Made by a program: the position numbers and the translations under genes
The notes under the pieces: generated by a model
What the model was told of the DNA's origin: nothing
Databases searched by the model: none
The model's input: only the letters and a program-made list of their open reading frames with translations
NCBI GenBank assembly: GCA_020723205.1
Contig: DYJF01000005.1
Location: 1 to 59,023 of the forward strand
Reading direction: 5' to 3'
From: Bdellovibrio sp.
GTDB taxonomy: Bacteria > UBA10199 > 2-02-FULL-44-16 > DYJF01
Length of the DNA stretch: 59,023 bases
In this document: positions 1 through 59,023 of the stretch, in pieces
How positions within the stretch are numbered: the stretch's first letter is position 1
Layout: every line of letters starts with the position of its first letter

Positions 1-606
1 GATATCGATGGAGATCAAATTGTCATTCCAAACGAAACTGCGAGACTGCTTCGCTGCGCTCGCAATGACGATTTTATACACTCGCCTTACCGCGTCCTTT
101 GCCGAGGAACCGGTCGCCTGAAAACTCTTGAAGTCGTGCCTTCCAACGAGGCACTTCGCCGCCTTTTTCATCGCTGTGACATCCAGTTTTTCGCGCACCT
201 GCCAGCAACGATCTGCGTTCAGGGCCGTCGGGGCAGGGCTGCTAAGTATCATGTAGCGGTACAATTTTGCCTTCGCGTCCTTTTGGGCGTGGAAATCGGT
301 TGATGCCTCTTCGGCACCAATAACCGAGATATCATGAAATCCCACCCTCCCCCCCCGCAACTGTGAATTTATGCCGTTCATAAAACCCATGGGCGGTATC
401 ATCGTGGATGTCCTGAAGTGAGCGACCTGTCCCATCGCGTGGACGCCTGCGTCTGTCCTCGATGCGCCTATCACGTGATTCTCCTCGCCGGTCATCTTCC
501 TCACCGCCCTGCAGAGCTCACCCTGTACGGACCTGCCAGACGGCTGTATCTGCCAGCCGCAGCAATCCGTCCCGTCATACTCTATTGTGAGCTTGATGGT
601 GCGCAT
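1..606 (-). CDS. truA: tRNA pseudouridine(38-40) synthase, partial (runs off the left edge; absent from ORF track)
   Basis: Manual translation from ATG at 606: MRTIKLTIEYDGTDCCGWQIQ...GASRTDAGVHAMGQVAHF...GRHDFKSF. These are the TruA EYDG, RTDAGVHA and HDF motifs. Confidence 0.95.
   Translation of the reverse strand, partial: MRTIKLTIEYDGTDCCGWQIQPSGRSVQGELCRAVRKMTGEENHVIGASRTDAGVHAMGQVAHFRTSTMIPPMGFMNGINSQLRGGRVGFHDISVIGAEEASTDFHAQKDAKAKLYRYMILSSPAPTALNADRCWQVREKLDVTAMKKAAKCLVGRHDFKSFQATGSSAKDAVRRVYKIVIASAAKQSRSFVWNDNLISIDI
42..70. repeat. Half palindromic element (GTCATTGCGAGC..GAAGCAGTCTC type) in frame inside truA
   Basis: gagactgcttcgctgcgctcgcaatgacg encodes VIASAAKQS in TruA; related to the element at 1242-1306. 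Confidence 0.7.
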
Positions 607-3161
607 CAGAATTCGAACAAAATGCCGATGGAAAAAACGGGCCCCGAAAGATCGAGCCCGGTCTTTCCGAACGAGTTGATATACTGATACTGCGCCTCGA
701 AGGTCAGAAAGAGATCATTGATGCCCATGTCCGTATCGAGCCCTTCTATCGCGTCTTCGCTGAAGACCTTCATGTTCATCTGCCCGCCCAAGACACCGTG
801 AACGCCGTATTTCAGGCCCTTTGTCACCGAGCCCTGGAGGTTCTCCCTGAAGAACCAATAATCAACGCCCACCTTGACGTAGGGCAGGAAATAGTCCCAC
901 GTCCAGTAGTCGATTCGCCACGTGAAGTTCGTCTCGAGCGGTATCAGGAGAAAGTTGAAGCGGTCCCTTGAGGTCTCGCCCGTGATGGTACCCACGGCAT
1001 CGCCGTTCTTCATGAAAAAACCGACCCCCTGCTCCACGCCGTAGCGCCCGTGGACCAGAAGCCCCCCCTGCACACGCGTTATCAGATTACAGCAATCACC
1101 AAAAAAATTCTTCACATTGGCGCTCTTCGGCATCCAAAAGCCGGTCTTGACCTCCATCGACCACCACTGTGAAGAGGGTTCGCTGGCGACGGACAATGCC
1201 GGATAGAATAAGGCAACAAACAGGACAATAAGCACTAAGAGGCCATTGCGAGCGAAGCGAATAAATCTCTCAAGACTGCCTCGTCGCTTTGCTCCCCGCA
1301 ATGACAGCATGAAAATAATTATCAGCAAAAAGGTAATTACAGGAATCCACCCACAGCACTTTTTAGATAGGGGTGCCAGCGCGCATCCCGCCTCTCCCGC
1401 GAGCTCGCACGGGCCGGCTGTCGCCTGCGGCACGTCGAACGCCACAGCGCCGTTAGGCAATGTGTTCGAGCGCGTGGTTGAGACGTTGCCGCCCGTATCC
1501 ACCGCGTCCATGGCAATGTAATACGCTATGCCGTTCGTAAGACCTGCGACCTCGCCCTCCTGCGAAGAGCCGGACGACGCCTGCGCGACCGTGGCGGCGA
1601 CCTCTGTCTTCGTGAGGACCGCCGCGGCGCTCGTATCGACGTAAATGCGGTATTCACTCATATCGGCGACATCGAGCCGCTCGAACTGGACGTAGATCCG
1701 TCCGTTGCCGAACCCCGTGGACAGAATGCCGGGCGCCGGCGGGGGAGTATCCACGTTGAGCGTCGTTGCGATCCGACCCCTGTCGCCGGCCGAATCGGTA
1801 ACGAAGACGAACAGGTCGTTCTCCCCCTCCTCAAAGGCGGTCGCGTTGTCGTCATAGTTGAAGGTAACCGTTACGTCAGTATCCGCAGTGGGGACCGTCC
1901 ATGAGGACGCGCCGGTGTTGTCCACGAGCGCCGTGCCGCTCCCGCTGACGTCTCCGCCCGCGCGGATCACCGCGGTGCCGGTCTCGTCGGCCTGGAAGGC
2001 GATCGTGAAGCTCTCGCCGATGCCCATCGAGCTGCCGCCGGAGGAATATGTAAGTGACGAAACGGTCACCCAAGGATCGGCCGTGATAACGCTCACCGTC
2101 TGCGTAGCGTTCGCGGTATAGACATATCCGTCCGTTACGGAAGAGGCCACGAGCTTATGGGGAACGGCCGACGTAGGTAGCGGCTCTCCGGAAACGGCGG
2201 GATCGGTCCCCATGTCGAGGACCTCGTCGCCCGCGGTGTTCACGACGGATATTCCCTTCGAACCGCCGATGTAGGCGTAGACAGCGTTTCCGGTCCCGCT
2301 CTGCGGGCGCGTGACCTCGGTGATCACGATCCCCGTGGGCCCGGGGTTCTCCGAAAGGTCTATGTCGTCGGCCACGATCGTGTGTGCGTTGGCATCTATC
2401 TTCACCAGAGTATTATCGGTCTCGTTGGTAACGTAGACATAGGCCCCGTTCGGCGTCACAGCGATCGATGAAAGGAGCGCAACATGAGTGGGATCAACGG
2501 CGATGGTCGCCGCCGAGACGCCTCCCGCATCCATATAGAAGACAACTCCCTTGTCGGTCGTGAAGAATATCTCGTCGGTCAAGAAGTTGTGGGCGGCGGC
2601 CGTGACCTCGAAACTCGCCACCGACAGTATTGAGAGGGTTATGGTGCTATCGACAGTTAAGGAGCTCAAGTCCAGAACGTTCACGGAATTGTCCTGTGTG
2701 TTTATAATGTAGGCGTTGAGACTGTTGTTGTCGATCGCTATCGGCCCCAGAACGCTGTCCTCCGCTATCACGACGGTAACGGGTTCGATCGTGATGTCGG
2801 CCAAATCATAGACGAGGCAATCCCCGTCGTCCTGCGGGGCATAAACGCGGTCCTTGAGCGAGGAATATGCCATCGAAGCCAGCCGCCCGTCGGTCCCCGC
2901 ATCGACATCGAGAGGCGGCGGCTGGTCCGCCGCGAGCGCGTAATCCGCCATGTCGATGACGGCCAGCGTCTCGCCGTAGGAAGCGAGCAGCGTCCGGTCA
3001 TCTTTCAAGATAAAGCCCGTGACCGTGTCGTTGAAACCGAAGTCGAACGGCGGATCGGAGCCGGTGACCCCTACCCTCTCCGTATCGGGGAACGCAAAGA
3101 GAGGGCCGGATGGCAGAAAAAGAGAGGCGGCGAAAAAAATAGATAAAAGGGCTTTTCTCAT
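606..3161 (-). CDS. Secreted protein: YVTN-like beta-propeller, Ig/FnIII-like domains, internal Cys-TM-basic sorting signal, second signal peptide and C-terminal outer-membrane beta-barrel
   Basis: N-terminal signal peptide; AVTPNGAYVYVTN-type repeats; GLTNGIAYYIAMDAVD FnIII-like strand; GCALA...TM-RGAKRR; amphipathic strands ending in LFEF. Confidence 0.75.
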   Translation of the reverse strand: MRKALLSIFFAASLFLPSGPLFAFPDTERVGVTGSDPPFDFGFNDTVTGFILKDDRTLLASYGETLAVIDMADYALAADQPPPLDVDAGTDGRLASMAYSSLKDRVYAPQDDGDCLVYDLADITIEPVTVVIAEDSVLGPIAIDNNSLNAYIINTQDNSVNVLDLSSLTVDSTITLSILSVASFEVTAAAHNFLTDEIFFTTDKGVVFYMDAGGVSAATIAVDPTHVALLSSIAVTPNGAYVYVTNETDNTLVKIDANAHTIVADDIDLSENPGPTGIVITEVTRPQSGTGNAVYAYIGGSKGISVVNTAGDEVLDMGTDPAVSGEPLPTSAVPHKLVASSVTDGYVYTANATQTVSVITADPWVTVSSLTYSSGGSSMGIGESFTIAFQADETGTAVIRAGGDVSGSGTALVDNTGASSWTVPTADTDVTVTFNYDDNATAFEEGENDLFVFVTDSAGDRGRIATTLNVDTPPPAPGILSTGFGNGRIYVQFERLDVADMSEYRIYVDTSAAAVLTKTEVAATVAQASSGSSQEGEVAGLTNGIAYYIAMDAVDTGGNVSTTRSNTLPNGAVAFDVPQATAGPCELAGEAGCALAPLSKKCCGWIPVITFLLIIIFMLSLRGAKRRGSLERFIRFARNGLLVLIVLFVALFYPALSVASEPSSQWWSMEVKTGFWMPKSANVKNFFGDCCNLITRVQGGLLVHGRYGVEQGVGFFMKNGDAVGTITGETSRDRFNFLLIPLETNFTWRIDYWTWDYFLPYVKVGVDYWFFRENLQGSVTKGLKYGVHGVLGGQMNMKVFSEDAIEGLDTDMGINDLFLTFEAQYQYINSFGKTGLDLSGPVFSIGILFEF
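1242..1306. repeat. Full palindromic element in frame inside the 851-aa protein
   Basis: gccattgcgagcgaagcga...tcgtcgctttgctccccgcaatgaca with paired ends; encodes LSLRGAKRRGSLERFIRFARNG. Confidence 0.7.
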
Positions 3162-3201
3162 GATGAGATAAGCCCTAAATTACGAGGAATTCGCGTATTG
3201 G

Positions 3202-4230
3202 TCAAGAATTGAGATGCTTTTTGACGAGCACCTCGGCTATCTGGACCGCATTGAGCGCCGCGCCCTTTCTCAAGTTGTCGGCTACGATCCACATATCGAG
3301 GCCGTTCTCCACCGAATCGTCCTTACGTATTCTCCCGACAAAGACCTGATCCCTCCCCACCGAAGATATAGCCATGGGATAGACGTTCTTGGCCGGGTCG
3401 TCCATTATCTCGATGCCTGCCGCACTCTTAAGGACCTCCCTGGCGTCTTTGGGCGTCACGGGGCTTTTGAACTCGATATTGACCGCCTCCGAGTGGCTGT
3501 AGAACACCGGCACTCGCACGGCGGTCGCCGTCACGCGGACCGATTCGTCGCCCAATATCTTCCTCGTCTCGAAGATCACCTTGGCCTCTTCCTTGGTCCG
3601 GCCGTCCTCGAGGAACTTATCTATGTGGGGTATGCAATTGAACGCGATCCTGTGCGGAAAGACATCGGTCTTTACGTCTCCCTGCGAGAAGAGCGCGACC
3701 GTCTGCTTTGAAAGCTCCTCCATGGCCTCCGTACCGGCGCCCGACGTGGACTGGTAAGTCGCGACCACGACGCGCTTCACGCCGAACCTGTCGTGGAGCG
3801 GTTTCAGAACTACGACGAGCTGTATGGTCGAGCAGTTGGGATTGGCTATGATGCCCCGGTTCTTATAGTCCGCGATCCTCTCGGGGTTCACTTCCGGCAC
3901 GACGAGGGGCACGTCCGGCTCCATCCGAAAGGCGCTGGAGTTGTCTATTACGACCGCGCCCGCCTTGGCCGCTATCGGCGCGAATTCACGGCTCACGGCG
4001 TTCCCGGCGGAAAAGAGCGCGATGTCCACGCCGGAGAAGGAATCCTTCGAAAGGACCTCCACGGGGAGATCCCGTCCCAAGAACTCAACGGTCTTGCCGA
4101 GCGAATTTTCGGAGGCGAGCGGGACCAGCTTGCCGACGGGGAACTTTCGCTCCACGAGTATCTCTATCATTGCCGTTCCAACGACGCCCGTCGCGCCGAC
4201 CACCGCCACATTGAAGTTCTTCACGTTCAT
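3202..4230 (-). CDS. asd: Aspartate-semialdehyde dehydrogenase
   Basis: VAVVGATGVVG, DNSSAFRM, IIANPNCST, DNLRKGAALNAVQIAE. Confidence 0.97.
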   Translation of the reverse strand: MNVKNFNVAVVGATGVVGTAMIEILVERKFPVGKLVPLASENSLGKTVEFLGRDLPVEVLSKDSFSGVDIALFSAGNAVSREFAPIAAKAGAVVIDNSSAFRMEPDVPLVVPEVNPERIADYKNRGIIANPNCSTIQLVVVLKPLHDRFGVKRVVVATYQSTSGAGTEAMEELSKQTVALFSQGDVKTDVFPHRIAFNCIPHIDKFLEDGRTKEEAKVIFETRKILGDESVRVTATAVRVPVFYSHSEAVNIEFKSPVTPKDAREVLKSAAGIEIMDDPAKNVYPMAISSVGRDQVFVGRIRKDDSVENGLDMWIVADNLRKGAALNAVQIAEVLVKKHLNS

Positions 4231-4514
4231 CCTTTCTTTTTGAAGAGCGCCTCAAGCTTCGAACGTGCGTCTTCGGGCCTGCTTTTCTCTTCCTTCTTTT
4301 TTCCGAATTCGAAATAATCGCAAAAATTCCCCTTCTCCTTGTCCGAGACCCACTCCGACTGCGGCTCGGCGCACTGGTGATACGCGCTCACGTCATAAAA
4401 GCGGCACTGGAGGCACGAATGGAGATCTCGGCCGCATGAAGGGCAGGAATCCCGTCTTCCGATCCTCTCCTTCGTCTCGATCGCCTTACCGCAAAAGACG
4501 CATTTCTTTTCCAT
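4227..4514 (-). CDS. Small Cys-rich putative zinc-binding protein
   Basis: CVFC, CPSC, HSCLQC, C...NFCDYF; translationally coupled to asd. Confidence 0.75.
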   Translation of the reverse strand: MEKKCVFCGKAIETKERIGRRDSCPSCGRDLHSCLQCRFYDVSAYHQCAEPQSEWVSDKEKGNFCDYFEFGKKKEEKSRPEDARSKLEALFKKKG

Positions 4515-4516
4515 GA

Positions 4517-5362
4517 TTAATGAAGGTTTTCCTGACTTTCAGCGCCGGCCTCTATTTCGGCCATCATTGCTAGCCGCCTCGCCCTTCTCTCCCGACGGCG
4601 TGCCCGCATCTGTTCCAAGAACGGTCCCTTCCGTCTCTCCCTTATGACGTGTTCCACTATCCCGAAGGCGACGTAGCCCACGACAAGGATGAACATCGCG
4701 GCCTCGGGACTCAATGCCACTATGAAAAGCCCGATGACAAGCAGCACCAGCGCGAAGAAGGAGTTCCTGTGGCGAAAATCGACCTGTTTGAAGCTCAAGT
4801 AGCCGATGTTCGAGACCATGAGAAGCGAGAGCGCCACCGTCATGCCGAGAACTACGTAGCTCCCCTCCGGCGGAATGGCGAAATAATCGTGGTAGAAGAT
4901 CACGTAGGTGGCCATCACGTAGGCCGCAATCGGTATCGGAAGCCCCTGAAAGCGCTTGCCCTCGACGGTATTGTGCTGGACGTTGAAGCGGGCCAGCCGC
5001 ATGGCTCCGCACGCAAAATATAGGAACGCGGCGAGCCAGCCGATCTTTTTTAAGCCGAAGAGCGTCCACGTATAGACCATGATGCCCGGAGCGAGCCCGA
5101 AGGAGGCCAGGTCCACTAAAGAATCGTACTCTATGCCGAACTCGCTTTCCGCGTGGGCAAGCCGCGCGAGCCGGCCGTCCAGAAGGTCGAATATGCCCGA
5201 TAACAGTATCGCCCAAGCGGCAGAGATATAATCGCCGGAAAGGGACTTCGCGATGGAGAAAAAACCGCAGAAGAGAGACGCGGTCGTGCAGAGGTTCGGC
5301 AGGAGATAGACCCCCCTTCCAAGACCCATCCTGCGCCTGAAGACCCGTGTCGTCATCGCCAT
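4517..5362 (-). CDS. pssA: CDP-diacylglycerol--serine O-phosphatidyltransferase
   Basis: LPNLCT, FDLLDGRLAR...FGIEYDSLVD, RLARFN; adjacent to psd. Confidence 0.95.
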   Translation of the reverse strand: MAMTTRVFRRRMGLGRGVYLLPNLCTTASLFCGFFSIAKSLSGDYISAAWAILLSGIFDLLDGRLARLAHAESEFGIEYDSLVDLASFGLAPGIMVYTWTLFGLKKIGWLAAFLYFACGAMRLARFNVQHNTVEGKRFQGLPIPIAAYVMATYVIFYHDYFAIPPEGSYVVLGMTVALSLLMVSNIGYLSFKQVDFRHRNSFFALVLLVIGLFIVALSPEAAMFILVVGYVAFGIVEHVIRERRKGPFLEQMRARRRERRARRLAMMAEIEAGAESQENLH

Positions 5363-6006
5363 CTCCCCAAAACCGTTTCGCCGGCGCGCACCCTGTCGCC
5401 TTTTTTCATGAGCAGATCGAAACGTCCCGAAGGCAAAAAGATGTCCACTCTTGAACCGAAGCGTATCAATCCCAAACGGGAACCCTTACCCGCCTCGAAG
5501 CCGTTCTGAAGGTAGCATATTATCCTTCGCGCAACAACGCCGGCTATCTGCACCACCCTAACGCGCCTGCCGGAACCGTCGTTTATCACAATAGTGTTCC
5601 GTTCGTTGTGCTCCGACGCCTTGTCCAAGCTCGCCACAAAGAATTTTCCGGGACGGTAGTTCACATCTTCGACCCTTCCACTGACAGGAACACGGTTTAC
5701 GTGGCAGTTGAAGACCGACATGAACGTGGAGACCTTCGTTTCCCCGCCGGCGCTCTCTATCGCGATGATCCTGCCGTCCGCAGGTGCTATGATGATATGA
5801 TCTCCATGGGGCGCCTCCCTCTTGGGGTTGCGGAAGAAAAAGCAGACAAAAAGGGTCAAAAAAACGAATATAGCCGCAAGGACGGTCCATGCGGCGATCA
5901 CAGTAAAAAGACAGACCGCCGCCGAAATGACGATAAATGGATACCCCTCCTGCGTAACGAGCCGCTCCCGGGGCATCGGCTGAAAAGCTGAAAACTTGCT
6001 TGTCAC
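5353..6006 (-). CDS. psd: Phosphatidylserine decarboxylase proenzyme
   Basis: FFRNP, APADG, HVNRVP, FGSRVD autocleavage motif. Confidence 0.95.
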   Translation of the reverse strand: MTSKFSAFQPMPRERLVTQEGYPFIVISAAVCLFTVIAAWTVLAAIFVFLTLFVCFFFRNPKREAPHGDHIIIAPADGRIIAIESAGGETKVSTFMSVFNCHVNRVPVSGRVEDVNYRPGKFFVASLDKASEHNERNTIVINDGSGRRVRVVQIAGVVARRIICYLQNGFEAGKGSRLGLIRFGSRVDIFLPSGRFDLLMKKGDRVRAGETVLGRWR

Positions 6007-6233
6007 TGATTCTTATCCCTATATCGCTTAAGGATAAATTCTATTTGATCCCGACCCATTAGCTTAACCTTCTTCAAGTTCTTCTTTTCCATTTCCTCGG
6101 CGGGGGTCAGTGTAAGTTTCTGGTTGATCTGCTCGATCCTTTTTTCAAGGTCGAGGTGTTCTTCGTAGAGCTTCTTGAGGTTAGTGTCCGTCGTGATGTG
6201 CTTCTCAATGAGCTCCAAGTCACGTTGTTCCAT
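6003..6233 (-). CDS. DUF465/YdcH-like small coiled-coil protein
   Basis: LYEEHLDLE...LKKVKLMGRDQI pattern; start reassigned to ATG 6233 after an AAGGAGG RBS. Confidence 0.75.
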   Translation of the reverse strand: MEQRDLELIEKHITTDTNLKKLYEEHLDLEKRIEQINQKLTLTPAEEMEKKNLKKVKLMGRDQIEFILKRYRDKNQ

Positions 6234-6300
6234 GGGACTACCCTCCTTTCCCTTTGTTTTCTCCATACCAGCAAAACGGGCTCATTTTCAAGCCCAATCG

Positions 6301-7836
6301 CTATCTCAAGGTTCCCGCCGCCCTCTCGGCCGCCTCGATCAACGCACCCGATCTTACAAGGGCCAGACATCTTTCAAGATCGGGTTTGACTTCGCGGTCC
6401 CTATCCATAAAGGGTACTTCCTTGCGAAGGGCATTATAAACAGCTCTCGTGCCCTTTCCGGGGAAACGGTTCTTTTGGCGCTTTATGTCTATCGCCTGAC
6501 AGGCGGAAAGGACCTCAATCGCCAAGACCGTCTCGACGTTACCTGCCACCGTCGCCGCCTTTCTCGCGGCGAAATAACCCATGCTGACGTGGTCCTCCTG
6601 ACCCGCGAAGGTCGGTATCGTATCGACGCTTGCGGGATGCGCCAGGGTCTTGTTCTCGGATACTATGGAGGCCATCGTCACGTGAAGCGGCGCCAGCCCC
6701 GAATTGAGTCCGGGACCAGGGACCAGATACTTGACCGGGAGTTCGCCCTCAAGCGGGCTTAAAAGTATCGCGACACGGCGTTCCGAGATAGATGCGAGCT
6801 CCGACAGCGCGATGGCCAGCACATCCATGGCTATGGCCAGCGGCTCTCCGTGGAAATTGCCGCCGGAGATGATATCACCGTCCTCGTGGAATATGAGGGG
6901 ATTGTCGGTGCAGGAGTTGAGCTCGCGCTCCACGACGCCTATCGCATACGCGCAAGCGTCCTTCACTGCGCCGTGGACCTGCGGTATGCAGCGGAATGAA
7001 TACGGGTCCTGAACGCGTTTGCATTTCGCATGGCTCTCTATGATCTGGCTGCCCTCTATCAGGCGGCGTATATTGTTCGCCGCGGCGATCTGTCCGGGAT
7101 GGGGCCTTATCGCGTGGATGCGCTGATCGAACGGGCGCTTGGAGGCCCTGTCACCCTCCACCGAAAGAGCGCCCGCGATATCCGCAAGCTTCGAGAGAGA
7201 ACGCGCCTTTATGGCGCAAAGCGCGGCAATCGCCGTCATCGCCTGCGTTCCGTTGATGAGGGCGATACCCTCCTTCGGGGCCAGACGTATCGGCTTGAGT
7301 CCCGTGAGCTTTAGCGCCCTCTTCGCGTCGGTAATGTCCCCTTTGTAGCGGACCTTCCCCCTGCCGATCATGGCGAGCGCCACGTGAGATAACGGGGCCA
7401 GGTCGCCGCTTGCGCCCACGGAGCCCTTTTCAGGGATGAGCGGCGTGACGCCGCGGTTGATCATCTCAATGAGGAGGGCAAGCGTCTCCTGCCTGATGCC
7501 TGAAAATCCCGCCGCAAGCACGTTGGCGCGCAGCAACATTATCAGGCGGGATATGTTCTCGGGCAGGTGTTCTCCGACGCCGACCGCGTGAGATATGATC
7601 AGATTTTCCTGCAATAGCTCCATGTCCCTGTCGGATATGCGTTTGTTGGCGAGCATCCCGAAACCGGTGTTGATGCCGTAGAAGGGCTCGTGCGATTCGA
7701 GTTTTTTTTCCACGAACCGGCGACACTGCTTCAGGCGCCTGATGGTCTCCTGCGAGACCATGACCCTCGAGCGCTCCGTCAAAAAAGATTCTATCTGGGA
7801 AAAGGTCAGCGATTTGCCGTCGAGTGTGATGTTCAT
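6301..7836 (-). CDS. hutH: Histidine ammonia-lyase
   Basis: YGINTGFG, MIO-forming GASGDLAPL, His-type SH in LIISHAVG, QDPYSFRC, GGNFHGE, QEDHVSM. Confidence 0.95.
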   Translation of the reverse strand: MNITLDGKSLTFSQIESFLTERSRVMVSQETIRRLKQCRRFVEKKLESHEPFYGINTGFGMLANKRISDRDMELLQENLIISHAVGVGEHLPENISRLIMLLRANVLAAGFSGIRQETLALLIEMINRGVTPLIPEKGSVGASGDLAPLSHVALAMIGRGKVRYKGDITDAKRALKLTGLKPIRLAPKEGIALINGTQAMTAIAALCAIKARSLSKLADIAGALSVEGDRASKRPFDQRIHAIRPHPGQIAAANNIRRLIEGSQIIESHAKCKRVQDPYSFRCIPQVHGAVKDACAYAIGVVERELNSCTDNPLIFHEDGDIISGGNFHGEPLAIAMDVLAIALSELASISERRVAILLSPLEGELPVKYLVPGPGLNSGLAPLHVTMASIVSENKTLAHPASVDTIPTFAGQEDHVSMGYFAARKAATVAGNVETVLAIEVLSACQAIDIKRQKNRFPGKGTRAVYNALRKEVPFMDRDREVKPDLERCLALVRSGALIEAAERAAGTLR

Positions 7837-8534
7837 TTTTTTCCCCCTCCCTTGAACCCTATCTCCGCGTCGCTATGGCGCAGATAGTTGGGCGCCAGCT
7901 TCGCAATGTCATCCCCGCCTTTTTTCAGGCGGGGCAATGCGAGCCGCGCGATGAAGGACGCGCGCGGGAACTTGAGGGTTTCCGCGTCAATGACGGCCCT
8001 GCCCTTGAGTTTTGCGGCCAGCATGGATTCATACGCCGCCACGCCGTCGCCCGTGAGCAGCAATCTTCCCTTTAGTTTTTTCAGGCGCGCGCACAGATCG
8101 GCGGGCGCGGCCAGGCCTTCCTTGAGGACCGTTCTGTGCGTCCCCCTCGTGAACTTGTAGGCGGCGTAGTAAACCTCCGCCCTTCTTGCATCGATCACAG
8201 AAACGACAGTCGCGTCCGAAAAGAGCCCGTTGCAGGCAAGCGCCAAAAGCGAAGAGACGCCGGCGACCGGCCTTGAAAGGCCGGTCGCGATGCCCTTTGC
8301 CGTCGCAAGCCCTATGCGGAGCCCCGTGAACGAGCCCGGGCCTATTGCAACGGCGATGCCTTCGATATCCTTCTTTTCCCAGCTCGAAAGTGTCAGGAGA
8401 TGATCGATCGTGGCGACAAGACGCTCGGAGTGCGTGACCGCTACGCCAAGCTGCTCTTCTGCGACGGTTCTCATCCCGTCGCAAAGTGCGACCGACCCGA
8501 ACAGCGTAGTCGTATCAATGGCTAGAATTTTCAT
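7833..8534 (-). CDS. tsaB: tRNA t6A37 biosynthesis protein TsaB
   Basis: ILAIDTT, GPGSFTGLRIG, DARRAEVY, PNYLR. Confidence 0.95.
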   Translation of the reverse strand: MKILAIDTTTLFGSVALCDGMRTVAEEQLGVAVTHSERLVATIDHLLTLSSWEKKDIEGIAVAIGPGSFTGLRIGLATAKGIATGLSRPVAGVSSLLALACNGLFSDATVVSVIDARRAEVYYAAYKFTRGTHRTVLKEGLAAPADLCARLKKLKGRLLLTGDGVAAYESMLAAKLKGRAVIDAETLKFPRASFIARLALPRLKKGGDDIAKLAPNYLRHSDAEIGFKGGGKK

Positions 8535-8544
8535 AAGCGGACCG

Positions 8545-9888
8545 TCAGAATATTTTCTTCAGAAACGAGCGCAGGCCAAAAACGCTTTCAAGGTCGTTCC
8601 ATGTCACAAGGAGCATGAACGCCACGAGGAGGAAAAAGCCCGCCTGCGTGGCGTATTGCCGGACCTTCAAGCTCAAGGGTTTTCTCCTCACCGCCTCGAT
8701 ACCGAGGAAGAGGAGATGTCCTCCGTCAAGGACCGGTATCGGCATCACGTTGATGATGGCGAGCTGGAGACTCAAGAAAGCCAGAAAATACAAAAAGTTC
8801 GACAGCCCCGAAGCGGCAGCCGCCGCGGAGGCCTTAGCGATGATCACCGGCCCTCCAAGCACCTTGTATGAAAGGCCGCCCGTGAACAGGCGCTTCAGGA
8901 CGGAGAACGTAAGCCCCACGAGCTTAATGTTCTCCTTCGTGCCCTCTTTTATCGATCCCAGGAATCCGTAGCGCACAACGGTCATCGGCATCCCGCTTTG
9001 CCTGTCCTTGACGATGCCGATGAGCCAGCGCTTCGCCTCTTCGTTATATTCGGGCGTGACCTTGAGAACCAATGAATCGTCGCCGCGCTTCACTTTAAGC
9101 TCCGCCTCTTTCCCGCCGTTCTCGTTCACCTTCTGCGCGAGGTCCATCCAGTCGCTGATCGCCTTGCCGTTCACCGCCTCGACCCTGTCCCCCTTCATGA
9201 GCCCGGCAGATGCGGCCGGTCCGCCGGATGCGACGCCGTCTATCACCGCCTCGTTGCCGATAAAGAGCATCGGTTCGATGCCCGTGTAGCCGCCCTTCAT
9301 CTCCGGCATCTGCGATACTTCCATCAGCTGTTCGAACGCCTTCCCGCCCCGTTCGAGCGTAAGCATGAGCCGGCTGTTGGGCGAGAGAATGAATTTATTG
9401 AGCGCATCCTCCCAATCGGAAACTTCCTTGCCTTCAATCTTGAGTATCAGGTCGCCCTTCTCGATCCCCGCCTTTGCCGCAGGGGATTCGCCCCTGACTC
9501 CCATGACGACCGGCTGCTGATCCAGAAATACCGGCTGCGATCGGCCGAGCATGAAAACGATCGGCATCAAGACAAGGGCAAAGACAAAGTTCATGAGGGG
9601 GCCGAAAATGATTATCTTCGCACGCTGCCAGATCGTCTTATTCGAGAAGGAACGGGGGTCGTCGGAACCCTCTTGCGGGTCCTCGCCCAGCATCTTCACG
9701 TAACCGCCCAGCGGCAGCGCGGAGATGCGGTAATCGGTTTCTCCCTTCCTGAAACCGATCAGGCGGGGGCCGAAGCCCAGAGAGAACTCCTCCACCTTGA
9801 CGCCCTGCCGTTTCGCAAGGATGAAGTGGCCCAGTTCATGGACAAAGATGAGAAGGCCCAGTGCGATGAGGAAGTATAGGAATGTCAT
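8545..9888 (-). CDS. rseP: RIP metalloprotease RseP with two PDZ domains
   Basis: HELGH zinc motif, [12 protein letters not shown]; start reassigned to ATG 9888, overlapping the dxr stop. Confidence 0.95.
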
Positions 9889-11036
9889 TTTTCGATGAAT
9901 GTCCGCGCCGTTTCCCGCGCCCAGCCGTCGACGCCGAGTATCTCTTCCAACGTCGAACACGGCCCGGCGTCATGGGCCTGAATCGTTCTCTCCACGACTT
10001 TCGCTATCGAAACGAACGGGATCTTTCCGGCAAGGAACGCCGCGACCGCGATCTCGTTCGCCGCGTTCAGAACGACAGGGACCGAGCGCCCGGCCTTGAG
10101 CGCGTCGTAGGCGAGCTTGAGACACGGGAACTTCGCCATGTCCGGCGCCTCGAACGTGAGCTCACCGATCTTTTCAAGCTTCAACCCCGCGATGTTCGTC
10201 TCGACCCTCTGCGGATACGACAGCGCGTAGGCGATCGGCGCGCGCATGTCGGGCATACCCATCTGCGCCATCACGCAGCCGTCCCTATATTCCACCATGG
10301 AATGGACTATGCTCTGGGGATGTATGAGAACGTCTATCCTGTCGTGGCCGATGTCGAAGAGCCACCTGGCCTCTATCACCTCGAGCCCCTTGTTCATCAT
10401 TGTAGCCGAATCTATCGTGATCTTTGCGCCCATCGACCAGCGCGGATGCTTGAGGGCGTCCGATATCGTCACACGTTCAAGGTCCGCTGCGGAGTATTTG
10501 AGGAACGGGCCGCCCGACGCCGTGAGTATGATGCGCGAGACGTCGCCTCTGCGGTGACCCGTAAGCGACTGAAAGATCGCGCTGTGCTCGCTGTCGACGG
10601 GCAATATAGCCGCGTCGTGTTTCTTCGCAAGCTCGGTGACCAAAGCGCCGGCTATCACCATCGTTTCCTTATTGGCGAGCGCGATGTCCTTGCCGCGCCT
10701 TATCGCTTCGATCGTCGGTTTCAGGCCGGCCGCGCCGACGATAGCAGAGACCACCGTGTCGACGTCCGGCATAGAGGCAACCTCCGCAGCGCCTTCAATC
10801 CCCCACACGATCTCGGGCATCTTCCCCTTGAGAAGCGACCTGAGCTCTTTAGCGGAAGATTCGTCGCGGACCGAGACAAGTTTCGGGGAAAAGCGCTCTA
10901 TCTGCTTCGCCAAAAGGTTCACATCATGCCCCTCGGCGAGCCCGGCTATCTCGAACCTGTCCGGATGCAGCGCTATTATCTCGATCGCGCTCGTCCCTAT
11001 CGAACCCGTGCTTCCCAGTATGCTGATACGTTTCAT
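9885..11036 (-). CDS. dxr: 1-deoxy-D-xylulose-5-phosphate reductoisomerase
   Basis: [47 protein letters not shown]. Confidence 0.98.
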
Positions 11037-11040
11037 ATTT

Positions 11041-11838
11041 TTAAACCTGCATTACATATCTGGCGTATAAATAAACAAACGGACCGGTGAATGTGAGAGC
11101 GTCGAGCCGGTCCAGAAGCCCGCCGTGGCCGGGGATGATGGTCCCCGAGTCCTTAACGCCGGCGCTTCTTTTCATCATGGATTCGATAAGGTCCCCCATC
11201 GGCGAGAGGACCCATATGACGAGCGCGATGACCAGCACATGGACCCACGGTACGAAGCGCGGCACAAGCGCCCATACCAAAAAGGCGCCACCGACGCTTC
11301 CCGCAAGCGCGCCGATAAAGCCCTCCACCGTCTTGTTAGGGCTGACCACGGGCGCCAACTTCCGGTGCCCGAAGGCCTTCCCCGCGAGGAACGCGAACGT
11401 ATCGCATAGACATGACGGGGCGATCGTAAGCATCACAAGAGAGCGGCCGAACTCGATGTTGCGAAGCCAGCTCCACATGGAAAGGGCCGCCGCAAGATAA
11501 ACGATGCCCAGAACGGAAACGGCGATCTTCCCTGCGACGCCGCCCATTTCCTTCGCGCGCCACATGTGGAAGCAGCACAGCGCAAAGACCGCTCCGACAA
11601 GCGCGACTGTCGCGGCCGCGCTCTCCGGCGCGAGAAATATCATCACGGCGCCGACCGCGGAACCGGCTATGATGAGGGCCAGCCGCTCGGCTTCATCGCT
11701 CAAGAGCATTCGGCCGAACTCGTAAAGACTGCCCGTCACCGCCGCCATGACGACCAGATCGAACACGCGGGCGGGCAGCCACCATATTCCGGCCACCGCC
11801 GCAAGTCCCAAAACTATTGCCATGACGACGCGTATCAT
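11041..11838 (-). CDS. cdsA: Phosphatidate cytidylyltransferase
   Basis: [38 protein letters not shown]. Confidence 0.95.
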
Positions 11839-12539
11839 TTTATCTGCTCACTTATCATTCCGAAGCGTCTTTCGCGGCCCTGATACTCATCGATCGCCTT
11901 CGTCAGCTCGATCTTGTCGAAATCGGGCCATAATGTGTTCGTGAAATAGAACTCGGCGTAGGCCAGCTGCCACAAGAGGAAATTGCTGATGCGATATTCG
12001 CCGCTCGTGCGGATGAGAAGATCGGGATCTGGGATGCCCGCCGTGAAGAGCGCCTTCGAGAACATCTCCGGCGTTATATCCCTGACGCCGTCGGAGGCCA
12101 GTTTAGAAGCTGCCCGGCATATCTCCTGACGAGCGCCGTAAGAGAGCGCGACGATCAGGGTCGTCCGCGCGCAGTCCTTCGTTGCCTCGGCCGTCGTTCT
12201 GATCTCATTTTGCAGATCGGCGGAAAGCGTCGAGATGTCGCCTATCGCCGTGAACCTGATCCCCTCCTTCACCATCTTTTCGCGCTTGGATGCAAGGTAG
12301 TGGCGCAAAAGCAGCATCAACGCGCTCACCTCTTCGCTCGGGCGGTTCCAGTTCTCCTCGGAAAACGCGTAAAGGGTGAGATACCGGATCCCCATGTCGG
12401 CCGCCGTTTCGACTATCCTTTCGATCGCTTCAGCGCCGCGCATGTGGCCTTCAGAACGGGGCAGGCCGCGCTCCTTGGCCCAACGGCCGTTGCCGTCCAT
12501 AATTATCGCTATGTGACAGGGTAAACGATCTTTGTTCAT
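11835..12539 (-). CDS. uppS: Undecaprenyl diphosphate synthase
   Basis: HIAIIMDGNGRWA, FSEENWNRP, DLLIRTSGEYRISNFLLWQ. Confidence 0.97.
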   Translation of the reverse strand: MNKDRLPCHIAIIMDGNGRWAKERGLPRSEGHMRGAEAIERIVETAADMGIRYLTLYAFSEENWNRPSEEVSALMLLLRHYLASKREKMVKEGIRFTAIGDISTLSADLQNEIRTTAEATKDCARTTLIVALSYGARQEICRAASKLASDGVRDITPEMFSKALFTAGIPDPDLLIRTSGEYRISNFLLWQLAYAEFYFTNTLWPDFDKIELTKAIDEYQGRERRFGMISEQIK

Positions 12540-12547
12540 TGATAGAT

Positions 12548-12629
12548 GACTTGAGACCTTAGACCTGAGACCTAAGACTTAAAACCCTCATTTGGGTCTA
12601 CGGTCTCGGGTCTCGTGTCTTGCGTCTAC
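12548..12629. repeat. Inverted pair of 7-bp tandem arrays (nnAGACy / rGTCTnn)
   Basis: tgagacc ttagacc tgagacc taagact ... ggtctac ggtctcg ggtctcg tgtcttg cgtcta. Confidence 0.8.
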
Positions 12630-13183
12630 ACCTCCATTATATCCTTTTCTTTGTGCGTGGCCGTTTCGTCGATGAGCTTGATGAAATCGTCGGTGAGCTT
12701 TTGGACCTGCGTTTCACCTTTCTTGAGATCATCTTCCGTGATCTTGCTGTCGCCCTTGAGCTTCTTTAAGCCATCCACCGCTTCGCGCCGCGCGTTCCTT
12801 ATCGAGACCTTGCACTCCTCGCCGTGCTTCTTGACCACCTTGACGAGCTCTTTTCTCCGATCCTCGTTGAGCGGCGGTATGGGCAATCTCACGACGCGAC
12901 CGTCGTTAACCGGATTGAGTCCCAGATCGGACTTCTGTATCGCCTTTTCTATCGCGCCAAGGGCCGACTGGTCCCACGGCTGGATGACTATGGTCCTCGC
13001 ATCCGGCGTGCCGAGCGACGCCATCTGGTTCAAAGGCGTCGGGTTCCCGTAGTACTCGGCCTTTATGCCGTCCAGTATGGAAAGCGACGCGCGGCCGGTG
13101 CGAAGTTTAGACAGTTCGTGCCTGTAGGCATCCACTGCCTTCTGCATGCGAAGTTTCGTCTCGTCATATACCTTTGTGTCCAT
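12626..13183 (-). CDS. frr: Ribosome recycling factor
   Basis: LRTGRAS, YYGNPTPLNQMA, PPLNEDRRKELVK. Confidence 0.97.
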   Translation of the reverse strand: MDTKVYDETKLRMQKAVDAYRHELSKLRTGRASLSILDGIKAEYYGNPTPLNQMASLGTPDARTIVIQPWDQSALGAIEKAIQKSDLGLNPVNDGRVVRLPIPPLNEDRRKELVKVVKKHGEECKVSIRNARREAVDGLKKLKGDSKITEDDLKKGETQVQKLTDDFIKLIDETATHKEKDIMEV

Positions 13184-13895
13184 AGACCACCGTTCCTATC
13201 TCTTCTCCCATCGCAACCTTCTCGAGATTTCCCTTTTCGAATATGTTGAAGACCACGATGGGAATGTTGTTGTCGCGACACATAGAGATCGAAGTCGAAT
13301 CCATGACCTTGAGCTGTCGTGCAAGGACCTCGTCGAACGTCAGCTTGTCGAAGCGTTTTGCGCCGGGGTTCTTCACCGGATCGCTGTCGTAGACGCCGTC
13401 GACCTTGGTGCCTTTGAATATGACCTCCGCGCCGAGCTCCACCGCGCGCAGGGAAGAAGCAGTGTCGGTGGAAAAATACGGATGGCCGGTGCCGCCGGTC
13501 AGTATCAGGACGTTGCCCGCCTTCCAGTAACCGTCGGCGACCTGCGGGATGAAAAGCTCCGCGACGGTCGCAATCTCGATCGCGGTCATGTGGCGCTGCT
13601 GCACGCCCCTCCTCTCGAACGCCTCCTGAAGGGCCAGGCCGTTTATCACTGTGGCGAGCATGCCCATCGTATCGGCGCGCACGCGGTTCATTCCGCCCGC
13701 CTCCGCGGCGCTTCCTCTGAAGATGTTGCCGCCGCCGATAACGATCGCGACCGAGACCCCCATATCGCAAATCGTCTTGATCTCTTCCGCTATCCATTCT
13801 GCGGCATTCACACCGATTCCGTACTTCGCCCCTTCGGGAAGAAGCGTCTCCCCCGAGAGCTTCAAAAGGATGCGTTTGTATTTCGGTTTGGACAT
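13164..13895 (-). CDS. pyrH: Uridylate kinase
   Basis: KRILLKLSGE, GGGNIFRG, FSTDT, VDGVYDSDP. Confidence 0.97.
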   Translation of the reverse strand: MSKPKYKRILLKLSGETLLPEGAKYGIGVNAAEWIAEEIKTICDMGVSVAIVIGGGNIFRGSAAEAGGMNRVRADTMGMLATVINGLALQEAFERRGVQQRHMTAIEIATVAELFIPQVADGYWKAGNVLILTGGTGHPYFSTDTASSLRAVELGAEVIFKGTKVDGVYDSDPVKNPGAKRFDKLTFDEVLARQLKVMDSTSISMCRDNNIPIVVFNIFEKGNLEKVAMGEEIGTVVYGHKGI

Positions 13896-14765
13896 TTACA
13901 CTTTCTTTTCGATCCCCTCTCCCACCTGATATCTCACGAACTTCTCGATCTTGATATTGGGATCTATCTTTGCCAAGGCCTTTGCGACCGTGAGCTTTCC
14001 CTCCGGGTCGCGCACGAAAAGCTGGTCCTCAAGACAGACCTCGGAATAATATTTCGTCAACTTGCCGCTCACGATCTTTTCGAGTATCTCCGGCGGCTTC
14101 TTTTCCTTGGCCAACTGCGACAACAGTATCTCGCGCTCCTTCGCGATGACCGACTCCGGAACGTCCTCTTTTCTGACGTATTGCGGGCTCATCGCTGCGA
14201 TGTGCATCGCCACCTCGCGACCCTCGGCATCGGCCAGTTTCGACTGCGGGTCCGCGAAGCTCACCATGACGCCTATCTTGCTTCCGGCGTGGATGTACTG
14301 CGCGATCTTGCTGTTCTTGCCGTCGGCTTCCCACCTGACGAAGCGCCTGACGCCCAGTTTTTCGCGGATCTTGGCAACGAGGTTCGTCTCCAGTTCGCGG
14401 ATGGTAGTGCCGTCGTGGTTCACGTTAAAAAGCGCGTCCATGTCCTTAGGGCCCTTTTCGCGGACGATGTTCGTGAGCGTCTTCACGTAGTTCTGAAAAT
14501 CGGGCGTCTTGACGACGAAGTCGGTCTCGCAGTTCACTTCGACCAGCACGCCCATCTTGCCGTCGCTCGCGAAATAATGGCCGATCGTCCCGTCCGCCGC
14601 CACGCGCCCTGATTTTTTCTCCGCCGTCGCTATTCCCCACTTCCTAAGCAGCTCGGTGGCTTTTTCCATGTTGCCGGCGGTCTCGCCCAGCGCCTTTTTG
14701 CAATCCATCATGCCTGCGCCCGTCTTTTCCCGCAGGTTCTTCACTTGTTCCGGTGTGATGCTCAT
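13896..14765 (-). CDS. tsf: Elongation factor Ts
   Basis: LREKTGAGMMDCKKAL, EVNCETDFV. Confidence 0.98.
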   Translation of the reverse strand: MSITPEQVKNLREKTGAGMMDCKKALGETAGNMEKATELLRKWGIATAEKKSGRVAADGTIGHYFASDGKMGVLVEVNCETDFVVKTPDFQNYVKTLTNIVREKGPKDMDALFNVNHDGTTIRELETNLVAKIREKLGVRRFVRWEADGKNSKIAQYIHAGSKIGVMVSFADPQSKLADAEGREVAMHIAAMSPQYVRKEDVPESVIAKEREILLSQLAKEKKPPEILEKIVSGKLTKYYSEVCLEDQLFVRDPEGKLTVAKALAKIDPNIKIEKFVRYQVGEGIEKKV

Positions 14766-15662
14766 TTATTTCGTCTCCTTTTCCGCCGTCTTTTCTTCCA
14801 CCTTGACCTTTGCGAACTCCTTTATCTCCGCCTCGGAGGTCGCTTTTTCCACTTCGCCCTTCTTGCCCCCGACGTACGCGCGGCCCTTCGCTCCTATCTT
14901 TCTCTCACGGACGACCGGCCTCGCCTCGCCCCTTTCCTTGTCGACCTTCGCCTGCTGCTCGCGCAGCGCCGCTTCGCGCCTTAATGCGCCGTCGGCGCAA
15001 GCGTCGGCTATCATCTTCGTAAAGTACTCTATCGATCGAAGAGCGTCGTCGTTGCCGACTATGATGTAATCGATCCCGTCCGGATTTGCGTTCGTGTCCG
15101 CGAGCGCCACAACGGGGATCTTAAGCTTGATCGCCTCCAGTCGCGCGATGTTCTCTTCGGTGGGATCCACAAGAAAGACGGCTCCCGGCAGGCGCCCCAT
15201 CGTCCTGATGCCGCCGAGCGATTTTTCGTATTTCACGATCTGACGCTCTATCTGGAGCTGCTCCTTCTTCGGGAGCTTTTCCAGCTCGCCCTTGTCGCGG
15301 CGCGAGCAGAGGTTCTCAAGACGGTCGATGGACTGTTTGATGGTCTTGAAATTGGTGAGCATGCCGCCAAGCCAGCGGTTCGTAACGTAGTGCTGCTTTG
15401 CGCGCTGCGCCTCGGCGGTGATGACGTCCGCTGCCTGTTTCTTCGTTCCTACGAAAAGCACGGCCTGTCCCAAGGCGACCGTATCGGCTATGAACTTGCA
15501 GGCCTTGAGGGTCTGTTCAGCCGTCTGCGCCAGATCTATGATGTGAACCCCGTCGCGCTCCGTATAAATGTAAGAACGCATCTTGGGGTTCCATTTTCTC
15601 GTCTGATGTCCGAAATGGGCCCCTGCTTCCAGCATCTGCTTCACGTCAACATCAACCGGCAT
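14766..15662 (-). CDS. rpsB: 30S ribosomal protein S2
   Basis: LEAGAHFGHQTRKWNPKM, RWLGGMLTN, GNDDA. Confidence 0.98.
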   Translation of the reverse strand: MPVDVDVKQMLEAGAHFGHQTRKWNPKMRSYIYTERDGVHIIDLAQTAEQTLKACKFIADTVALGQAVLFVGTKKQAADVITAEAQRAKQHYVTNRWLGGMLTNFKTIKQSIDRLENLCSRRDKGELEKLPKKEQLQIERQIVKYEKSLGGIRTMGRLPGAVFLVDPTEENIARLEAIKLKIPVVALADTNANPDGIDYIIVGNDDALRSIEYFTKMIADACADGALRREAALREQQAKVDKERGEARPVVRERKIGAKGRAYVGGKKGEVEKATSEAEIKEFAKVKVEEKTAEKETK

Positions 15663-15786
15663 AAATATCTCCTCCTTTTAAATTTGACCATCCACCGCAA
15701 AGGGAAACCCTTTGTATTCACAGGGGAATCCCCGCGAAAAATGTTGCAGTCCCTTAGCATGGGGTTGTATATTATGCAATATGAAT

Positions 15787-15821
15787 TTAGACTCCAGACC
15801 CAAGACTCGAGACACGAGACA
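15787..15821. repeat. 7-bp tandem array (nnAGACn x5)
   Basis: ttagact ccagacc caagact cgagaca cgagaca. Confidence 0.7.
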
Positions 15822-15825
15822 TTTT

Positions 15826-16611
15826 ATGGAAACTATGAGAACATTTGGAGCCATAAAATCGCGTAACTTACCGACTTTGCTGGTTTTGCTGGCCATTTTT
15901 ATTTCTTCGGCATCTCCTGTCTTCGCCGGGGACTATGAACTTTATGTGAAGTCGGGACACAAGGCGACCGCATGGGACGGGATGGTAAAGGCGGGCTTCA
16001 CCTCCTTTGACAGCGGCGATTACCAAACAGGGCTGGTCTTTCTGAACAAGGCCTATGCGCTGGGCTGCCGCGACGGACTGCTTCTTTTCAAACTGGGGCT
16101 CTATTACGAGACGCAGAAGAACTACAAAGAGGCGGAAAGATATCTGAAGGAGGCGGAGCCGAATCTCAAAAAACAGTACGCCGACCACAGGGAAACCAAG
16201 AGCATACACGAGCATCTGGCGCGCATCTATTACCAGTCGGACAGATTCGACCGCGCCCTGCCAGAGATCGAAGAGGCGCTCAAGGTGACGCCTGACAACT
16301 TCATGCTCCTTTTCATGTCCGCGCAGATATACCGCCTGCAGAAGGACTATCCGCAGGCGATAGCCAACTTCGAAAAAGCGCTTGTCGTGCCGATGCCGCC
16401 CGGCCTCAAACCAGACCCCAAGAAGGCCGTTTATTCCGAGCTAATGACCCTCTACTACGAGCTGAGGGATTTTGCGAACTGCCTGAAATACGCCGAGATG
16501 GTCTTAACTGTCGCGCCGAACGACCGCGCCGCCTTATCCTACCGCCAGCAGATCCAGACGATGCAGTACAAGCAAAGAGAGCAGGAAGCGATAAAGAAGA
16601 TCGTACAATAA
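15826..16611 (+). CDS. Secreted TPR-repeat protein
   Basis: Signal peptide ending PVFA; several TPR-like repeats (LGLYY..QKNYKEAE.YL; LARIYY..DRFDRA..IEEALK.TP). Start uncertain (ATG 15826 or later). Confidence 0.8.
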   Translation: METMRTFGAIKSRNLPTLLVLLAIFISSASPVFAGDYELYVKSGHKATAWDGMVKAGFTSFDSGDYQTGLVFLNKAYALGCRDGLLLFKLGLYYETQKNYKEAERYLKEAEPNLKKQYADHRETKSIHEHLARIYYQSDRFDRALPEIEEALKVTPDNFMLLFMSAQIYRLQKDYPQAIANFEKALVVPMPPGLKPDPKKAVYSELMTLYYELRDFANCLKYAEMVLTVAPNDRAALSYRQQIQTMQYKQREQEAIKKIVQ

Positions 16612-16645
16612 TAAAACCCCGGGCTGCTTTCGCAAACCCGGGGCC
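16610..16645 (-). terminator. Intrinsic terminator, copy 1 of a perfect 36-bp direct repeat
   Basis: aataaaaccccgggctgctttcgcaaacccggggcc; GC stem followed by a U tract on the minus strand; identical to 18289-18324. Confidence 0.85.
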
Positions 16646-16664
16646 ATATCTAATTATATTTGCG

Positions 16665-18125
16665 TTAAGGCGTGCAGATTATTTGTGCAAAATATATGTC
16701 TCCTTCACCATCACGATCATCTGACCAACTTATGCCATATCCTCTGCCTGTCCAAACAAGTGACGGGGTTTTAGATGAAAATTCGTTATTCGTGACCCTA
16801 AGATTTGGTCCCACCAGCGTACCGCTCTCTGAAATACGACCAAAATATATCTCGTTGTTCCACGTTCCACCATCATGATTGTCATCCCAACTTATAGCGT
16901 ATTCACTACCTGTCCAAACAATTGAAGGTCCGTAAGCGTTTTCGAGATAAACTGGACTTGTTTCGGTTAAGCGAATTTCCGCAGCAAGAAGCGCCCCTGA
17001 ATCTGAAAGTCGAGCAAAATAGATTTCACTGTTTGTTCCATCATCTCTGTAATCGACCCAGCTCATTCCATATTCACTTCCCGTCCAAACAAGTGACCCA
17101 TCATTAGATAGGCTCGGAGAGTCTGTAATGCGCGTTACCACACCGGTAATTGACCCTGATGGCGACATTTTCCCAAAATACATTTCACCTGCGTAGGTCC
17201 AGCTCATGCCATACCCACTTTCTGCCCAAACAAGGGAGCTTTCTCCTCCTGCGCCCACTCTTACAACGGACCCGATCAATTCTCCTGATTCAGATATTTG
17301 TCGAAAATTTAGATCGGAAACGGTCCCAGCGTAGTTATCATCTGACCAACTTAGCCCATATTCTGTTCCCGTCCATTCTAGAGATGGAGGATGTGATATG
17401 AACAGCTCATTTGTGATGCGGACATCAGCTCCCAGCGGAACTCCAAGATCTGAAATCCGTTTAAAGTATATCTCATGAGCCAAGACCAGAGGCTCAGTAG
17501 GATCACGTACAGCGTCGCGATCATCCCTCCAAGCTACGCCATATTCATTGCCGTTCCAAACAAGTGAGGGATTCTCAGATACGCTTGGAGCATCTGTAAC
17601 TCGCATCTCTGTATCGTGAGGTGTACCGTCTTCAGAAATTCGTCTGAAATAGATTTCATCATTTCCGCCGTGTGTGTCTTCTTGCCACGCAACAGCATAC
17701 TCGCTCCCATTCCAAACCATTGAAGGATTCAACGAGTACGTAGCAGGAGAGTTGCTCACACGAATATCCGGCCCGACCTTGAAGCAACCACTCGGAGGGA
17801 TTTCAGAGTCCGGCATATCAGCTATATCGTCAAAACCATCAGTGGAATCTCCGTTCGAATCCTCCCATGTATCTTCAACCGGAGAACTTCCACCACATCC
17901 TGCGCCAAATAACATCAGCGGCTACCCTAAGACCGTGACAGGCAATCTGATCGGCTCCTCCGCATAATAGTCCCAAACATACTCTGCGTTCTCTAGAACG
18001 CTAGAACCCACCGATACTGCTGCATCTGCAACAGCGGTTAAAGCTTCTGTTACCGATCCAAGATTGTCGGGCAAATGATTTAAACTGATATCATATCCCA
18101 ATACTTCAAATCCTCCTGACAACAT
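16665..18125 (-). pseudogene. Seven-repeat beta-propeller (lipo)protein interrupted by one in-frame TAG at 17922-17924
   Basis: The 67-aa and 416-aa ORFs are in the same frame (...PVTVLG*PLMLFGAGCGG...). Seven PSLVWxGxEYGxxW..EIYF.RIS..G repeats. AGGAGG RBS precedes 18125. Region is visibly AT-richer than its flanks. Confidence 0.7.
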
Positions 18126-18172
18126 ATTTCCTCCTATTCCTATTGATTATTTTTCCTCTCTACCTCTACCGA

Positions 18173-18200
18173 TTCTTCGACTGTTTAAAAAATATGTTGC
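18173..18200 (-). promoter_or_regulatory. Shared motif copy 1: GCAAC-N15-TCGAAGAA
   Basis: Same spacing as copies at 23603, 28558 and 55072; upstream of the propeller gene. Confidence 0.65.
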
Positions 18201-18288
18201 TATCTTTATCTGACAATTTTAACAACGTGAATCAAATTCCGCGTCCAACTATAACCTATCGTTTTATTTAAGTATTTCTTACATCCAA

Positions 18289-18324
18289 AATAAAACCCCG
18301 GGCTGCTTTCGCAAACCCGGGGCC
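18289..18324 (-). terminator. Intrinsic terminator, copy 2 of the 36-bp direct repeat
   Basis: Identical to 16610-16645; downstream of the 1324-aa gene. Confidence 0.85.
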
Positions 18325-18347
18325 TCTGGGGGAGTCACTCTATTTTC

Positions 18348-18421
18348 GCCCCTCCTTTGTAAGGAGGGGTCAGGGGAGGTAGATATCTACCCCACCTTTC
18401 CTCCCCTTACAAAGGGGAGGA
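18348..18421. repeat. REP-like palindrome doublet (CCCCTCCTTnnnAAGGAGGGG family)
   Basis: cccctcctttgtaaggaggggtcaggggaggtaga...tctaccccacctttcctccccttacaaaggggagg; related copies at 30851 and 48368. Confidence 0.75.
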
Positions 18422-18431
18422 ATCATTTCCC

Positions 18432-21400
18432 TCACCTCTTTCTCAAGCAGCGGGATACCGCCCTGTTCACGATCAGGAGAAGTCCCATCAGGTAGATCAT
18501 GGAGGTCGGTGCCGCGTTCGTCCCTGCGACCGTCATGCAACCCTCGCGTCCGCTGGTGGCCGCGCCGATGTTGGCCGAGGGGTTGAAGAACCCGCCGTCG
18601 GTCATTTCATCGTAATCGGGTATGCCGTCGAAGTCGGAGTCGGGCAACTTGGGATCGGTCTCCATCCAACGCCCTTCCACGTCGCGATCGCGCACGCCGT
18701 TGCAGTTCAAGTCTTCGCCGATCCCGCCGATCTGGCCGTCATAGAGGCCGTCGCCGTCGGTGTCGGAGGAGAGCGCGTTCGTTTCGGAGCCGGCGTTGTA
18801 GTCGCCGTTGAGGTTCGAGTCTTCAAGACCGTCGGTGATGCAGTCGCCGTCGGTGTCGTCGTTAGTGGGATCCGTTCCGTAGCGGACCTCGAACCCGTCG
18901 TTCAAGGAGTCGCTGTCCGTATCTGCGGAGAGCGGGTTGGATTCGTGCGACGACTCATCATATATACCGTCGTGGTCGACGTCTTCCTCCCCGTCCTTGA
19001 GCCCGTCGTCATCCGTGTCCGGATTTCTGGGATCCGTGCCGAGGCGGCGCTCCTGAACGTCAGCCAGCCCGTCGCGGTCGGAATCGGCTCCGACCCCGCC
19101 CGCCCCGCAATTGGCCTCGTCGGAGTAGATCGCGTTGAGAGGACAGTAGTCATCCATATCGCCGACGCTGTCGCCGTCCGAGTCGGCCATACAGGGGTTC
19201 GAATCGTTATAAGTGACGACGCCGTTGTACTCGTCTTTGTCGGCAAGGCCGTCGTTGTCGGAGTCCGCCGACGTCGGATCGGAGATGAGGTCGATGCCGC
19301 CCGTGGAGAAGGCATCCAGTTGGGCTATGAGGTCGATGAAGTTGACCGGCACCGTATCGCCGACGATCAAGCTACCCTGAACCTCGATGCCGTCCTGCAG
19401 CGTGTCGCCGTCAGTGTCGGGATTCACCGGGTCCGTATCGAACGTCGCGATATCGGGGCAACCTTCCGCGCCGTGCGAGCCCACCGCGAGGGTGATCGTG
19501 CCGTCGTTGTTGCGGTCCTCGGCCTTGTCGCCCAAGGTGTCGTGATCCGTATCGGCATCCGACGGGTTGGTGGCGATCGGCCAGCCGAATATCTCGTCCT
19601 TATCGGCCACGCCGTCCGTGTCGGAATCCCTCGAAAGGCCATTCGACTCGGTGACGCCGATACCGGCCACGTTGATGACAATGTGGTCGTACTGGCCGTT
19701 CATGTCCTTGTCTTCCACGCAGTCGCGGACAGAGTCGCCGTCGCGATCGAGGAAACAGGAGATTATCTTCTGCGTTTGATAGACGAGCACCGGATCGCAG
19801 CTGTATGCCGTGCGGCCTTCCACGAACTTATCGGATGCGCCGTAGGTCACGGGGCAGACGTCGCTGTCGATCTCGCCCCTCCAGCCGTCCTTCGCGCCGT
19901 CGCCGTCGGTGTCGTCGCTCGCGGCGTTCAGCTTGGTCGTCGTGTCGATGCTGCACGTGCTGTTCGGCGCCTCGACGCAGTTCGGGATACCGTCATGGTC
20001 CAAGTCACCGAAGCAGATCGTGTTGATCTCTTCCCATGACCTGTACTGCGGTCTTCCGTCGGTGCCCATTATGAGGTGCCCTTCGGCATCGGTCTTATAG
20101 TATGCAAGGATGTATTCGCCTTCCTTCTTGAGCGAGTGAGGCGCACGCTCTCCCAGCTCTTCGAAGTCAACGTAGTCGGGATTGACGCCGTAGAGAAGGA
20201 TCGCAGGGCTGCAGGGCAGCGCCGCGCAGGTGTTCGTATCGTCGGCAACCGTCGGGCAGTGGTCCGGATCCGCTACAGTGGCGCATCCGGTCGTTCCGCC
20301 GACAGGGTCAACGGAGCCGTCGCCGTCGCAGAATGCGTCGCCGTCCGTATTGACGTTGAGCATATCCGTTTCGAGGTTATCGGTGTCGTATCTGCCGTTG
20401 AAGTTGGCAGGCGACGTCAGCGCGCCGTGGCGGCAGCGCAGTATCTCAAGGTAAGCGCCTTCCCTCGTGGTGTCGCTGTCGGGCAGGACGTCTCCCCACG
20501 CCTGGGGCTCTTCGATTATCTCGCCGGAGGAATTGCGCTTCACATACCAGTAGCCGTAGCTGATGCCCACGTCGCTTACGCCGAGCGTGCACGTCATCAC
20601 GGTCCGCACTCCGCTCGAATCTCTGGTCGTTATCGGATGCTCGTCCTCAAGACCGCGTCCGAACGTATAGAGCGAGCCCTGTGAAACGCCGCCGCCCAAG
20701 GACCTCAAGAGATCGTCATAGTAGAGGTTTCTGTCTTCCTGATAGTCCTTTCGGCCGTCGTTGTCGGAGTCCTTATCGAGCGGGTTGGGATAGTTGTCGT
20801 TATCCTTGTCGGCCTCCGCTCTGTTCACAACCGTCGCGTCGTCGCAAGGCAGGACCGCGTACACGCCGGGGGAAGTTTCCTTCTTCCAGCTGCCGGACGC
20901 GTCCTTACACATCACTTCCTTGCCGCCACTCATCACTGTGCCGTCGGGTATACCGTCGCGATCGCTGTCGGGATGCTGCCAGCACGTCTCATTGGGATCG
21001 CATACGCAGTTTAAGTTCACGTCCTCGTCGTCGTCGAAGAGTCCGTCGTAATCGCTGTCGAAGCCCGGGGCGGGTGCCCTGCGACCGTCGAAGCTGTACA
21101 GACCGTTGTTCGTCTGGCAGGCCGAAACACTCTGGAAGCCGTTCGCCATGCCGCCGTCACCCGGGCCGGACCCGCCTCCTGGGCCTACCGAGCCCAAGTT
21201 TCTGTCCACGCACCATCCTTCAGTGCCGCGAACGCTTGCGGGATCGACCTGCGCGATGCGCAAATACCTCGGCTGTCCCATCCTTCCGCCGGCCCCTTCG
21301 GGCACGAGGGCGACCTCTTCCAGCGCGCCCTTCTTGAAGTAGGCGGAGATGTAGCCCGCGAGTGACGCGCGCGTTCCGAGACCCACGTTCCTCACGTCGT

Positions 21401-22391
21401 TCCACGCGCCGATGTATCCGTAGAATCCGTCGCGGCCGTAGATCTGGATGCGGGTCGCAACGTTGGATGCCGTCTTTTCGCAAAGATCCGAGCCGTCGTC
21501 CTCGATGACCCAGCCGCGCACCCATATGTAGTTGTCGGTGCTCAATCCCGTGGGGTCAGGAAGTTCGATCATCTGCTTCATTACTATCTTCACCTTGGAC
21601 GCGTCGTTCTTGAAATATTTGCTCACCGAAGGCAGAGAGATGGAGAACTTGTTGCCGGAGGTCGGCACAAAGAGACCGTGGTCGTCCGTCGCTCCAACAG
21701 GCGCGTCCATGGGCTCAAGGAACGCGTTCGAGAGTGAATCGGCGGAGATGCCCTGAAACACAATGCCGTAGCCGGAGACACCCCTCACCTCTGAATCCGC
21801 GGATATCTTGCTGCCGGTGGATTCCGCTCCGAAGACAAAACCGTCGGAGCCGCCGGAGGTGATATGGACGTTCTTCATCTCGACATTGGCGTCGTTCATA
21901 CAGATCGCCGCCTTGCCGGACGGAACGTTCGTGATCTCTATGTTCTCGAGCTTCACGTAGGGCGCGTTGATGGTGATGAGGCATTCCTCGTCGCCGCCTT
22001 CGAAGTTGTAGGCGTCGATCCTGACGATGCCGCCTGTCGCTTCCGAGTCACCGATTATGGTGAAGACCTGCGACATGCCGCCGCCCCAGTTGATGACCAT
22101 CGGCTTCCTTATGGCGATGGTATCTCCGTCGGGCTTCAGGATTATCGTCTTCAGGCATGCCCCTTCGCTGTGTCCGCCGCCCAAGTTGGCATGGAAGATC
22201 GCGCGCTTCAATGAAAGCGCCGTCGGATCGGAGGTGGTCATCTGCCAGAGATGGCTTGTGACCGTGCACTCCTCGCGCGACATGTTGCCGCTGTCATAGG
22301 GCAGATCGGCGAAGAGGACTTTGGGCACGGCCAGCACTACGATCAGCGCCGCCATTCCCATCATCACGTTAATTATCCTTTTCGAACTCAT
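18432..22391 (-). CDS. Large surface protein: beta-helix-like N-terminus, many thrombospondin-3-like Asp-rich repeats, C-terminal Cys-TM-basic sorting signal
   Basis: Signal peptide; repeated DxDxDGxxDxxEDxNxNG..ETxP; ends EGCMTVAG...MIYLMGLLLIVNRAVSRCLRKR; start likely ATG 22391. Confidence 0.85.
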   Translation of the reverse strand: MSSKRIINVMMGMAALIVVLAVPKVLFADLPYDSGNMSREECTVTSHLWQMTTSDPTALSLKRAIFHANLGGGHSEGACLKTIILKPDGDTIAIRKPMVINWGGGMSQVFTIIGDSEATGGIVRIDAYNFEGGDEECLITINAPYVKLENIEITNVPSGKAAICMNDANVEMKNVHITSGGSDGFVFGAESTGSKISADSEVRGVSGYGIVFQGISADSLSNAFLEPMDAPVGATDDHGLFVPTSGNKFSISLPSVSKYFKNDASKVKIVMKQMIELPDPTGLSTDNYIWVRGWVIEDDGSDLCEKTASNVATRIQIYGRDGFYGYIGAWNDVRNVGLGTRASLAGYISAYFKKGALEEVALVPEGAGGRMGQPRYLRIAQVDPASVRGTEGWCVDRNLGSVGPGGGSGPGDGGMANGFQSVSACQTNNGLYSFDGRRAPAPGFDSDYDGLFDDDEDVNLNCVCDPNETCWQHPDSDRDGIPDGTVMSGGKEVMCKDASGSWKKETSPGVYAVLPCDDATVVNRAEADKDNDNYPNPLDKDSDNDGRKDYQEDRNLYYDDLLRSLGGGVSQGSLYTFGRGLEDEHPITTRDSSGVRTVMTCTLGVSDVGISYGYWYVKRNSSGEIIEEPQAWGDVLPDSDTTREGAYLEILRCRHGALTSPANFNGRYDTDNLETDMLNVNTDGDAFCDGDGSVDPVGGTTGCATVADPDHCPTVADDTNTCAALPCSPAILLYGVNPDYVDFEELGERAPHSLKKEGEYILAYYKTDAEGHLIMGTDGRPQYRSWEEINTICFGDLDHDGIPNCVEAPNSTCSIDTTTKLNAASDDTDGDGAKDGWRGEIDSDVCPVTYGASDKFVEGRTAYSCDPVLVYQTQKIISCFLDRDGDSVRDCVEDKDMNGQYDHIVINVAGIGVTESNGLSRDSDTDGVADKDEIFGWPIATNPSDADTDHDTLGDKAEDRNNDGTITLAVGSHGAEGCPDIATFDTDPVNPDTDGDTLQDGIEVQGSLIVGDTVPVNFIDLIAQLDAFSTGGIDLISDPTSADSDNDGLADKDEYNGVVTYNDSNPCMADSDGDSVGDMDDYCPLNAIYSDEANCGAGGVGADSDRDGLADVQERRLGTDPRNPDTDDDGLKDGEEDVDHDGIYDESSHESNPLSADTDSDSLNDGFEVRYGTDPTNDDTDGDCITDGLEDSNLNGDYNAGSETNALSSDTDGDGLYDGQIGGIGEDLNCNGVRDRDVEGRWMETDPKLPDSDFDGIPDYDEMTDGGFFNPSANIGAATSGREGCMTVAGTNAAPTSMIYLMGLLLIVNRAVSRCLRKR

Positions 22392-22433
22392 TGGGTACCT
22401 CCCCAAAAATTACCCCCCAGGGTAATCGTTATC

Positions 22434-23519
22434 TTACAGTCCAAACAACATGCCGAAACCAAGGTTGAGAACGTTGGGCGAGAACGCGATGTCCTGCCTC
22501 GTCTGATTGTCTATCGACGTGCGCTCGTAGTAACCGATGCTCGTGATGTCGCGCATATACTCGAGGTCGAGGTGCAGCCCGACCTTCTCGGAGACCTGGA
22601 AACCCACACGCAGGCCGGCTACGAACTGCATGAGCCCGTGACCGAAATCCATGATGGGGCCGGACATCGGCGTGATGATACCGGAGTCGCCGCCTACGCC
22701 CCAGCGATAGCCGCCGCCGAAGCCCAAATACGGCATGAGGGATACCTTCTTCTCCGCCGAGACAACTATATCGACGCCGAGCAGGGCGTGGACCGTGAAG
22801 TCAATGAGGTCCGCGTTCCTCGGTTCGGTCGTTCCCTCGACGTTGGTCATCTCCGCCATTCTGGAATAGATCAGGTTGGCCATGAGGCCTATCACGAAGC
22901 TGTCGCCGCGGCTGTCGATGCCGAAACCATATTGCCAGCCGCCCGACAATCCGCCCTGGAAGGACATGCAGCTGTGGGCCGCGTTGATGTCGGGATCTTC
23001 GCCGGAATATTCGGAGGGCCAGTCGCCGCCTTCCACGCACGTATTATCGCCGAAGCTCAAGAAGTTCAATTTGAGCATAAGCGGAAAATGATGGCCTGCT
23101 GTTGAAAATTCCGGGGCTTCTTCCTCTTCCGTGCCTTCGGCTGGCGCTGCCGCCGTGGCCGGAGCTGCGGCAGGGGCCGCTGCGGGCGCTGCCGCCGGAG
23201 CGGATGTTCCCGGTGCCGGTGGTTCGTTACCCGCGATGACCGCCGTGGCTACCGCCTCTGATTCCGCAGCGCTGTATCCAAGCGCGCCCCAGTGATTCAC
23301 GTCGGACATAAGAGTCTGCAACCCTTGCGGCCAAGTGGAATAGGCCGGCAAAGCCGGGGCCGGTTCCGGCACGACGCAGATTCCGTCGGTCACCGTCGGA
23401 CAAACCGTCTGACAGAGATCTTCCGACTGATTGCTCGGACAATAATCCATTCCGATGCCCGCGTTTAACAATTGCCCTGCCGGAGTGTTGTTGCTGACTA
23501 TCTGACCGCCTGAAAACAT
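22434..23519 (-). CDS. Cys-rich N-domain, Ala/Pro linker and C-terminal outer-membrane-type beta-barrel; no classical signal peptide
   Basis: APAAAPAAAP linker; amphipathic strands (LMPYLGFGGGY, FVAGLRVGFQV, VLNLGFGMLF); AGGAGG RBS. Confidence 0.7.
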   Translation of the reverse strand: MFSGGQIVSNNTPAGQLLNAGIGMDYCPSNQSEDLCQTVCPTVTDGICVVPEPAPALPAYSTWPQGLQTLMSDVNHWGALGYSAAESEAVATAVIAGNEPPAPGTSAPAAAPAAAPAAAPATAAAPAEGTEEEEAPEFSTAGHHFPLMLKLNFLSFGDNTCVEGGDWPSEYSGEDPDINAAHSCMSFQGGLSGGWQYGFGIDSRGDSFVIGLMANLIYSRMAEMTNVEGTTEPRNADLIDFTVHALLGVDIVVSAEKKVSLMPYLGFGGGYRWGVGGDSGIITPMSGPIMDFGHGLMQFVAGLRVGFQVSEKVGLHLDLEYMRDITSIGYYERTSIDNQTRQDIAFSPNVLNLGFGMLFGL

Positions 23520-23602
23520 AATTACCTCCTAAAAATTTTTCCCCCGAAGCGTTTTTACTCCCCTAAAACATTACTAAACAAGGATTCTTTGCCTCCATAC
23601 CT

Positions 23603-23630
23603 ATTATCGGCGGCCTTTAAAAAAAGTTGC
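23603..23630 (-). promoter_or_regulatory. Shared motif copy 2: GCAAC-N15-CCGATAAT
   Basis: Upstream of the 361-aa/1324-aa unit. Confidence 0.75.
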
Positions 23631-23640
23631 GTAATTTTAT

Positions 23641-23674
23641 AAGACCTGAGACCTGAGACCTGAGACCGTAGACC
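23641..23674. repeat. 7-bp tandem array (TGAGACC)n
   Basis: aagacc tgagacc tgagacc tgagacc gtagacc. Confidence 0.8.
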
Positions 23675-23852
23675 AAATGCGCTTGGATATCAGCTGGTTG
23701 CATGAGAGCGAGTGTACACGTTTTTTAGCGCAAAATGGCCTTTCTGTGGTGGGTACGACGCGTTAATTATGACGATATTCGTTTCGAACCTGGCACCTTT
23801 TTCAGTGAAGATAATTTGTTTATATATCCATATGTTAAGGCCTATCCTTAAA

Positions 23853-24824
23853 TTAGAAGTTCATGAGTCTGAAGCCCATGTCCAGTGAAAAAAGCAGAGA
23901 ATGTTGTGGAAGCGGCGTGTCAGTGACCGTGGCGGAGTATGCCAAGCCGAGTCCCATGGTGAACCCTTCGATCGGCCATATCATGAGCTTGAGCCCGGAA
24001 CCCAACCCGATCTGGACCTCTGCACCCATGTTATCCGTCCAGTTACCAGGAGATACTTGAACCTCTTCATCCGCCCAGAATGTTCCAATATTGAAGTCGG
24101 CAAAGAGCCTCACTCCGAACGTCGCCGAAATGACGAAATAATAGCCCGCGTCTGCGAATCCCATGGCGCCGTAGACCGTGCCCGCTTCCCTCCCTGTTTC
24201 TCCCAGATTCACACCTTGAGATGTCGTGGGCATAAAGATGACGCGGCCTCCGAAAAGTCCGTAAAAACCGTTCGCCGCCTGCCCTCCCAGCGCGAGATCG
24301 ACGGTCCACGGCTGCTCGAAGGTGTCATAGGATAACATCCCTATCTTCGCCGCAAACTCGAGCCAGAGGCCGGCAGGCGTGTTGAACAGGTCCTCGTCTA
24401 TCGCTATCTCGGGCCTGCACGCCTCCGGGTCCCGGGGGGGCGTGTATTCGTGGAGCGTCATTATGCGCTCGTAGGCGTCCCGCACTTCGTCGGCGCAATA
24501 TCCGAAGCGATATACGAAGGAAAAATCCTGCGTCTCGGGGTCAGTGCTCGCGAGAATGGAGCGAAGCTCCTCTCCAAGCGCATCGAATGAGCCGGGAAGA
24601 CGCGACATCCTCACCTCCGGCGGAGATGAGGGATCGCATACGGGGTCCTCCAAATGCTTGCAGGGGCAGCCGCAATACTCCGATACTGCGCCGCCAAGGG
24701 CGATGGCCATCACCTCGCACTCATCCCTCACTTCGCGCTCGCCGCCCTCCGGCACAGGGAAGTTCGGCCCGCAGGTCATGCCTACGAGCACTCTGATCGC
24801 GGGATTGCTGTAATCAATCGGCAT
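23853..24824 (-). CDS. Cys-rich N-domain plus C-terminal outer-membrane-type beta-barrel; no classical signal peptide
   Basis: Eight Cys in the N-terminal half; amphipathic strands ending LLFSLDMGFRLMNF. Confidence 0.7.
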   Translation of the reverse strand: MPIDYSNPAIRVLVGMTCGPNFPVPEGGEREVRDECEVMAIALGGAVSEYCGCPCKHLEDPVCDPSSPPEVRMSRLPGSFDALGEELRSILASTDPETQDFSFVYRFGYCADEVRDAYERIMTLHEYTPPRDPEACRPEIAIDEDLFNTPAGLWLEFAAKIGMLSYDTFEQPWTVDLALGGQAANGFYGLFGGRVIFMPTTSQGVNLGETGREAGTVYGAMGFADAGYYFVISATFGVRLFADFNIGTFWADEEVQVSPGNWTDNMGAEVQIGLGSGLKLMIWPIEGFTMGLGLAYSATVTDTPLPQHSLLFSLDMGFRLMNF

Positions 24825-24833
24825 TCGTGTCCC

Positions 24834-26273
24834 TTATTTTTCCTCGACGACAGTGACGGCCACGCGGTTGTCGTCTATGAGCGCGAAGTTCAGTCGTATA
24901 TGATAATAATGCACGAGGCACGGCAGGGAGACTTTTTTCATTATCTCCTGCGCCATCCATTGCGCGATGTTGCCGTACGTTACGCGCTCCTCCTGTGTAG
25001 GAGCCGCGTACGTGATGCGCATGTCGGTGACGCGCCTCTCGTCGTTCGCGAACAGCTCGAAATCGGCCTCGAAGGATGCGGGGAAATCGAATTCCCCGGC
25101 TCTAAGCTCCGCTATGAGCCGCGTATAGACGTCTCCCGCGGCGGTCATGATCGCCGCTTCAAGCTCGTCCCTGTCGCGCGGCGGGGATGAATCCTCATAT
25201 TCGGCCGTCGCCTCGAACACGTCCACGATCTCGGAGGGGTCAGGGGAGCCGCAGAGCTCGGCGGCATCCGGCACGGGTATTATGTCGCGCATCTCGGGGA
25301 TAAGAAGTCCAAGACCGCGCAGTGTCTGCGGCGCCACGTTCTGCGCCGCTTCCTGCGCGCCTCTCACGGCGTCGCGGGCGCGCATCTGTGCGTCGGCCAC
25401 GAAGGAGAGCGAATCCTCGATAGAGGAGACGCCGGAAGCGCCCTGCACCTCGCAGATGCGCATGACCTGCCCCAAGCCCATCGCCAGCCAGTTCGCGTAG
25501 GCGTTCATCGCGAGCCACGCGTTCCTTATGGCCTTTATCGCCTCCTGCTCCGCCGCTTCGTCTGGGGTAACGAAGATGACGATACCGTCGGCCGGAGCGG
25601 TTATCTCTTCCGTCATGATCTCGATCGCCGGGTTCAAGTCCTCCCGCGGTTCGCCCGCCGCGGCGCTCTCGGCCACGCGCTGATCGAGGTAATTCGAAAG
25701 GGTCGCTATCTGAACTTCGGTGAGAGGGAGATCGCCCAGCATGCGCTTCAAGTCGCGCGCGCTTCGCTCGCTTATCTGCGTGTTCTCAAATTCCTGCACG
25801 AGTATGCCCAAGAGCCGGCGCTGCAACCCTTCGGTCAGGGCCGCGGCCACTATCAAAAGTTCCTGCACTTCGGGATTCGCCGGCATTTCGGAGAGCCGCC
25901 TCGTCAGGCGGTCAAGCGTTCTTAGGCCCTCCACCGCCTTGTTGGCAAAACGGCTGCGCCTGCTCCTCGATATCTCCTCCTCTTCGGGATTTGGCATCGC
26001 ATCCAGATCGGCCTGAACCTCGTTTATCTCCCCCCTGTATCTCGCGATGCGCGGCCCCAGACGCTCCATATCGTTCTGCGCCCGCTGCATGCGCTCTATG
26101 GCCTCCTGCGCGCGGGCAAGCGCGGCTTCACGCTGGGCCTGAAGCAGGCGTTCGGTCGCCTCCTGCGCACGTGCCAGGGCCGCTTCGCGCTGCGCGTCGG
26201 ACGCGTCCTGCCGCTCTTCAGTTGAAGGAATCTCCGGCGGCGACTGCTTCGCCAGTCTTACTTCGAGTCCCAT
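24834..26273 (-). CDS. Helical protein with 19-aa AQREAALARAQEA repeats and a possible TonB/TolA-C-like C-terminal domain
   Basis: Repeats shared with the 748-aa neighbour; C-terminal helix-strand-strand-helix-strand pattern. Confidence 0.65.
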   Translation of the reverse strand: MGLEVRLAKQSPPEIPSTEERQDASDAQREAALARAQEATERLLQAQREAALARAQEAIERMQRAQNDMERLGPRIARYRGEINEVQADLDAMPNPEEEEISRSRRSRFANKAVEGLRTLDRLTRRLSEMPANPEVQELLIVAAALTEGLQRRLLGILVQEFENTQISERSARDLKRMLGDLPLTEVQIATLSNYLDQRVAESAAAGEPREDLNPAIEIMTEEITAPADGIVIFVTPDEAAEQEAIKAIRNAWLAMNAYANWLAMGLGQVMRICEVQGASGVSSIEDSLSFVADAQMRARDAVRGAQEAAQNVAPQTLRGLGLLIPEMRDIIPVPDAAELCGSPDPSEIVDVFEATAEYEDSSPPRDRDELEAAIMTAAGDVYTRLIAELRAGEFDFPASFEADFELFANDERRVTDMRITYAAPTQEERVTYGNIAQWMAQEIMKKVSLPCLVHYYHIRLNFALIDDNRVAVTVVEEK

Positions 26274-26297
26274 AACCCTGCCCCTTATTCTTAACCG

Positions 26298-28529
26298 TCA
26301 TTCGCTGACGGTCTGAAAGCTCATCCCGCCGCCGCCCGCTCTTATTACGATGGGGATCTCTCTTATGGTGCGGCCGTCTCTTCCGTTCTCCGCCCTGATA
26401 TACCTGCAAAATGCCGAAGCGATCTTATAGTACCAGTTGCGCATCCCCGGGTCTTCCATCAGGTCCTCGCCGCTGGTGCGCACTCCGTCCCGAACCCTGT
26501 CCGTGGCGGAGATCGTGACCTCCGAGACGTAGCCCTCATCATCAAGCTCCACGGTCACCTGCGCGATGAGCACCATCGTCGGCGGAAAGCTCCACTGATT
26601 GAGAACGGATGTGATCTTCTCGGTGAACGCGTCCCTCGTCGCGTCTATCTGCTGCGATATCTCGCCGTTGCAATCGCAACTCACCGTCATGCGCCTTCCG
26701 TGGACCACCGGCTGGCCGATGTGGGTTGCTTGAGAGGTGGAAAGCTGTTGCACGTCCGGTATGCGCGCCTCTTCGCCGGTCGGTATCGTAGGCAAGGTGA
26801 GCCCGCTGCGTTGCTGCACGTTCAAGGCGGCCATTGCCGCCGCGGCCGCGGCTATCTTGGCCTCGGCGTTCTGTCTCGCGGCTGTCGCCTGTTCGATCGC
26901 CTCCACGGCATTTTCCCTAAGATCGCGGAACGCGCGCCTTCCGATGCACTGACCGCTCGCGGCGGCCGCCACTTCCTGTGCGGCTTCGCGCGCCTTCAGG
27001 GCCTTCGCAAGGAACTGCTCGACAGCGGATTGCGCTTCGTTGACTGCCTCTTGCGCCGCGCCCTGCACGCGTCTTAGCTCCGCGGCCGCCTGAAGCTCCG
27101 CCGAGCGCGTATTCAGGATCCTCTCAATCTCGCCCAAGACGTAGATGAGCGAACCCCTGCGGCTCTCGTCGAGCTTCGACTCGTTCACCTTATCGCGCAG
27201 ACTTGCTATGTCGCGCAGGCGGTCGCGGATATCTCCCTCGTCGGATATCGTCTCCGCCTCCTGCTGCATCGCGACCACTTTCTCCATGACGAGATTGAAT
27301 ATGCGGTTGCACAGCAAATCCTGTATGGACGTCGCCTGCGCTACGAGGCCGCCCGCCGCTGCGTCCGCGCCGTTCTCTTCAATGAATTGCGTGACCCTCT
27401 CCAGATTGGATATCGCCCTGTTCAGATTCATACCCTCTATATCTTCGGAGGAATTCTGGCCTTCTATCCTTGTAAATGCGCGCACCTGCGCCCTTGAGGG
27501 CTCCGGCGGCGAAACAGTCGCCGACGCTTCAACGGGTGGAGGAGCGGTCTCAAAGCCGGGCGGGACGCGGATCGGCTGTTCGATAAAGGGAACCGGCGGC
27601 GGATTTACGGGTGGTGTTACCGGGGGCGTCGGAGGCGTCGTTTCGCAAGTGGACATCCCCTCCTCCAGCGCTATCCTCGCAACTTCCAGCTGCGTCTGCC
27701 GCTGCGATAATATAACTCGGAGCGCCTGTTTCTGCGTATCGCTGAGTTCGGACCCGTCAATGGCGGTGTTCAGTTCGACAAGCGTTCTCAAGTGTCTGTC
27801 GATCGCCCTTATCGTCCCCGCGGCTCGGGCGACTTCGCAGTACTCCTGATGGTACGGGACCGCCTCTATCTCCCCCTGGAACAACGAGACGAGCCGGGTT
27901 TCAAGCCGCGACTTCATGGCCTCTACTGCGATCCTCATCTCGTGGGTTTCAGCGGCCTCCGGCACATCTCTCAAGAATGAATTGACGTCTCTGAGGCGAC
28001 GGGTCGCGGTCTGCCTGTCCATAGCGGCGACACGTTCCTCCGTGTTGCGGCCCATGAGTTCGTCGTACTTTTCCGTCCAGCGCCTAAGCTGCCTTGCGGA
28101 TATCTCGACCGCGGGTGCCGGCGGCGCGGCCGGCGTTTGCGCGTCCTGCATTCTGCGTATCGCTTCCTGCGCCCTTGCTATCGCCGCTTCCGCCTGCGCC
28201 TCCTGCATTCTGCGTATCGCTTCCTGCGCGCGGGCGAGCGCCGCTTCGCGCTGGGCTTCCTGCATGCGGCGCACGGCTTCCTGCGCTCGGGCTACCGGGT
28301 CCTGTCCCCCGCCCTGCGACTGCTTCGCGGCATCCGCGGCGGATTTCGCGAAAAGAAGTGCCACAGACTGCTCCGGCTGGGTTTCACAGACCGGAAGGTC
28401 GAACAGCGACGGTGCGACGGAGTATGAATCCTGCGAGTGCGTGCCGGATGTCTCGAAAGACGGAGAACCGCACAACCCCTCGTCCTCTGGAGTGGCACCG
28501 AACCCGCCCACGACCGGATTAACAGCCAT
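26298..28529 (-). CDS. Helical protein with 19-aa repeats, Pro-rich linker and a possible TonB/TolA-C-like C-terminal domain
   Basis: EAQREAALARAQEAIRRMQ repeats; TPPTPPVTPPVNPPP; WSFPP...VTVELDDEGYVSEVTI; start likely ATG 28529. Confidence 0.7.
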   Translation of the reverse strand: MAVNPVVGGFGATPEDEGLCGSPSFETSGTHSQDSYSVAPSLFDLPVCETQPEQSVALLFAKSAADAAKQSQGGGQDPVARAQEAVRRMQEAQREAALARAQEAIRRMQEAQAEAAIARAQEAIRRMQDAQTPAAPPAPAVEISARQLRRWTEKYDELMGRNTEERVAAMDRQTATRRLRDVNSFLRDVPEAAETHEMRIAVEAMKSRLETRLVSLFQGEIEAVPYHQEYCEVARAAGTIRAIDRHLRTLVELNTAIDGSELSDTQKQALRVILSQRQTQLEVARIALEEGMSTCETTPPTPPVTPPVNPPPVPFIEQPIRVPPGFETAPPPVEASATVSPPEPSRAQVRAFTRIEGQNSSEDIEGMNLNRAISNLERVTQFIEENGADAAAGGLVAQATSIQDLLCNRIFNLVMEKVVAMQQEAETISDEGDIRDRLRDIASLRDKVNESKLDESRRGSLIYVLGEIERILNTRSAELQAAAELRRVQGAAQEAVNEAQSAVEQFLAKALKAREAAQEVAAAASGQCIGRRAFRDLRENAVEAIEQATAARQNAEAKIAAAAAAMAALNVQQRSGLTLPTIPTGEEARIPDVQQLSTSQATHIGQPVVHGRRMTVSCDCNGEISQQIDATRDAFTEKITSVLNQWSFPPTMVLIAQVTVELDDEGYVSEVTISATDRVRDGVRTSGEDLMEDPGMRNWYYKIASAFCRYIRAENGRDGRTIREIPIVIRAGGGGMSFQTVSE

Positions 28530-28557
28530 TAGTTGCTCCCACACTTTCCCCCATCTA

Positions 28558-28585
28558 ATTATCGGCTATCTCTCAAAAAAGTTGC
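28558..28585 (-). promoter_or_regulatory. Shared motif copy 3: GCAAC-N15-CCGATAAT
   Basis: Upstream of the 748/479/323-aa operon. Confidence 0.75.
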
Positions 28586-28592
28586 TAGATTA

Positions 28593-28632
28593 CGGTGTCC
28601 GGCACAAAACGGGCATTTTGTGTCGGACACCG
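28593..28632. terminator. Long hairpin ending the acyl-CoA operon
   Basis: cggtgtccggcacaaaa...ttttgtgtcggacaccg inverted repeat. Confidence 0.6.
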
Positions 28633-28645
28633 CTTTTATGCGGCG

Positions 28646-29101
28646 CTAGATGGGGCGAAAATGGAGGATATCGTTGATGCTGCCCGTGCGTTTCGAGGGC
28701 TCCGCGAAGATCGCCTCGACCTTCATCCCGATTTTGACCGCGGAGGGCTCCACTCCGGAGAGACGGTGGATAACGCCGCCGTCGGTGCCGACGATCCTAA
28801 CGCACGCGACGATCTCCGGCCTTGAAAGCCGCTTGCCCTCAAGCGACTCGTGAAGGACCGTGTAGGTCTCGACGACGCCCTTGGTGCCGACGTCGAAATA
28901 ATCGCCCAGTTCCGCAAGACAGCGCTCGCAGTAGATGCGCGGCGGAACATAGGTAACGTTGCACTTGCCGCACTTCGTCGCCACGAACGTTCCTTTTTCC
29001 TTCACCGCGCGGAAGAACTTCTCGCCCGCAAGACCGTACGTGTACAGATAATGGACCGGTATCTCCCCGTCCCACTTCTTTGTCTTGATCTCACTTGCCA
29101 T
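28646..29101 (-). CDS. DUF35 Zn-ribbon/OB-fold protein
   Basis: KCGKC..YVPPRIYCERC, GVVETYTV, KIGMKV. Confidence 0.9.
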   Translation of the reverse strand: MASEIKTKKWDGEIPVHYLYTYGLAGEKFFRAVKEKGTFVATKCGKCNVTYVPPRIYCERCLAELGDYFDVGTKGVVETYTVLHESLEGKRLSRPEIVACVRIVGTDGGVIHRLSGVEPSAVKIGMKVEAIFAEPSKRTGSINDILHFRPI

Positions 29102-29140
29102 TTAATCCTCCTGCCTTTTTTTCTTCGCCCCTGCGGCAAA

Positions 29141-29659
29141 TTATCTCAAAGGTTTGAAATACCTTATATCCGTGATCGCGCCGGCACGCTCGTTCGCCGT
29201 CTTCCAGACCGCCTTCACCTTCATTCCTATCTTTATCTCCTTGGGGTCCGCCTCTCCAAGAACATGCAGGATGCCCATGCCCTCCGAGGCGCCGTCTATT
29301 TCGATGACGGCCGGCAGGTGCGGAAGGGCGCCCTGCGGCAGGCGGGACGCGTCCCAGTTGACGTGGCAGATCGAGAACGTGTTCACCTTTCCGGTGTCCT
29401 CGAGCTCCACCCAGTCGCCAGTGTCCTTGAAGCATAGTTCGCAGAACATCCTGGGCGGTATCATGATGCGGTTGCATCCGCCGCACTTCTTGCCGATGAG
29501 TTTTCCCTCTTTGAGCCCGTCCAAGTACCGCCCCACCGCCTGACCAGTATCCCACGAATATTGCAGCTTGGGGTTGCAGGGCATGGTGAGGACCGACCCG
29601 TCCTTGACGGCCTGCGATTTAAGACCCGTTCCCTTGAGTTCGAATTTTTCGAGAACCAT
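29141..29659 (-). CDS. DUF35 Zn-ribbon/OB-fold protein
   Basis: KCGGC..IPPRMFCELC, GKVNTFS, KIGMKVKAVW. Confidence 0.9.
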   Translation of the reverse strand: MVLEKFELKGTGLKSQAVKDGSVLTMPCNPKLQYSWDTGQAVGRYLDGLKEGKLIGKKCGGCNRIMIPPRMFCELCFKDTGDWVELEDTGKVNTFSICHVNWDASRLPQGALPHLPAVIEIDGASEGMGILHVLGEADPKEIKIGMKVKAVWKTANERAGAITDIRYFKPLR

Positions 29660-29686
29660 GATTCCTCCTTGGGCGCACTCCGTACG

Positions 29687-30844
29687 TCATGATTTCATCA
29701 CCACCACCGTCCCGACCTGCATCAAATCTCCCCACGCCTGTGCCAAGCCGACCCTGGGGTTTCCCGGCACCTGGCGTTTTCCCGCCTCGCCGCGCAGCTG
29801 CAGGAATATCTCGATGATCTTCATGAGCCCCGTCGCCGCAATAGGATTGCCCACTCCCAGCGCGCCGCCGGAGGGACACGTCGGCAAATTTCCGGTGCGC
29901 TCTGTAACGCCGTCGGCTAACATACGCGCCGCCTCCCCCTTCTTGCACAAGAGCAGTCCCTCCATGTGATGAAGCTCTTTGTAACTGAACGGATCGTAGG
30001 GCTCCGCCACCTGAATCTCCTTGTGCGGCTCCTTGATGCCCGCCATCTCGTACGCCTGCCGCGCCGCCTTCTCCACATATCTGGGATAGGACAGGTCCTT
30101 CGTCGCCCAATATGCGGTATCTATGTTCCAGCCGACGCCCGATATCCACACCGGCCTGTCGGTTATCTTTTTTGCCTTCTCTTCACTGCAAAGTATGACC
30201 GCGGCCGCGCCATCGGACGCGGGGCTTATATCAAGCCGGTTCACCGGCCACGCCAGCGTTTCGGAGTTCAGCACGTCCTCTACCGTGATGTTCTCCGGTA
30301 TCTGCGCAGACGGATGATCGAGCGCGTTGCGCTTGTTCTTGACCGAGACGCCAGCGATATCTTTTTTCGTGAGCCCGTAGGTGTTCATGTAGCGGTTCAT
30401 CTCGAGCGCGAATATCCAGATGAGCGTGGGGTTGAGCGGCTGCTCGAGCGTGTGGTCGAAGATCGTCTTGAACGCGCCCTGCGGATGGGGATAACAGGAG
30501 CTCATCTTTTCCTCGCAGACGACCATGCAAGTGTCCGCCATGCCGGAGGCGACATGAAAGAAACCGTGTATTGGGGCGAAGACTCCCGTGCCCCCTCCCA
30601 CGAAGTTTCTCATATACGGCTTTCGCCATGCGCCCGCGCCGTCGGAGAGCCATTCGCCCTTCATGTGGACGCCGTCGAATGCGTCCGGCGCCGTTCCCAA
30701 GGTCACCATGTCAATGTCCTTGAGCGTCAAGCCGCAGGAATCGAGCGCCATCTTTGTGGCCTCGAACGAGAGCTCCTTGCCGGTCTCCTGCGCCCTTCTC
30801 ACGAACTTCGTGATCCCAGCACCGACGATTGCAACGCGTCGCAT
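29687..30844 (-). CDS. SCP2-thiolase-fold protein lacking the canonical nucleophilic Cys (Ltp3-like)
   Basis: VAIVGAG, PASDGAAA, EPYDPFSYKE, PSGGALGVGNPIAATG; NFVGGGTG where CxSG is expected. Confidence 0.8.
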   Translation of the reverse strand: MRRVAIVGAGITKFVRRAQETGKELSFEATKMALDSCGLTLKDIDMVTLGTAPDAFDGVHMKGEWLSDGAGAWRKPYMRNFVGGGTGVFAPIHGFFHVASGMADTCMVVCEEKMSSCYPHPQGAFKTIFDHTLEQPLNPTLIWIFALEMNRYMNTYGLTKKDIAGVSVKNKRNALDHPSAQIPENITVEDVLNSETLAWPVNRLDISPASDGAAAVILCSEEKAKKITDRPVWISGVGWNIDTAYWATKDLSYPRYVEKAARQAYEMAGIKEPHKEIQVAEPYDPFSYKELHHMEGLLLCKKGEAARMLADGVTERTGNLPTCPSGGALGVGNPIAATGLMKIIEIFLQLRGEAGKRQVPGNPRVGLAQAWGDLMQVGTVVVMKS

Positions 30845-30850
30845 GGAACC

Positions 30851-30880
30851 TCCCCTATCCCCTCCTCACGAAGGAGGGGA
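30851..30880. repeat. REP-like palindrome (CCCCTCCT..AGGAGGGG family)
   Basis: tcccctatcccctcctcacgaaggagggga. Confidence 0.65.
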
Positions 30881-30887
30881 ATTCATT

Positions 30888-32018
30888 TTAACTATTTCCT
30901 AAAATTATGACCGCCCCCGTCGTTGTTGGAACGCCGCGCCAGCTCTGTGCCAGTCCCGCATCGGCTTTTTTAAGCTGGCGTTCGCCTGCATCGCCGCGAA
31001 GCTGCATCAGCACTTCATATGTCCTGGCCGCACCCGACGCCTCGAGCAGATGTCCCATACCCAAACTTCCGCCCGAAGTGTTGGGTGCTATCTTTCCTTC
31101 GAGTATCAGCTTTCCGGCCGTTCCCTTCTCGCAGATCGAGAGCGCCTCGAGATGCTGCAGCTCTTTATAGGAATATTCGTCGTCCACCTCGACGACATCT
31201 ATCTCCTTTGCGGGGTCCTTGATGCTCGCCATGCGGTAGGCCATCTTCGCGGCAAGCTCCGCGTATACCGCCCTGCCCCATTCGCGCGTCTCGAGGCCCG
31301 GCGTGTCTGATGCCCAACCCAAACCGTTTATCCATACCGGTCTTTTCGAGAGCGAGCGGGCCGCGTCGGCGTCCGCAACCACCATCACGACGGAGCCGTC
31401 CGCCCTCTCCGAAACGTCCGCTTTTCTAAGCGGCCATGAGATCTCTTCGGACCCTTCTATGTCGCTAATCTTTAGCTCGGCGCCGTATGCCGCGAGGGGG
31501 TTCTTGAGCGCGTTCTTCCTGTTCTTCACCACGACGGCCGCGCACTGCGTCGCCGTGGCGCCCGTATCATTGAGGTAGCGGTTCATCTCAAGTCCCGCCA
31601 CGAAATGCGGATTGAAACCCAAGGGCCTGTTGTATACAGGATCGAATGCGAAGGCCGCCACTTCGTTGGGAGTTTTGATGTTGGAATACTTGCTGTGCGC
31701 CTCGACCGCGACGATTCTGAAGAGCCCCGACTGTATCATCATATATGCGGTTGCGAGCCCCTGAATGAAGTCGCCGGGGACCGTCTGCATCGGTTTCAGC
31801 ACGGCACCCAGCTGATCGGGAGTGTATTCGTCGGCTATCGAATATCCCTCCGTGAAATCCTCCGCGCAGGTGACGAAGCTCTCGACCTCCTTATGGGAGA
31901 TACCGGCGTCCTTGTACGCCATGCGCGCCGCTTCAAAGATCATCTCGCGGTAGGACTGCTCGGGGCTCCTCTCCCTGTGCTTCGTGGAACCCGCGCCGAT
32001 GATCGCAACACGTTTCAT
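30888..32018 (-). CDS. Second SCP2-thiolase-fold protein lacking the nucleophilic Cys (Ltp4-like)
   Basis: VAIIGAG, ADGSVVMV, NTSGGSLGMGH; start reassigned to ATG 32018. Confidence 0.8.
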   Translation of the reverse strand: MKRVAIIGAGSTKHRERSPEQSYREMIFEAARMAYKDAGISHKEVESFVTCAEDFTEGYSIADEYTPDQLGAVLKPMQTVPGDFIQGLATAYMMIQSGLFRIVAVEAHSKYSNIKTPNEVAAFAFDPVYNRPLGFNPHFVAGLEMNRYLNDTGATATQCAAVVVKNRKNALKNPLAAYGAELKISDIEGSEEISWPLRKADVSERADGSVVMVVADADAARSLSKRPVWINGLGWASDTPGLETREWGRAVYAELAAKMAYRMASIKDPAKEIDVVEVDDEYSYKELQHLEALSICEKGTAGKLILEGKIAPNTSGGSLGMGHLLEASGAARTYEVLMQLRGDAGERQLKKADAGLAQSWRGVPTTTGAVIILGNS

Positions 32019-32032
32019 GCTCGCCTCCTTGC

Positions 32033-32431
32033 CTACTTTGTTTTCACATGCTTTTTCACCCACGCAACTATCTCATCCGTGGGAGTGCCGGGGGCGAAGA
32101 CCGCTCCGACGCCCAGCTTCTTGAGCTCCCTTACGTCCTCCTCGGGTATTATGCCTCCTCCGAAGAGCGCAATGTCGCCGGCGTGCTGCTCCTTGAGCAG
32201 TTCCTTCACCTTCCTGAAAAGGTGAAGATGCGCGCCGGAAAGGATCGAGAGACCTATCGCGTGCACGTCCTCCTGAACTGCCGCGGAAACGATCATCTCC
32301 GGGGTCTGATGAAGGCCGGTGTAGATCACCTCAAAGCCCGCATCGCGCAGCGCCCTCGCCACGACCTTCACGCCGCGATCGTGGCCGTCAAGTCCGGGCT
32401 TTGCGATTAATATTCGTATTCGTTTTTCCAT
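32033..32431 (-). CDS. icmB: Acyl-CoA mutase small, cobalamin-binding subunit
   Basis: [10 protein letters not shown] (DxHxxG), [16 protein letters not shown]. Confidence 0.85.
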
Positions 32432-32436
32432 ATCAT

Positions 32437-34032
<1,596 letters not shown>

Positions 34033-34045
34033 AATTTCAAACTCG

Positions 34046-34106
34046 GTCATCCTGAGCTTGTCGAAGGATGATCCATTCGCCCTTCGACAACGCTCAGGGC
34101 AAACGG
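34046..34106. repeat. REP-like doublet (CCTGAGCTTGTCGAAGG family)
   Basis: gtcatcctgagcttgtcgaaggatga..ttcgcccttcgacaacgctcagggcaaacgg. Confidence 0.8.
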
Positions 34107-34112
34107 CAACAC

Positions 34113-35264
34113 TTACCCCACTATTTCTTTCAGCACATTCTTCGCGATGACGATCCTTTGTATCTCGCTCGTTCCTTCGTATATCTCCGTTATCTTCGCG
34201 TCGCGGAAGAAGCGCTCAACGGGATATTCCTTGCAATAGCCGTAGCCGCCGAGAACCTGAATCGCCTCTCTGGTCACTTCCATCGACGTCTCGGAAGCGA
34301 AGAGCTTCGCCATCGCCGCTTCCTTGGTGTACTTTTGGCCTTTGGACTTGAGCCATGCCGCGCGCCACATGAGGAGGCGGGCCGCGTCAATCTTCATCGC
34401 CATATCGGCGATCTTCCACTGGATGCCTTCAAAATCGGAGATGGGTTTTCCGAACGCCTCGCGCATCATGGAATATTTCGCCGCGGTCTCGAACGCCGCG
34501 CGCGATATGCCTATCGCCTGCGCCGCGATGCCTATGCGGCCCCCGTCGAGCGTCGCCATCGCTATCGCAAAGCCGTCCCCCTCTTTGCCTAAGATGTTCT
34601 CCTTGGGCACCTCGCAGTTATCGAGCACGATCTCCGAGGTAGAAGACGCCCTGATACCCAGCTTCTTTTCCACCTTTCCTACCTTGTAACCCGAAAATCC
34701 CCTCTCCACAATGAACGCGGAGATCCCCTTATGCCGCTTTTCTTTGTCGGTCATCGCGAAGATGATCATCGCGTCCGCATTGGGACCGTTCGTTATGAAG
34801 TTCTTCGTTCCGTTCAGGATATATTTGTCGCCCTTGAGGACCGCGGTCGTCCTCTGGTTCGCCGCATCGGAGCCCGTCCCCGGCTCGGAGAGAGCGTAGG
34901 CGCCGAGTTTTTTTCCCTGCGCAAAGTCGGGTATATATTTTTTCTTTTGCGAGTCGCTCGCGTGCTTGAGAAGACAATCCAGATAGAGAGAGTTGTTGAC
35001 CGACAAGGTAACCGCGGTGGAGGCGCACGCTGATGCGACCTCTTCCAGAACTATTACGTAAGAAAGAGGGTCCATCCCCGCGCCGCCCAACTCCGTTGGA
35101 ACCATGATGCCCATGAGCCCCAACTCCGCCAGTTTCTTTACGGCCTCCGCCGGGAAAAGTGATTCTTCATCAAGCTTTGCGGCCTTGGGCGCAAGTTCTT
35201 TCTGCGCAAAATTGCGGACCATCTCCTGAAGCATGCGTTGTTCGTCCGTTAATGTAAGGTCCAT
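34113..35264 (-). CDS. Short-chain (butyryl-CoA-type) acyl-CoA dehydrogenase
   Basis: [45 protein letters not shown]. Confidence 0.92.
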
Positions 35265-35279
35265 ATGTCACCTCGATTG

Positions 35280-35419
35280 CCGTTCGTGGTGAGCTTAGTC
35301 GAACCATGAACGGCTCGTATTATGTCGTCCTTCGACCAGCATGTCCTGAGCGGACCCTGTCCACCCTTCGACTAGCTCAGGGTGAACGGATAATGAGTCG
35401 AAGGGCTCAGGACGAACGG
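35280..35419. repeat. REP-like cluster containing a triple-nested element
   Basis: ccgttcgtggtgagcttagtcgaaccatgaacgg followed by nested CCTTCGAC..GCTCAGG units. Confidence 0.8.
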
Positions 35420-35423
35420 AGCA

Positions 35424-36206
35424 TCATTTACCCTTAAAATTTGGTTTTTTCTTTTCAAGAAACGCTGTCATACCCTCTATTCTGTCCTCTGTCTTGAAGC
35501 AGCTGAAGAAATTTTCCCTTTCAAGCTCCAACCCCTTTTCGAATTCTCTGCCTCCTCCCACATTGATTGCGTGTTTTGCAAAACCGACAGCCAGCATTCC
35601 GTTGGCCGCTATCTCCTTTGCCACCTTCATCACTTCATTCATCAACTGGTCGGGGGCCACGACCTTATTAACGAAACCGTACTCACACGCCTCTTTTGCC
35701 GTTATCATCCTGCCAGTGAAAATAAGTTCACGTGCGAGGGCGAAACCGATCATGCGCGGCAATCTTTGCGTACCGCCAAAACCCGGGAATATCCCGAGCT
35801 TCACCTCGGGCAGGCCGAACTTCGCATTGTCGGAAGCGTAAACAAAATCACAGGCAAGGGCGAGCTCCGTGCCGCCTCCAAGCGCAAAGCCGTTGACCGC
35901 GGCGATCACGGGTTTTGTGCAGCTCTCGATCGTCGACATGACGTGGTGGCCCTGATCCGAAAACTCGTCCGCATCGTCCAAGGACATCTCCTTCATCGCC
36001 GCGATATCGGCGCCCGCGACGAAGGCCTTCTCGCCCGCCCCGGTTATGACGATCACCTTGACCTCCCTGTTGTCCTCCAACTTTTTTATCCCGACGGACA
36101 TCTCGCGCAGCGTCTCGAGATTCAAGGCGTTCATGACATTGGAACGGTTGATCTTGAGAATCCCTACGCCTTCGCCCTGCTCGATCAGTATATTCTTGAA
36201 TTCCAT
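35424..36206 (-). CDS. crt: Enoyl-CoA hydratase (crotonase)
   Basis: AFVAGADI, AVNGFALGGGTELALACD, PEVKLGIFPGFGGTQRL. Confidence 0.92.
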   Translation of the reverse strand: MEFKNILIEQGEGVGILKINRSNVMNALNLETLREMSVGIKKLEDNREVKVIVITGAGEKAFVAGADIAAMKEMSLDDADEFSDQGHHVMSTIESCTKPVIAAVNGFALGGGTELALACDFVYASDNAKFGLPEVKLGIFPGFGGTQRLPRMIGFALARELIFTGRMITAKEACEYGFVNKVVAPDQLMNEVMKVAKEIAANGMLAVGFAKHAINVGGGREFEKGLELERENFFSCFKTEDRIEGMTAFLEKKKPNFKGK

Positions 36207-36225
36207 GCGTCCCTCGCATTATTTA

Positions 36226-36299
36226 TTCGCCCTTCGACAAGCTCGGGGCGAACGGTGTTGCAGTAACCGTTCATGGTGAGCATGTCGAACCATGAACGG
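36226..36299. repeat. REP-like doublet (CCTTCGACAAGCTC family)
   Basis: ttcgcccttcgacaagctcggggcgaacgg..ccgttcatggtgagcatgtcgaaccatgaacgg. Confidence 0.8.
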
Positions 36300-36306
36300 A
36301 ACTCAC

Positions 36307-37155
36307 TCAATACTGATAAAATCCCCTTCCGCTCTTGCGGCCAAGCCAGCCGGCATCAACATATCTTTTAATCATCGGACACGGGCGATATTTCGGATCG
36401 CCCAACTCCGTGTGAAGGACGGTAAGTATCGCAAGTACGGTGTCGAGACCGATCAGGTCCGCGAGTGCGAGCGGCCCCATGGGAAAGTTGCAGCATGCGG
36501 TCATACAGTTGTCTATGTCCTCGCGGGAGGCCACGCCTTCGTTCAACGCATAAACGGCCTCGTTTATCATCGGCATCAGGACCCTGTTTGCGACGAAACC
36601 GGCCGAATCGTTCGAACGGACCATTGTCTTGCCCAGTTTCGCGATGAGATCGGCGACTATCTTCTCTGATGCGTCATCGGTTGCGAGCCCCTTTATTACC
36701 TCGACGCCCTTCATCAAAGGCACAGGGTTCATGAAGTGCATCCCGATGACCTTTACGGGTCGCTTCGTCGCCGCAGCTATCTTCGTAATTGAGATCGATG
36801 AAGTGTTCGTCGCAAGGATTGTGTCGGGTTTTGTGATCTCATCCAATTTTTTGAATATATCGAGTTTGAGCAACACGCTTTCCGTCGCGGCTTCAATAAT
36901 AAAATCGCAATCCTTCAAATCCTCGACCTTAACCTTAATTTTAATCCTTCCTAACGTATTTTTTTTCTCGTCTTCTGTGAGCTTGCCCTTCGAAACCGCT
37001 TTTTCAAGGAACGAAGTGATCGACTTGAGGCCCTTCTCGCAAAATTCCGTCTTGATGTCCTGCATCACGACGTCGAACCCCGCCGCCGCGAAGACCTGCG
37101 CGATGCCCGAACCCATCTGCCCCGCGCCGATGACACCTATTGTCTTGATCGTCAT
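36307..37155 (-). CDS. hbd: 3-hydroxybutyryl-CoA dehydrogenase
   Basis: GVIGAGQMGSGIA, ATNTSS, GMHFMNP, PMGPLALADLIGLD, LGRKSGRGFY. Confidence 0.93.
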   Translation of the reverse strand: MTIKTIGVIGAGQMGSGIAQVFAAAGFDVVMQDIKTEFCEKGLKSITSFLEKAVSKGKLTEDEKKNTLGRIKIKVKVEDLKDCDFIIEAATESVLLKLDIFKKLDEITKPDTILATNTSSISITKIAAATKRPVKVIGMHFMNPVPLMKGVEVIKGLATDDASEKIVADLIAKLGKTMVRSNDSAGFVANRVLMPMINEAVYALNEGVASREDIDNCMTACCNFPMGPLALADLIGLDTVLAILTVLHTELGDPKYRPCPMIKRYVDAGWLGRKSGRGFYQY

Positions 37156-37186
37156 AATTTACCCTCCGTCCTTGGCTCCTACACTT

Positions 37187-38371
37187 CTACACTTTAAGAC
37201 TTTCGACCGCGATCGCAGTTGCCTCCCCGCCACCGTTGCAAAGCGCCGCAATACCGCGTTTGGCGCCGCGCTCCTTCATCGCATAGACGAGCGTGGTCAG
37301 AATGCGAGCGCCGGAGGCGCCGATGGGATGACCCATAGCTACGGCGCCGCCCTTGACGTTCACCTTGTTCGGATCGAGAGAGAGCTCCCTGATCGCCGCC
37401 ATGGTCACTACGGAGAACGCCTCGTTCAGTTCGAAGAGGTCGACGTCGGCCGCTTTCCAGCCGGCTTTCGCCAGGACCTTGCGCGACGCTTCGATCGGCG
37501 CCGTCGTGAACCACTCCGGCTCCTGCGAATGGCAGGCGTACGCGACGATCCTTACAAGAGGCGCCAGCCCCTCTTTCTTCGCGCGCGTCTCGCTCATGAC
37601 GACCAGCGCAGCGGCGCCGTCGGATATCGACGACGCGTTGGCCGCCGTCACCGTACCGTCCTTGTTGAAGGCCGGCGAAAGCGTTGCGATTCTGTCGAAC
37701 TTGACCTTTCCCGGGTCCTCGTCCGTGTCGAAGATGAGCGGCTCCCCCTTCTTCTGCTTTATCTGAACGGGAACTATCTCCGCCTTGAAGGCGCCCTTTT
37801 CGATAGCCGCAAGCGCCTTTCGATAACTTGCCGCAGCGTATTCATCCTGCTCATCGCGCGTGAAACCGAATTTCTTCGCGCACATGTCGGCGCAGCTTCC
37901 CATGTGCTGGTTCGAGTATATGTCCCAGAGCCCGTCAAAGACCATCGTGTCGACGATCTGTCCGTTGCCTAGCCGGTATCCCGCACGCGCATTCGGCAGC
38001 GAGTACGGAGCGTTCGTCATGGATTCCATTCCGCCCGCGACGACGATCTCGCAATCCCCCGCTCGGATAATCTGATCGGCAAGCGACACGGAACGCAGCC
38101 CCGACGAACAGACCTTGTTTATCGTCAGCACGGAGACCTCTTTGGGGATGCCCGCGGCAAGCGCCGCCTGACGCGCGGGTGATTGTCCGAGCCCGGCAGG
38201 AAGAACGCATCCCATTATCACTTCATTTATTTCGGCCGATCTTACTTTTGCGCGCAGGACCGCTTCTTTGACGGCGATGGCGCCCAGATCGGGCGCGCGG
38301 AACGACGAGAGAGAACCTTGAAAGCTTCCGACAGGCGTTCTTGCGGCGGAAACGATGACGGACTGGCCCAT
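37187..38371 (-). CDS. Acetyl-CoA acetyltransferase (canonical thiolase)
   Basis: NKVCSSG, NEAF, GHPIGASG, LCNGGG; start reassigned to ATG 38371. Confidence 0.95.
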   Translation of the reverse strand: MGQSVIVSAARTPVGSFQGSLSSFRAPDLGAIAVKEAVLRAKVRSAEINEVIMGCVLPAGLGQSPARQAALAAGIPKEVSVLTINKVCSSGLRSVSLADQIIRAGDCEIVVAGGMESMTNAPYSLPNARAGYRLGNGQIVDTMVFDGLWDIYSNQHMGSCADMCAKKFGFTRDEQDEYAAASYRKALAAIEKGAFKAEIVPVQIKQKKGEPLIFDTDEDPGKVKFDRIATLSPAFNKDGTVTAANASSISDGAAALVVMSETRAKKEGLAPLVRIVAYACHSQEPEWFTTAPIEASRKVLAKAGWKAADVDLFELNEAFSVVTMAAIRELSLDPNKVNVKGGAVAMGHPIGASGARILTTLVYAMKERGAKRGIAALCNGGGEATAIAVESLKV

Positions 38372-38426
38372 GCGGCACCCCCTTTTTATGCCACGAGACA
38401 TAGTTTCGGGGCCATGTTTTGTAAAG

Positions 38427-39362
38427 TTATTTCCTCGGATCGTAGGGGTGTTTCTCGGCGAGTTCGGAGATGGTCTTCTTGAGGTCGCCTGCAATGTCCT
38501 TCGGAGGAACGATCTTCACGATGACGAATTCGTCGCCGCGTTTGCCTTTCTTTTCAAGGACCGGCGCGCCCTTGCCGCCCAAGCGAAACTTCTGCCCGCT
38601 CTCCGTACCGGCGGGTATCTTCATCTTCGCATGTCCTTCAAGTGTGGGCACCTCCACCGAACCGCCGAGGACGGCGTCATATATGGTGATGGGGATCTCC
38701 GTGTAGACGTCGGAGCCCTCCCTCCAGAAACAGTGATGGGGAGTAACGCGAATGTTCAGATAAAGATCTCCGGACTTCCCGCCGCCAAAGCCGGGCTGGC
38801 CCTTTCCGGCGATGCGCACCTTCGAACCGTTGTCCACGCCAGCTGGGATCTTTACGGTTATGTGCTCCACTTTGTCACCGCGCTTTATCGAAATCCTTCG
38901 CTCCGCTCCGTCTATGGCTTCGTTGAAAGAGACATCCACCTCCGTGAACGTGTCGCGACCGTTGACAGGCACCTCACCGCCCGGTCCCTGTGCAGGACCC
39001 CATTCCTTGCGCCTGCCGCCGCGCCTGATGCCGCCCATTTCAAAGAGCTGGCTGAAGAGATCGCCAAGATCGCCGAACCCTTGATGGTCCGCCCCGGGTC
39101 CGCCTTCCCATCTGAATCCGCCGGAGCCGGGTCCGCCGCCGGCTTGACCGGCATACGCGCCGAACATATCGTATTTCTTTCTCTGCTCGGCGTCGGACAG
39201 GACATTGTACGCCTCCGATATCTCCTTGAACTTTTCCTCGGAGGATTTGTCCCCCTTCGTGACATCGGGATGATACATCTTGGCGAGGCGGCGGTACGCC
39301 TTCTTTATCTCGTCGCCGCTGGCGTTGCGGGCCACACCCAACAACTGATAAAAGTCTTTCAT
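38427..39362 (-). CDS. Class B J-domain co-chaperone (CbpA/DnaJ-like, no zinc finger)
   Basis: J domain with HPD, G/F region, C-terminal GDLYL...VPTLEG. Confidence 0.92.
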
Positions 39363-39371
39363 GCTCCCCCG

Positions 39372-39884
39372 TTACAATGACGCTGAAAGCGAATTCGACC
39401 CCGGAGCCGAATTGTCCAGCAGTTTGTCCTTTGCATAGATAAGCGTGCTGCGGTCGAAGCTCGCGTTCTCGTATCTTCCCGTATCCATGCGAATGGCGTC
39501 GCACGGGCATGCCTCCACGCAGAGCCCGCAGAAGACGCAGCGCAGCTCATTTATAATGTAGCTCTTCGCCCGCTTTTCGACCTGCGGGTCCGCGACCTCT
39601 TCCGCCTCGATCTCGATGCAACCCGACGGACAGATCGTGGCGCAGAGCATACAGGCGGTGCAGCGGATAGTGCCGTCCTCCCTCTTCATCAGGCGGTGCT
39701 CCGCGCGGTACCCGGCAGGCAGCTGTTTTTTCTGCTCCGGATATTCTATTGTGATGCGGCGGTCCATGAAGATGACATTTCTTATGAAATGGCGAGCAGT
39801 GATGGCCATCCCGCGGATTATCTCCGGGAGATAGGCACGTTCCCACAGCGTCATCTTCTCTTTGCGATCAATCAAATATGCCAT
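39372..39884 (-). CDS. nuoI: NADH-quinone oxidoreductase subunit I (stand-alone)
   Basis: TIEYPE, CTACMLCATICP, CVFCGLCVEACP. Confidence 0.85.
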   Translation of the reverse strand: MAYLIDRKEKMTLWERAYLPEIIRGMAITARHFIRNVIFMDRRITIEYPEQKKQLPAGYRAEHRLMKREDGTIRCTACMLCATICPSGCIEIEAEEVADPQVEKRAKSYIINELRCVFCGLCVEACPCDAIRMDTGRYENASFDRSTLIYAKDKLLDNSAPGSNSLSASL

Positions 39885-39904
39885 TTGCCTTTTGCCCTTA
39901 TCCT

Positions 39905-40459
39905 TCAGCCCTTTCCCTTTGCCACTGTTATCTCCTTTTGCGCCTGATATTTTCCCTTTTTGTCCGCATAAGAAACGTCGCAGGGCTCATCGGCGCCTAA
40001 GAACAATATCTGCCCGATCCCTTCGCCGGCGTAGATGCGGACGGGAAGTTTCGTCCCGTTGATGATGGAAAGCGTAGCGAACCCCTCCCACTCCGGTTCG
40101 AACGGTGTGACATTCACGTGGACACCGCATCTGGCGTAGGTTGATTTCCCGTAGCAGATGGTTATTACGTCGCGCGGTATCCTGAAATACTCAAGCGACT
40201 GTGCAAGGACGTAGCTGTTGGGAGGAATATCGCAATGCTCGCCCTCGAAATCCCTGAAATGAACGTGCGCAAAGTTCTTGGGATCGATTATCCCCTTCTC
40301 TTCCGGCTCGAATATCTTGAACTGTTTGCTTATGCGAAAATCGTATCCGTAGGAGGAAACCCCGAAAGATATCCCTTGGCGTATCTGCTCCTTTGCGAAC
40401 GGTTCGATCATTGCGTGCGCGGCCGCCATCTTCGCTATCCATTTGTCGGATTTGACCAT
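39905..40459 (-). CDS. dcd: dCTP deaminase
   Basis: [40 protein letters not shown]. Confidence 0.95.
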
Positions 40460-40561
40460 GGGCATCCCCCTCTTTGAACGCTTCAACTACGTTATTTGGG
40501 CCCTTCTGTCAATCGCAGCACGTTGACATCGTCAACCTTTATTGCGAAACTTAAAGGCGTG

Positions 40562-41230
40562 ATGACAAAAGATACAAAAAGAAAGATCGCGTCCTCTATC
40601 GTTGTGACCATCGGCATCTTCTGGATGATCGGTCTTTACAGGACGTTCGCGACTCCGTGCCTGTTCTATCTCAACTATCTCCCCCCCTACAGGACGGCCT
40701 TCATGCGGCTGTATCACGGGGAAAAAGACCTCCGCTACAGGTGGACCCCTATCAAGAAGGTCTCTCCCTACCTGCGCCAGGCGGTCGTGCTCGCCGAGGA
40801 CGACCGTTTCTTCGAGCACAACGGATACGACTGGGAGGCGATAAAGAAAGCGGCAGAGATCGACTGGAAGAAGAAGCGCTTCGCGCGCGGCGCGTCCACA
40901 ATAACGCAGCAGCTCGCCAGGAACCTCTACCTCTCCCCGGCCAAAAACCCGCTGCGCAAGATCAAGGAGTTCCTAATCGCTTTGAAGCTCGAACGCGAAC
41001 TGCCGAAAGAGAGGATCTTGGAGCTGTACCTGAACGTAGTCGAATGGGGCAACGGCGTCTACGGCGCCGAGGCGGCGGCAAGGCATTATTTCGGCGGTTC
41101 GGCGGCGAGCTTGGGCAAGCATGAAGCCGCGTTCCTTGCTGCAATCCTTCCAAAGCCCAGATTCTACGACAGGTACAGAGGGGGACCGTACCTTCAAAGG
41201 AGGATCGCCTCTATAGAAACGCGCCTATAA
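40562..41230 (+). CDS. mtgA: Monofunctional peptidoglycan glycosyltransferase
   Basis: EDDRFFEHNG, RGASTITQQLARNL, RKIKE, ELYLN; N-terminal TM, no transpeptidase domain. Confidence 0.9.
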   Translation: MTKDTKRKIASSIVVTIGIFWMIGLYRTFATPCLFYLNYLPPYRTAFMRLYHGEKDLRYRWTPIKKVSPYLRQAVVLAEDDRFFEHNGYDWEAIKKAAEIDWKKKRFARGASTITQQLARNLYLSPAKNPLRKIKEFLIALKLERELPKERILELYLNVVEWGNGVYGAEAAARHYFGGSAASLGKHEAAFLAAILPKPRFYDRYRGGPYLQRRIASIETRL

Positions 41231-41259
41231 AAAAAGGCCCGGCGATAAGCCGGGCCTTT
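41231..41259. terminator. Bidirectional terminator between mtgA and the histone gene
   Basis: aaaaaggcccggc gataa gccgggccttt. Confidence 0.85.
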
Positions 41260-41276
41260 GTTCATGCAGTTCGAGA

Positions 41277-41456
41277 TTAGATGTCGCGGTCCTTGATCGT
41301 CTGACGGCCGTTGTCCTTCGCGCGCTCTGCGGCCTTGTCCAAAAGTTCCTTCACCGCATCGGAGAGAGCTTCCACTGCCGTTTCGGACGTCTGCAGACCC
41401 TTCTCTTTCACGTACTCTTTTACCTTCGATACGACGACCAGAATTTCCTTCGCCAT
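41277..41456 (-). CDS. Bacterial histone-fold protein, Bdellovibrio Bd0055/HBb-like, 59 aa (absent from ORF track)
   Basis: Manual translation MAKEILVVVSKVKEYVKEKGLQTSETAVEALSDAVKELLDKAAERAKDNGRQTIKDRDI. Has the LVVxSKVK start and the histone-fold R-x-T-I-x-x-R-D end, an AAGGAGG RBS, a promoter and a terminator. Confidence 0.9.
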   Translation of the reverse strand: MAKEILVVVSKVKEYVKEKGLQTSETAVEALSDAVKELLDKAAERAKDNGRQTIKDRDI

Positions 41457-41501
41457 GGCTGCCTCCTTATATTAAAAGGTTTATATTCAATAAGCCGACG
41501 G

Positions 41502-41530
41502 ATTGTGTTTAACGGCCCCTAAATTGTCAA
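41502..41530 (-). promoter_or_regulatory. Sigma70-type promoter of the histone gene
   Basis: TTGACA-N17-CACAAT. Confidence 0.6.
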
Positions 41531-41561
41531 ACAAAAAATTCGCACTTTAAGGGCAGTTTCG

Positions 41562-41590
41562 TTGACATATTCTTGATGCTCTGGTACAGC
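41562..41590 (+). promoter_or_regulatory. Sigma70-type promoter of the tRNA pair
   Basis: TTGACA-N17-TACAGC followed by a GC-rich discriminator. Confidence 0.6.
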
Positions 41591-41620
41591 ACGCGCCCGA
41601 TTCGTATGACTTGAAAAATT

Positions 41621-41693
41621 GGGCCGCTAGCTCAGCTGGCAGAGCACCGCCCTTTTAAGGCGGGTGTCCCCAGTTCGAACCTGGGGCGGCTCA
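41621..41693 (+). tRNA. tRNA-Lys(UUU), CCA not encoded
   Basis: gggccgc/gcggctc acceptor, TAGCTCAG D arm, ccgcc-CTTTTAA-ggcgg anticodon arm, GTTCGAAC T loop. Confidence 0.95.
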
Positions 41694-41700
41694 CAGAAAA

Positions 41701-41782
41701 GCAGTCGTAAGTTCTAAGTCGTAAGTCTTAAGAAGAGTTTTTTCCTTGATTCTCTGCTCTTACGACTTAAAACTTACGACTG
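41701..41782. repeat. Inverted pair of 7-bp tandem arrays between the tRNAs
   Basis: agtcgta agttcta agtcgta agtctta ... tacgact taaaact tacgact. Confidence 0.8.
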
Positions 41783-41789
41783 TATTACT

Positions 41790-41862
41790 GTCCCCATCGT
41801 CTAGAGGCCCAGGACACCGCCCTTTCACGGCGGCGGCGGGGGTTCGAATCCCCCTGGGGACG
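41790..41862 (+). tRNA. tRNA-Glu(UUC), CCA not encoded
   Basis: gtcccca/tggggac acceptor, ccgcc-CTTTCAC-ggcgg anticodon arm, GGTTCGAATC T arm. Confidence 0.95.
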
Positions 41863-42101
41863 CAAGGGTTTGAGTAGGACTTAATGTCCTACTCAAACCC
41901 TTCAGTTTTTGGGATGAGAACCGGTGCCGCAAGGCGCCTTGTTCTGACCGAGCGCGGGGACCCAAACGAAGTTTGGGTGCGCGAGGAAATACCCGAAGCG
42001 CGACAGCGCGAAGGGTGGAATCCCCCTGGGGACGCAGACAGGAATTCACGACACCGCAAGGTGTTGGGAATTCCTGTTTAAATTTCGGGGGTGAGAACCG
42101 G
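41846..42101 (+). repeat. tRNA-linked repeat: 19-bp tRNA 3' end duplicated, each copy followed by a hairpin and GGG(A/G)TGAGAACCGG
   Basis: gaatccccctggggacgca at 41846-41864 and 42018-42036; hairpins at 41864-41902 and 42038-42077; motifs at 41911 and 42088. Confidence 0.85.
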
Positions 42102-42164
42102 CGTCTTGTACAAAGAATTCCGCAAAACTTTACAAACGATTATAAATCATAATAATATCTTATC

Positions 42165-42512
42165 ATGGTGACTAAAGCCGAACGCAAAAAGAAAGTGAAC
42201 TGTTGGGAATTTATGAGGTGTGGCAGAGAGCCGGGCGGGGTAAATGCCAGCGAGCTCGGCGTTTGTCCCGCCGCTATCTGCAAAGAAGCGGACGGAATTC
42301 ATGGCGGAATCAATGCCGGACGATGTTGTTGGGTAGTGGCCGGCACCTTTTGTAAGGGCGATATTCAGGGATCATTTGCAAAGAAGATACATGATTGTTT
42401 GGCATGCCCGTTCCATTGCAATGTTATTAATGAGGAGGATGGTGAATATGGTGAAGGTTTCATGCAGTACAAGGAAATTTTTGAGGTGATAAAAAAACGA
42501 TCCAAGGGTTGA
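42165..42512 (+). CDS. Stand-alone two-CW domain, Cys-rich protein
   Basis: NCWEFMRCGRE..CPA..HGG.NAGRCCWVVAGTFC..CLACPF. Confidence 0.8.
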   Translation: MVTKAERKKKVNCWEFMRCGREPGGVNASELGVCPAAICKEADGIHGGINAGRCCWVVAGTFCKGDIQGSFAKKIHDCLACPFHCNVINEEDGEYGEGFMQYKEIFEVIKKRSKG

Positions 42513-42639
42513 TGCTCCAATTGAACCACCCGTCACGAAACCATTTGAATTCGCTCGGTGCGCGGCGTCGCAATTCAGGGGCTTTATGCTGGACAAAATA
42601 TTATGATGGTAGTTAGTTAGCCGTCAAAGGGGAGGGCCC

Positions 42640-43251
42640 ATGAAGATTACCAAGAGAACAGTGACCGTCGTTATCATGGCGATCGTGATGTTCAGCGCTG
42701 CCGCATTCACGGGCTGCGGAGGATCAGATACTTCGACGCCGACGAAGGTCATCTCCACCGATGCCACTGTAAATAAGGGTCTTCTGACGAGCTTCACCGG
42801 ACCGAACTCGGTCACGATATCCGGAACGTGGACGAACACGACATATGGCTCCACAGGCGACGTTACCGTGAACGTGGTATTCGACGCTACGACCAATGTC
42901 GCGACCGTTGTCTTCGACATCGACGGCAACGTCTATGGCGGAACGGACCCCGCTCCGGAAACATTCACACTGAACATGACCGACTTCATAAATAACGGCA
43001 CCGCGACCCTGACCTTTACTTCGGCAGTCTACGGGGATGTCTCCGCGACACTGACCTTCTACACAGATAACACCGGTATCTTTTCAGGCACGGCGACGAA
43101 CGCACCGAATGCATCCGTCACGAACGCCTCCTTTTCCGGCACATTTGAAATAAGCGGTTCGGCTGTCTCTTTCACCATTGACGCGGCGCAATTCGATTTT
43201 AGCGGCGTGAGAATCACTTGCACCAGCAGTTTGACGTCGACGATCAATTAG
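42640..43251 (+). CDS. Thr-rich beta-strand lipoprotein of unknown function
   Basis: Lipoprotein signal ending FTG-CGG; GGAGG RBS. Confidence 0.75.
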   Translation: MKITKRTVTVVIMAIVMFSAAAFTGCGGSDTSTPTKVISTDATVNKGLLTSFTGPNSVTISGTWTNTTYGSTGDVTVNVVFDATTNVATVVFDIDGNVYGGTDPAPETFTLNMTDFINNGTATLTFTSAVYGDVSATLTFYTDNTGIFSGTATNAPNASVTNASFSGTFEISGSAVSFTIDAAQFDFSGVRITCTSSLTSTIN

Positions 43252-43256
43252 GTCTT

Positions 43257-43652
43257 ATGGAGAGCCCTCTGGCAAACACCTATAAGAACAAGATATGGGA
43301 CGTGTACGCGCATGCCGTCTCGACGATAAGCATTCTGGCACTCGTGGTAGCATTTGTAATAGGCGCCTACGACCTCGTTAAACTGGCCTTTCCCGCTTTT
43401 ACGCTCAACTCGGCCCTGCACGAAAAGTACCGGACCAATGAGTCATACACCGAGTTCGGCACATTCAAAAAGGAACTCTCCGAAGATAAGATATCCCGTG
43501 AGCGAACAGCGAACTATGATAAGTTGGTGAGAATGGAGCGGCGCGACGCGCTACAGCGTCTCGTCAAAGTTGCTTCGGCCGTTATTGTCATCGCGATCTT
43601 GAACGGCGCACTTGTGCTTATAGGCCGCAAGAGATCCGAGCGGACCCCCTGA
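43257..43652 (+). CDS. Two-TM membrane protein of unknown function
   Basis: Two hydrophobic segments flanking a polar loop; start likely ATG 43257. Confidence 0.6.
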   Translation: MESPLANTYKNKIWDVYAHAVSTISILALVVAFVIGAYDLVKLAFPAFTLNSALHEKYRTNESYTEFGTFKKELSEDKISRERTANYDKLVRMERRDALQRLVKVASAVIVIAILNGALVLIGRKRSERTP

Positions 43653-43756
43653 TATGCGGATGGCAATGCTTTGGAATTAGAACCGCCTATTATATTTTTG
43701 ACACTGGGGCCAAATTAGTGCTATTTACGCTTTAATCATCGGAAAAAGGGGGAAAT

Positions 43757-44308
43757 ATGAAAAAAATGGCGATGTGGGGATTCGCGGCGGTATCGGTCTT
43801 GTTCGTTGCCGCATGCGGCGGAGGGGGCAGCGGTATCTCGGTGACCTGTGCCCCGGGCACTTTGTCTCCGATAACCGACGTAACTGGCAGCTGGCAGGTA
43901 GCGGTCACGAATATTGTCTCGACGTGTCCCACGCCTCCGAACTGGATAACATGCAATGTCACGCTGCAGCAGAATGACGGCGGCGAGGTCAGTCTGACCT
44001 CATCAAACAACTGCAGTGTGAACATAACCGTTGAGGGCCAAACGGTGACGAGCTCCGATTATACGTCCATCAGCGGTTTCGGAGGAGCGGTGGACGGCAC
44101 CACTTTTTACTGGCTGGCAAACCTAAGGACGGCCATTGACGAAGAGGGATTCTCGTACGAGGAGACCGATTCCGTGACCTGCGATACCATCACAAGTTTT
44201 GGTGACGGTTCGACATCGGAGATAGCCACGACAACGACATATTCAAGCAGCATCGCCGGCGATGGCACCTGCACGGGCACGGCGACCGTGACGTTCACGC
44301 AGATATAG
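43757..44308 (+). CDS. Thr/Cys-rich lipoprotein of unknown function
   Basis: Lipoprotein signal ending VAA-CGGGG. Confidence 0.75.
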   Translation: MKKMAMWGFAAVSVLFVAACGGGGSGISVTCAPGTLSPITDVTGSWQVAVTNIVSTCPTPPNWITCNVTLQQNDGGEVSLTSSNNCSVNITVEGQTVTSSDYTSISGFGGAVDGTTFYWLANLRTAIDEEGFSYEETDSVTCDTITSFGDGSTSEIATTTTYSSSIAGDGTCTGTATVTFTQI

Positions 44309-44336
44309 AAAACGGTCTGAAAAGATCAGTCGAAGC

Positions 44337-44369
44337 AGAACGGCCGGCCTTGCGCCGGCCGTTCTTTTT
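44337..44369 (+). terminator. Intrinsic terminator
   Basis: agaacggccggc cttgc gccggccgttct tttt. Confidence 0.85.
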
Positions 44370-44429
44370 AGGTTTGTGTGAGACAAAACCGCGACAGGTC
44401 CGCATTTGAACGGCCTTTCCAGAAACCTT

Positions 44430-44459
44430 TTGACGGGATTGCCATCGATTTGCTATAAT
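44430..44459 (+). promoter_or_regulatory. Near-consensus sigma70 promoter with extended -10
   Basis: TTGACG-N18-TATAAT with TGn immediately upstream of the -10. Confidence 0.75.
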
Positions 44460-44465
44460 AATGCT

Positions 44466-44565
44466 AACCGAGCGAGAAGTGAGGGAAGCGCCACCGTAAA
44501 TGCCCCGTAGAAGGGGTAATATGAATGGAGGAATTGGCCGCCCGAACTCAACGCTCGGTTTTTTT
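44466..44565 (+). ncRNA. Candidate rod-shaped small RNA of about 100 nt, family unknown
   Basis: Starts 7 nt after TATAAT; AACCGAGCG/CGCTCGGTT closing stem, inner stems GCGCCA/TGGCCGC and GCCCC/GGGGT, U tract. Confidence 0.6.
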
Positions 44566-45718
44566 ATCTTCGCGGTCTTCGAAATGCTGCAGCAAAAAAT
44601 CCGTCCATTGACCCTATCGCAGGGTCCGTCCTGAAGTTATCGCCGTCCTTTTCCCAGAAAAAAGTCCTCCGGAACCAATCGGCGACGTCCTCGTTCTCGT
44701 CGGGAAGGACGCTGCACGTAACATAGACAAGTCGCCCTCCCCTTTTCACAAGTTTTGACGCGTCCGCAAGTATCTCTTTTTGCTCCTTAACGCGCCGCGA
44801 GATATCCCCCATGGAGAGCCGCCATTTTATGTCGGGATTTCGTTTCAGCGTTCCGGTACCGCTGCACGGGGCGTCGACAAGGACGATGTCCGCCTTTCCC
44901 TCAAGATCTTTTTTCAATCTATCAACGGGAAGTATCTGAACGTTGTCGGCACCGGCGATCCTTGCGCGCTCCTTAAGCAGCGTCAATTTTCGTCTTTCGA
45001 TGTCGGACGCTATTATCCTTCCGTTCCCGTTCATCAGCATCGCAAGAAGAAGCGCCTTGCCGCCGGCCCCTGCGCAGTAATCTACGACAAGATCATCGCC
45101 CTTAGGGGCAACAAAAAGACCGACCATCTGGCTACCCTCGTCCTGAACCTCGAAGAGGCCTTCCTTGAACGAAACGAGTGAGGCAAGGTTTATACGTTCC
45201 GGAAGTATCAGACCAAAGGGAGAACTTTCTGTCCGAATTGAAGCAACGCCTTCACGCGCGAGCACCTCTATGAGCCCGTCACGGTCGATCTTTAAGGTAT
45301 TGGCCCTGATGACGAGCTTCCCGCCGCCATTCATGGCTGATGCGATCAGAGCCGCACGCTCCTTTCCAAAACCCCTTACGAGCCGGCTATAAATATGGTC
45401 CGGAAAGGAGAAAATAATGGCCGGCTCGCTGAACATCGTTTTTGCGTCGATCTCGATCGCGCTCACCCTTTTCAGGAACTCCTCGATCCTCTGCCGAGGA
45501 GAAGGATTTCTTATGCCGTCCGCGAATAATATGGCGTCTATGGTCCTTTGCCAGCGCATCAGACCGAAGAGGGTATCGGATATGAACCTCCTCTGCTTAG
45601 AACCGATAGCAGGATTCTTTCTGAAGAAAGATTTGAGCATCCTGTCCAAAGGCCCGGGCTCTATCTCAAAGGCCCGGAGGATGGCCTCCATATTCCGGAC
45701 CGCGGCTTTATTCTCCAT
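44564..45718 (-). CDS. RsmB/NOP2-family RNA m5C methyltransferase
   Basis: FEVQDEGSQ, DYCAGAGGK, LVDAPCSGTG, YVTCS..ENE. Confidence 0.9.
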   Translation of the reverse strand: MENKAAVRNMEAILRAFEIEPGPLDRMLKSFFRKNPAIGSKQRRFISDTLFGLMRWQRTIDAILFADGIRNPSPRQRIEEFLKRVSAIEIDAKTMFSEPAIIFSFPDHIYSRLVRGFGKERAALIASAMNGGGKLVIRANTLKIDRDGLIEVLAREGVASIRTESSPFGLILPERINLASLVSFKEGLFEVQDEGSQMVGLFVAPKGDDLVVDYCAGAGGKALLLAMLMNGNGRIIASDIERRKLTLLKERARIAGADNVQILPVDRLKKDLEGKADIVLVDAPCSGTGTLKRNPDIKWRLSMGDISRRVKEQKEILADASKLVKRGGRLVYVTCSVLPDENEDVADWFRRTFFWEKDGDNFRTDPAIGSMDGFFAAAFRRPRR

Positions 45719-45781
45719 AACGTATGGAGAGAAACGCACTTTAGTTGACTATGTCAAGAAAAGCGTGCTAATGCCGCCCCG

Positions 45782-46393
45782 ATGCACCACTCATTCATTG
45801 ATAGATACAGCGGTCTTGACAGCCCGATACACCGGCTCGACCCGCGCATCAAGATCCCGGCGGCCGTTCTGGCCATCATTACGATTGTTGCCACGCCACC
45901 GGCGTTCACTCCGTTCGCGATATACGGAGCCGTCGCGCTGGCCCTCTGGATAGCTTCCAAACTGCCATTTCGCTACCTGCTCTCCAGAATTGCGATCACT
46001 TTGCCCTTCGTCGCCGTAATGACACTGGGAATCGCCTTCGGACGATGGCAACTGTTCATCTTCACATTGATGAGGGCGGTCCTTTCACTTTGTTTTTTGA
46101 TCCTTTTGACCTCGACAACACAATTTCCCTTACTTTTGGAGGGATTACGTCGGTACAGGTTACCTGAAGTATTACATTCACTATTGTCTTTTATGTATCG
46201 ATTTATCTATATAATTATAGATGAGTTCCACAGATTGAACCGCGGCCGTCAGTCGAGGGAAACGGGTGGTCAATTGAAGCTTTCATGGCGCGGCCGCGGA
46301 TGGATGCTTGGCACCTTTCTTATAAGGAGCATTGAACGTTCCGAAAGGGTTTATTCCGCCATGCTAGCGAGGGGTTATGCATATCGCCGTTAA
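45782..46393 (+). CDS. ECF transporter T component (CbiQ/NikQ-like)
   Basis: SPIHRLDPRIK, FMYRFI, RSERVYSAMLARGY. Confidence 0.88.
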   Translation: MHHSFIDRYSGLDSPIHRLDPRIKIPAAVLAIITIVATPPAFTPFAIYGAVALALWIASKLPFRYLLSRIAITLPFVAVMTLGIAFGRWQLFIFTLMRAVLSLCFLILLTSTTQFPLLLEGLRRYRLPEVLHSLLSFMYRFIYIIIDEFHRLNRGRQSRETGGQLKLSWRGRGWMLGTFLIRSIERSERVYSAMLARGYAYRR

Positions 46394-47072
46394 CGGTCTG
46401 AATTACAGCTATCCGGACGGGCACAAGGCGCTCCACGACATTTCTCTCAATGTCTCCCGCGGTGAAAAGGTGGCTCTCGTGGGATCGAACGGGGCCGGCA
46501 AGTCCACACTCCTTTTGCATCTCAACGGTATACTGCGGGGAGACGGAAACATAACGATAGAAGGCGTCGAGTTGAGGGACGATACTATCAATGCGATCCG
46601 TAAGAAGGTCGGCATCATCTTTCAGGACCCGAACGACCAACTCTTCTGCCCCACCGTCAGAGACGACGTTGCTTTCGGTCCTGAACACTTCGGGCTCGAC
46701 GCCAGCTCTGTAGACGAAATCGTAGCCCGCTCCCTGTCCCATGTCGCCATGGGACACGCGGCGAACCGCGCTGCCCACCACTTGAGCTTGGGGGAGCGAA
46801 AGAGGGTCTCCATAGCCGCCGTTCTGGCGTGCGCGCCGGAGATACTCATCTTCGACGAACCGGCCGCGATGCTCGATCCCAGACGCAAGCGCGAGATGAT
46901 ATCGTTCATCAAAGGTTCCAACCGGACGGTGATCATAGCGACGCACGACCCGGACTTCGCCGTTCAAACCACTTCGCGATGTGTAATCATGGACAGGGGA
47001 AGAATCGTGGCTGAAGGAGACAGCAAAAGCATCTTAAACGACAGCGAGCTGCTCTCTTCGCACGGACTGTGA
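46377..47072 (+). CDS. ECF transporter ATPase (CbiO/NikO-like)
   Basis: GSNGAGKST, FQDPNDQLF, DVAFGP, LSLGERKR, FDEP. Confidence 0.9.
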   Translation: MHIAVNGLNYSYPDGHKALHDISLNVSRGEKVALVGSNGAGKSTLLLHLNGILRGDGNITIEGVELRDDTINAIRKKVGIIFQDPNDQLFCPTVRDDVAFGPEHFGLDASSVDEIVARSLSHVAMGHAANRAAHHLSLGERKRVSIAAVLACAPEILIFDEPAAMLDPRRKREMISFIKGSNRTVIIATHDPDFAVQTTSRCVIMDRGRIVAEGDSKSILNDSELLSSHGL

Positions 47073-48365
47073 TCAGGAAAACGGGTTCTTAAGCATTATG
47101 TGAGCGCTCCGCTCATACCCCACAGATATGATAGATACCGGGATCCCCGCTATCTCGCGGATGCGGTTCACATAATTTTGCGTTGTTTTCGGAAGCGCCT
47201 CGAACTTCCTGACCGAAGAGATGTCCTCTCTCCAGCCGGGCATGTCCTCGTAGACGGGCTCGCAACGTTTTAGATCATCCCCTGACGAAGGAAGATGGTC
47301 TATACGTACGCCGTCAAGCTCATAACCGACACAGATCCTTAGAGGGTCAATTCCAGTGAGCACATCGAGCTTCGTGACCGCAAGCATAGTGAGCCCGTTG
47401 ACCCTCTTGGCGTATTTCAAGATGACGGAATCGAACCAGCCGCAGCGGCGTTTTCTGCCGGTGGTGGCCCCGAATTCCTTGCCCTTGAGCTGCAGCTCCT
47501 CTCCTATCCTTCCCTTTTCCTCCGTCGGGAAAGGACCTTCGCCCACCCTCGTCGTGTAGGCCTTCACGATACCCAGCACGTCGTCGATCACCGTAGGACC
47601 AACGCCCGAACCGCAACACGCGGAACCCGCTATCGTGTTCGAAGATGTGACAAAGGGGTAGGTGCCGTGGTCGATGTCCAGGACCGTGCCCTGCGCACCT
47701 TCGAAAAGAACCTTATTGCCGGAACTGATGTACTTATCCAGCAGAAGGGACGTGTCCGCGGCATGATGCGACAATCGTTTGCGCCAGCCGTCCGCTTCCG
47801 CCATTAGGGCGTTCATGTCCACCGGATGACCGCCCAGAATCTCGATCAGCCGGTTCTTCTCCGGCAGGACCTGTTCCAAGCGCCTTTTGAAGACGGCCTC
47901 GTCTAACATATCGCCGAACCTTATCCCCTGCCGCGCCGCCTTGTCCTCATAGGTTGGACCGATGCCCCGCCCGGTGGTCCCGATGCGGGCGCTCCCCAGC
48001 TTCTCTTCGCGCAGCTTATCTATCTGCCTGTGGTACGGCATGACAAGATGTGCGTTCCTGCTTATCGCAAGCATCCTGGGGTCCTTGAGATACCCCTGAC
48101 TGTGGAGCCCTTCGATCTCGTCGATCAATACATCGGGATCGAGGACCACGCCGTTACCGATCATACAAAGGCAGCCAGAGTGCAAAACGCCCGAGGGTAC
48201 GAGATGAAGGATCGTCTTCGTGTCGCCTATCACAACGGTATGGCCCGCGTTGGCTCCGCCCTGATAACGCACGACCGCGTCAACGGAGGGTGTTAGAAGA
48301 TCTATGATCCTCCCCTTCCCTTCATCGCCCCACTGCGCACCCACCACAACAACGTTGTTGGACAT
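47073..48365 (-). CDS. purA: Adenylosuccinate synthetase
   Basis: GAQWGDEGKG, GGANAGHT, HGTYPFVTSS, EFGATTGRKRRCGW. Confidence 0.98.
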   Translation of the reverse strand: MSNNVVVVGAQWGDEGKGRIIDLLTPSVDAVVRYQGGANAGHTVVIGDTKTILHLVPSGVLHSGCLCMIGNGVVLDPDVLIDEIEGLHSQGYLKDPRMLAISRNAHLVMPYHRQIDKLREEKLGSARIGTTGRGIGPTYEDKAARQGIRFGDMLDEAVFKRRLEQVLPEKNRLIEILGGHPVDMNALMAEADGWRKRLSHHAADTSLLLDKYISSGNKVLFEGAQGTVLDIDHGTYPFVTSSNTIAGSACCGSGVGPTVIDDVLGIVKAYTTRVGEGPFPTEEKGRIGEELQLKGKEFGATTGRKRRCGWFDSVILKYAKRVNGLTMLAVTKLDVLTGIDPLRICVGYELDGVRIDHLPSSGDDLKRCEPVYEDMPGWREDISSVRKFEALPKTTQNYVNRIREIAGIPVSIISVGYERSAHIMLKNPFS

Positions 48366-48367
48366 TC

Positions 48368-48404
48368 TCTACCTCCCCCGAACCCCTCCTTACAAAGGAG
48401 GGGA
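48368..48404. repeat. REP-like palindrome (CCCCTCCTT..AAGGAGGGG family)
   Basis: tctacctcccccgaacccctccttacaaaggagggga. Confidence 0.7.
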
Positions 48405-48412
48405 ATAATCTG

Positions 48413-49327
48413 TTACGACATGAATTTCTCGAGTATCGCCTTTTGTATGTGCAGACGGTTCTCCGCCTGATCGAAAATGCGCGACTGCGGGCCGTCCATC
48501 ACCTCGTCGGTGATCTCCTCTCCGCGGTGCGCAGGCAGACAATGCAGTACGAACGCGTCCTTTTTGGCGAGCGCAAGCATTTTCGAGTTCACCTGATAAG
48601 GATGGAAGGTCTCCTTCTTTTCCTTTTCGCCGGCGCCCTCCTGCCCCATGCTCACCCAAGTGTCGGTGTTTATGACGTCCACACCCCTGAACGCGGCTTC
48701 CGGATCGCTCGTGACGGTGATGTTGGGATAGCCGCCCTGCTTCACCTTTCCAAGAACGAGCGCCTCCGGCTCGTATCCCTTGGGGGTCGAGATCGTGAGC
48801 TTGAAGCCGAGTATGATTGCGGCGGTGATCCATGTATTGGCCATGTTGTTGCCGTCTCCTATGTAGGAGATATGAAGCGGCCTTATGTTTCCGCGGTTTT
48901 CCGTGACGGTCATGAGGTCGGCCAGCGCCTGACACGGGTGATAAAGGTCGGTCAATCCGTTGATGACCGGCACTTGGGACGTCTTCGCCATCTTTTCGAT
49001 GCGCGTCTGCTCGAAGGTGCGGACCATTATCCCGTCGACGTAACGCGAAAGCACGCTCGCCGTGTCCTCATATGTCTCCCCGCGTCCCAGCTGCGAGGCC
49101 TCTGACGTGATGTTCAAAGCGTGGCCGCCGAGATCGTACATGGCCACTTCGAACGAAACACGCGTGCGCGTGGAGGATTTTTCAAAGACCATTGCGAGGG
49201 TCTTTCCCTTGAGCGGACGGTGCTCCTTGCCCGACCTTTTCATCTTCTTGAGCCACACACCGCGCTCCAGAAGCGCGCCGATCTCATCTGACGTCAGATC
49301 GAACAGCGAAAGAAGGTGTCTGGGCAT
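48413..49327 (-). CDS. argF: Ornithine carbamoyltransferase
   Basis: FEKSSTRTR, HPCQ, WVSMG, HCLP, QAENRLH. Confidence 0.96.
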   Translation of the reverse strand: MPRHLLSLFDLTSDEIGALLERGVWLKKMKRSGKEHRPLKGKTLAMVFEKSSTRTRVSFEVAMYDLGGHALNITSEASQLGRGETYEDTASVLSRYVDGIMVRTFEQTRIEKMAKTSQVPVINGLTDLYHPCQALADLMTVTENRGNIRPLHISYIGDGNNMANTWITAAIILGFKLTISTPKGYEPEALVLGKVKQGGYPNITVTSDPEAAFRGVDVINTDTWVSMGQEGAGEKEKKETFHPYQVNSKMLALAKKDAFVLHCLPAHRGEEITDEVMDGPQSRIFDQAENRLHIQKAILEKFMS

Positions 49328-49336
49328 TTGTCCTCC

Positions 49337-50677
49337 CTATAAGATATATCTGCTAAGGTCCCTGTTCTTCACAATATCTGAAAGCGCGCTCACGACATAA
49401 TGACGGTCTATGATCACTTTCTCCCTGCCCTTTTCAGGCGCCGTGAAGGATATCTCCTCTAAAAGCTTTTCCATCACAGTGTGCAGCCGTCTGGCGCCGA
49501 TGTCCTCCATCTGGGAGTTCACCTCCGCCGCGATCTGGCAGATCTCCTTCAACGCCTCGTCGCCGAAGGACATGTCTATCCCCTCGGTCCTCATCATCGC
49601 GACGTACTGTTTCGTGAGAGAGTTGTCCGGCTCCGTCAATATTCTGTAGAATTCATCTTTGCCCAAAGAATCAAGCTCTACGCGAATGGGAAAGCGGCCC
49701 TGAAGCTCCGGGATAAGATCTGAGGGCTTCGTGGCATGAAAAGCGCCGGCGGCTATAAACAGCACGTGGTCGGTCCTGACCATTCCGTGCTTGGTGGCGA
49801 CCGTCGAACCTTCGATAATGGGGAGGATGTCGCGCTGCACGCCTTCGCGGGAAACGTCGGGGCCGTAGCGGCCTTCGCCTGATCTGGATGCGATCTTGTC
49901 TATCTCGTCTAAAAAAACAATGCCGTTCTGCTCGACCTTCTCTATCGCCTGTTTGATGACGGCTTCCATGTCTATGAGGCGGGAGGCCTCCTCTTGCGAG
50001 AGTATTTCCATGGCCTCTGCGACCTTGACGCGTTTTTTCTTAGGGCCCTTGGGCATGAAGCTGGAAAAAAGATCGCGAAGATTCGTTCCCATCTCCTCGA
50101 GACTCGTGGCGGCTACGACCTCTATGGAGGGCATCTGCGGTTTCGGCGGCTCGGGCATGAGCTCGACGTATTTGCCGTCCAGTTTTCCCCCTCGCAGAAG
50201 TTTTCGCAGTTCTTCCCTCGCCTCTTCGGGCGACTTCGCCTCTTCAAACTCCTTGGACATCTTGGGGAGCAATATATCGAGCACCTTCTCCTCGGCCATC
50301 TCCTGGGCCCTGACCTGCACCCGTTTCGTCTCATCCTCACGCACCATCTTGACAGCGATGTCGGTAAGTTCGCGGATTATCGATTCGACGTCCTTTCCGA
50401 CATAGCCCACCTCGGTGAACTTGGAGGCCTCTACCTTGATGAACGGGGCCTGCGCGAGCCGCGCAAGACGCCTCGCGATCTCCGTTTTCCCGACTCCCGT
50501 GGGCCCTATCATGATGATATTCTTGGGGACTATCTCGTCCCTGAGCGGGGGTGACACCTGCTGGCGGCGCCACCTGTTGCGAAGCGCGATAGCGACCGCC
50601 TTCTTCGCCTTGTTCTGTCCGACTATGAACCGGTCCAGTTCGGACACTATCTCTCTGGGCGTAAAATTCGCGGTCAT
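49337..50677 (-). CDS. hslU: HslUV protease ATPase subunit
   Basis: [34 protein letters not shown]. Confidence 0.98.
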
Positions 50678-50679
50678 CC

Positions 50680-51207
50680 CTAGATAACCTCTGTGTTTAT
50701 TTTGTCGTTCGTGAACACGCAGATCTCCGATGCGACCTTCATCGCCTCTTCTACGATCTTTTTCGCCGGCAGGTCAGAGTGGCGCATGAGCGCCCGTGCT
50801 GAAGCCAGCGCATACGGCCCTCCGGAGCCGATGGCCGCTACGCCGTCGTCCGGCTCAAGGACATCGCCGTTACCAGAGATCGTAAAAGTGTTCTCTTTGT
50901 CCGCAACGATCATCATCGCCTCGAGGCGGCGCAGGATCCTGTCGGTGCGCCAGTCCTTTGCAAGTTCAACCGCCGCACGCGTGAGATTTCCGCGATGTTC
51001 CTCCAGCTTGCCTTCGAACTTCTCGAAGAGAGTGAACGCATCGGCGGCGGAACCGGCAAAGCCCGCTATCACCTTGCCGTCCCCCATCGTGCGCACCTTG
51101 TTGGCGGTGCTCTTCATCACAGTGTTGTTGAAGCTCACCTGCCCGTCGCCGGCTATCGCCACTTCGCCGTTCCTCCGGACACACAGTATCGTCGTTGCAT
51201 GGAACAT
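50680..51207 (-). CDS. hslV: HslUV protease peptidase subunit
   Basis: HATTIL catalytic Thr, GDGQV, KDWRTD, AIGSGG. Confidence 0.98.
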
Positions 51208-51216
51208 TTTCGCCTC

Positions 51217-52104
51217 CTATGCCTTCGGATGCGCCTTGTCGTAGACCTCCATCATTTTTTCGATGCCGACGTGCGTGTATTTCTGGGTCGTCGAAAGACT
51301 GGAGTGGCCCAAGAGCTCCTGAATTCCGCGCATATCCGCGCCGGCGTTCAGGAGATGCGTAGCAAACGTGTGACGCAATACGTGCGGGGTCGCCGCCTTT
51401 TGTATCCCGCTCTGTCTTAGGTATTTGATCATCATGCGCTCGATCGCCCGCGTTGAGAGCCGTGTGCCGTTCCTGTTCACGAAGATCGCCGTGTTCACGG
51501 CCGAATCTCCGGCGAGGGCCGGCCTTAGATCGAGATAGTTCTTGAGGGCATCACACGCCTTTTTTCCGACGGGAACCATTCTTTCCTTCCTTCCCTTTCC
51601 CAGCACCCTCACGACACCGTCATCAACGTTTAAGTCCCCCCTATTCAGGCCAACGAGCTCGCTTACGCGAAGACCGGACGCATATAACAGCTCCATGATC
51701 GCCTTGTCGCGCCTGCCCAAGGCGCCGGTCGCGTCCGGCGTTTCAAGGAGCGCGAATACCTCGTCGACCGTCAGGAATTTAGGGACCCTCTTCGGGACCT
51801 TGGGGGCAGGAACCTCTTTCGCGGGGTTATCCTTCACGGTCCCCCTCTTTACGCAGTAGTCGAAAAAGCTCCTTAGACTTGAAAGTTTTCTCGCGATCGA
51901 TGTGGGGTTCTTTTTTCCGAAGAGCGTGCCGAGATATTCGCGCACGACGGCATGATCTATCTCCGTGACCTTCATTCCCCTGCGGCGGTTCTGCATGAAA
52001 TTGCTGAACTGCGCAAGGTCAACGAGGTAGTTCTTTACGGTATGTGAGGACGCCCTTCTTTCAGTTTCAAGATAGGAAGAAAAGTCGTTGATGAGATCTT
52101 TCAT
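51217..52104 (-). CDS. xerC: Tyrosine recombinase XerC
   Basis: SGLRVSEL, GKGRKER, HVLRH, LLGH..TTQKY; position immediately upstream of hslVU. Confidence 0.9.
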   Translation of the reverse strand: MKDLINDFSSYLETERRASSHTVKNYLVDLAQFSNFMQNRRRGMKVTEIDHAVVREYLGTLFGKKNPTSIARKLSSLRSFFDYCVKRGTVKDNPAKEVPAPKVPKRVPKFLTVDEVFALLETPDATGALGRRDKAIMELLYASGLRVSELVGLNRGDLNVDDGVVRVLGKGRKERMVPVGKKACDALKNYLDLRPALAGDSAVNTAIFVNRNGTRLSTRAIERMMIKYLRQSGIQKAATPHVLRHTFATHLLNAGADMRGIQELLGHSSLSTTQKYTHVGIEKMMEVYDKAHPKA

Positions 52105-55063
52105 GTCCGCCCCCTACTGAAAAGCGGCGGAATCCTATCAAAAGGCAGACACAAAGCAATAGAATTGTAGTCGTATAATATTTATCACACCCCGTTTCTT
52201 TGACAAGCTGGCATGCGCCCCCGCCGCTTCTGTCAAAGAGCCACAGCGGAGTTGTCGCCGCAGTGTCGCCCTCACCCGGCGATTCCGAAGGGCTAGTTCC
52301 TCCACCGCCGATACCGCCGAAGGAGCCGCCGCCTTCGCCTTGAGTGCAGTCCTTCGCCTCATTGTCATAGACGTCTGGTACGGTGTTCACGTTCTGGTCC
52401 TGCCAGCCGCCCTCCTTGACGTCAGGGCAGCCGTCGTCGTCGGAATCCACGTCTATCGCATTGGGAACTCCGTCGCAGTCGATGTCCGCGATGTCTGGCG
52501 GAGGATGGCACTTCGGCCCTCCCGTGATGAGGCGCAGATCGAAATCGGGGATGCGATCGCCGTCGAAATCGCCGCGCGCCTCTACGCCGTCCTCCAAGCC
52601 GTCGCGGTCCGTGTCCAAGACAGAAGGATCTGATTCAGCGGCCTCTATCCAGCCGTTACCGTTCGCGTCCTCAACGCCGTCCATGAGGCCGTCGCTGTCG
52701 GAATCCGGATTTAGTGGATCCATCAGATGCGGATTTCTGTAATTAGTACCCGCCGCCTCAAGTCCGTGGCACGAGTTCCCGGCCTGCGACGGTTTGATCA
52801 CGCCGGCCTCAACGCCGTCGGAGAGCCCGTCCTCGTCGGAATCGCAAGCGTTGGGATAGGTCCCGAGCCGCTTCTCCTGACCGTCACTCACGCCGTCGCC
52901 GTCGGTGTCGGCCATATGGGCGTCGCTTTCATCCGGACCTAGTATGCCGTCCCCGTCCTTGTCCCCCTCCTCACCGTCAATGATGCCGTCTCCGTCGGCG
53001 TCGGAAAGCGTCGGGTCAGATTCGACCCACTCGGAGCCCGATGCGCCGTCCGTGTCCCGCTTGCCGTTGAAGTTAAAGTCCTCGTTCCCGTCACGAACGC
53101 CGTCGCTGTCGGTGTCGACCGACGTGGGGTCGGTGGTTGTCGCCGGGTCCGCGTCAAAGAGCATCGCTATGTTATCGAACGTTGCCGGGAGGGTCGCATC
53201 GTATATGAGGGCGTTCGCCATCTCCGTAATAGTGTGGTCGGTCAGTATCGCCTGGCACCGGAGCGATATCGTATAGCGCGGTTTCTGCGGCTTTCTCGCA
53301 ACGAGCGCCTTGACCTCCGCTTCAGACGCGCCGAGCTCAAGGCCGTCCGGCAGGCAATCGCCATCCGAATCGGGATTCAGGGGATCAAGTTTCGTGACAT
53401 CGGCGAACGGATAGTTCTGCGAAAGCAGGATACCGACCCTCCCCGTATGCAAGCTTTCTTCGCCGTCCAAGAGACCGTCGGCATCGGTATCGGGATCGAT
53501 AGGGTCCGTCTCCCCCGCGTCCACTCGCCCGTTATGATTCGCGTCCTCTTTCTCGTTTAATATTCCGTCCTCGTCGTCATCGCCGCCCGGAGTCGCCTGT
53601 CTGCTGCCGGTCACGGGCGACGTGTTCCCGTGTTCGGTGTCCACAAGCGCCGCGACGAACGTGATACCCGCACCCGCGTTCGTGACGCGCACGCTGAAAC
53701 GACCGCCCGAATCGACTTCACCCTGTCCCGCAAAGAACATCCCGCTGCCGCTGTCGGCATAAAGGTCGGCCCGGAGGGCGTTCATATTTATCGTGCTTAA
53801 GTTCCACGGGAACCATGTCTCGGAGGATATCATAACGTTCCCCGTGACAGTCACGTCCGCTCCAGCTCCATCGGCGGAAAGCTGGACGATCGAAGGCAGC
53901 GGGAACCTGCTGACAAAGAGCCCCCCAACCGGAGTCCCTGTGACAAGCGCCGTCTGAAGGAGATTCACGTCGAACGGTTCTTCCGCCTCTTTGCAGATCG
54001 CAACAGGCGCCATCGTGTTCACAAAAACGTCCCTGCCGGAATTGTTTGCGATGAGATTCTTGAAGAGCGGTGCTGCGTCGACCGCTTCGGCCGGGGGTTC
54101 CCACGATGTTATCTTCACTCCGTATGCGTCGATAAAAACGCCGGCGGCGCCGTGAGCGTAAGGATACGCGTCGAAAACGGCGGCGACTGCGTCGGAGGAT
54201 GAAGCGTCCTCGTTCAGTCCCGCCTTCGACCAAAGATCGCGGCACCTCCCTACAGATCTCCAAAAATATCCGCAGGGATCGCCCATCGGAACGAACGGCT
54301 CTTCGCAGTCCGGTTCGCGGGCGAAAAGCTCCGCGCACTGCTCCGCTTCCATCTTGAGCGACCAGCATGATGGGATGCGCTCCCATTCATCGGCGTCACT
54401 GCAGCTTGTCCCCGAAAGACGGCTCCCGTTGTCATGAATATGAGAATTTGAAATCACCGTCCCACGGCCGGAAACGTTCTGTGTCGCGCTTCCGCAACTC
54501 TGACCGGCGGAATCACCCCCTACGGACACCCCGTTGACGCCGTTGGAAGCTATCTCCGTATCGACTATGCGGTTATCTCTTCCCGTCACGCGAACCCCGT
54601 TCGCGCCGTTCGAGACAATCCTGCTCCTGATGACGAGATTCCTCTCGCCCGATATCCTGATGCCGTCCCCGGCCGTCCCCTCAACTGTGACGTGGTCGAG
54701 TATGATCCTCTTCCCCTTGATATCAATACCGCCTGATCCCGCCGAAAACCTCACTACCGCCGCAGGATCGGCTATAATGACGAGCGGCATCTCCGATGAG
54801 TTTTCTATCGCATGGACAGCCGCCGAGATATCGTCAGAAGACGCGAACTTGACCACATTGAAAGATGCGGTGCCGGGAAAGAACTCTCCGTAGCGGTTCC
54901 TGTATCGTACCGCGTCGGTGACGCAGCCGTTTCCGTTCGCAAGCGCAAGCGCTGCGTTCAAGCCGCCGGCTCCTCCGGTCGCCATGCATTCGGAAGCAAA
55001 GACCCTGCCGGCCGCCAAGAGGGCAAAAACGAATACAAATATGGATGGAAACGGGCGTTTCAT
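52067..55063 (-). CDS. Large surface protein: right-handed beta-helix, thrombospondin-3-like repeats, Cys-TM-basic sorting signal
   Basis: Signal peptide ending VFA; NGANGVRV/NGVNGVSV repeats; DxDxDG repeats; GGGACQL..ILLLCVCLLIGFRR; start reassigned to ATG 55063. Confidence 0.85.
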   Translation of the reverse strand: MKRPFPSIFVFVFALLAAGRVFASECMATGGAGGLNAALALANGNGCVTDAVRYRNRYGEFFPGTASFNVVKFASSDDISAAVHAIENSSEMPLVIIADPAAVVRFSAGSGGIDIKGKRIILDHVTVEGTAGDGIRISGERNLVIRSRIVSNGANGVRVTGRDNRIVDTEIASNGVNGVSVGGDSAGQSCGSATQNVSGRGTVISNSHIHDNGSRLSGTSCSDADEWERIPSCWSLKMEAEQCAELFAREPDCEEPFVPMGDPCGYFWRSVGRCRDLWSKAGLNEDASSSDAVAAVFDAYPYAHGAAGVFIDAYGVKITSWEPPAEAVDAAPLFKNLIANNSGRDVFVNTMAPVAICKEAEEPFDVNLLQTALVTGTPVGGLFVSRFPLPSIVQLSADGAGADVTVTGNVMISSETWFPWNLSTINMNALRADLYADSGSGMFFAGQGEVDSGGRFSVRVTNAGAGITFVAALVDTEHGNTSPVTGSRQATPGGDDDEDGILNEKEDANHNGRVDAGETDPIDPDTDADGLLDGEESLHTGRVGILLSQNYPFADVTKLDPLNPDSDGDCLPDGLELGASEAEVKALVARKPQKPRYTISLRCQAILTDHTITEMANALIYDATLPATFDNIAMLFDADPATTTDPTSVDTDSDGVRDGNEDFNFNGKRDTDGASGSEWVESDPTLSDADGDGIIDGEEGDKDGDGILGPDESDAHMADTDGDGVSDGQEKRLGTYPNACDSDEDGLSDGVEAGVIKPSQAGNSCHGLEAAGTNYRNPHLMDPLNPDSDSDGLMDGVEDANGNGWIEAAESDPSVLDTDRDGLEDGVEARGDFDGDRIPDFDLRLITGGPKCHPPPDIADIDCDGVPNAIDVDSDDDGCPDVKEGGWQDQNVNTVPDVYDNEAKDCTQGEGGGSFGGIGGGGTSPSESPGEGDTAATTPLWLFDRSGGGACQLVKETGCDKYYTTTILLLCVCLLIGFRRFSVGGGHERSHQRLFFLS

Positions 55064-55071
55064 CTCAAGAC

Positions 55072-55099
55072 CTTTTCGGTCATTAGGCAAAAATGTTGC
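55072..55099 (-). promoter_or_regulatory. Shared motif copy 4: GCAAC-N15-CCGAAAAG
   Basis: 8 nt upstream of ATG 55063; same spacing as the other three copies. Confidence 0.7.
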
Positions 55100-55107
55100 T
55101 AAAAAAA

Positions 55108-55193
55108 AGTGTAGGAGTGTAGTAGTGCTTAAGTGTAGAAGTCCTTGAAATATTGCAACTTCCGCGCTCCTACACTCCTACACTTCTACACTT
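55108..55193. repeat. Inverted pair of 8-bp tandem arrays
   Basis: agtgtagg agtgtagt agtgctta agtgtaga ... ctcctaca ctcctaca cttctaca; the same unit occurs at 37176-37193. Confidence 0.8.
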
Positions 55194-55238
55194 ATTGACT
55201 GATTTAAAGGCGCACCGCGGCATCGGAAGCCCTTGATT

Positions 55239-57491
55239 TCAGGCCTTTTCCGACGTGTAACCGCATTCCTTCTGGGGGCAGGCGATGATGTTCTCGTTCG
55301 TCTTCTTGAGATATTTCTCCGTAAGGATCGGATAGCCGCACTTTGGGCAGGGACCGGGCGCGGGTTTGTTCCACAGGGCGAATTTGCACTTGGGATATTT
55401 TGAGCAACCGTAGAAGGTCTTGCCCCTTCCCGTCCTTCGCTGGACAAGCTCTCCATCACACTCGGGACACTTGACGCCAACACCGATGGATTTTGTGGTC
55501 TTGCACTCCGGATATTTAGAACAGGCGAGGAACTCCCCGAAACGCCCTCGCTTTACGACCATCGGGCTGCCGCATTTTTCGCACTTCTCTTCGGTCGTTC
55601 GCTTCTCCGCGATCTTGATCTCGCCGTCCTCGGTCCTTTTGAACTCACGAGTGGTCTTGCAATCGGGATAATTGGAACATGCCAAAAATTCCCCGTGCCT
55701 TCCCCACTTGATGACCATCTTGCTCCCGCACTTTTCGCAGGTGTGCTCCGTTTCTATCTGCTGCTTCTTGACGTCGCGCATCTGGGTCGCGGCGTTCTTT
55801 AAGGACTTCTCGAACGGGACGTAGAAAGCGTTGAGCGTCGCAAGCCACGTGCGTTTCCCCTCTTCTATCTCGTCGAGCTCGTCCTCCATCTGCGCCGTGA
55901 ATCCGACGTCCAATATCTCCGGAAAACTCTTGATCAGAAGATCGTTCACCAATGTCCCCAGCTCCGTCGAAAAAAAACGCCCCTCTATCTTCTTGGCGTA
56001 ATCCTTGTCCTGAATGGTCGAAAGGATGGCCGCGTACGTGGAGGGCCTGCCGATGCCCCGCTCCTCCAGCTCCTTGACCAGCGAAGCTTCAGTGAAACGC
56101 GGAGGCGGCTGGGTGAAGTGCTGATTGGGATCGAGCCCGATAAGTTTGAGTTCCTCGCCTTCGGAAAGCTCCGGCAGCGTCGGGTTCTCTTCCTCGGCCT
56201 TCGCCTGTTCCTCGTCGACCCCCTCCATATATACGGCGATGAAACCGGCGAACCGCATTATCTGGCCCGTGGCGCGGAAGGAATAATCGTTCGCAGATAT
56301 GTCAAAGGTCGTCGCGTCGAAGACCGCTGGATTCATCTGCGAAGCCACGAAACGCTTCCAGATAAGATCGTAGAGGCGAAAGGCGTCGCGTTCCAGATAT
56401 TTCTCGACGTCCTCCGGCGGATGTTCCATGGATGTCGGCCTTATCGCCTCGTGCGCGTCCTGCGCGCTGCGTTTGCTCTTGTAGCGGTTGGGCTCCGACG
56501 GAACGTATTCCTTTCCGTAACGTCCCGCGATATATGCGCGCACCGCTTCCAGCGCAGAGTCGGAAACACGCGGCGAATCCGTCCTCATGTACGTGATGAG
56601 ACCGACGAGCCCCGCTTCGCCCAATTCCACGCCTTCATAGAGCTGCTGGGCCATGGCCATCGTCTTTCGCGCAGTGAAACCGAGCTTACGCGCCGCCTCC
56701 TGCTGAAGCTTGCTCGTGATGAAAGGAGGCGTGGGATTACGTTTTCTCTCGCTCTTGGTTATCTTCTCGAGACGGAATTTTGCGCGTGTCAGCTCCGATG
56801 CGATTTCCTTCGCGTTCTTTTCAGCGGGTATGTCGACGTTCTCGCCCTTGAATTTGACAAGCTTCGCTTCGAAAATCGGCTCTTTTGAGCCCTCAAGGTG
56901 CGCGACTATCGACCAGTATTCCTTCGCAACGAATGCCGCGATATCCGCCTCCCGTTCGCAGATGATGCGGACGGCGACCGACTGTACGCGGCCGGCCGAG
57001 AGGCCCCTTCTCACCTTCTTCCATAAAATGGGGCTGATCTTGTAACCCACGAGGCGGTCCAGTATTCTTCTCGCCTGCTGGGCCTCGAACAAATGCTTAT
57101 CTATTGCGAGGGGATGCTTGATGGCTTCCTTGATCGCCCCTTCAGTGATCTCGTTGAAGAGTATTCTGTGGACCTTCTTCTTCTTCGCCTTCTTAGTTAT
57201 CTCCTCGCCTATGTGCCATGCGATCGCCTCCCCTTCGCGGTCGGGGTCCGGCGCAAGAAAGACGTTCTCGGCCTTCTCGGCGCTCTCGATTATCTTCTTT
57301 AAGACCTTCTGCTTCCCCTTTATGATGACATAGGTCGGCTCGAAGTCGTTCTCGATGTCGACACCGAGCTCCTTCTCCGGAAGGTCCTTGACATGGCCCA
57401 CGGAGGCCATGACCTGATAGCCGCGACCAAGATATTTCTTTATCGTCTTGGCCTTCGCAGGTGACTCAACTATGACGAGTGACTGTGCCAT
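55239..57491 (-). CDS. topA: DNA topoisomerase I with C-terminal zinc ribbons
   Basis: IVESPAKAKTI, DPDREGE, SAGRVQS, ITYMRTDS, C4 zinc ribbons. Confidence 0.98.
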   Translation of the reverse strand: MAQSLVIVESPAKAKTIKKYLGRGYQVMASVGHVKDLPEKELGVDIENDFEPTYVIIKGKQKVLKKIIESAEKAENVFLAPDPDREGEAIAWHIGEEITKKAKKKKVHRILFNEITEGAIKEAIKHPLAIDKHLFEAQQARRILDRLVGYKISPILWKKVRRGLSAGRVQSVAVRIICEREADIAAFVAKEYWSIVAHLEGSKEPIFEAKLVKFKGENVDIPAEKNAKEIASELTRAKFRLEKITKSERKRNPTPPFITSKLQQEAARKLGFTARKTMAMAQQLYEGVELGEAGLVGLITYMRTDSPRVSDSALEAVRAYIAGRYGKEYVPSEPNRYKSKRSAQDAHEAIRPTSMEHPPEDVEKYLERDAFRLYDLIWKRFVASQMNPAVFDATTFDISANDYSFRATGQIMRFAGFIAVYMEGVDEEQAKAEEENPTLPELSEGEELKLIGLDPNQHFTQPPPRFTEASLVKELEERGIGRPSTYAAILSTIQDKDYAKKIEGRFFSTELGTLVNDLLIKSFPEILDVGFTAQMEDELDEIEEGKRTWLATLNAFYVPFEKSLKNAATQMRDVKKQQIETEHTCEKCGSKMVIKWGRHGEFLACSNYPDCKTTREFKRTEDGEIKIAEKRTTEEKCEKCGSPMVVKRGRFGEFLACSKYPECKTTKSIGVGVKCPECDGELVQRRTGRGKTFYGCSKYPKCKFALWNKPAPGPCPKCGYPILTEKYLKKTNENIIACPQKECGYTSEKA

Positions 57492-57493
57492 AT

Positions 57494-58396
57494 CTATTTT
57501 GGCGCGCCATTATTATCATTAAGAGCCAAATGTCTAGGGTTTTTCTCCGGACCCGATATTTGGGACAAGATCGCGTTCAGGATGTCGCCGGCATTTTCAA
57601 CGAATATCGCGCCCCTTCGCAACAGCTCGTGAGTCCCTTGTGACATGAGTCCGCCGGCAATCCCCGGCACTGAAAAGACGTCGCGATTCTGTTCGATGGC
57701 GAAACGGGCGGTTATCAGACTTCCGCTCCTTGCCGCCGCCTCCACAACGACGGTTCCGGTCGAAAGCCCGCTTATGATCCTGTTGCGTTGTGGAAAGTGA
57801 TGCGGCATCGGCGATGTGCGAAAAGGAAATTCGGAGACAATGCAGCCGGCCTTGGCGATCCTCAAACTCAAATCGTGAAACTGCGGAGGATAGCAGACGT
57901 CGATACCGCACCCCCAGACCGCCACCGTCCTCCCGCATTCAAGCGCGCCCATATGCGCCGCGGCATCTATGCCGTAGGCCATGCCGCTCACGACGACTAT
58001 CCCTTCTCTTGAGAGGTCCCTTGCTATCTCAAACGCTATCTGCCTGCCGTGGCTGCCCGCCTTTCTTGCGCCGACGATGGAAACGCAGGGCCCCGCGAGC
58101 GAGCTGGTGTCGCCTTTTGCCGTGATTACAACCGGCCTCGCCGGGATCTCCCTCAACAAATCGGGATACCTCTCATCATCAAGCGCTATGATCTCACAAC
58201 CCAGCTTCAAAGACGAGGCAACATCCTCTTCGCATCCGTCCCAATCGTCAAAATTCCTTATTTCATCAAGGGGACAGTCGTTAAAAATGTCGGCGGGGTT
58301 CCCGTAGATCTTAAGGAGCTCATTTGCCACTAAGGGCTGATAGAGATAGACACGCCGGAGGGCGCACCACCAGACCAAAGGCCTTCGCCTCTTCAT
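57494..58396 (-). CDS. dprA: DNA-processing protein DprA
   Basis: VSGMAYGIDAAAH, FPQRNRIISGLS, VVEAAARSGSLITA. Confidence 0.95.
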   Translation of the reverse strand: MKRRRPLVWWCALRRVYLYQPLVANELLKIYGNPADIFNDCPLDEIRNFDDWDGCEEDVASSLKLGCEIIALDDERYPDLLREIPARPVVITAKGDTSSLAGPCVSIVGARKAGSHGRQIAFEIARDLSREGIVVVSGMAYGIDAAAHMGALECGRTVAVWGCGIDVCYPPQFHDLSLRIAKAGCIVSEFPFRTSPMPHHFPQRNRIISGLSTGTVVVEAAARSGSLITARFAIEQNRDVFSVPGIAGGLMSQGTHELLRRGAIFVENAGDILNAILSQISGPEKNPRHLALNDNNGAPK

Positions 58397-58452
58397 AGAA
58401 GTTCCCTTCTATCTCCCGGCGCTTTTGGTTTTTTAAGCGGACGAAAAGAGCT

Positions 58453-58761
58453 TCAGGTCTGCGGCGGCTTCTCTTCCTTATGTTCCACTTGATCCACCCG
58501 TTCCCTCAACTCTTTTCCTACCTTGAAGAACGGGAGCTTTTTCGGACTGACCTGTATGGACTCCCCCGTTCTCGGATTTCTTCCAGTGTAGGCCCCGTAT
58601 TCTTTAACGACAAAACTCCCGAGACCCCTGATCTCGATCCTGTCGCCCTTTACCATGGCATCCACCATGATGTCGAAGATCAGGTTCACTACGTCCTCTG
58701 CACGTTTCTTAGTGATCTTCGTCTTCTCCGCGATCATTTCAACCAGCTCGGATTTGTTCAT
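58453..58761 (-). CDS. Integration host factor beta-like / HU family protein
   Basis: MNKSEL, RIEIRGLGSF, GRNPRTGE, FKVGKELRERV. Confidence 0.9.
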   Translation of the reverse strand: MNKSELVEMIAEKTKITKKRAEDVVNLIFDIMVDAMVKGDRIEIRGLGSFVVKEYGAYTGRNPRTGESIQVSPKKLPFFKVGKELRERVDQVEHKEEKPPQT

Positions 58762-58912
58762 ACCCAGCCCACCTTTCCCCCAAGGGCTAATAACCCGATA
58801 TCACACGGGAATTTAACACCCCTTCAGCGACCCGTCAATACATTTTCTCGAAAGATGTGCAGACCCGGCGGCTCTCGTAATGACTGCCGACTTTCGGGAC
58901 CGCCGTGTCTCG

Positions 58913-59023
58913 CTAGGCAGCCATCTGACTTCGGGGATGCGGTGTTGTAAAAGACGCGGTCCGTTTTGGGCCACCCAAAACGTCCGCTCGCCTCTCGGCG
59001 ATTTTATCGATCATATCCCGGCC
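58913..59023 (-). CDS. Possible 3' end of a CDS entering from the right edge
   Basis: Open frame from the window edge, GRDMIDKIAERR...SQMAA*; product not identifiable. Confidence 0.35.
   Translation of the reverse strand, partial: GRDMIDKIAERRADVLGGPKRTASFTTPHPRSQMAA

Follow-up and report, generated by a model that had tools for sequence, protein, structure and literature searches.

How would proteins built for the cell envelope reach it if they carry no signal for the Sec pathway? The question is raised by a gene island in a contig of 59,023 nucleotides (DYJF01000005.1; "the window" below is this whole stretch, the DNA that was analysed) from an uncultured bacterium deposited as Bdellovibrio sp. 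The source assembly is a fragmented metagenome-assembled genome (MAG) of 85 contigs, estimated to be 83% complete.

A genus-restricted island of signal-less proteins

The envelope-type island consists of five genes arranged in two operons, P1-748-479-323 and P2-361-adhesin. Four of the products, all encoded on the minus strand (743/748, 479, 323 and 361 aa), have no Sec-type N-terminal signal, unlike the adhesin and the neighboring tetratricopeptide repeat (TPR) protein, which have ordinary signal peptides. The same four genes of a sister species also lack a hydrophobic N-terminus, and upstream extension of the start is impossible for all four in both genomes. The polar, signal-less N-termini described in the original prediction are thus found in two species, and longer alternative starts cannot restore a signal peptide in either. 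In the sister species, where the promoters are conserved too, synteny is kept and none of the four open reading frames (ORFs) is broken.

The island has been recorded solely from one genus of uncultured subsurface bacteria. Phylogenetic profiling placed the family of the 323-aa protein in 2 of 22 genomes of the order, both of that genus; scans for this family returned the sister genome alone from the genome_contigs collection and nothing from metagenome_contigs. Contigs from other studies revealed related strains that carry the adhesin gene and the 361-aa gene along with portions of the 479- and 748-aa genes, and homologues of the island proteins are limited to a handful of metagenome sequences. 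The four orphan proteins had no meaningful match in Pfam, NCBIfam, PHROGs or PADLOC, PDB sequence profile searches with both profiled island families returned nothing below E 0.06, and an Rfam search of positions 15500-29500 found no match. The neighboring thiolase/DUF35 genes had no syntenic locus among other genomes of the family. An origin from a phage or other mobile element was considered and rejected, there being no PHROG matches and a genome-like G+C content everywhere except in the propeller insert described below; the nearest integrase-family gene (Pfam Phage_integrase, 51217-52104) lies about 23 kb away.

This propeller insert (16665..18125, minus strand) is strain-specific, with a lower G+C content (0.49). 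It comprises a 67-aa leader ORF that opens with MLSGG, an in-frame TAG at 17924-17922, a lipobox (LFGAGC) and an eight-repeat propeller of 416 aa. It was found in this genome only, among five, and sequencing runs X2-X4 gave it no cover. A full-length propeller with an internal lipobox had been proposed; the MLSGG leader and lipobox are indeed there, but the TAG interrupts them and the insert is strain-specific. It is probably a broken gene of a class that combines an MLSGG leader with an internal lipobox.

Predicted barrels and long helical proteins

The 323-aa protein (23853..24824, minus strand) joins a helical N-terminal domain (residues 1-150) with eight cysteines that are invariant in its family to a C-terminal part (residues 152-322) confidently predicted to be an eight-stranded outer membrane beta-barrel of the OmpA/NspA type, with eight antiparallel transmembrane strands, hydrophobic on their outer, lipid-facing side, and phenylalanine as its last residue. 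The family model is of high confidence; phenylalanine or tyrosine ends 7 of the 8 members, and a Sec signal peptide is missing from all 8 that were aligned. Pfam OMP_b-brl did not match the barrel at E<=0.1, and the ESM Atlas gave no usable match for the N-terminal domain. The nearest eight-stranded outer membrane barrels are the OmpA transmembrane domain, OmpX/Ail, OmpW, NspA, OprF-N and Dot/Icm porin III; the 323-aa protein differs from these known barrels in having no signal peptide and in the cysteine-rich domain of about 150 aa, synthesised in the cytoplasm, that precedes the barrel.

The 361-aa protein (22434..23519, minus strand), which starts with MFSGG and has no signal peptide, is built of a cysteine-rich N-terminal segment, a linker rich in alanine, proline and glutamate, and a C-terminal half rich in glycine and aromatic residues. 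About eight amphipathic strand-like segments in this half suggest, from sequence pattern, that it may also be a barrel. Comparison with the 323 family by hhalign found the two unrelated, and BLASTP likeness to the positional counterpart in the sister species was confined to MFSGG. A word-based homologue search came back empty, the protein itself included, probably through crowding of the candidate list by low-complexity words. Of the beta-barrels originally predicted, the one in the 323-aa protein stands as a confidently predicted fold and that in the 361-aa protein as a sequence pattern; the cysteine-rich segments are present in both.

The 748-aa ORF (26298..28544, minus strand; 743 aa from the ATG at 28529) encodes a protein of no known family. 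A polar, disordered stretch (residues 1-82, pLDDT below 50 in the predicted model) is followed by helical repeats of the AQREAALARAQEA type and by two helical bundles with a proline-rich linker between them; a long helical hairpin comes next, and an alpha/beta domain (about 600-730) lies in the C-terminal part. It had seven matches among 1.84 billion representatives, counting itself and its paralogue, the 479-aa protein (24834..26273, minus strand). The latter, also of no known family, is a paralogue of the repeats in the N-terminal part of the 748-aa protein (BLASTP E 1e-13) and has a C-terminal alpha/beta-like domain of its own, with which a word-based homologue search retrieved itself alone. 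TonB-C-like domains had been expected in these proteins and are unconfirmed: neither Pfam nor NCBIfam gave a match to TonB_C (PF03544) at E<=0.1, and the TonB_C/TolA leads for the 479-aa protein in the ESM Atlas (0.79-0.80) are sub-threshold. Foldseek found nothing below 1e-3 with the 748 model, helical parts filling the lists and residues 600-730 being barely covered. Prediction of a complex between the C-terminal part of the 479-aa protein and the N-terminal domain of the 323-aa protein gave no answer (score 0.02, against a mark of 0.32).

A T3SS-linked sigma factor and the possible routes of export

Both operons begin with promoters of the sigma-28/FliA type. P1 (GCAACTTTTTT-N-GCCGATAA; 28559..28585, minus strand) lies 30 nt upstream of the 743-aa ATG; between P2 (23604..23630, minus strand) and the 361-aa gene stands a 5' leader of about 85 nt, which is conserved. 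Two matches to this promoter type occur in the window against 0.01 expected, and two at the same positions in the sister species against 0.08 expected, P1 again standing ahead of the 743-aa orthologue. The adhesin gene is predicted to be co-transcribed with the 361-aa gene (gap 27 nt).

A sigma factor gene whose best hit is FliA/WhiG is embedded in a cluster of type III secretion system (T3SS) genes. In 16 of 21 genomes it shares a contig with FliP/SctR and lies within about 7-10 kb of it, the two being on separate contigs in the other 5. Its score against FliA_WhiG (TIGR02479) is 130.8 bits, under the cut-off of 189.6, and we therefore call it FliA-like and not a certified member. This sigma factor most likely reads P1 and P2. 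Among 20 called genes behind such promoters, 5 have signal-peptide-like N-termini, so signal-less products are not the whole of the regulon. Over their first 25 residues, the signal-less proteins in this set are more polar than background (median 0.40, n=15, vs 0.28, n=1078), a weakly positive result from crude gene calls (one-sided p=0.013). A few of the promoter matches look like chance, for example one at an SMC-like gene.

The T3SS genes are found across the order: FHIPEP in 20 of 21 genomes, and FliP and FlhB in all 21. Flagellin was found in only one, where the three gate genes each occur in a second copy. In the present genome an SctV/FHIPEP fragment, SctU and the main cluster lie on three contigs (C60, C30 and C61); the cluster encodes SctR/S/T, SctN, a YscO-like protein (SctO), a FliK/SctP-like protein and an SctJ lipoprotein. 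SctV and SctR exceed their NCBIfam cut-offs. By eye, the cluster also holds small candidate translocon- or needle-like proteins. The two secretins of this genome are of the GspD or PilQ type, and an SctC secretin was not found; a T6SS sheath and TadE were likewise not found, and the island holds no T3SS chaperone gene. The search of the genome for T3SS and Tad genes thus yielded a non-flagellar T3SS gene set, the sole Sec-independent export machine found, although other secretion systems may be missed in a genome that is 83% complete.

The island promoters match the type most likely read by the T3SS-embedded sigma factor, and the signal-less proteins may therefore be cargo or outer parts of the T3SS. 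The original suggestion of Sec-independent substrates gains circumstantial support from the order-wide T3SS set, the embedded sigma factor and the promoters on both operons; export itself we infer. Our preferred reading, to which we give a probability of about 40%, is that the island is a fast-evolving, genus-specific, two-operon cell-surface or contact module whose signal-less products exit via a secretin-less T3SS. It can at most be an accessory of that system, since the T3SS is order-wide and the island genus-restricted.

In this mechanism the four signal-less proteins would exit the cytoplasm via the T3SS, their polar, disordered N-termini serving as signals, after which an outer membrane would take up the two barrel proteins. 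This might be the cell's own, after periplasmic release from the secretin-less apparatus and BAM-assisted folding (a terminal F or Y is present in 7 of the 8 family members); alternatively, the membrane of a contacted cell might receive the barrels. Once outside the cytoplasm, the cysteine-rich domains may acquire disulfide bonds; the 748- and 479-aa proteins, long and helical, could be extended scaffolds or tethers, and the Sec-exported adhesin, with its TSP3 repeats, would supply calcium-dependent attachment. We know of no precedent for a beta-barrel outer membrane protein as a T3SS substrate, and no case is indicated in the titles or abstract beginnings returned by a literature search. A further proposal, which we regard as improbable, is that in this order a secretin-less, flagellum-derived T3SS is a second inner-membrane gateway by which signal-less OmpA-type barrels with cysteine-rich domains, and perhaps the proteins with an M-[FLW]-S-G-G leader and an internal lipobox, pass to the periplasm or a contacted cell, with transcription coupled through the system's own FliA-like sigma factor.

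Export by another route, whether an undescribed pathway or non-classical targeting (an N-terminal tag, a type I system, vesicles or lysis), is the best of the alternatives, possible but clearly less probable. The short motif M-[FLW]-S-G-G, found at the start of the 361-aa protein, of the propeller leader and of several proteins unrelated to them, is a possible lineage-specific tag that could be tested for a part in export. In this genome it opens 6 ORFs that are 100 aa or longer, compared with 0-2 for each of 11 other residue orderings; CCGATA lies within 130 nt upstream of 4 of the 7 M[FLW]SGG ORFs listed; and in three proteins an MLSGG leader occurs together with a Gly-Cys lipobox and an internal hydrophobic stretch. 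The island families also retain N-terminal motifs of their own (MAVNP/MSFDP, MG[LF] and M(P/Q)I(D/N)Y). However, the MxSGG motif is missing from the 748-, 479- and 323-aa proteins, neither RTX-type nor C-terminal type I features were observed, and the genome, in which the T3SS is the only Sec-independent machine found, yielded no machinery for such a pathway.

Somewhat less likely again is that the products never leave, and are retained in the cytoplasm or at the inner-membrane face as part of a sigma-28-type stage programme like that of chlamydial late genes. The cysteines would then bind metal and the eight-stranded barrel would be soluble.

A divergent gliding or adhesion machine of the Agl-Glt type, the other possibility raised in the original prediction, is very unlikely. 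In its favor stands the 1324-aa adhesin (18432..22406, minus strand), which has a Sec signal peptide and an orthologue in the sister species. A beta-helix-like N-terminal part is followed by Asp-rich, calcium-binding repeats of the TSP3 type and a C-terminal Gly-Cys, transmembrane helix and RKR tail. The repeats are shared with CglD (NF033765; E 2.1e-37), and OM-type barrels and an adjacent TPR protein fit the comparison, but the CglD match covers residues 990-1268, the repeats only, and scores 128.5 bits against a cut-off of 400. Neither a TonB_C match nor Glt/Agl partner families were found in the island, whose proteins have no homologues beyond the few metagenome sequences. The TPR gene does adjoin the island, as had been noted, but is not part of it, since it is kept beside rpsB in family members without the island. 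Least probable of all is an artefact of miscalled genes, pseudogenes or misassembly, which the in-frame TAG of the propeller gene and the fragmented MAG might suggest but which is already largely refuted by conservation in the sister species, by the related strains in contigs of other studies and by the high-confidence 323 family model.

Comparison with known systems

The preferred reading, export via the T3SS, can be set beside four known systems. With Agl-Glt and CglD the island shares a large Sec-exported adhesin with Asp-rich TSP3 repeats, and it differs from them in the sub-cut-off score and the lack of partners and TonB_C noted above. Chlamydial late genes form a sigma-28 programme that includes cysteine-rich envelope proteins, and the likeness here is of a sigma-28-type factor in a non-motile lineage with cysteine-rich, envelope-type products. 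Chlamydial OmcA, OmcB and MOMP carry signal peptides. The present bacterium differs from chlamydiae in its free-living type of metabolism, and nothing points to a host. The T3SS core is scattered in both: here three different contigs carry SctV, SctU and the main cluster, and accessible sections of Abby and Rocha describe scattered T3SS loci in Chlamydiales (PMC3459982).

The FliA-dependent class-3 flagellar regulon shares with the island the -10 element GCCGATAA, a FliA/WhiG-like sigma factor and Sec-less products with polar N-termini. The enterobacterial -35 element is of the TAAA type, whereas here it is GCAACTT; the products of that regulon are axial flagellar proteins, whereas here they are OM-type barrels and long helical proteins, in an order where flagellin was found in 1 of 21 genomes. 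Outer membrane beta-barrels are thought to enter the periplasm via Sec, and conserved signal-less barrels under T3SS-linked sigma promoters would, if exported, break this rule. If the improbable proposal of a second inner-membrane gateway is true, it would reveal a T3SS-dependent route of outer membrane protein biogenesis, or a new class of effector in which beta-barrels are delivered to the outer membrane of another cell.

The lineage has several delta-proteobacterium-like features, including a GspC_delta-type T2SS, PEGA Ser/Thr kinases and the CglD-like TSP3 adhesin. From the accessible sections of two studies, its T3SS shares with the T3SS* of Myxococcus xanthus and the NF-T3SS of Myxococcales a non-flagellar gene set, the lack of a dedicated secretin among the genes found and a suspected role in cell contact (PMC12075869, PMC3459982). 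These sections describe the Myxococcales systems as early-diverging, incomplete variants and secretin recruitment to NF-T3SS as a later event (Abby and Rocha, 2012, PMC3459982). Myxococcus employs its secretin- and needle-less T3SS* at prey contacts, with no substrates named in the part of that work accessible to us (PMC12075869). There the T3SS* is described as a partner of the Kil Tad pilus, whereas here no TadE was found. Unlike in Myxococcus, the cluster here contains a FliA-like sigma gene that probably defines a regulon of orphan genes. If they are exported, the signal-less barrel proteins of the island would be the first concrete cargo candidates for a secretin-less T3SS like the one that Myxococcus brings to contact with its prey.

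An island of proteins with conserved polar N-termini

The assembly is a MAG of 85 contigs (1.75 Mb, 83% complete), and the window is one entire contig of it, C36. The island genes all lie on the minus strand, between a thiolase/DUF35 operon and tsf-rpsB. A 748-aa ORF (28544-26298; 743 aa if read from the ATG at 28529) is followed by ORFs of 479 aa (26273-24834) and 323 aa (24824-23853) and, past a 333-nt gap, by a 361-aa ORF (23519-22434) and a 1324-aa adhesin (22406-18432). The original prediction, that these envelope-type proteins lack classical signal peptides, was borne out: none of the four orphan proteins has a hydrophobic N-terminal segment, and an in-frame stop 3-8 codons upstream of each start bars longer versions. 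The adhesin and the neighboring TPR protein have N-termini that score as ordinary signal peptides.

In a sister species of the same genus the gene order matches (877, 463, 344 and 411 aa, then the adhesin, adjoining the same thiolase/DUF35 genes) and the N-termini are just as polar, which indicates that the genes are real and that the absence of signals is conserved. Divergence between the two species is extreme, with 26% identity for each of the two long proteins, 54% for the 323-aa protein, and detectable similarity of the 361-aa protein confined to its first residues, MFSGG. The adhesin tail (window 18432-18560; 2320-2450 of locus L047), a Gly-Cys segment followed by about 20 hydrophobic residues and RKR, is almost the same in both; it resembles C-terminal sorting signals of the MYXO-CTERM type, with no NCBIfam model matching at E<=0.1.

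The TPR gene beside the island is a neighbor and not a member: it is conserved in four relatives (70, 54, 53 and 38% identity), and in the sister species its flanking genes are rpsB and the adhesin. The propeller (416 aa, 17915-16665, minus strand) continues the frame of a 67-aa ORF (18125-17925, minus strand) past a TAG that falls within a signal-like hydrophobic stretch. It was found in one of five genomes, that studied here, and is absent from the sister species locus; its G+C is lower (0.49), other metagenome runs give no cover of it, and it is probably a broken gene that was acquired recently. The adhesin gene is followed directly by a short G/C-rich repeat of palindromic form (18349-18422). 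In each of four metagenome runs its summed contig depth was very high (about 7-88, versus about 5 in its flanks), with numerous joints and loose ends, identifying it as a multi-copy REP-like element common to many contigs.

Predicted folds and distribution of the orphan families

Searches of Pfam and NCBIfam returned no credible family for the four orphan proteins, and PHROGs, PADLOC and PDB sequence searches returned no match. The families are small: the 323 family has 8 proteins among 5.8 billion clusters and occurs in 2 of 22 genomes of the order, both of this genus, while the 748 family has 7 matches among 1.84 billion representatives, counting itself and its 479-aa paralogue. Related strains are represented among contigs that other studies obtained from subsurface, groundwater and wetland sites.

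The AlphaFold2 model of the 323-aa protein (mean pLDDT 84.5) combines a helical N-domain with eight long strands (152-322), and its top Foldseek matches were FapF, the OmpA TM domain, OmpW, OmpX/Ail and NspA (E 1e-6 to 1e-4; TMt up to 0.68), supporting a predicted 8-stranded outer-membrane-type fold. One face is clearly hydrophobic in six of the eight strands, F or Y is the last residue in seven of eight family members, and eight cysteines within the first 136 residues, including those of YCGCPCxH, are invariant. For the 361-aa protein the barrel-like layout was judged by eye from sequence: a Cys-rich N-terminus and acidic Ala/Pro linker, resembling the 323-aa protein, and about eight amphipathic Gly/aromatic segments in the C-terminal part. 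A second gene pair of this kind is found in the sister species (locus L012 on its contig C71, 7946-9013 and 9100-10572). One member encodes a protein that has no signal, a Cys-rich N-domain and a C-terminal half resembling a barrel; it shares 42% identity with residues 21-102 of the window's 361-aa protein. The other, in convergent orientation, encodes a Sec-exported adhesin-like protein whose C-terminus consists of a Gly-Cys-rich segment, a TM helix and then a basic tail.

The 743-aa model (pLDDT 73) comprises disordered residues 1-82, two helical bundles with a Pro-rich linker between them, a long helical hairpin, and a C-terminal alpha/beta domain at ~600-730; its repeat helices are common to the 479-aa protein (BLASTP E 1e-13). 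Fold searches of the model were taken up by its helical parts, and the TonB-C-like character proposed originally for the C-terminal domains is therefore putative at most. For the 479-aa protein, Atlas leads to TonB_C/TolA (0.79-0.80) fell below significance.

Sigma-28-type promoters and a type III secretion gene set

The motif GCAACTTTTTT-N8/9-GCCGATAAT, whose -10 element is the FliA/sigma-28 consensus, precedes the 743-aa start by 30 nt (P1) and the 361-aa start by about 85 nt (P2), two matches in the 59-kb window versus 0.01 expected, and both are kept at corresponding places in the sister species. The same promoter is present at some 30 sites genome-wide, mostly ahead of orphan genes. The leader between P2 and the 361-aa start (23520-23603) is also conserved in the sister species and has no Rfam match; a role as a regulatory 5' UTR is conceivable.

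Although not flagellated, the order carries one gene set for non-flagellar type III secretion (T3SS): among 21 genomes FHIPEP was found in 20, FliP and FlhB in all, and flagellin in one, which has second copies of the three gate genes. In the genome studied here a cluster on contig C61 (~9,000-23,500; loci L029 and L045) encodes an SctJ-type lipoprotein, a sigma factor, FliG_C-like, SctN, YscO/FliJ-like, FliK/SctP-like, SctR, SctS and SctT proteins, a weakly LcrH/SycD-like TPR protein, and several small uncharacterized proteins. Of the latter, one has a C-terminal heptad region resembling that of a needle or filament protein, and another has a translocator-like hydrophobic segment. SctU (C30, 59868-60887) and a fragment of SctV/FHIPEP (C60, 14-1069) lie elsewhere; the sister species SctV exceeds the SctV cut-off. 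There the SctV gene follows secA directly, in the same orientation (locus L021 on contig C31 of that species, 11465-16324), about 4.5 kb from an FHA/YscD-like, TPR and PEGA protein, and the locus also holds two head-to-head pairs of small 23S-rRNA-IVS-family (PF05635) genes (4077-4842 and 7085-7839). The C61 sigma factor is best matched by FliA/WhiG-like models (130.8 bits, under cut-off), and its gene and SctR share a contig, 7-10 kb apart, in 16 of 21 genomes, the two being on separate contigs in the other five.

The cell is diderm and has proteins of the BamA family. One of its two secretins is GspD, encoded within a complete T2SS cluster, and the other is PilQ-like; neither is SctC, and no SctC secretin was found in this 83% complete genome. 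Searches for a T6SS sheath and TadE found neither.

Candidate routes of export

The simplest reading that links the missing signals, the promoters, the T3SS and the sigma factor has three parts: the FliA-like sigma factor embedded in the T3SS cluster would control fast-evolving genes as a regulon, the island would be one genus-specific part of it, and the signal-less products would leave by the T3SS. The barrels might be assembled into the outer membrane of the cell itself, once a secretin-less apparatus had let them into the periplasm, or they might be passed to a contacted cell. A rough test of composition (p=0.013) weakly backs T3-like N-termini. We assign this reading a probability of about 0.4, because export is conjectural and several links are indirect, that from the sigma factor to P1 and P2 being one we infer; because 5 of 20 called regulon genes encode signal-peptide-like N-termini; and because a literature search of titles and abstract openings found no precedent for barrel outer membrane proteins as T3SS cargo. 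The signal absence flagged originally is real and conserved, and the suggestion of Sec-independent substrates gains a concrete, testable mechanism, with export itself still conjectural.

Export by some different, undescribed route is a less likely explanation, for which the start M-[FLW]-S-G-G, common to otherwise unrelated proteins, is a striking lead. It heads six ORFs of at least 100 aa (on contigs C9, C33, C41, with two, and C71, and at window position 23519), versus 0-2 for each other ordering of the same residues, and also the interrupted leader at 18125. Four of these proteins have a sigma-28-type -10 element upstream, and three have a 30-85 aa leader, a hydrophobic stretch, and then an internal Gly-Cys lipobox. 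Somewhat more doubtful still is that these are stage-specific proteins that remain in the cytoplasm. The Agl-Glt-like adhesion or gliding module proposed originally failed its tests and is very improbable, as the adhesin scored 128.5 bits against CglD (cut-off 400) and TonB_C had no match; an artefact is the least credible of all.

For export by the T3SS, the closest described system is the Myxococcus T3SS*, which is reported to be needle- and secretin-less and recruited to prey contacts (PMC12075869). According to Abby & Rocha (PMC3459982), the NF-T3SS variants of Myxococcales are early-diverging and without some core genes, and secretins came to NF-T3SS later. The proposed system, a T3SS/sigma-28 regulon, is of a kind already known, and it stands apart by candidate cargo of barrel type, for which no precedent was found.

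Follow-up and report, generated by a model that had tools for sequence, protein, structure and literature searches.

Within a 59,023-nucleotide stretch of DNA from Bdellovibrio sp. (contig DYJF01000005.1; hereafter the window), the minus-strand sites that begin at 23630, 28585 and 55099, and possibly the one at 18200, are probably promoters of a single alternative-sigma regulon, which comprises about 80 promoters and extends across the phylum. Judged from sequence, they are most likely read by the one FliA/WhiG-like sigma factor of the genome, encoded on contig C61 and hereafter the C61 sigma.

Motif sites and transcription units in the window

The preliminary description of this DNA reported four GCAAC-N15-YCGA motifs, and all four are present with the letters it quoted (minus strand, 18177-18200, 23607-23630, 28562-28585 and 55076-55099). 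They are intergenic, lie 8-83 nt 5' of a minus-strand start codon and are oriented toward the downstream genes. The pattern occurs six times in the window, on the minus strand every time, compared to a shuffle mean of 1.55 and six or more matches in 2 of 100 shuffles. The remaining two matches (1466-1489 and 15032-15055) fall inside genes and have no T tract; a matrix derived from the genome gives them 5.4 and -1.4 bits.

Site 2 (23603-23630, minus strand) is promoter-like, with GCAAC, a 15-nt spacer and CCGATAAT, and its 39.6 bits are the highest score genome-wide with the genome-derived matrix. It lies 83 nt from an ATG at 23519 that follows an SD-like GGAGG; GGTCTCA heptad repeats adjoin the site at 23641-23667. 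The first gene behind it (22434-23519, minus strand) encodes a 361-residue protein, starting MFSGGQ, in which a Pro/Ala linker separates a Cys-rich helical N-domain from an OmpW/OmpA-like beta-barrel. This protein has no Pfam match and no visible Sec signal peptide. In its AlphaFold2 model (mean pLDDT 65.3) the C-terminal half is all-beta, the best Foldseek matches are OmpW, OmpA, OprG and NspA (E ~1e-5, TM(target) 0.59-0.63), and its neighbours in the Atlas carry the name OMP beta-barrel (0.95; 147 shared features). Only three relatives were found in 1.84 billion representatives and a match in 1 of 22 related genomes; the same-genus homologue has no motif of at least 13 bits in the 1.5 kb upstream. 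After a 27-nt gap follows a 1324-residue product (18432-22406, minus strand) with a signal-like N-terminus and a C-terminal hydrophobic segment followed by a basic tail. This is probably a surface-anchored beta-helix protein, with a weak Beta_helix match (17.5 bits, under the cut-off), and its gene is followed by a terminator-like hairpin and T run, seen by eye at ~18283-18323.

The promoter-like site 3 (28558-28585, minus strand; GCAAC, 15 nt, CCGATAAT; 34.6 bits) is immediately preceded by a hairpin with a 17-bp stem (28593-28632). Downstream lies an orphan gene for a 742-residue protein (26298-28526, minus strand) that has no Pfam match and is matched, among 22 related genomes, only in the same-genus one, at 26% identity; that homologue also has a motif upstream (32.9 bits). 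Two further minus-strand genes (23853-26273; 479 and 323 residues) follow with gaps of 24 and 9 nt. Neither product has a Pfam match, and the 479-residue protein is a distant paralogue of the 742-residue one (34% identity over 156 residues).

Site 4 (55072-55099, minus strand; GCAAC, 15 nt, CCGAAAAG; 27.6 bits) is likewise promoter-like and precedes a gene for a 998-residue protein (52067-55063, minus strand) that combines a Sec-type signal peptide with a beta-helix, TSP3 repeats and a hydrophobic anchor at the C-terminus; its Beta_helix (25.5 bits) and TSP3_bac (24.1 bits) matches are each slightly below cut-off. Of 22 related genomes 21 conserve the gene, and a same-strand motif lies directly 5' of all three full-length orthologues (25.1, 29.8 and 16.9 bits in L191, L192 and L193). 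Among four shorter homologues, the motif is directly upstream in three and ~0.8 kb upstream in the fourth.

Site 1 (18173-18200, minus strand; GCAAC, 15 nt, TCGAAGAA) is a weak candidate. At its score of 12.0 bits the false-positive level is high, with 191 genome matches at 12 bits or more compared to 62 in the control, and because of this the site taken alone is not established as a regulon promoter. It is also overlapped by a chance-level sigma-70-like match (TTGTCA-16-TATTTT). In its favour, the site is intergenic, follows a terminator-like hairpin and lies 47 nt 5' of an ORF starting MLSGG, a type of N-terminal signature that is enriched behind the motif (5/14 vs 64/3597). This 67-residue ORF and a 416-residue ORF lie in the same frame (16665-18125, minus strand), separated by one TAG (17922-17924) and two sense codons. 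The 416-residue product has no match in the 22 related genomes, and the N-terminal part of the unit resembles the starts of two longer proteins behind the motif on contig C41.

The four units had been called accessory envelope units, a label that fits those behind sites 2 and 4. As a description of the whole regulon, surface proteins do not hold up: by a crude heuristic, Sec-type signals are not in excess among first genes (10/75 vs 229/1505 in the background), and 78 first genes match 69 Pfam families with one or two members each, cytoplasmic housekeeping functions among them. The genes behind the motif are mostly orphans.

The motif across the genome and the phylum

Genome-wide, the motif takes the form of an A-rich stretch, GCAACTTTT, 15-17 nt and tGCCGATAAt, with ~82 copies in the 1.75-Mb genome compared to 4 in a reversed-sequence control. 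This is roughly one copy per 21 kb, so the specific link that had been proposed between two loci 27 kb apart is not borne out. Spacing is strict: GCAAC-N(x)-CCGA[TA]A occurs 31 times with x=15 and 11 times each with x=16 and x=17, and only 0-3 times for each x of 10-14 and 18-20. The sites fall into two spacer classes, 15 nt and 16-17 nt with a GC-rich spacer, and flanks and spacer outside the two blocks are not conserved among copies. The genome scan put the motif well above background, with 85 matches at 18 bits or more to a two-block weight matrix vs 4 in reversed/complemented sequence, and 63 vs 0 at 24 bits or more. Of 82 merged sites, 58 fall within the 6.3% of the genome outside a crude ORF map (binomial p ~1e-50), and 50 of these 58 lie no more than 160 nt upstream of a same-strand ORF.

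No full match precedes a housekeeping gene inside the window, as the preliminary description stated; elsewhere in the genome the motif does precede such genes (SMC, YchF and a DEAD-box helicase), and a site within dnaG lies upstream of rpoD. None of the 33 tRNA genes has the motif in its 250 upstream nt, where the top score is 4.9 bits. GCAAC-N15-17-CCGATAA is present in 93 of 93 genomes of the phylum, in 4-85 copies each compared to 0-4 in a backwards control.

A FliA/WhiG-like sigma factor in a type III secretion cluster

Of the two promoter elements, the extended -10 (tGCCGATAAt) is a FliA/WhiG signature, and GCAACTTT at -35 stands in place of the canonical TAAAGTTT. The proposal that the sites are promoter-like and served by an alternative sigma, their -10 being of sigma-28 type and their -35 non-canonical, holds at the sequence level. 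The genome encodes the expected FliA/WhiG-like sigma whose region 4 is altered. Five sigma-70-family genes were found, for the C61 sigma, RpoD, an RpoH-like sigma and two giant sigmas, and the C61 sigma alone is FliA/WhiG-like. This 298-residue protein (C61:19362-20258, outside the window) is the product of a gene surrounded by a non-flagellar type III secretion cluster. Its best family is FliA_WhiG at 130.8 bits, below the NCBIfam FliA_WhiG cut-off of 189.6, and it has FliA/WhiG-type regions 2 to 3 with the extended -10-reading arginine kept, though no Pfam match for region 3. The recognition helix of region 4.2 reads SKSW[T/V]SRLH vs the canonical (S/T)ESRVSQ(I/L)H, and in the orthologue alignment S261-K-S-W-x-S-R-L-H269 is invariant across the phylum. 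RpoD, the RpoH-like sigma and both giant sigmas carry RERIRQ/KERVRQ-type helices. The preliminary description had suggested an ECF-hybrid sigma; the C61 sigma is not one, as its region 4 is far closer to FliA/WhiG (35.5-32.7 bits) than to the ECF sigma SigW (15.5 bits). A general sigma-70 model found no ECF-type sigma in the genome.

We mapped residues by aligning the C61 sigma to P. aeruginosa sigma-28, for which the accessible text of PMC12784957 describes contacts of R97 with the GC of the extended -10 and of Q228 with -36/-35. R97 corresponds to R147 of the C61 sigma, invariant in 26 of 26 orthologues, and Y76, S224 and Q228 correspond to F126, S263 and R267.

The motif also lies 72 nt 5' of the operon that contains the sigma gene (140aa-119aa-sigma-166aa), and it precedes the neighbouring secretion operon (175aa-chaperone-SctJ). 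Among 36 relatives with enough flank, 25 have a same-strand site 600-1500 nt before the sigma start and 11 have no site of at least 14 bits in the expected place; a second site lies 2.5-3.8 kb before the gene in 14 of 22. A 17-nt spacer is found in nearly all of these upstream sites. Of 93 genomes, 91 have the sigma and 89 an SctJ-like gene, with the two typically ~2 kb apart. With sigma and motif each occurring almost throughout the phylum, the fact that they co-occur does not single out one sigma over another.

It is unlikely, although less so than the other alternatives, that the motif is a true promoter class read by a different sigma, either one of the two giant paralogues on contig C31 or one missing from the assembly. 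Two strong sites, of 31.6 and 34.6 bits, are located 3-4 kb 5' of the giant sigma genes, and the two spacer classes could mean two readers; moreover, at 83% completeness the assembly may lack a further sigma gene. However, a minus-strand gene lies between the giant sigmas and the nearby sites, no site of at least 12 bits lies directly before them, and their RpoD-like LSRERIRQ helix does not suit a GCAAC -35. The lack of any ECF-type sigma among the general-model matches, and a FliA signature at -10 for which the C61 sigma is the sole FliA-like candidate with the extended -10 arginine, also argue against a different reader.

That the box is not a promoter at all, and instead a transcription-factor site or the terminus of a small repeated or mobile element in intergenic DNA, seems very improbable. 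Repeats do adjoin some sites, such as the heptads next to site 2, and relatives have divergent motif pairs 80-110 bp apart, but a bipartite box with strict 15-17 nt spacing and a variable spacer, strand-oriented at a short, promoter-like distance from the downstream start and matching the sigma-28 -10 letter for letter, is difficult to reconcile with this, and a repeat element is further opposed by the lack of conservation outside the two blocks. We give even less credence to the motif being the general housekeeping promoter of this uncultured lineage, with no specialised regulon. Its frequency, its presence throughout the phylum and its occurrence before SMC, YchF, the helicase and, within dnaG, upstream of rpoD would suit such a role, but ~82 sites are too few for roughly 1500 or more genes, no tRNA gene has one upstream, the downstream genes are mostly orphans, and the -10 and -35 reading regions of RpoD are fully canonical. 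Overall, an alternative-sigma regulon with the C61 sigma as reader best explains the sites.

Related systems and a possible regulatory circuit

These promoters resemble those of the sigma-28 family (FliA/SigD/WhiG) in the extended -10 GCCGATAA and in having an equal -35 to -10 distance, and the top sequence and structure-database matches of the C61 sigma are WhiG and FliA, with the arginine that reads the extended -10 conserved. For comparison, fliC of P. aeruginosa has TCTAAAG at -36 to -30 and GCCGATAA at -15 to -8, according to the accessible text of PMC12784957. In contrast, the -35 here is GCAAC(TTT) where that family has TAAAG(TTT), four of the nine recognition-helix positions are changed, the Q228 equivalent among them, and the C61 sigma scores under the curated family cut-off. 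Further differences concern the flagellum: this genome has no flagellin or rod/hook family match, all five flagellated relatives encode an additional, canonical FliA (208-240 bits) on flagellar contigs, and none of 13 flagellin upstream regions in relatives has a motif of at least 10 bits.

In plant-pathogen type III secretion, the cluster-encoded sigma HrpL acts through a single bipartite box, the hrp box, to drive the operons for the apparatus as well as dozens of dispersed, fast-evolving cargo genes. By analogy, the dedicated sigma within the secretion cluster and the single conserved bipartite box found here may serve a similar arrangement, with the downstream products as putative cargo. 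HrpL is an ECF (group 4) sigma with the box GGAACC...CCAC, whereas the C61 sigma is of FliA/WhiG type in regions 2 and 4.

Myxococcaceae have a homologous sigma (36-42% identity) with the helix SKSWASRLH; in a Myxococcus MAG the neighbourhood likewise contains an LcrH-like chaperone, a small ORF, the sigma, a ~170-residue ORF, SctJ and SctL. The full motif is not in excess there (0-1 vs 0-1 in the control; four genomes), though the recognition helix is shared, and that sigma lacks a W-x-P-R segment, so the helix-to--35 link is putative in Myxococcaceae. Myxococcus xanthus uses a 'needleless' T3SS* in contact-dependent predation (PMC12075869, in whose accessible text the words 'sigma' and 'FliA' occur zero times). 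As in that system, no SctC secretin scores above cut-off in the present genome; however, 'needleless' may not apply here, as the nearest Atlas clusters of the ~166-residue protein downstream of the sigma have the needle family in 21-51% of members.

The 119-residue ORF immediately upstream of the sigma gene is small, fast-evolving and partly disordered. Co-folding it with the sigma scored 0.59 compared to 0.00 for the best of three controls, which counts as 'weak support'. Of 80 solved complexes 58 reached the mark, as did 2 of 110 mismatched pairs; only 7 of those 80 complexes passed at 0.60 or below, and so did both of the passing mismatches. Partner pLDDT was no lower than 42, and the runs shared at least 33% of contacts. 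No FlgM family match was found. From gene order and this co-folding score, we regard the ORF as a candidate anti-sigma factor. In FliA-FlgM and in BtrS-BtrA of Bordetella, the sigma is held by an anti-sigma that the type III machine exports. The present sigma gene is similarly placed in an export-apparatus cluster with such an ORF directly upstream, although anti-sigma binding and export are putative here, by analogy.

We suggest that the C61 sigma binds these sites and that transcripts would start ~8 nt after CCGATAA. The sigma would activate itself and the secretion apparatus in a positive feedback, and would co-activate cargo and envelope genes that evolve fast. Its activity may be coupled to the secretion machine, after the model of FliA-FlgM, with the small upstream ORF as the candidate anti-sigma. 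A link to an attachment or attack phase, raised in the preliminary description, is plausible given that the sigma gene belongs to a type III secretion cluster with a related counterpart in Myxococcaceae. The regulon would then switch on mostly fast-evolving genes without assigned function.

A spacer-specific motif and its four sites in the window

GCAAC-N15-YCGA is matched six times in the window, always on the minus strand, compared with a mean of 1.55 in shuffled sequence and six or more matches in 2 of 100 shuffles. Four of the six, at 18200, 23630, 28585 and 55099, are the sites quoted in the preliminary description, and they are indeed present with the letters as quoted, each intergenic and facing a minus-strand start codon. 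The remaining two (1466-1489 and 15032-15055) lie within ORFs, carry no T tract, and score 5.4 and -1.4 bits on a matrix derived from the genome. Across the whole assembly (1.75 Mb in 85 contigs, 83% complete), GCAAC-N(x)-CCGA[TA]A was found 3, 2, 0, 3, 1, 31, 11, 11, 2, 1 and 1 times for x = 10 to 20; the excess is sharp and specific to spacers of 15-17 nt. We built the two-block weight matrix from these sites (consensus AAAAntAa-GCAACTTTT / cTG-CCGATAAT-aa) and compared the real genome with its reversed/complemented version, which gave 132 versus 22 matches at 14 bits or more, 85 versus 4 at 18 bits or more, and 63 versus 0 at 24 bits or more. Once overlaps were merged, 82 sites were obtained, with spacers of 15 nt in 61, 16 nt in 9, 17 nt in 10 and 18 nt in 2. 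The -35 block is GCAAC in 78-81 of these and the -10 block reads tG-C-C-G-A-T/A-A-A, with C-G-A in 81-82 of 82. For a position test we used a deliberately greedy ORF map covering 93.7% of the genome; 58 of the 82 sites fell within the 6.3% outside it (p about 1e-50), and 50 of those 58 lay at most 160 nt upstream of a same-strand ORF.

Site 23630 has the top score in the genome (39.6 bits), and its -10 octamer ends 83 nt before the start codon. The corresponding values are 34.6 bits and 13-31 nt for site 28585, 27.6 bits and 8 nt for site 55099, and 12.0 bits and 47 nt for site 18200. Because the genome holds 191 matches of at least 12 bits against 62 in the control, site 18200 is only a candidate member of the regulon. 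No further site of at least 12 bits in a promoter-like position was found in the window. Site 28585 is preceded by a 17-bp-stem hairpin, and site 18200 by a hairpin with a T run, read by eye, at the end of the upstream unit.

Immediately upstream of the strongest promoter, at 23641-23667 (minus strand), three GGTCTCA heptads and one GGTCTT are arranged in tandem; GTCTCA(T/G)GTCT-like words also occur ahead of sites on contigs C51 and C82, and these repeats could bind an activator or act as an UP-like element. A long imperfect inverted repeat, GTGTAGGAGTGTAGGAG ... CTACACTCCTACAC, occupies about 55107-55192 (minus strand) between the upstream gene and site 55099. The ATG behind this site (55061-55079, minus strand) follows the octamer so closely, with no Shine-Dalgarno sequence, that under sigma-28 geometry the mRNA would be almost leaderless, and the same arrangement is seen in the same-genus orthologue (L191). 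Opposite-strand motif pairs 80-110 bp apart form divergent promoter pairs beside homologues of the 998-aa gene behind this site in relatives (L194-L197).

The preliminary description had taken all four sites to drive accessory envelope units; the label fits the units behind 23630 and 55099. The first gene behind site 23630 (22434-23519, minus strand) encodes a 361-aa protein that starts MFSGGQ and has no Sec signal; it consists of a helical N-domain with four invariant cysteines, a Pro/Ala linker and a C-terminal beta half. Its structural model (mean pLDDT 65.3) has OmpW, OmpA, OprG and NspA as top folds (E about 1e-5, TM(target) 0.59-0.63), suggesting an outer-membrane-type beta-barrel. A word-index homologue search returned nothing for this protein at E<=0.001, and an exhaustive search found three relatives among 1.84 billion representatives, two of which start MFSGG. 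The product of the second gene (18432-22406, minus strand; 1324 aa) begins like a signal peptide, matches beta-helix weakly, and ends in a hydrophobic segment with a basic tail. Behind site 55099 lies a 998-aa gene (52067-55063, minus strand) whose product carries a signal peptide, a similar C-terminal anchor, and matches to beta-helix and TSP3 that are close to cut-off. In both large beta-helix proteins the hydrophobic segment is followed by the basic tail at the C-terminus, which looks like a sorting or anchoring signal. Site 28585 precedes three tightly packed orphan genes on the minus strand, the first of which encodes a 742-aa protein. Site 18200 precedes a 67-aa ORF starting MLSGG (17915-18125, minus strand) and then a 416-aa ORF, which share one frame split by a TAG at 17922-17924 and two sense codons. 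On contig C41, related proteins driven by the motif are single chains of 509-680 aa with a similar start; here a nonsense mutation may have occurred, the TAG may be read through, or the two ORFs may be genuinely separate.

A sigma-28-type promoter and a FliA-like sigma factor

The E. coli sigma-28 consensus is TAAAGTTT, and its counterpart here is GCAACTTT. By its letters, the -10 block of the motif is the sigma-28 signature, the extended -10 GCCGATAA. In the P. aeruginosa fliC promoter, as described in PMC12784957, TCTAAAG occupies -36 to -30 and the same extended -10 occupies -15 to -8; in this register GCAAC falls at -34 to -30, the exact place of TAAAG. Thus the promoter resembles the sigma-28 class in its extended -10 and in the conserved arginine that reads it, but differs in its -35 element, which is GCAAC and not TAAA(G). 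Most promoters of the regulon have a T-rich 15-nt spacer, and those of the sigma gene and secretion cluster (C61:21240 and 23305) have a 17-nt GC-rich spacer reading GCAACTTyGGG..., which is also found in nearly all relatives (L007-L049). These may represent two promoter classes, for example early and late.

Two general sigma models each returned the same five sigma-70-family genes: RpoD (contig C75), an RpoH-like protein (C47), two giant paralogues (C31) and a 298-aa protein on contig C61 (19362-20258), which we call the C61 sigma. This is the only one of the five with FliA_WhiG as its top family (130.8 bits, below the NCBIfam TIGR02479 cut-off of 189.6), and its top relatives of solved structure are WhiG and FliA. 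It matches Pfam Sigma70_r2 (45.8 bits), Sigma70_r4 (51.4 bits) and Sigma70_r4_2 (31.5 bits); Sigma70_r3, which is matched by two canonical FliAs from relatives, gives none at E<=0.01. We aligned the C61 sigma to P. aeruginosa sigma-28, in which, according to PMC12784957, R97 reads the GC of the extended -10 and Q228 reads -36/-35. R97 is retained as R147, and F126 preserves the aromatic residue stacking on the flipped -11 base. In region 4, S224 is retained as S263 whereas Q228 is changed to R267, and the region 4.2 helix reads L-S-K-S-W-T-S-R-L-H, where canonical FliAs have (S/T)ESRVSQ(I/L)H. L260-W264, S266-H269, W144, P146 and R147 are invariant in 26 of 26 phylum orthologues, and the position between W264 and S266 is T or V, giving SKSW[T/V]SRLH. 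By this alignment the part that reads the -10 is conserved and the part that reads the -35 is changed, which matches what the promoter shows. The FliA/WhiG-like sigma with an altered region 4 that the preliminary description had proposed to look for is therefore found in the C61 protein.

Three other assignments were weighed. The motif could be the general housekeeping promoter of the lineage; however, no motif was found within 250 nt upstream of any of 33 tRNA genes (top score 4.9 bits), and the reading regions of RpoD are canonical. RpoD, the RpoH-like protein and both giant sigmas all carry recognition helices of the type RERIRQ or KERVRQ. The preliminary description had also read AAC followed by a T tract as typical of ECF -35 elements and proposed a sigma factor of hybrid specificity. 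SRLH-type helices are typical of ECF sigmas, but region 4 of the C61 sigma as a whole is of FliA/WhiG type: Sigma70_r4 scores 51.4 against 31.5 for Sigma70_r4_2, and in isolation this region scores 35.5-32.7 bits with WhiG/FliA but 15.5 bits (E 0.18) with ECF SigW. In this the protein differs from the ECF (group 4) sigmas, including HrpL, which have two domains and a region 4 of the Sigma70_r4_2 type, and the ECF reading was dropped. Neither general sigma model found an ECF-type sigma in this 83%-complete genome.

The C61-type sigma might also simply be the flagellar FliA. Flagellin is present in only 12 of the 93 genomes of the phylum set, and in 5 of 5 flagellated genomes tested we found an extra, canonical FliA (208-240 bits on TIGR02479) on flagellar contigs. 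None of 13 flagellin upstream regions in flagellated relatives contained the motif at 10 bits or more, so that, in contrast to sigma-28 regulons, late flagellar (flagellin) control is not seen for this motif. The separate canonical FliA and the motif-free flagellin genes rule out this identity, and the secretion-linked sigma is thus a distinct paralogue with its own promoter class. The flagellin genes themselves are preceded, 95-127 nt before the ATG, by AAG[T/C/G]T-N12-14-CCGT in 8 of 13 cases versus 1 of 26 control scans, a pattern chosen post hoc (L090-L095, L099, L100). It has a sigma-28-like -35 and CCGT where a -10 CCGA is expected, which points to a shifted -10 for the phylum's flagellar FliA as well.

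The strict motif is over-represented in all 93 phylum genomes (4-85 copies, compared with 0-4 in a backwards control), and the C61-type sigma is single-copy in 91 of 93, including all 63 of high quality. Because both are nearly universal, their co-occurrence over the 93 genomes is uninformative as a test of the assignment.

The secretion cluster, its promoters and a candidate anti-sigma

The C61 sigma gene lies within a run of minus-strand genes that forms a non-flagellar type III secretion cluster. In order, these are a 175-aa ORF, an LcrH/SycD-like TPR chaperone, an SctJ-like lipoprotein, a motif site, a 140-aa ORF, a 119-aa ORF, the sigma gene, a 166-aa ORF, a 330-aa ORF, the export ATPase SctN, a FliJ/SctO-like gene, a 258-aa ORF, SctQ-like ORFs (by eye only), SctR, SctS, SctT and a 377-aa ORF. 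SctR scores above the yscR cut-off (229.3 versus 208.6), with FliP below its own cut-off, and the SctJ-like lipoprotein reaches 131.7 bits, short of the 161.95 required for SctJ, versus 37.5 for FliF. A partial SctV is present on contig C60. Contig C56 has two genes of the secretin family, but at 127 and 117 bits neither attains the SctC cut-off (238). Flagellin and rod/hook genes (Flagellin_N, Flg_bb_rod) gave no match in this 83%-complete genome. With core export genes and an SctJ-type ring instead of FliF, the cluster is, by its gene content, a non-flagellar type III system. In the phylum set an SctJ-like gene is present in 89 of 93 genomes, typically about 2 kb from the sigma gene. A needle family search gave no match here, but the control genomes were likewise silent. 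The 166-aa ORF (C61:18858-19358, minus strand) overlaps the end of the sigma gene and has a strongly conserved C-terminus (…ELLxIQAHVFHxAQMTELTVK…NTQ[VI]Q); because the needle family occurs in 21-51% of the members of its nearest Atlas clusters (score 0.98), the secretion system may have a needle- or rod-like protein in this ORF.

The motif itself is found within this cluster. A site of 33.2 bits with a 17-nt spacer lies 72 nt upstream of the operon 140aa-119aa-sigma, and another, of 18.8 bits and also with a 17-nt spacer, lies upstream of the 175aa-chaperone-SctJ unit. Among relatives, 25 of 36 loci with enough flank have a same-strand site of at least 14 bits 600-1500 nt upstream of the sigma start, and 14 of 22 have a second site 2.5-3.8 kb upstream; the spacer of these sites is 17 nt in 25 of 25 and in 22 of 23. 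This conserved self-promoter is the strongest tie of the motif to the C61 sigma, and implies positive feedback.

A small, fast-evolving ORF is always found immediately upstream of the sigma gene, here the 119-aa ORF. Co-folding with the C61 sigma gave 0.59, with the top of three controls at 0.00 (the partner had a pLDDT of at least 42, and the runs shared at least 33% of their contacts). Of 80 solved complexes, 58 pass the mark used, as do 2 of 110 mismatched pairs; only 7 of those 80, and both of the passing mismatches, do so at 0.60 or under. The result was graded as weak support. As a candidate anti-sigma of the FlgM type, which binds the sigma and leaves through the type III machine, the 119-aa ORF would be exported; neither it nor its positional counterparts has a FlgM match in Pfam or NCBIfam. 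Membership of FlgM or YscI was rejected for the small ORFs near the sigma gene, with no significant Pfam/NCBIfam match; their best family match is T3SS_basalb_I at E 0.11, for a 174-aa ORF of Myxococcus.

Public relatives are uncultured MAGs labelled Deltaproteobacteria, Pseudomonadota or Myxococcota bacterium, with one isolate label, 'UBA10199-1'. The next relatives of the sigma are in Myxococcaceae, at 36-42% identity. In a Myxococcus MAG the sigma neighbourhood is alike: an LcrH-like chaperone and a small ORF flank the gene at one end, and a ~170-aa ORF, SctJ and SctL flank it at the opposite end. Its sigma has the helix SKSWASRLH but lacks the W-x-P-R segment, and four Myxococcaceae genomes showed no excess of the full motif. 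PMC12075869 describes the M. xanthus cluster as a 'needleless' type III-like system for contact-dependent predation, and the words 'sigma' and 'FliA' have zero occurrences in that paper.

The genes behind the motif and their meaning

We scanned 78 first genes with Pfam, of which 4 belong to the window and 74 to the rest of the genome, and found 69 families, each in one or two members only. Among the best 25 of the 69, TSP_3, SLT, PilZ and helicase domains have two members each, and single-member families include LysM, GGDEF, squalene-hopene cyclase, SMC, YchF, DEAD, acyl-CoA dehydrogenase and DnaG. Furthermore, among 22 related genomes, matches to the window genes were found in one for the 361-aa protein (same-genus), one for the 742-aa, none for the 416-aa and 21 for the 998-aa. 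Given these low, scattered family counts and the direct tests of window genes, the regulon genes appear to be mostly orphan. Where homologues exist, the motif often accompanies them: it lies directly upstream of all three full-length 998-aa orthologues (60%, 48% and 38% identity), upstream of three of four shorter C-terminal-domain homologues and about 0.8 kb off in the fourth, and, at 32.9 bits, upstream of the same-genus homologue of the 742-aa gene. For the 361-aa gene, the homologue in the same genus has no motif upstream.

Whether the regulon is rich in Sec signal peptides was considered and rejected, with Sec-type signals in 10 of 75 regulon genes versus 229 of 1505 in the background by a crude heuristic with uncertain start codons. 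The N-terminus M-[LFIWVM]-[SA]-[GA]-G was found in 14 SD-preceded ORFs (for example on C33, C41, C70 and C71, and at C61:9212-10345), of which 5 have the motif at most 200 nt upstream, versus 64 of 3597 for all ORFs. Four are grouped on C41, and another lies where the secretion cluster ends. A second N-terminal signature, Y-x-E/D-x-C-G, occurs in five other motif-driven proteins (C9, C31, C81).

The box is bipartite, oriented and conserved across the phylum, with sigma-28 geometry, and one FliA-like sigma with matching reading residues lies inside a type III cluster. The C61 sigma probably reads the box, with transcription predicted to start about 8 nt past CCGATAA, and it would amplify itself and the apparatus and turn on a variable gene set. 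Its activity might be gated by the secretion machine, as gene position and one co-folding test suggest. A bolder reading, which we consider unlikely as it stands, is that a FliA paralogue was retained and retuned to a new -35 as a flagellum-derived export machine became a contact weapon, yielding a checkpoint sigma, an exported anti-sigma and a cargo set. On this reading a small exported anti-sigma would hold the sigma until the machine is engaged, after which the sigma itself, the apparatus and the whole fast-evolving cargo set would be turned on.

Searches of the open-access literature turned up no account of this promoter, nor of any sigma belonging to these clusters. Five points are new here: the motif is assigned to a FliA paralogue of the secretion cluster; the helix of this paralogue is altered; its self-promoter is conserved; flagellated relatives have a flagellar FliA of their own beside it; and the cluster is linked to that of myxobacteria. 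The same searches yielded no description of any of them.

To our knowledge, next to nothing has been described of the cargo that predatory myxobacteria and their uncultured relatives deliver through 'needleless' type III-like systems. If the checkpoint reading is true, the roughly 80 genes marked by the motif would directly list what this type III-like system takes as substrates, including Sec-less outer-membrane-type barrels and the M-hydrophobic-S-G-G proteins, whose signature would then be an export tag. A promoter signature that is easy to scan for and marks about 80 genes in each genome throughout an uncultured phylum, together with a candidate dedicated sigma in the secretion cluster, yields a list on which it can be tested what is delivered and at which time. 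The system is also a natural example of sigma-28 specificity retuning, in which the -10 reading is kept and the -35 reading changed, and, with a canonical flagellar FliA using other promoters in the same phylum, it can show how paralogous sigma regulons stay apart.

Follow-up and report, generated by a model that had tools for sequence, protein, structure and literature searches.

Across the 59,023-nt contig DYJF01000005.1, which was analysed at its full length and is called the window below, one 59-codon frame had been proposed from the sequence alone to be an unannotated histone gene of the Bdellovibrio Bd0055/Leptospira class. Two histones of that kind act differently on DNA, one bending it as a dimer and the other wrapping it as a tetramer. 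The locus therefore raises the question of whether so short a frame is a gene and, if so, which kind of histone it encodes.

A short, slowly evolving gene

The proposed frame was found intact from start to stop:

41277..41456, minus strand: histone gene with an ATG start, 59 codons and a TAA stop

Its length proves nothing alone, because 40 ORFs of 30 aa or longer occur in the 3 kb around it and 59 aa is not above chance. A word-indexed search returned 106 homologues, which were 63-98% identical to the protein and in 93 cases had exactly its length of 59 aa. In a genome of the same genus, the protein was 100% identical and the coding sequence matched at 155 of 177 bases, the 22 differences all being synonymous (dN 0, dS 0.97). 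Among 17 orthologues of 59 codons, the median dN/dS was 0.077; the calculation used 59 of 136 pairs, the others having been dropped for saturated dS. These comparisons indicate that the gene is under strong purifying selection and evolves very slowly. Together with the expression signals described in the next section, the homologues, the identical same-genus protein and the low dN/dS identify the ORF as a real gene.

The description "unannotated" held for the ORF track only, since homologues have been called publicly: among the 106, 15 carry the JGI name "histone H3/H4" and 10 the NCBI name "hypothetical protein". Two members, from a "CG07_land" MAG and from "RIFCSPHIGHO2_02_FULL_44_16", are listed by Hocher et al. 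2023 (supplementary files 8 and 10), so the family is already catalogued. A literature search on UBA10199 and histone returned nothing, and no text discussing the family was found in it. The terms "UBA10199", "Myxococcota_A" and "Deltaproteobacteria bacterium" did not occur in three of the text supplements that accompany Schwab et al. 2024.

Conserved expression signals beside a tRNA pair

We located the following features around the gene:

41462..41468, minus strand: Shine-Dalgarno sequence AAGGAGG, 5 nt ahead of the ATG
41502..41530, minus strand: promoter-like site of sigma-70 type, TTGACA-17 nt-CACAAT
41531..41542, minus strand: T-rich tract immediately ahead of the -35 hexamer, a possible UP-like element
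41233..41259, minus strand: intrinsic terminator with an 11-bp stem (8 G-C pairs), a 5-nt loop and a T run, starting 18 nt past the stop codon
41621..41694, plus strand: tRNA-Lys(UUU), divergent from the histone gene
41790..41863, plus strand: tRNA-Glu(UUC), second gene of the tRNA pair, also divergent

An own sigma70-like promoter, an AAGGAGG ribosome-binding site, a terminator and a divergent tRNA pair had all been claimed for this locus, and each was recovered. When orthologous loci were compared, the Shine-Dalgarno site was present in 20/20 and a hairpin with a T run in 19/20. A TTGAC[AT] hexamer lay 53-75 nt before the ATG, likewise in 19/20, and in most of those 19 loci it was preceded by a T run. 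The -10 hexamer was weak and variable across the loci, with 3-5 of 6 positions matching. The 1.2-kb region contained five promoter-like sites, as compared with 0.8 +/- 0.8 in shuffled sequences. With its own conserved promoter, strong ribosome site and terminator, the histone is probably made in quantity. A search of sequencing runs gave one DNA run from which this DNA may come, the other matches having small shares; two of these were RNA runs with 0.04 of the locus words, possibly derived from the tRNA genes.

Of 16 loci from the same order, 13 have tRNA-Lys upstream of the histone gene, 12 have tRNA-Glu with it, and 11 have the pair in divergent orientation; outside the order, the pair was present in 0 of 3 loci. 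On its other side, the histone gene is followed by a convergent transglycosylase gene, which is preceded by a dCTP deaminase gene.

The tRNA pair has features of its own. The 95-nt spacer between tRNA-Lys and tRNA-Glu (41695-41789) forms an imperfect palindrome, whose 24-nt arms lie at 41702-41725 and 41759-41782. It looks like an insertion, since just 7 nt separate the tRNA genes in the same-genus genome. Related copies or arms occur at G000:C78:20284-20368 and at G000:C70:33231-33254 and 33635-33658. A hairpin with a 17-bp stem and a T run directly after tRNA-Glu (41864-41902, plus strand) is likely the terminator of the pair. Just beyond lies a Cys-rich ORF of 115 aa (42165-42512, plus strand) with no Pfam match at E <= 1e-5, and three more ORFs between 42640 and 44308 gave no Pfam match either. 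The histone itself is 15% Lys (9 of 59 residues) and 12% Glu (7 of 59), and its conserved upstream neighbours are tRNAs for the same two amino acids; this may be a coincidence or may reflect a shared highly expressed locus.

An alpha3-truncated histone fold

A phmmer search against solved structures matched the window protein to HBb/Bd0055 (8fvx, 8cmp; E 4.8e-10, 42.2 bits), HLp (9qt0; 1.3e-9, 40.8 bits) and HTkC (9f2c; 4.8e-5). The AF2 model built from a 43-sequence family alignment had a pLDDT of 92.4, with helix 1 at residues 9-17, helix 2 at 25-48 and one helical turn at 56-58. In Foldseek, which had been suggested as a check of the histone fold, the top ranks were taken by the same three proteins at TM 0.84-0.92: HLp 9qt0 (TM 0.88/0.92), HBb 9ezz and 8fvx, and HTkC 9f2c. 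Archaeal and eukaryotic histones followed at about 0.55-0.7, with HMfB at just 0.62/0.55.

Curated family models ranked histones at the top in both Pfam and NCBIfam, although none of the scores reached its cut-off: CBFD_NFYB_HMF (PF00808) scored 19.8 against 21.4 bits, Histone (PF00125) 18.9 against 26.4, DUF1931 (PF09123) 18.9 against 21.8, and the NCBIfam model archaea_histone (NF043032) 25.5 against 50. Such scores may explain the NCBI label "hypothetical protein".

Alpha3-truncated histones are described as having a helix 3 of only 3-4 residues and a helix 2 shorter than that of nucleosomal histones (Schwab et al. 2024). The window protein has the histone fold, ends at residue 59 after the turn at 56-58, and aligns in helix 2 without gaps to HLp and HBb. 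The R-x-T-x4-D motif, comprising the RD clamp and the loop-2 Thr, is present as R51, T53 and D58, which are invariant in the 43 sequences. The motif resemblance to Bd0055 and the Leptospira histone on which the original prediction rested agreed residue by residue. Its remark that this copy ends right after RDI, with a minimal helix 3, was correct as an observation, but the trait is no peculiarity of this copy: a short helix 3 defines alpha3-truncated histones, and an end one residue past the Asp (D+1) is typical of face-to-face (FtF) histones. The protein is tailless, has a mass of 6.6 kDa, a net charge of 0 and a calculated pI of 6.2, and charges in the family range from 0 to +4. We conclude that it is a bacterial histone of an already described kind.

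A tetramer signature with exact spacing

Within alpha3-truncated histones, the published accounts distinguish two bacterial groups (PMC11390915; PMC12701072; PMC10627809; bioRxiv 2025.12.06.692711). The "bacterial dimers", such as HBb, are reported to bend DNA as dimers and to be without the profile residues R48 and N52 (PMC11390915); membership of this category was set by CLANS clustering of sequences. FtF histones, such as HLp and the archaeal HTkC, are reported to form closed DNA-wrapping tetramers, which take up about 60 bp in the case of HLp (PMC12701072). The FtF family was defined by its predicted tetramer, with confirmation reported for HTkC and HLp, and its published profile positions are R48, N52, R54, T56 and D61. 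The HLp counterparts are given as R49, N53, R55, D62 and the C-terminal F63, of which R49, N53 and R55 pack against the C-terminal turn at the dimer-dimer interface (PMC12701072). For HTkC, a salt bridge is described that links R45 to the C-terminal carboxylate opposite, and the R45A variant is reported to yield dimers. Placing the window protein in one "Bd0055/Leptospira class" was thus right as far as a histone is concerned, but it merged two subfamilies, the DNA-bending dimer of HBb and the DNA-wrapping tetramer of HLp.

Our preferred reading, to which we assign a probability of roughly 0.62, is that the window protein is a tetramer-forming, DNA-wrapping FtF alpha3-truncated histone. The main rival, a DNA-bending dimer like HBb, we regard as unlikely though worth serious attention, and most of the comparisons below bear on these two readings.

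The window protein carries R45-x3-N49-x-R51-x-T53-x4-D58 followed by the C-terminal I59, which reproduces the FtF spacing exactly in an ungapped alignment. All 43 family sequences have R45, N49, R51, T53 and D58 and end one residue past D58. Absence of R48/N52 is the reported mark of bacterial dimers, whereas here both residues are present and invariant, which argues against a dimer of the HBb type. We refer to sequences with this residue pair as R/N. The end of the chain points the same way. Among the best 150 of 702 library representatives, 144 carry R-x-T-x4-D; in these, R/N went with a D+1 end in 53 representatives against 6, and other residue pairs went with longer ends in 77 against 8. 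The D+1 end of the window protein therefore departs from the longer ends of 77/85 non-R/N representatives in this set. Loop 1 also has no extra residue: the window protein shows a spacing of 41, as do 27 of 33 R/N singlets, and a spacing of 42 was found in 21 of 28 non-R/N singlets. Tandem doublets of the alpha3 fold, 115-270 aa long, are common among the best library representatives (P0108-P0133 and others), and some have R/N in both halves.

Profile comparisons were divided. The profile of the window family scored HLp at 78.7 bits and HBb at 61.8, favouring HLp by 17 bits; control profiles built from R/N sequences gave 91.1 for HLp and 63 for HBb, and those from non-R/N sequences gave 95 for HBb and 61.8 for HLp. 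When the window protein was instead scored on the group profiles, the non-R/N profile was as high as the R/N profile (96.0 vs 96.6; 150 vs 156 by hhalign), which favours an HBb-like protein as much as an FtF histone. The HBb-like reading is further supported by the single-sequence search, in which HBb was the best solved match (42.2 bits, 49-50% identity), and by helix 1, the "TS" loop and the "DRDI" end, all of which resemble the non-R/N consensus. A basic N-terminal tail is said to be common in bacterial FtF histones, and the near-neutral, tailless window protein is in this respect also closer to the dimer reading.

Phylogenetic trees were built from fewer than 60 columns (58-59) and are unrooted, with most forks unresolved. 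In an IQ-TREE analysis of 92 sequences from the phylum, the 44 non-R/N sequences formed one clade (99/97) beside the R/N sequences of the window's own order. In a FastTree analysis of 154 sequences, the R/N label needed one change, and three once the motif, loop-1 and C-end columns had been removed; without these columns, the own-order clade (support 82) stood at the border of the two groups. This position next to the HBb-type group again suits a dimer. Because the nesting of the non-R/N sequences lacks a root and depends in part on the motif columns, we claim no direction of evolution. These findings indicate that, away from the signature, the family is about equally like both subfamilies in sequence and is not clearly FtF over its whole length.

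Comparison with characterized relatives

The characterized bacterial FtF alpha3 histone is HLp of Leptospira perolatii, as reported with PDB entries 9QT0-9QT2 (PMC12701072). The window protein shares its fold with the one-turn helix 3 (rmsd 1.0 A) and aligns to it without gaps, so that R45, N49 and R51 correspond to HLp R49, N53 and R55, and the RD clamp R51-D58 to R55-D62. Both proteins end one residue past the Asp, 6 of 9 HLp DNA-contact residues are identical in the window protein (S10, K11, K13, K17, T23 and T53), and HLp is the best match of the window family profile. The two differ in that identity is only 41%, and in that HLp is reported to have six or seven residues before the fold, unresolved in the crystals, whereas the window protein has no N-terminal tail and a net charge of 0. 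Their surroundings also differ: the reported neighbours of the HLp gene are SMC and methionine aminopeptidase, in contrast to tRNA-Lys/Glu and transglycosylase for the window gene, and HU and Dps are reported absent from Leptospira, whereas the window genome has IHF/HU-family genes.

HBb/Bd0055 of Bdellovibrio bacteriovorus (PDB 8FVX, 8CMP and 9EZZ) is described as an alpha3 histone of the "bacterial dimer" group (PMC10627809; PMC11390915). It has the highest pairwise identity to the window protein (49-50%) at TM 0.89-0.91, and the two have in common the helix 1 S-K motif, K11, K13, K17, the RD clamp and the "DRD" end. The Bdellovibrio histone is reported to coexist with HU, much as the window histone does with HU/IHF-family genes. 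In contrast, HBb has S and D at the positions of window R45 and N49, a loop 1 that is one residue longer, and residues past the aligned end. It is reported to be strictly a DNA-bending dimer (PMC10627809; PMC11390915), whereas the window protein has what appears from its sequence to be a tetramer signature.

The archaeal FtF histone HTkC of Thermococcus kodakarensis (PDB 9F2C) is, like the window protein, 59 aa long and tailless, and its R45 aligns to window R45 (TM 0.86/0.87). It differs in its identity of 38-39%, a loop 1 that is two residues longer, an E at the position of N49, and its archaeal setting, where it is reported to coexist with nucleosomal histones.

A predicted four-copy assembly

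Structure prediction with four copies gave a score of 0.88, as compared with 0.06 for the best of three controls. Of 30 proteins solved as one-chain pairs, 20 reached that mark, as did 1 of 23 solved as single chains. Contacts agreed between runs in at least 100%, with a partner pLDDT of 91. In the model, the scored copy makes a complete histone-fold dimer with one neighbour and meets a third copy at the latter's residues 44-45, 48-49, 55 and 57-58; among the six residues named for the HLp interface, four (R49, S52, N53 and T61) have their counterparts at positions 45, 48, 49 and 57. This FtF-type contact argues against an HBb-like dimer. The result shows likeness and may come from the memory of the model, because the HLp and HTkC tetramers had already been solved.

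Distribution in the phylum and other nucleoid proteins

A histone match (E <= 0.001) was found in 72 of 93 genomes of the phylum, which looks like UBA10199 of GTDB, all 93 belonging to one class, and in 53 of 63 high-quality genomes. From 71 of these genomes we retrieved 92 histone ORFs: the R/N type stood alone in 28 genomes and the non-R/N type in 23, and the two occurred together in 20, with the reservation that distant copies may have been missed in this count because P0001 was the sole query. In the window's own order, all 17 genomes with a full ORF had only the R/N type with a D+1 end. The window assembly (1.75 Mb, 85 contigs, 83% complete) contained one histone copy, and searches of it with a non-R/N profile and with PF09123 recovered only the 41277-41456 locus; a second copy may lie in the missing part of the genome. 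Relatives came from MAGs labelled "Deltaproteobacteria bacterium", "Pseudomonadota bacterium" or "bacterium", and further ones at 56-58% identity from Planctomycetota-labelled MAGs and one at 50% from a Nanoarchaeota-labelled MAG.

In genomes from other families of the phylum (loci L092-L097, L099, L100, L103 and L104), the non-R/N fold lies at the C-terminus of frames of 164-183 aa. The N-terminal part of L103 is Cys/His-rich and resembles the published description of "ZZ histones". A Pfam search of these long N-extended paralogues found no ZZ domain match, only a weak zf-FLZ match.

The window genome encodes three proteins of the IHF/HU family:

58495-58761 of the window, minus strand: IHF-beta-like gene, PF00216 at 110.5 bits, NCBIfam IHF-beta at 107.8 against a cut-off of 115
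G000:C31:8306-8575: IHF-alpha gene, 142.8 bits, over the cut-off
G000:C74:14118-14378: HU-like gene of the IHF/HU family

Given these genes, the histone is not the sole nucleoid protein and need not be the main one. The lineage resembles Bdellovibrio, with a histone and HU, and is unlike Leptospira, reported to have a histone without HU.

The same three genes give some ground for a reading in which the histone-fold protein is scarce or specialised, acting for example in local regulation, under stress or at a particular stage, instead of belonging to general chromatin. The net charge of 0 fits such a role, and Schwab et al. are reported to warn that prokaryotic histone-fold proteins need not all be global organisers. 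We nevertheless consider this improbable. Kept in 72/93 genomes and evolving very slowly, this monocistronic gene has a -35 hexamer and a T tract that are conserved, as are its strong Shine-Dalgarno site and its terminator. High expression is moreover reported for all of the characterized relatives, namely HBb, HTkC and the histone of L. interrogans.

Finally, we rejected the notion that the frame is an unexpressed chance ORF or pseudogene, a chance we put close to nil: its 59 codons and its Pfam and NCBIfam scores under the curated cut-offs are outweighed by 106 homologues of mostly equal length, a confidently predicted histone fold, purifying selection (an unchanged same-genus protein despite 22 synonymous differences, with the low median dN/dS) and conserved start and stop signals.

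Proposed mode of action

If the window protein is a tetramer-forming FtF histone, two chains would form the usual head-to-tail histone-fold dimer, and two such dimers would close into a ring tetramer in which R45, N49 and R51 face the opposing C-terminal turn and its free carboxylate (R57-D58-I59). On the rim, DNA would be contacted by helix 1 (S10-K11, K13 and K17), loop 1 (T23) and loop 2 (T53). By analogy with the measurements on HLp, each tetramer would wrap about 60 bp without sequence preference. The protein would serve as a general nucleoid protein alongside IHF and the HU-like protein. This nucleoid-associated role is putative and is based on the relatives and on the conserved strong expression signals. 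Histone-based chromatin in this lineage, as the original prediction had it, is likewise putative.

Meaning for bacterial chromatin

Work on bacterial histones has so far covered just two cultured lineages, Bdellovibrio with HBb and Leptospira with its own histones. The window gene leaves today's view of bacterial chromatin unchanged. What it adds is a tailless histone with a tetramer signature, kept nearly unchanged and with its strong expression signals conserved across an order of an uncultured phylum with small genomes. At 59 residues the protein is easy to make, and it could test the rule linking R/N and the C-terminus to tetramers outside Leptospira and archaea.

Both histone types occur in one phylum, which offers material on the origin of the dimeric type. 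A more speculative thought, and one we think rather unlikely to hold, is that the clade is a living intermediate between the two bacterial alpha3 types, having the FtF residues and C-terminus on a sequence that is otherwise equally near the HBb type and FtF histones, and that its histone is a core chromatin protein of the whole phylum. If the dimeric type arose from a tetrameric ancestor through loss of R/N, a one-residue insertion in loop 1 and an extension of the C-terminus, the phylum would present a natural series from a wrapping to a bending histone.
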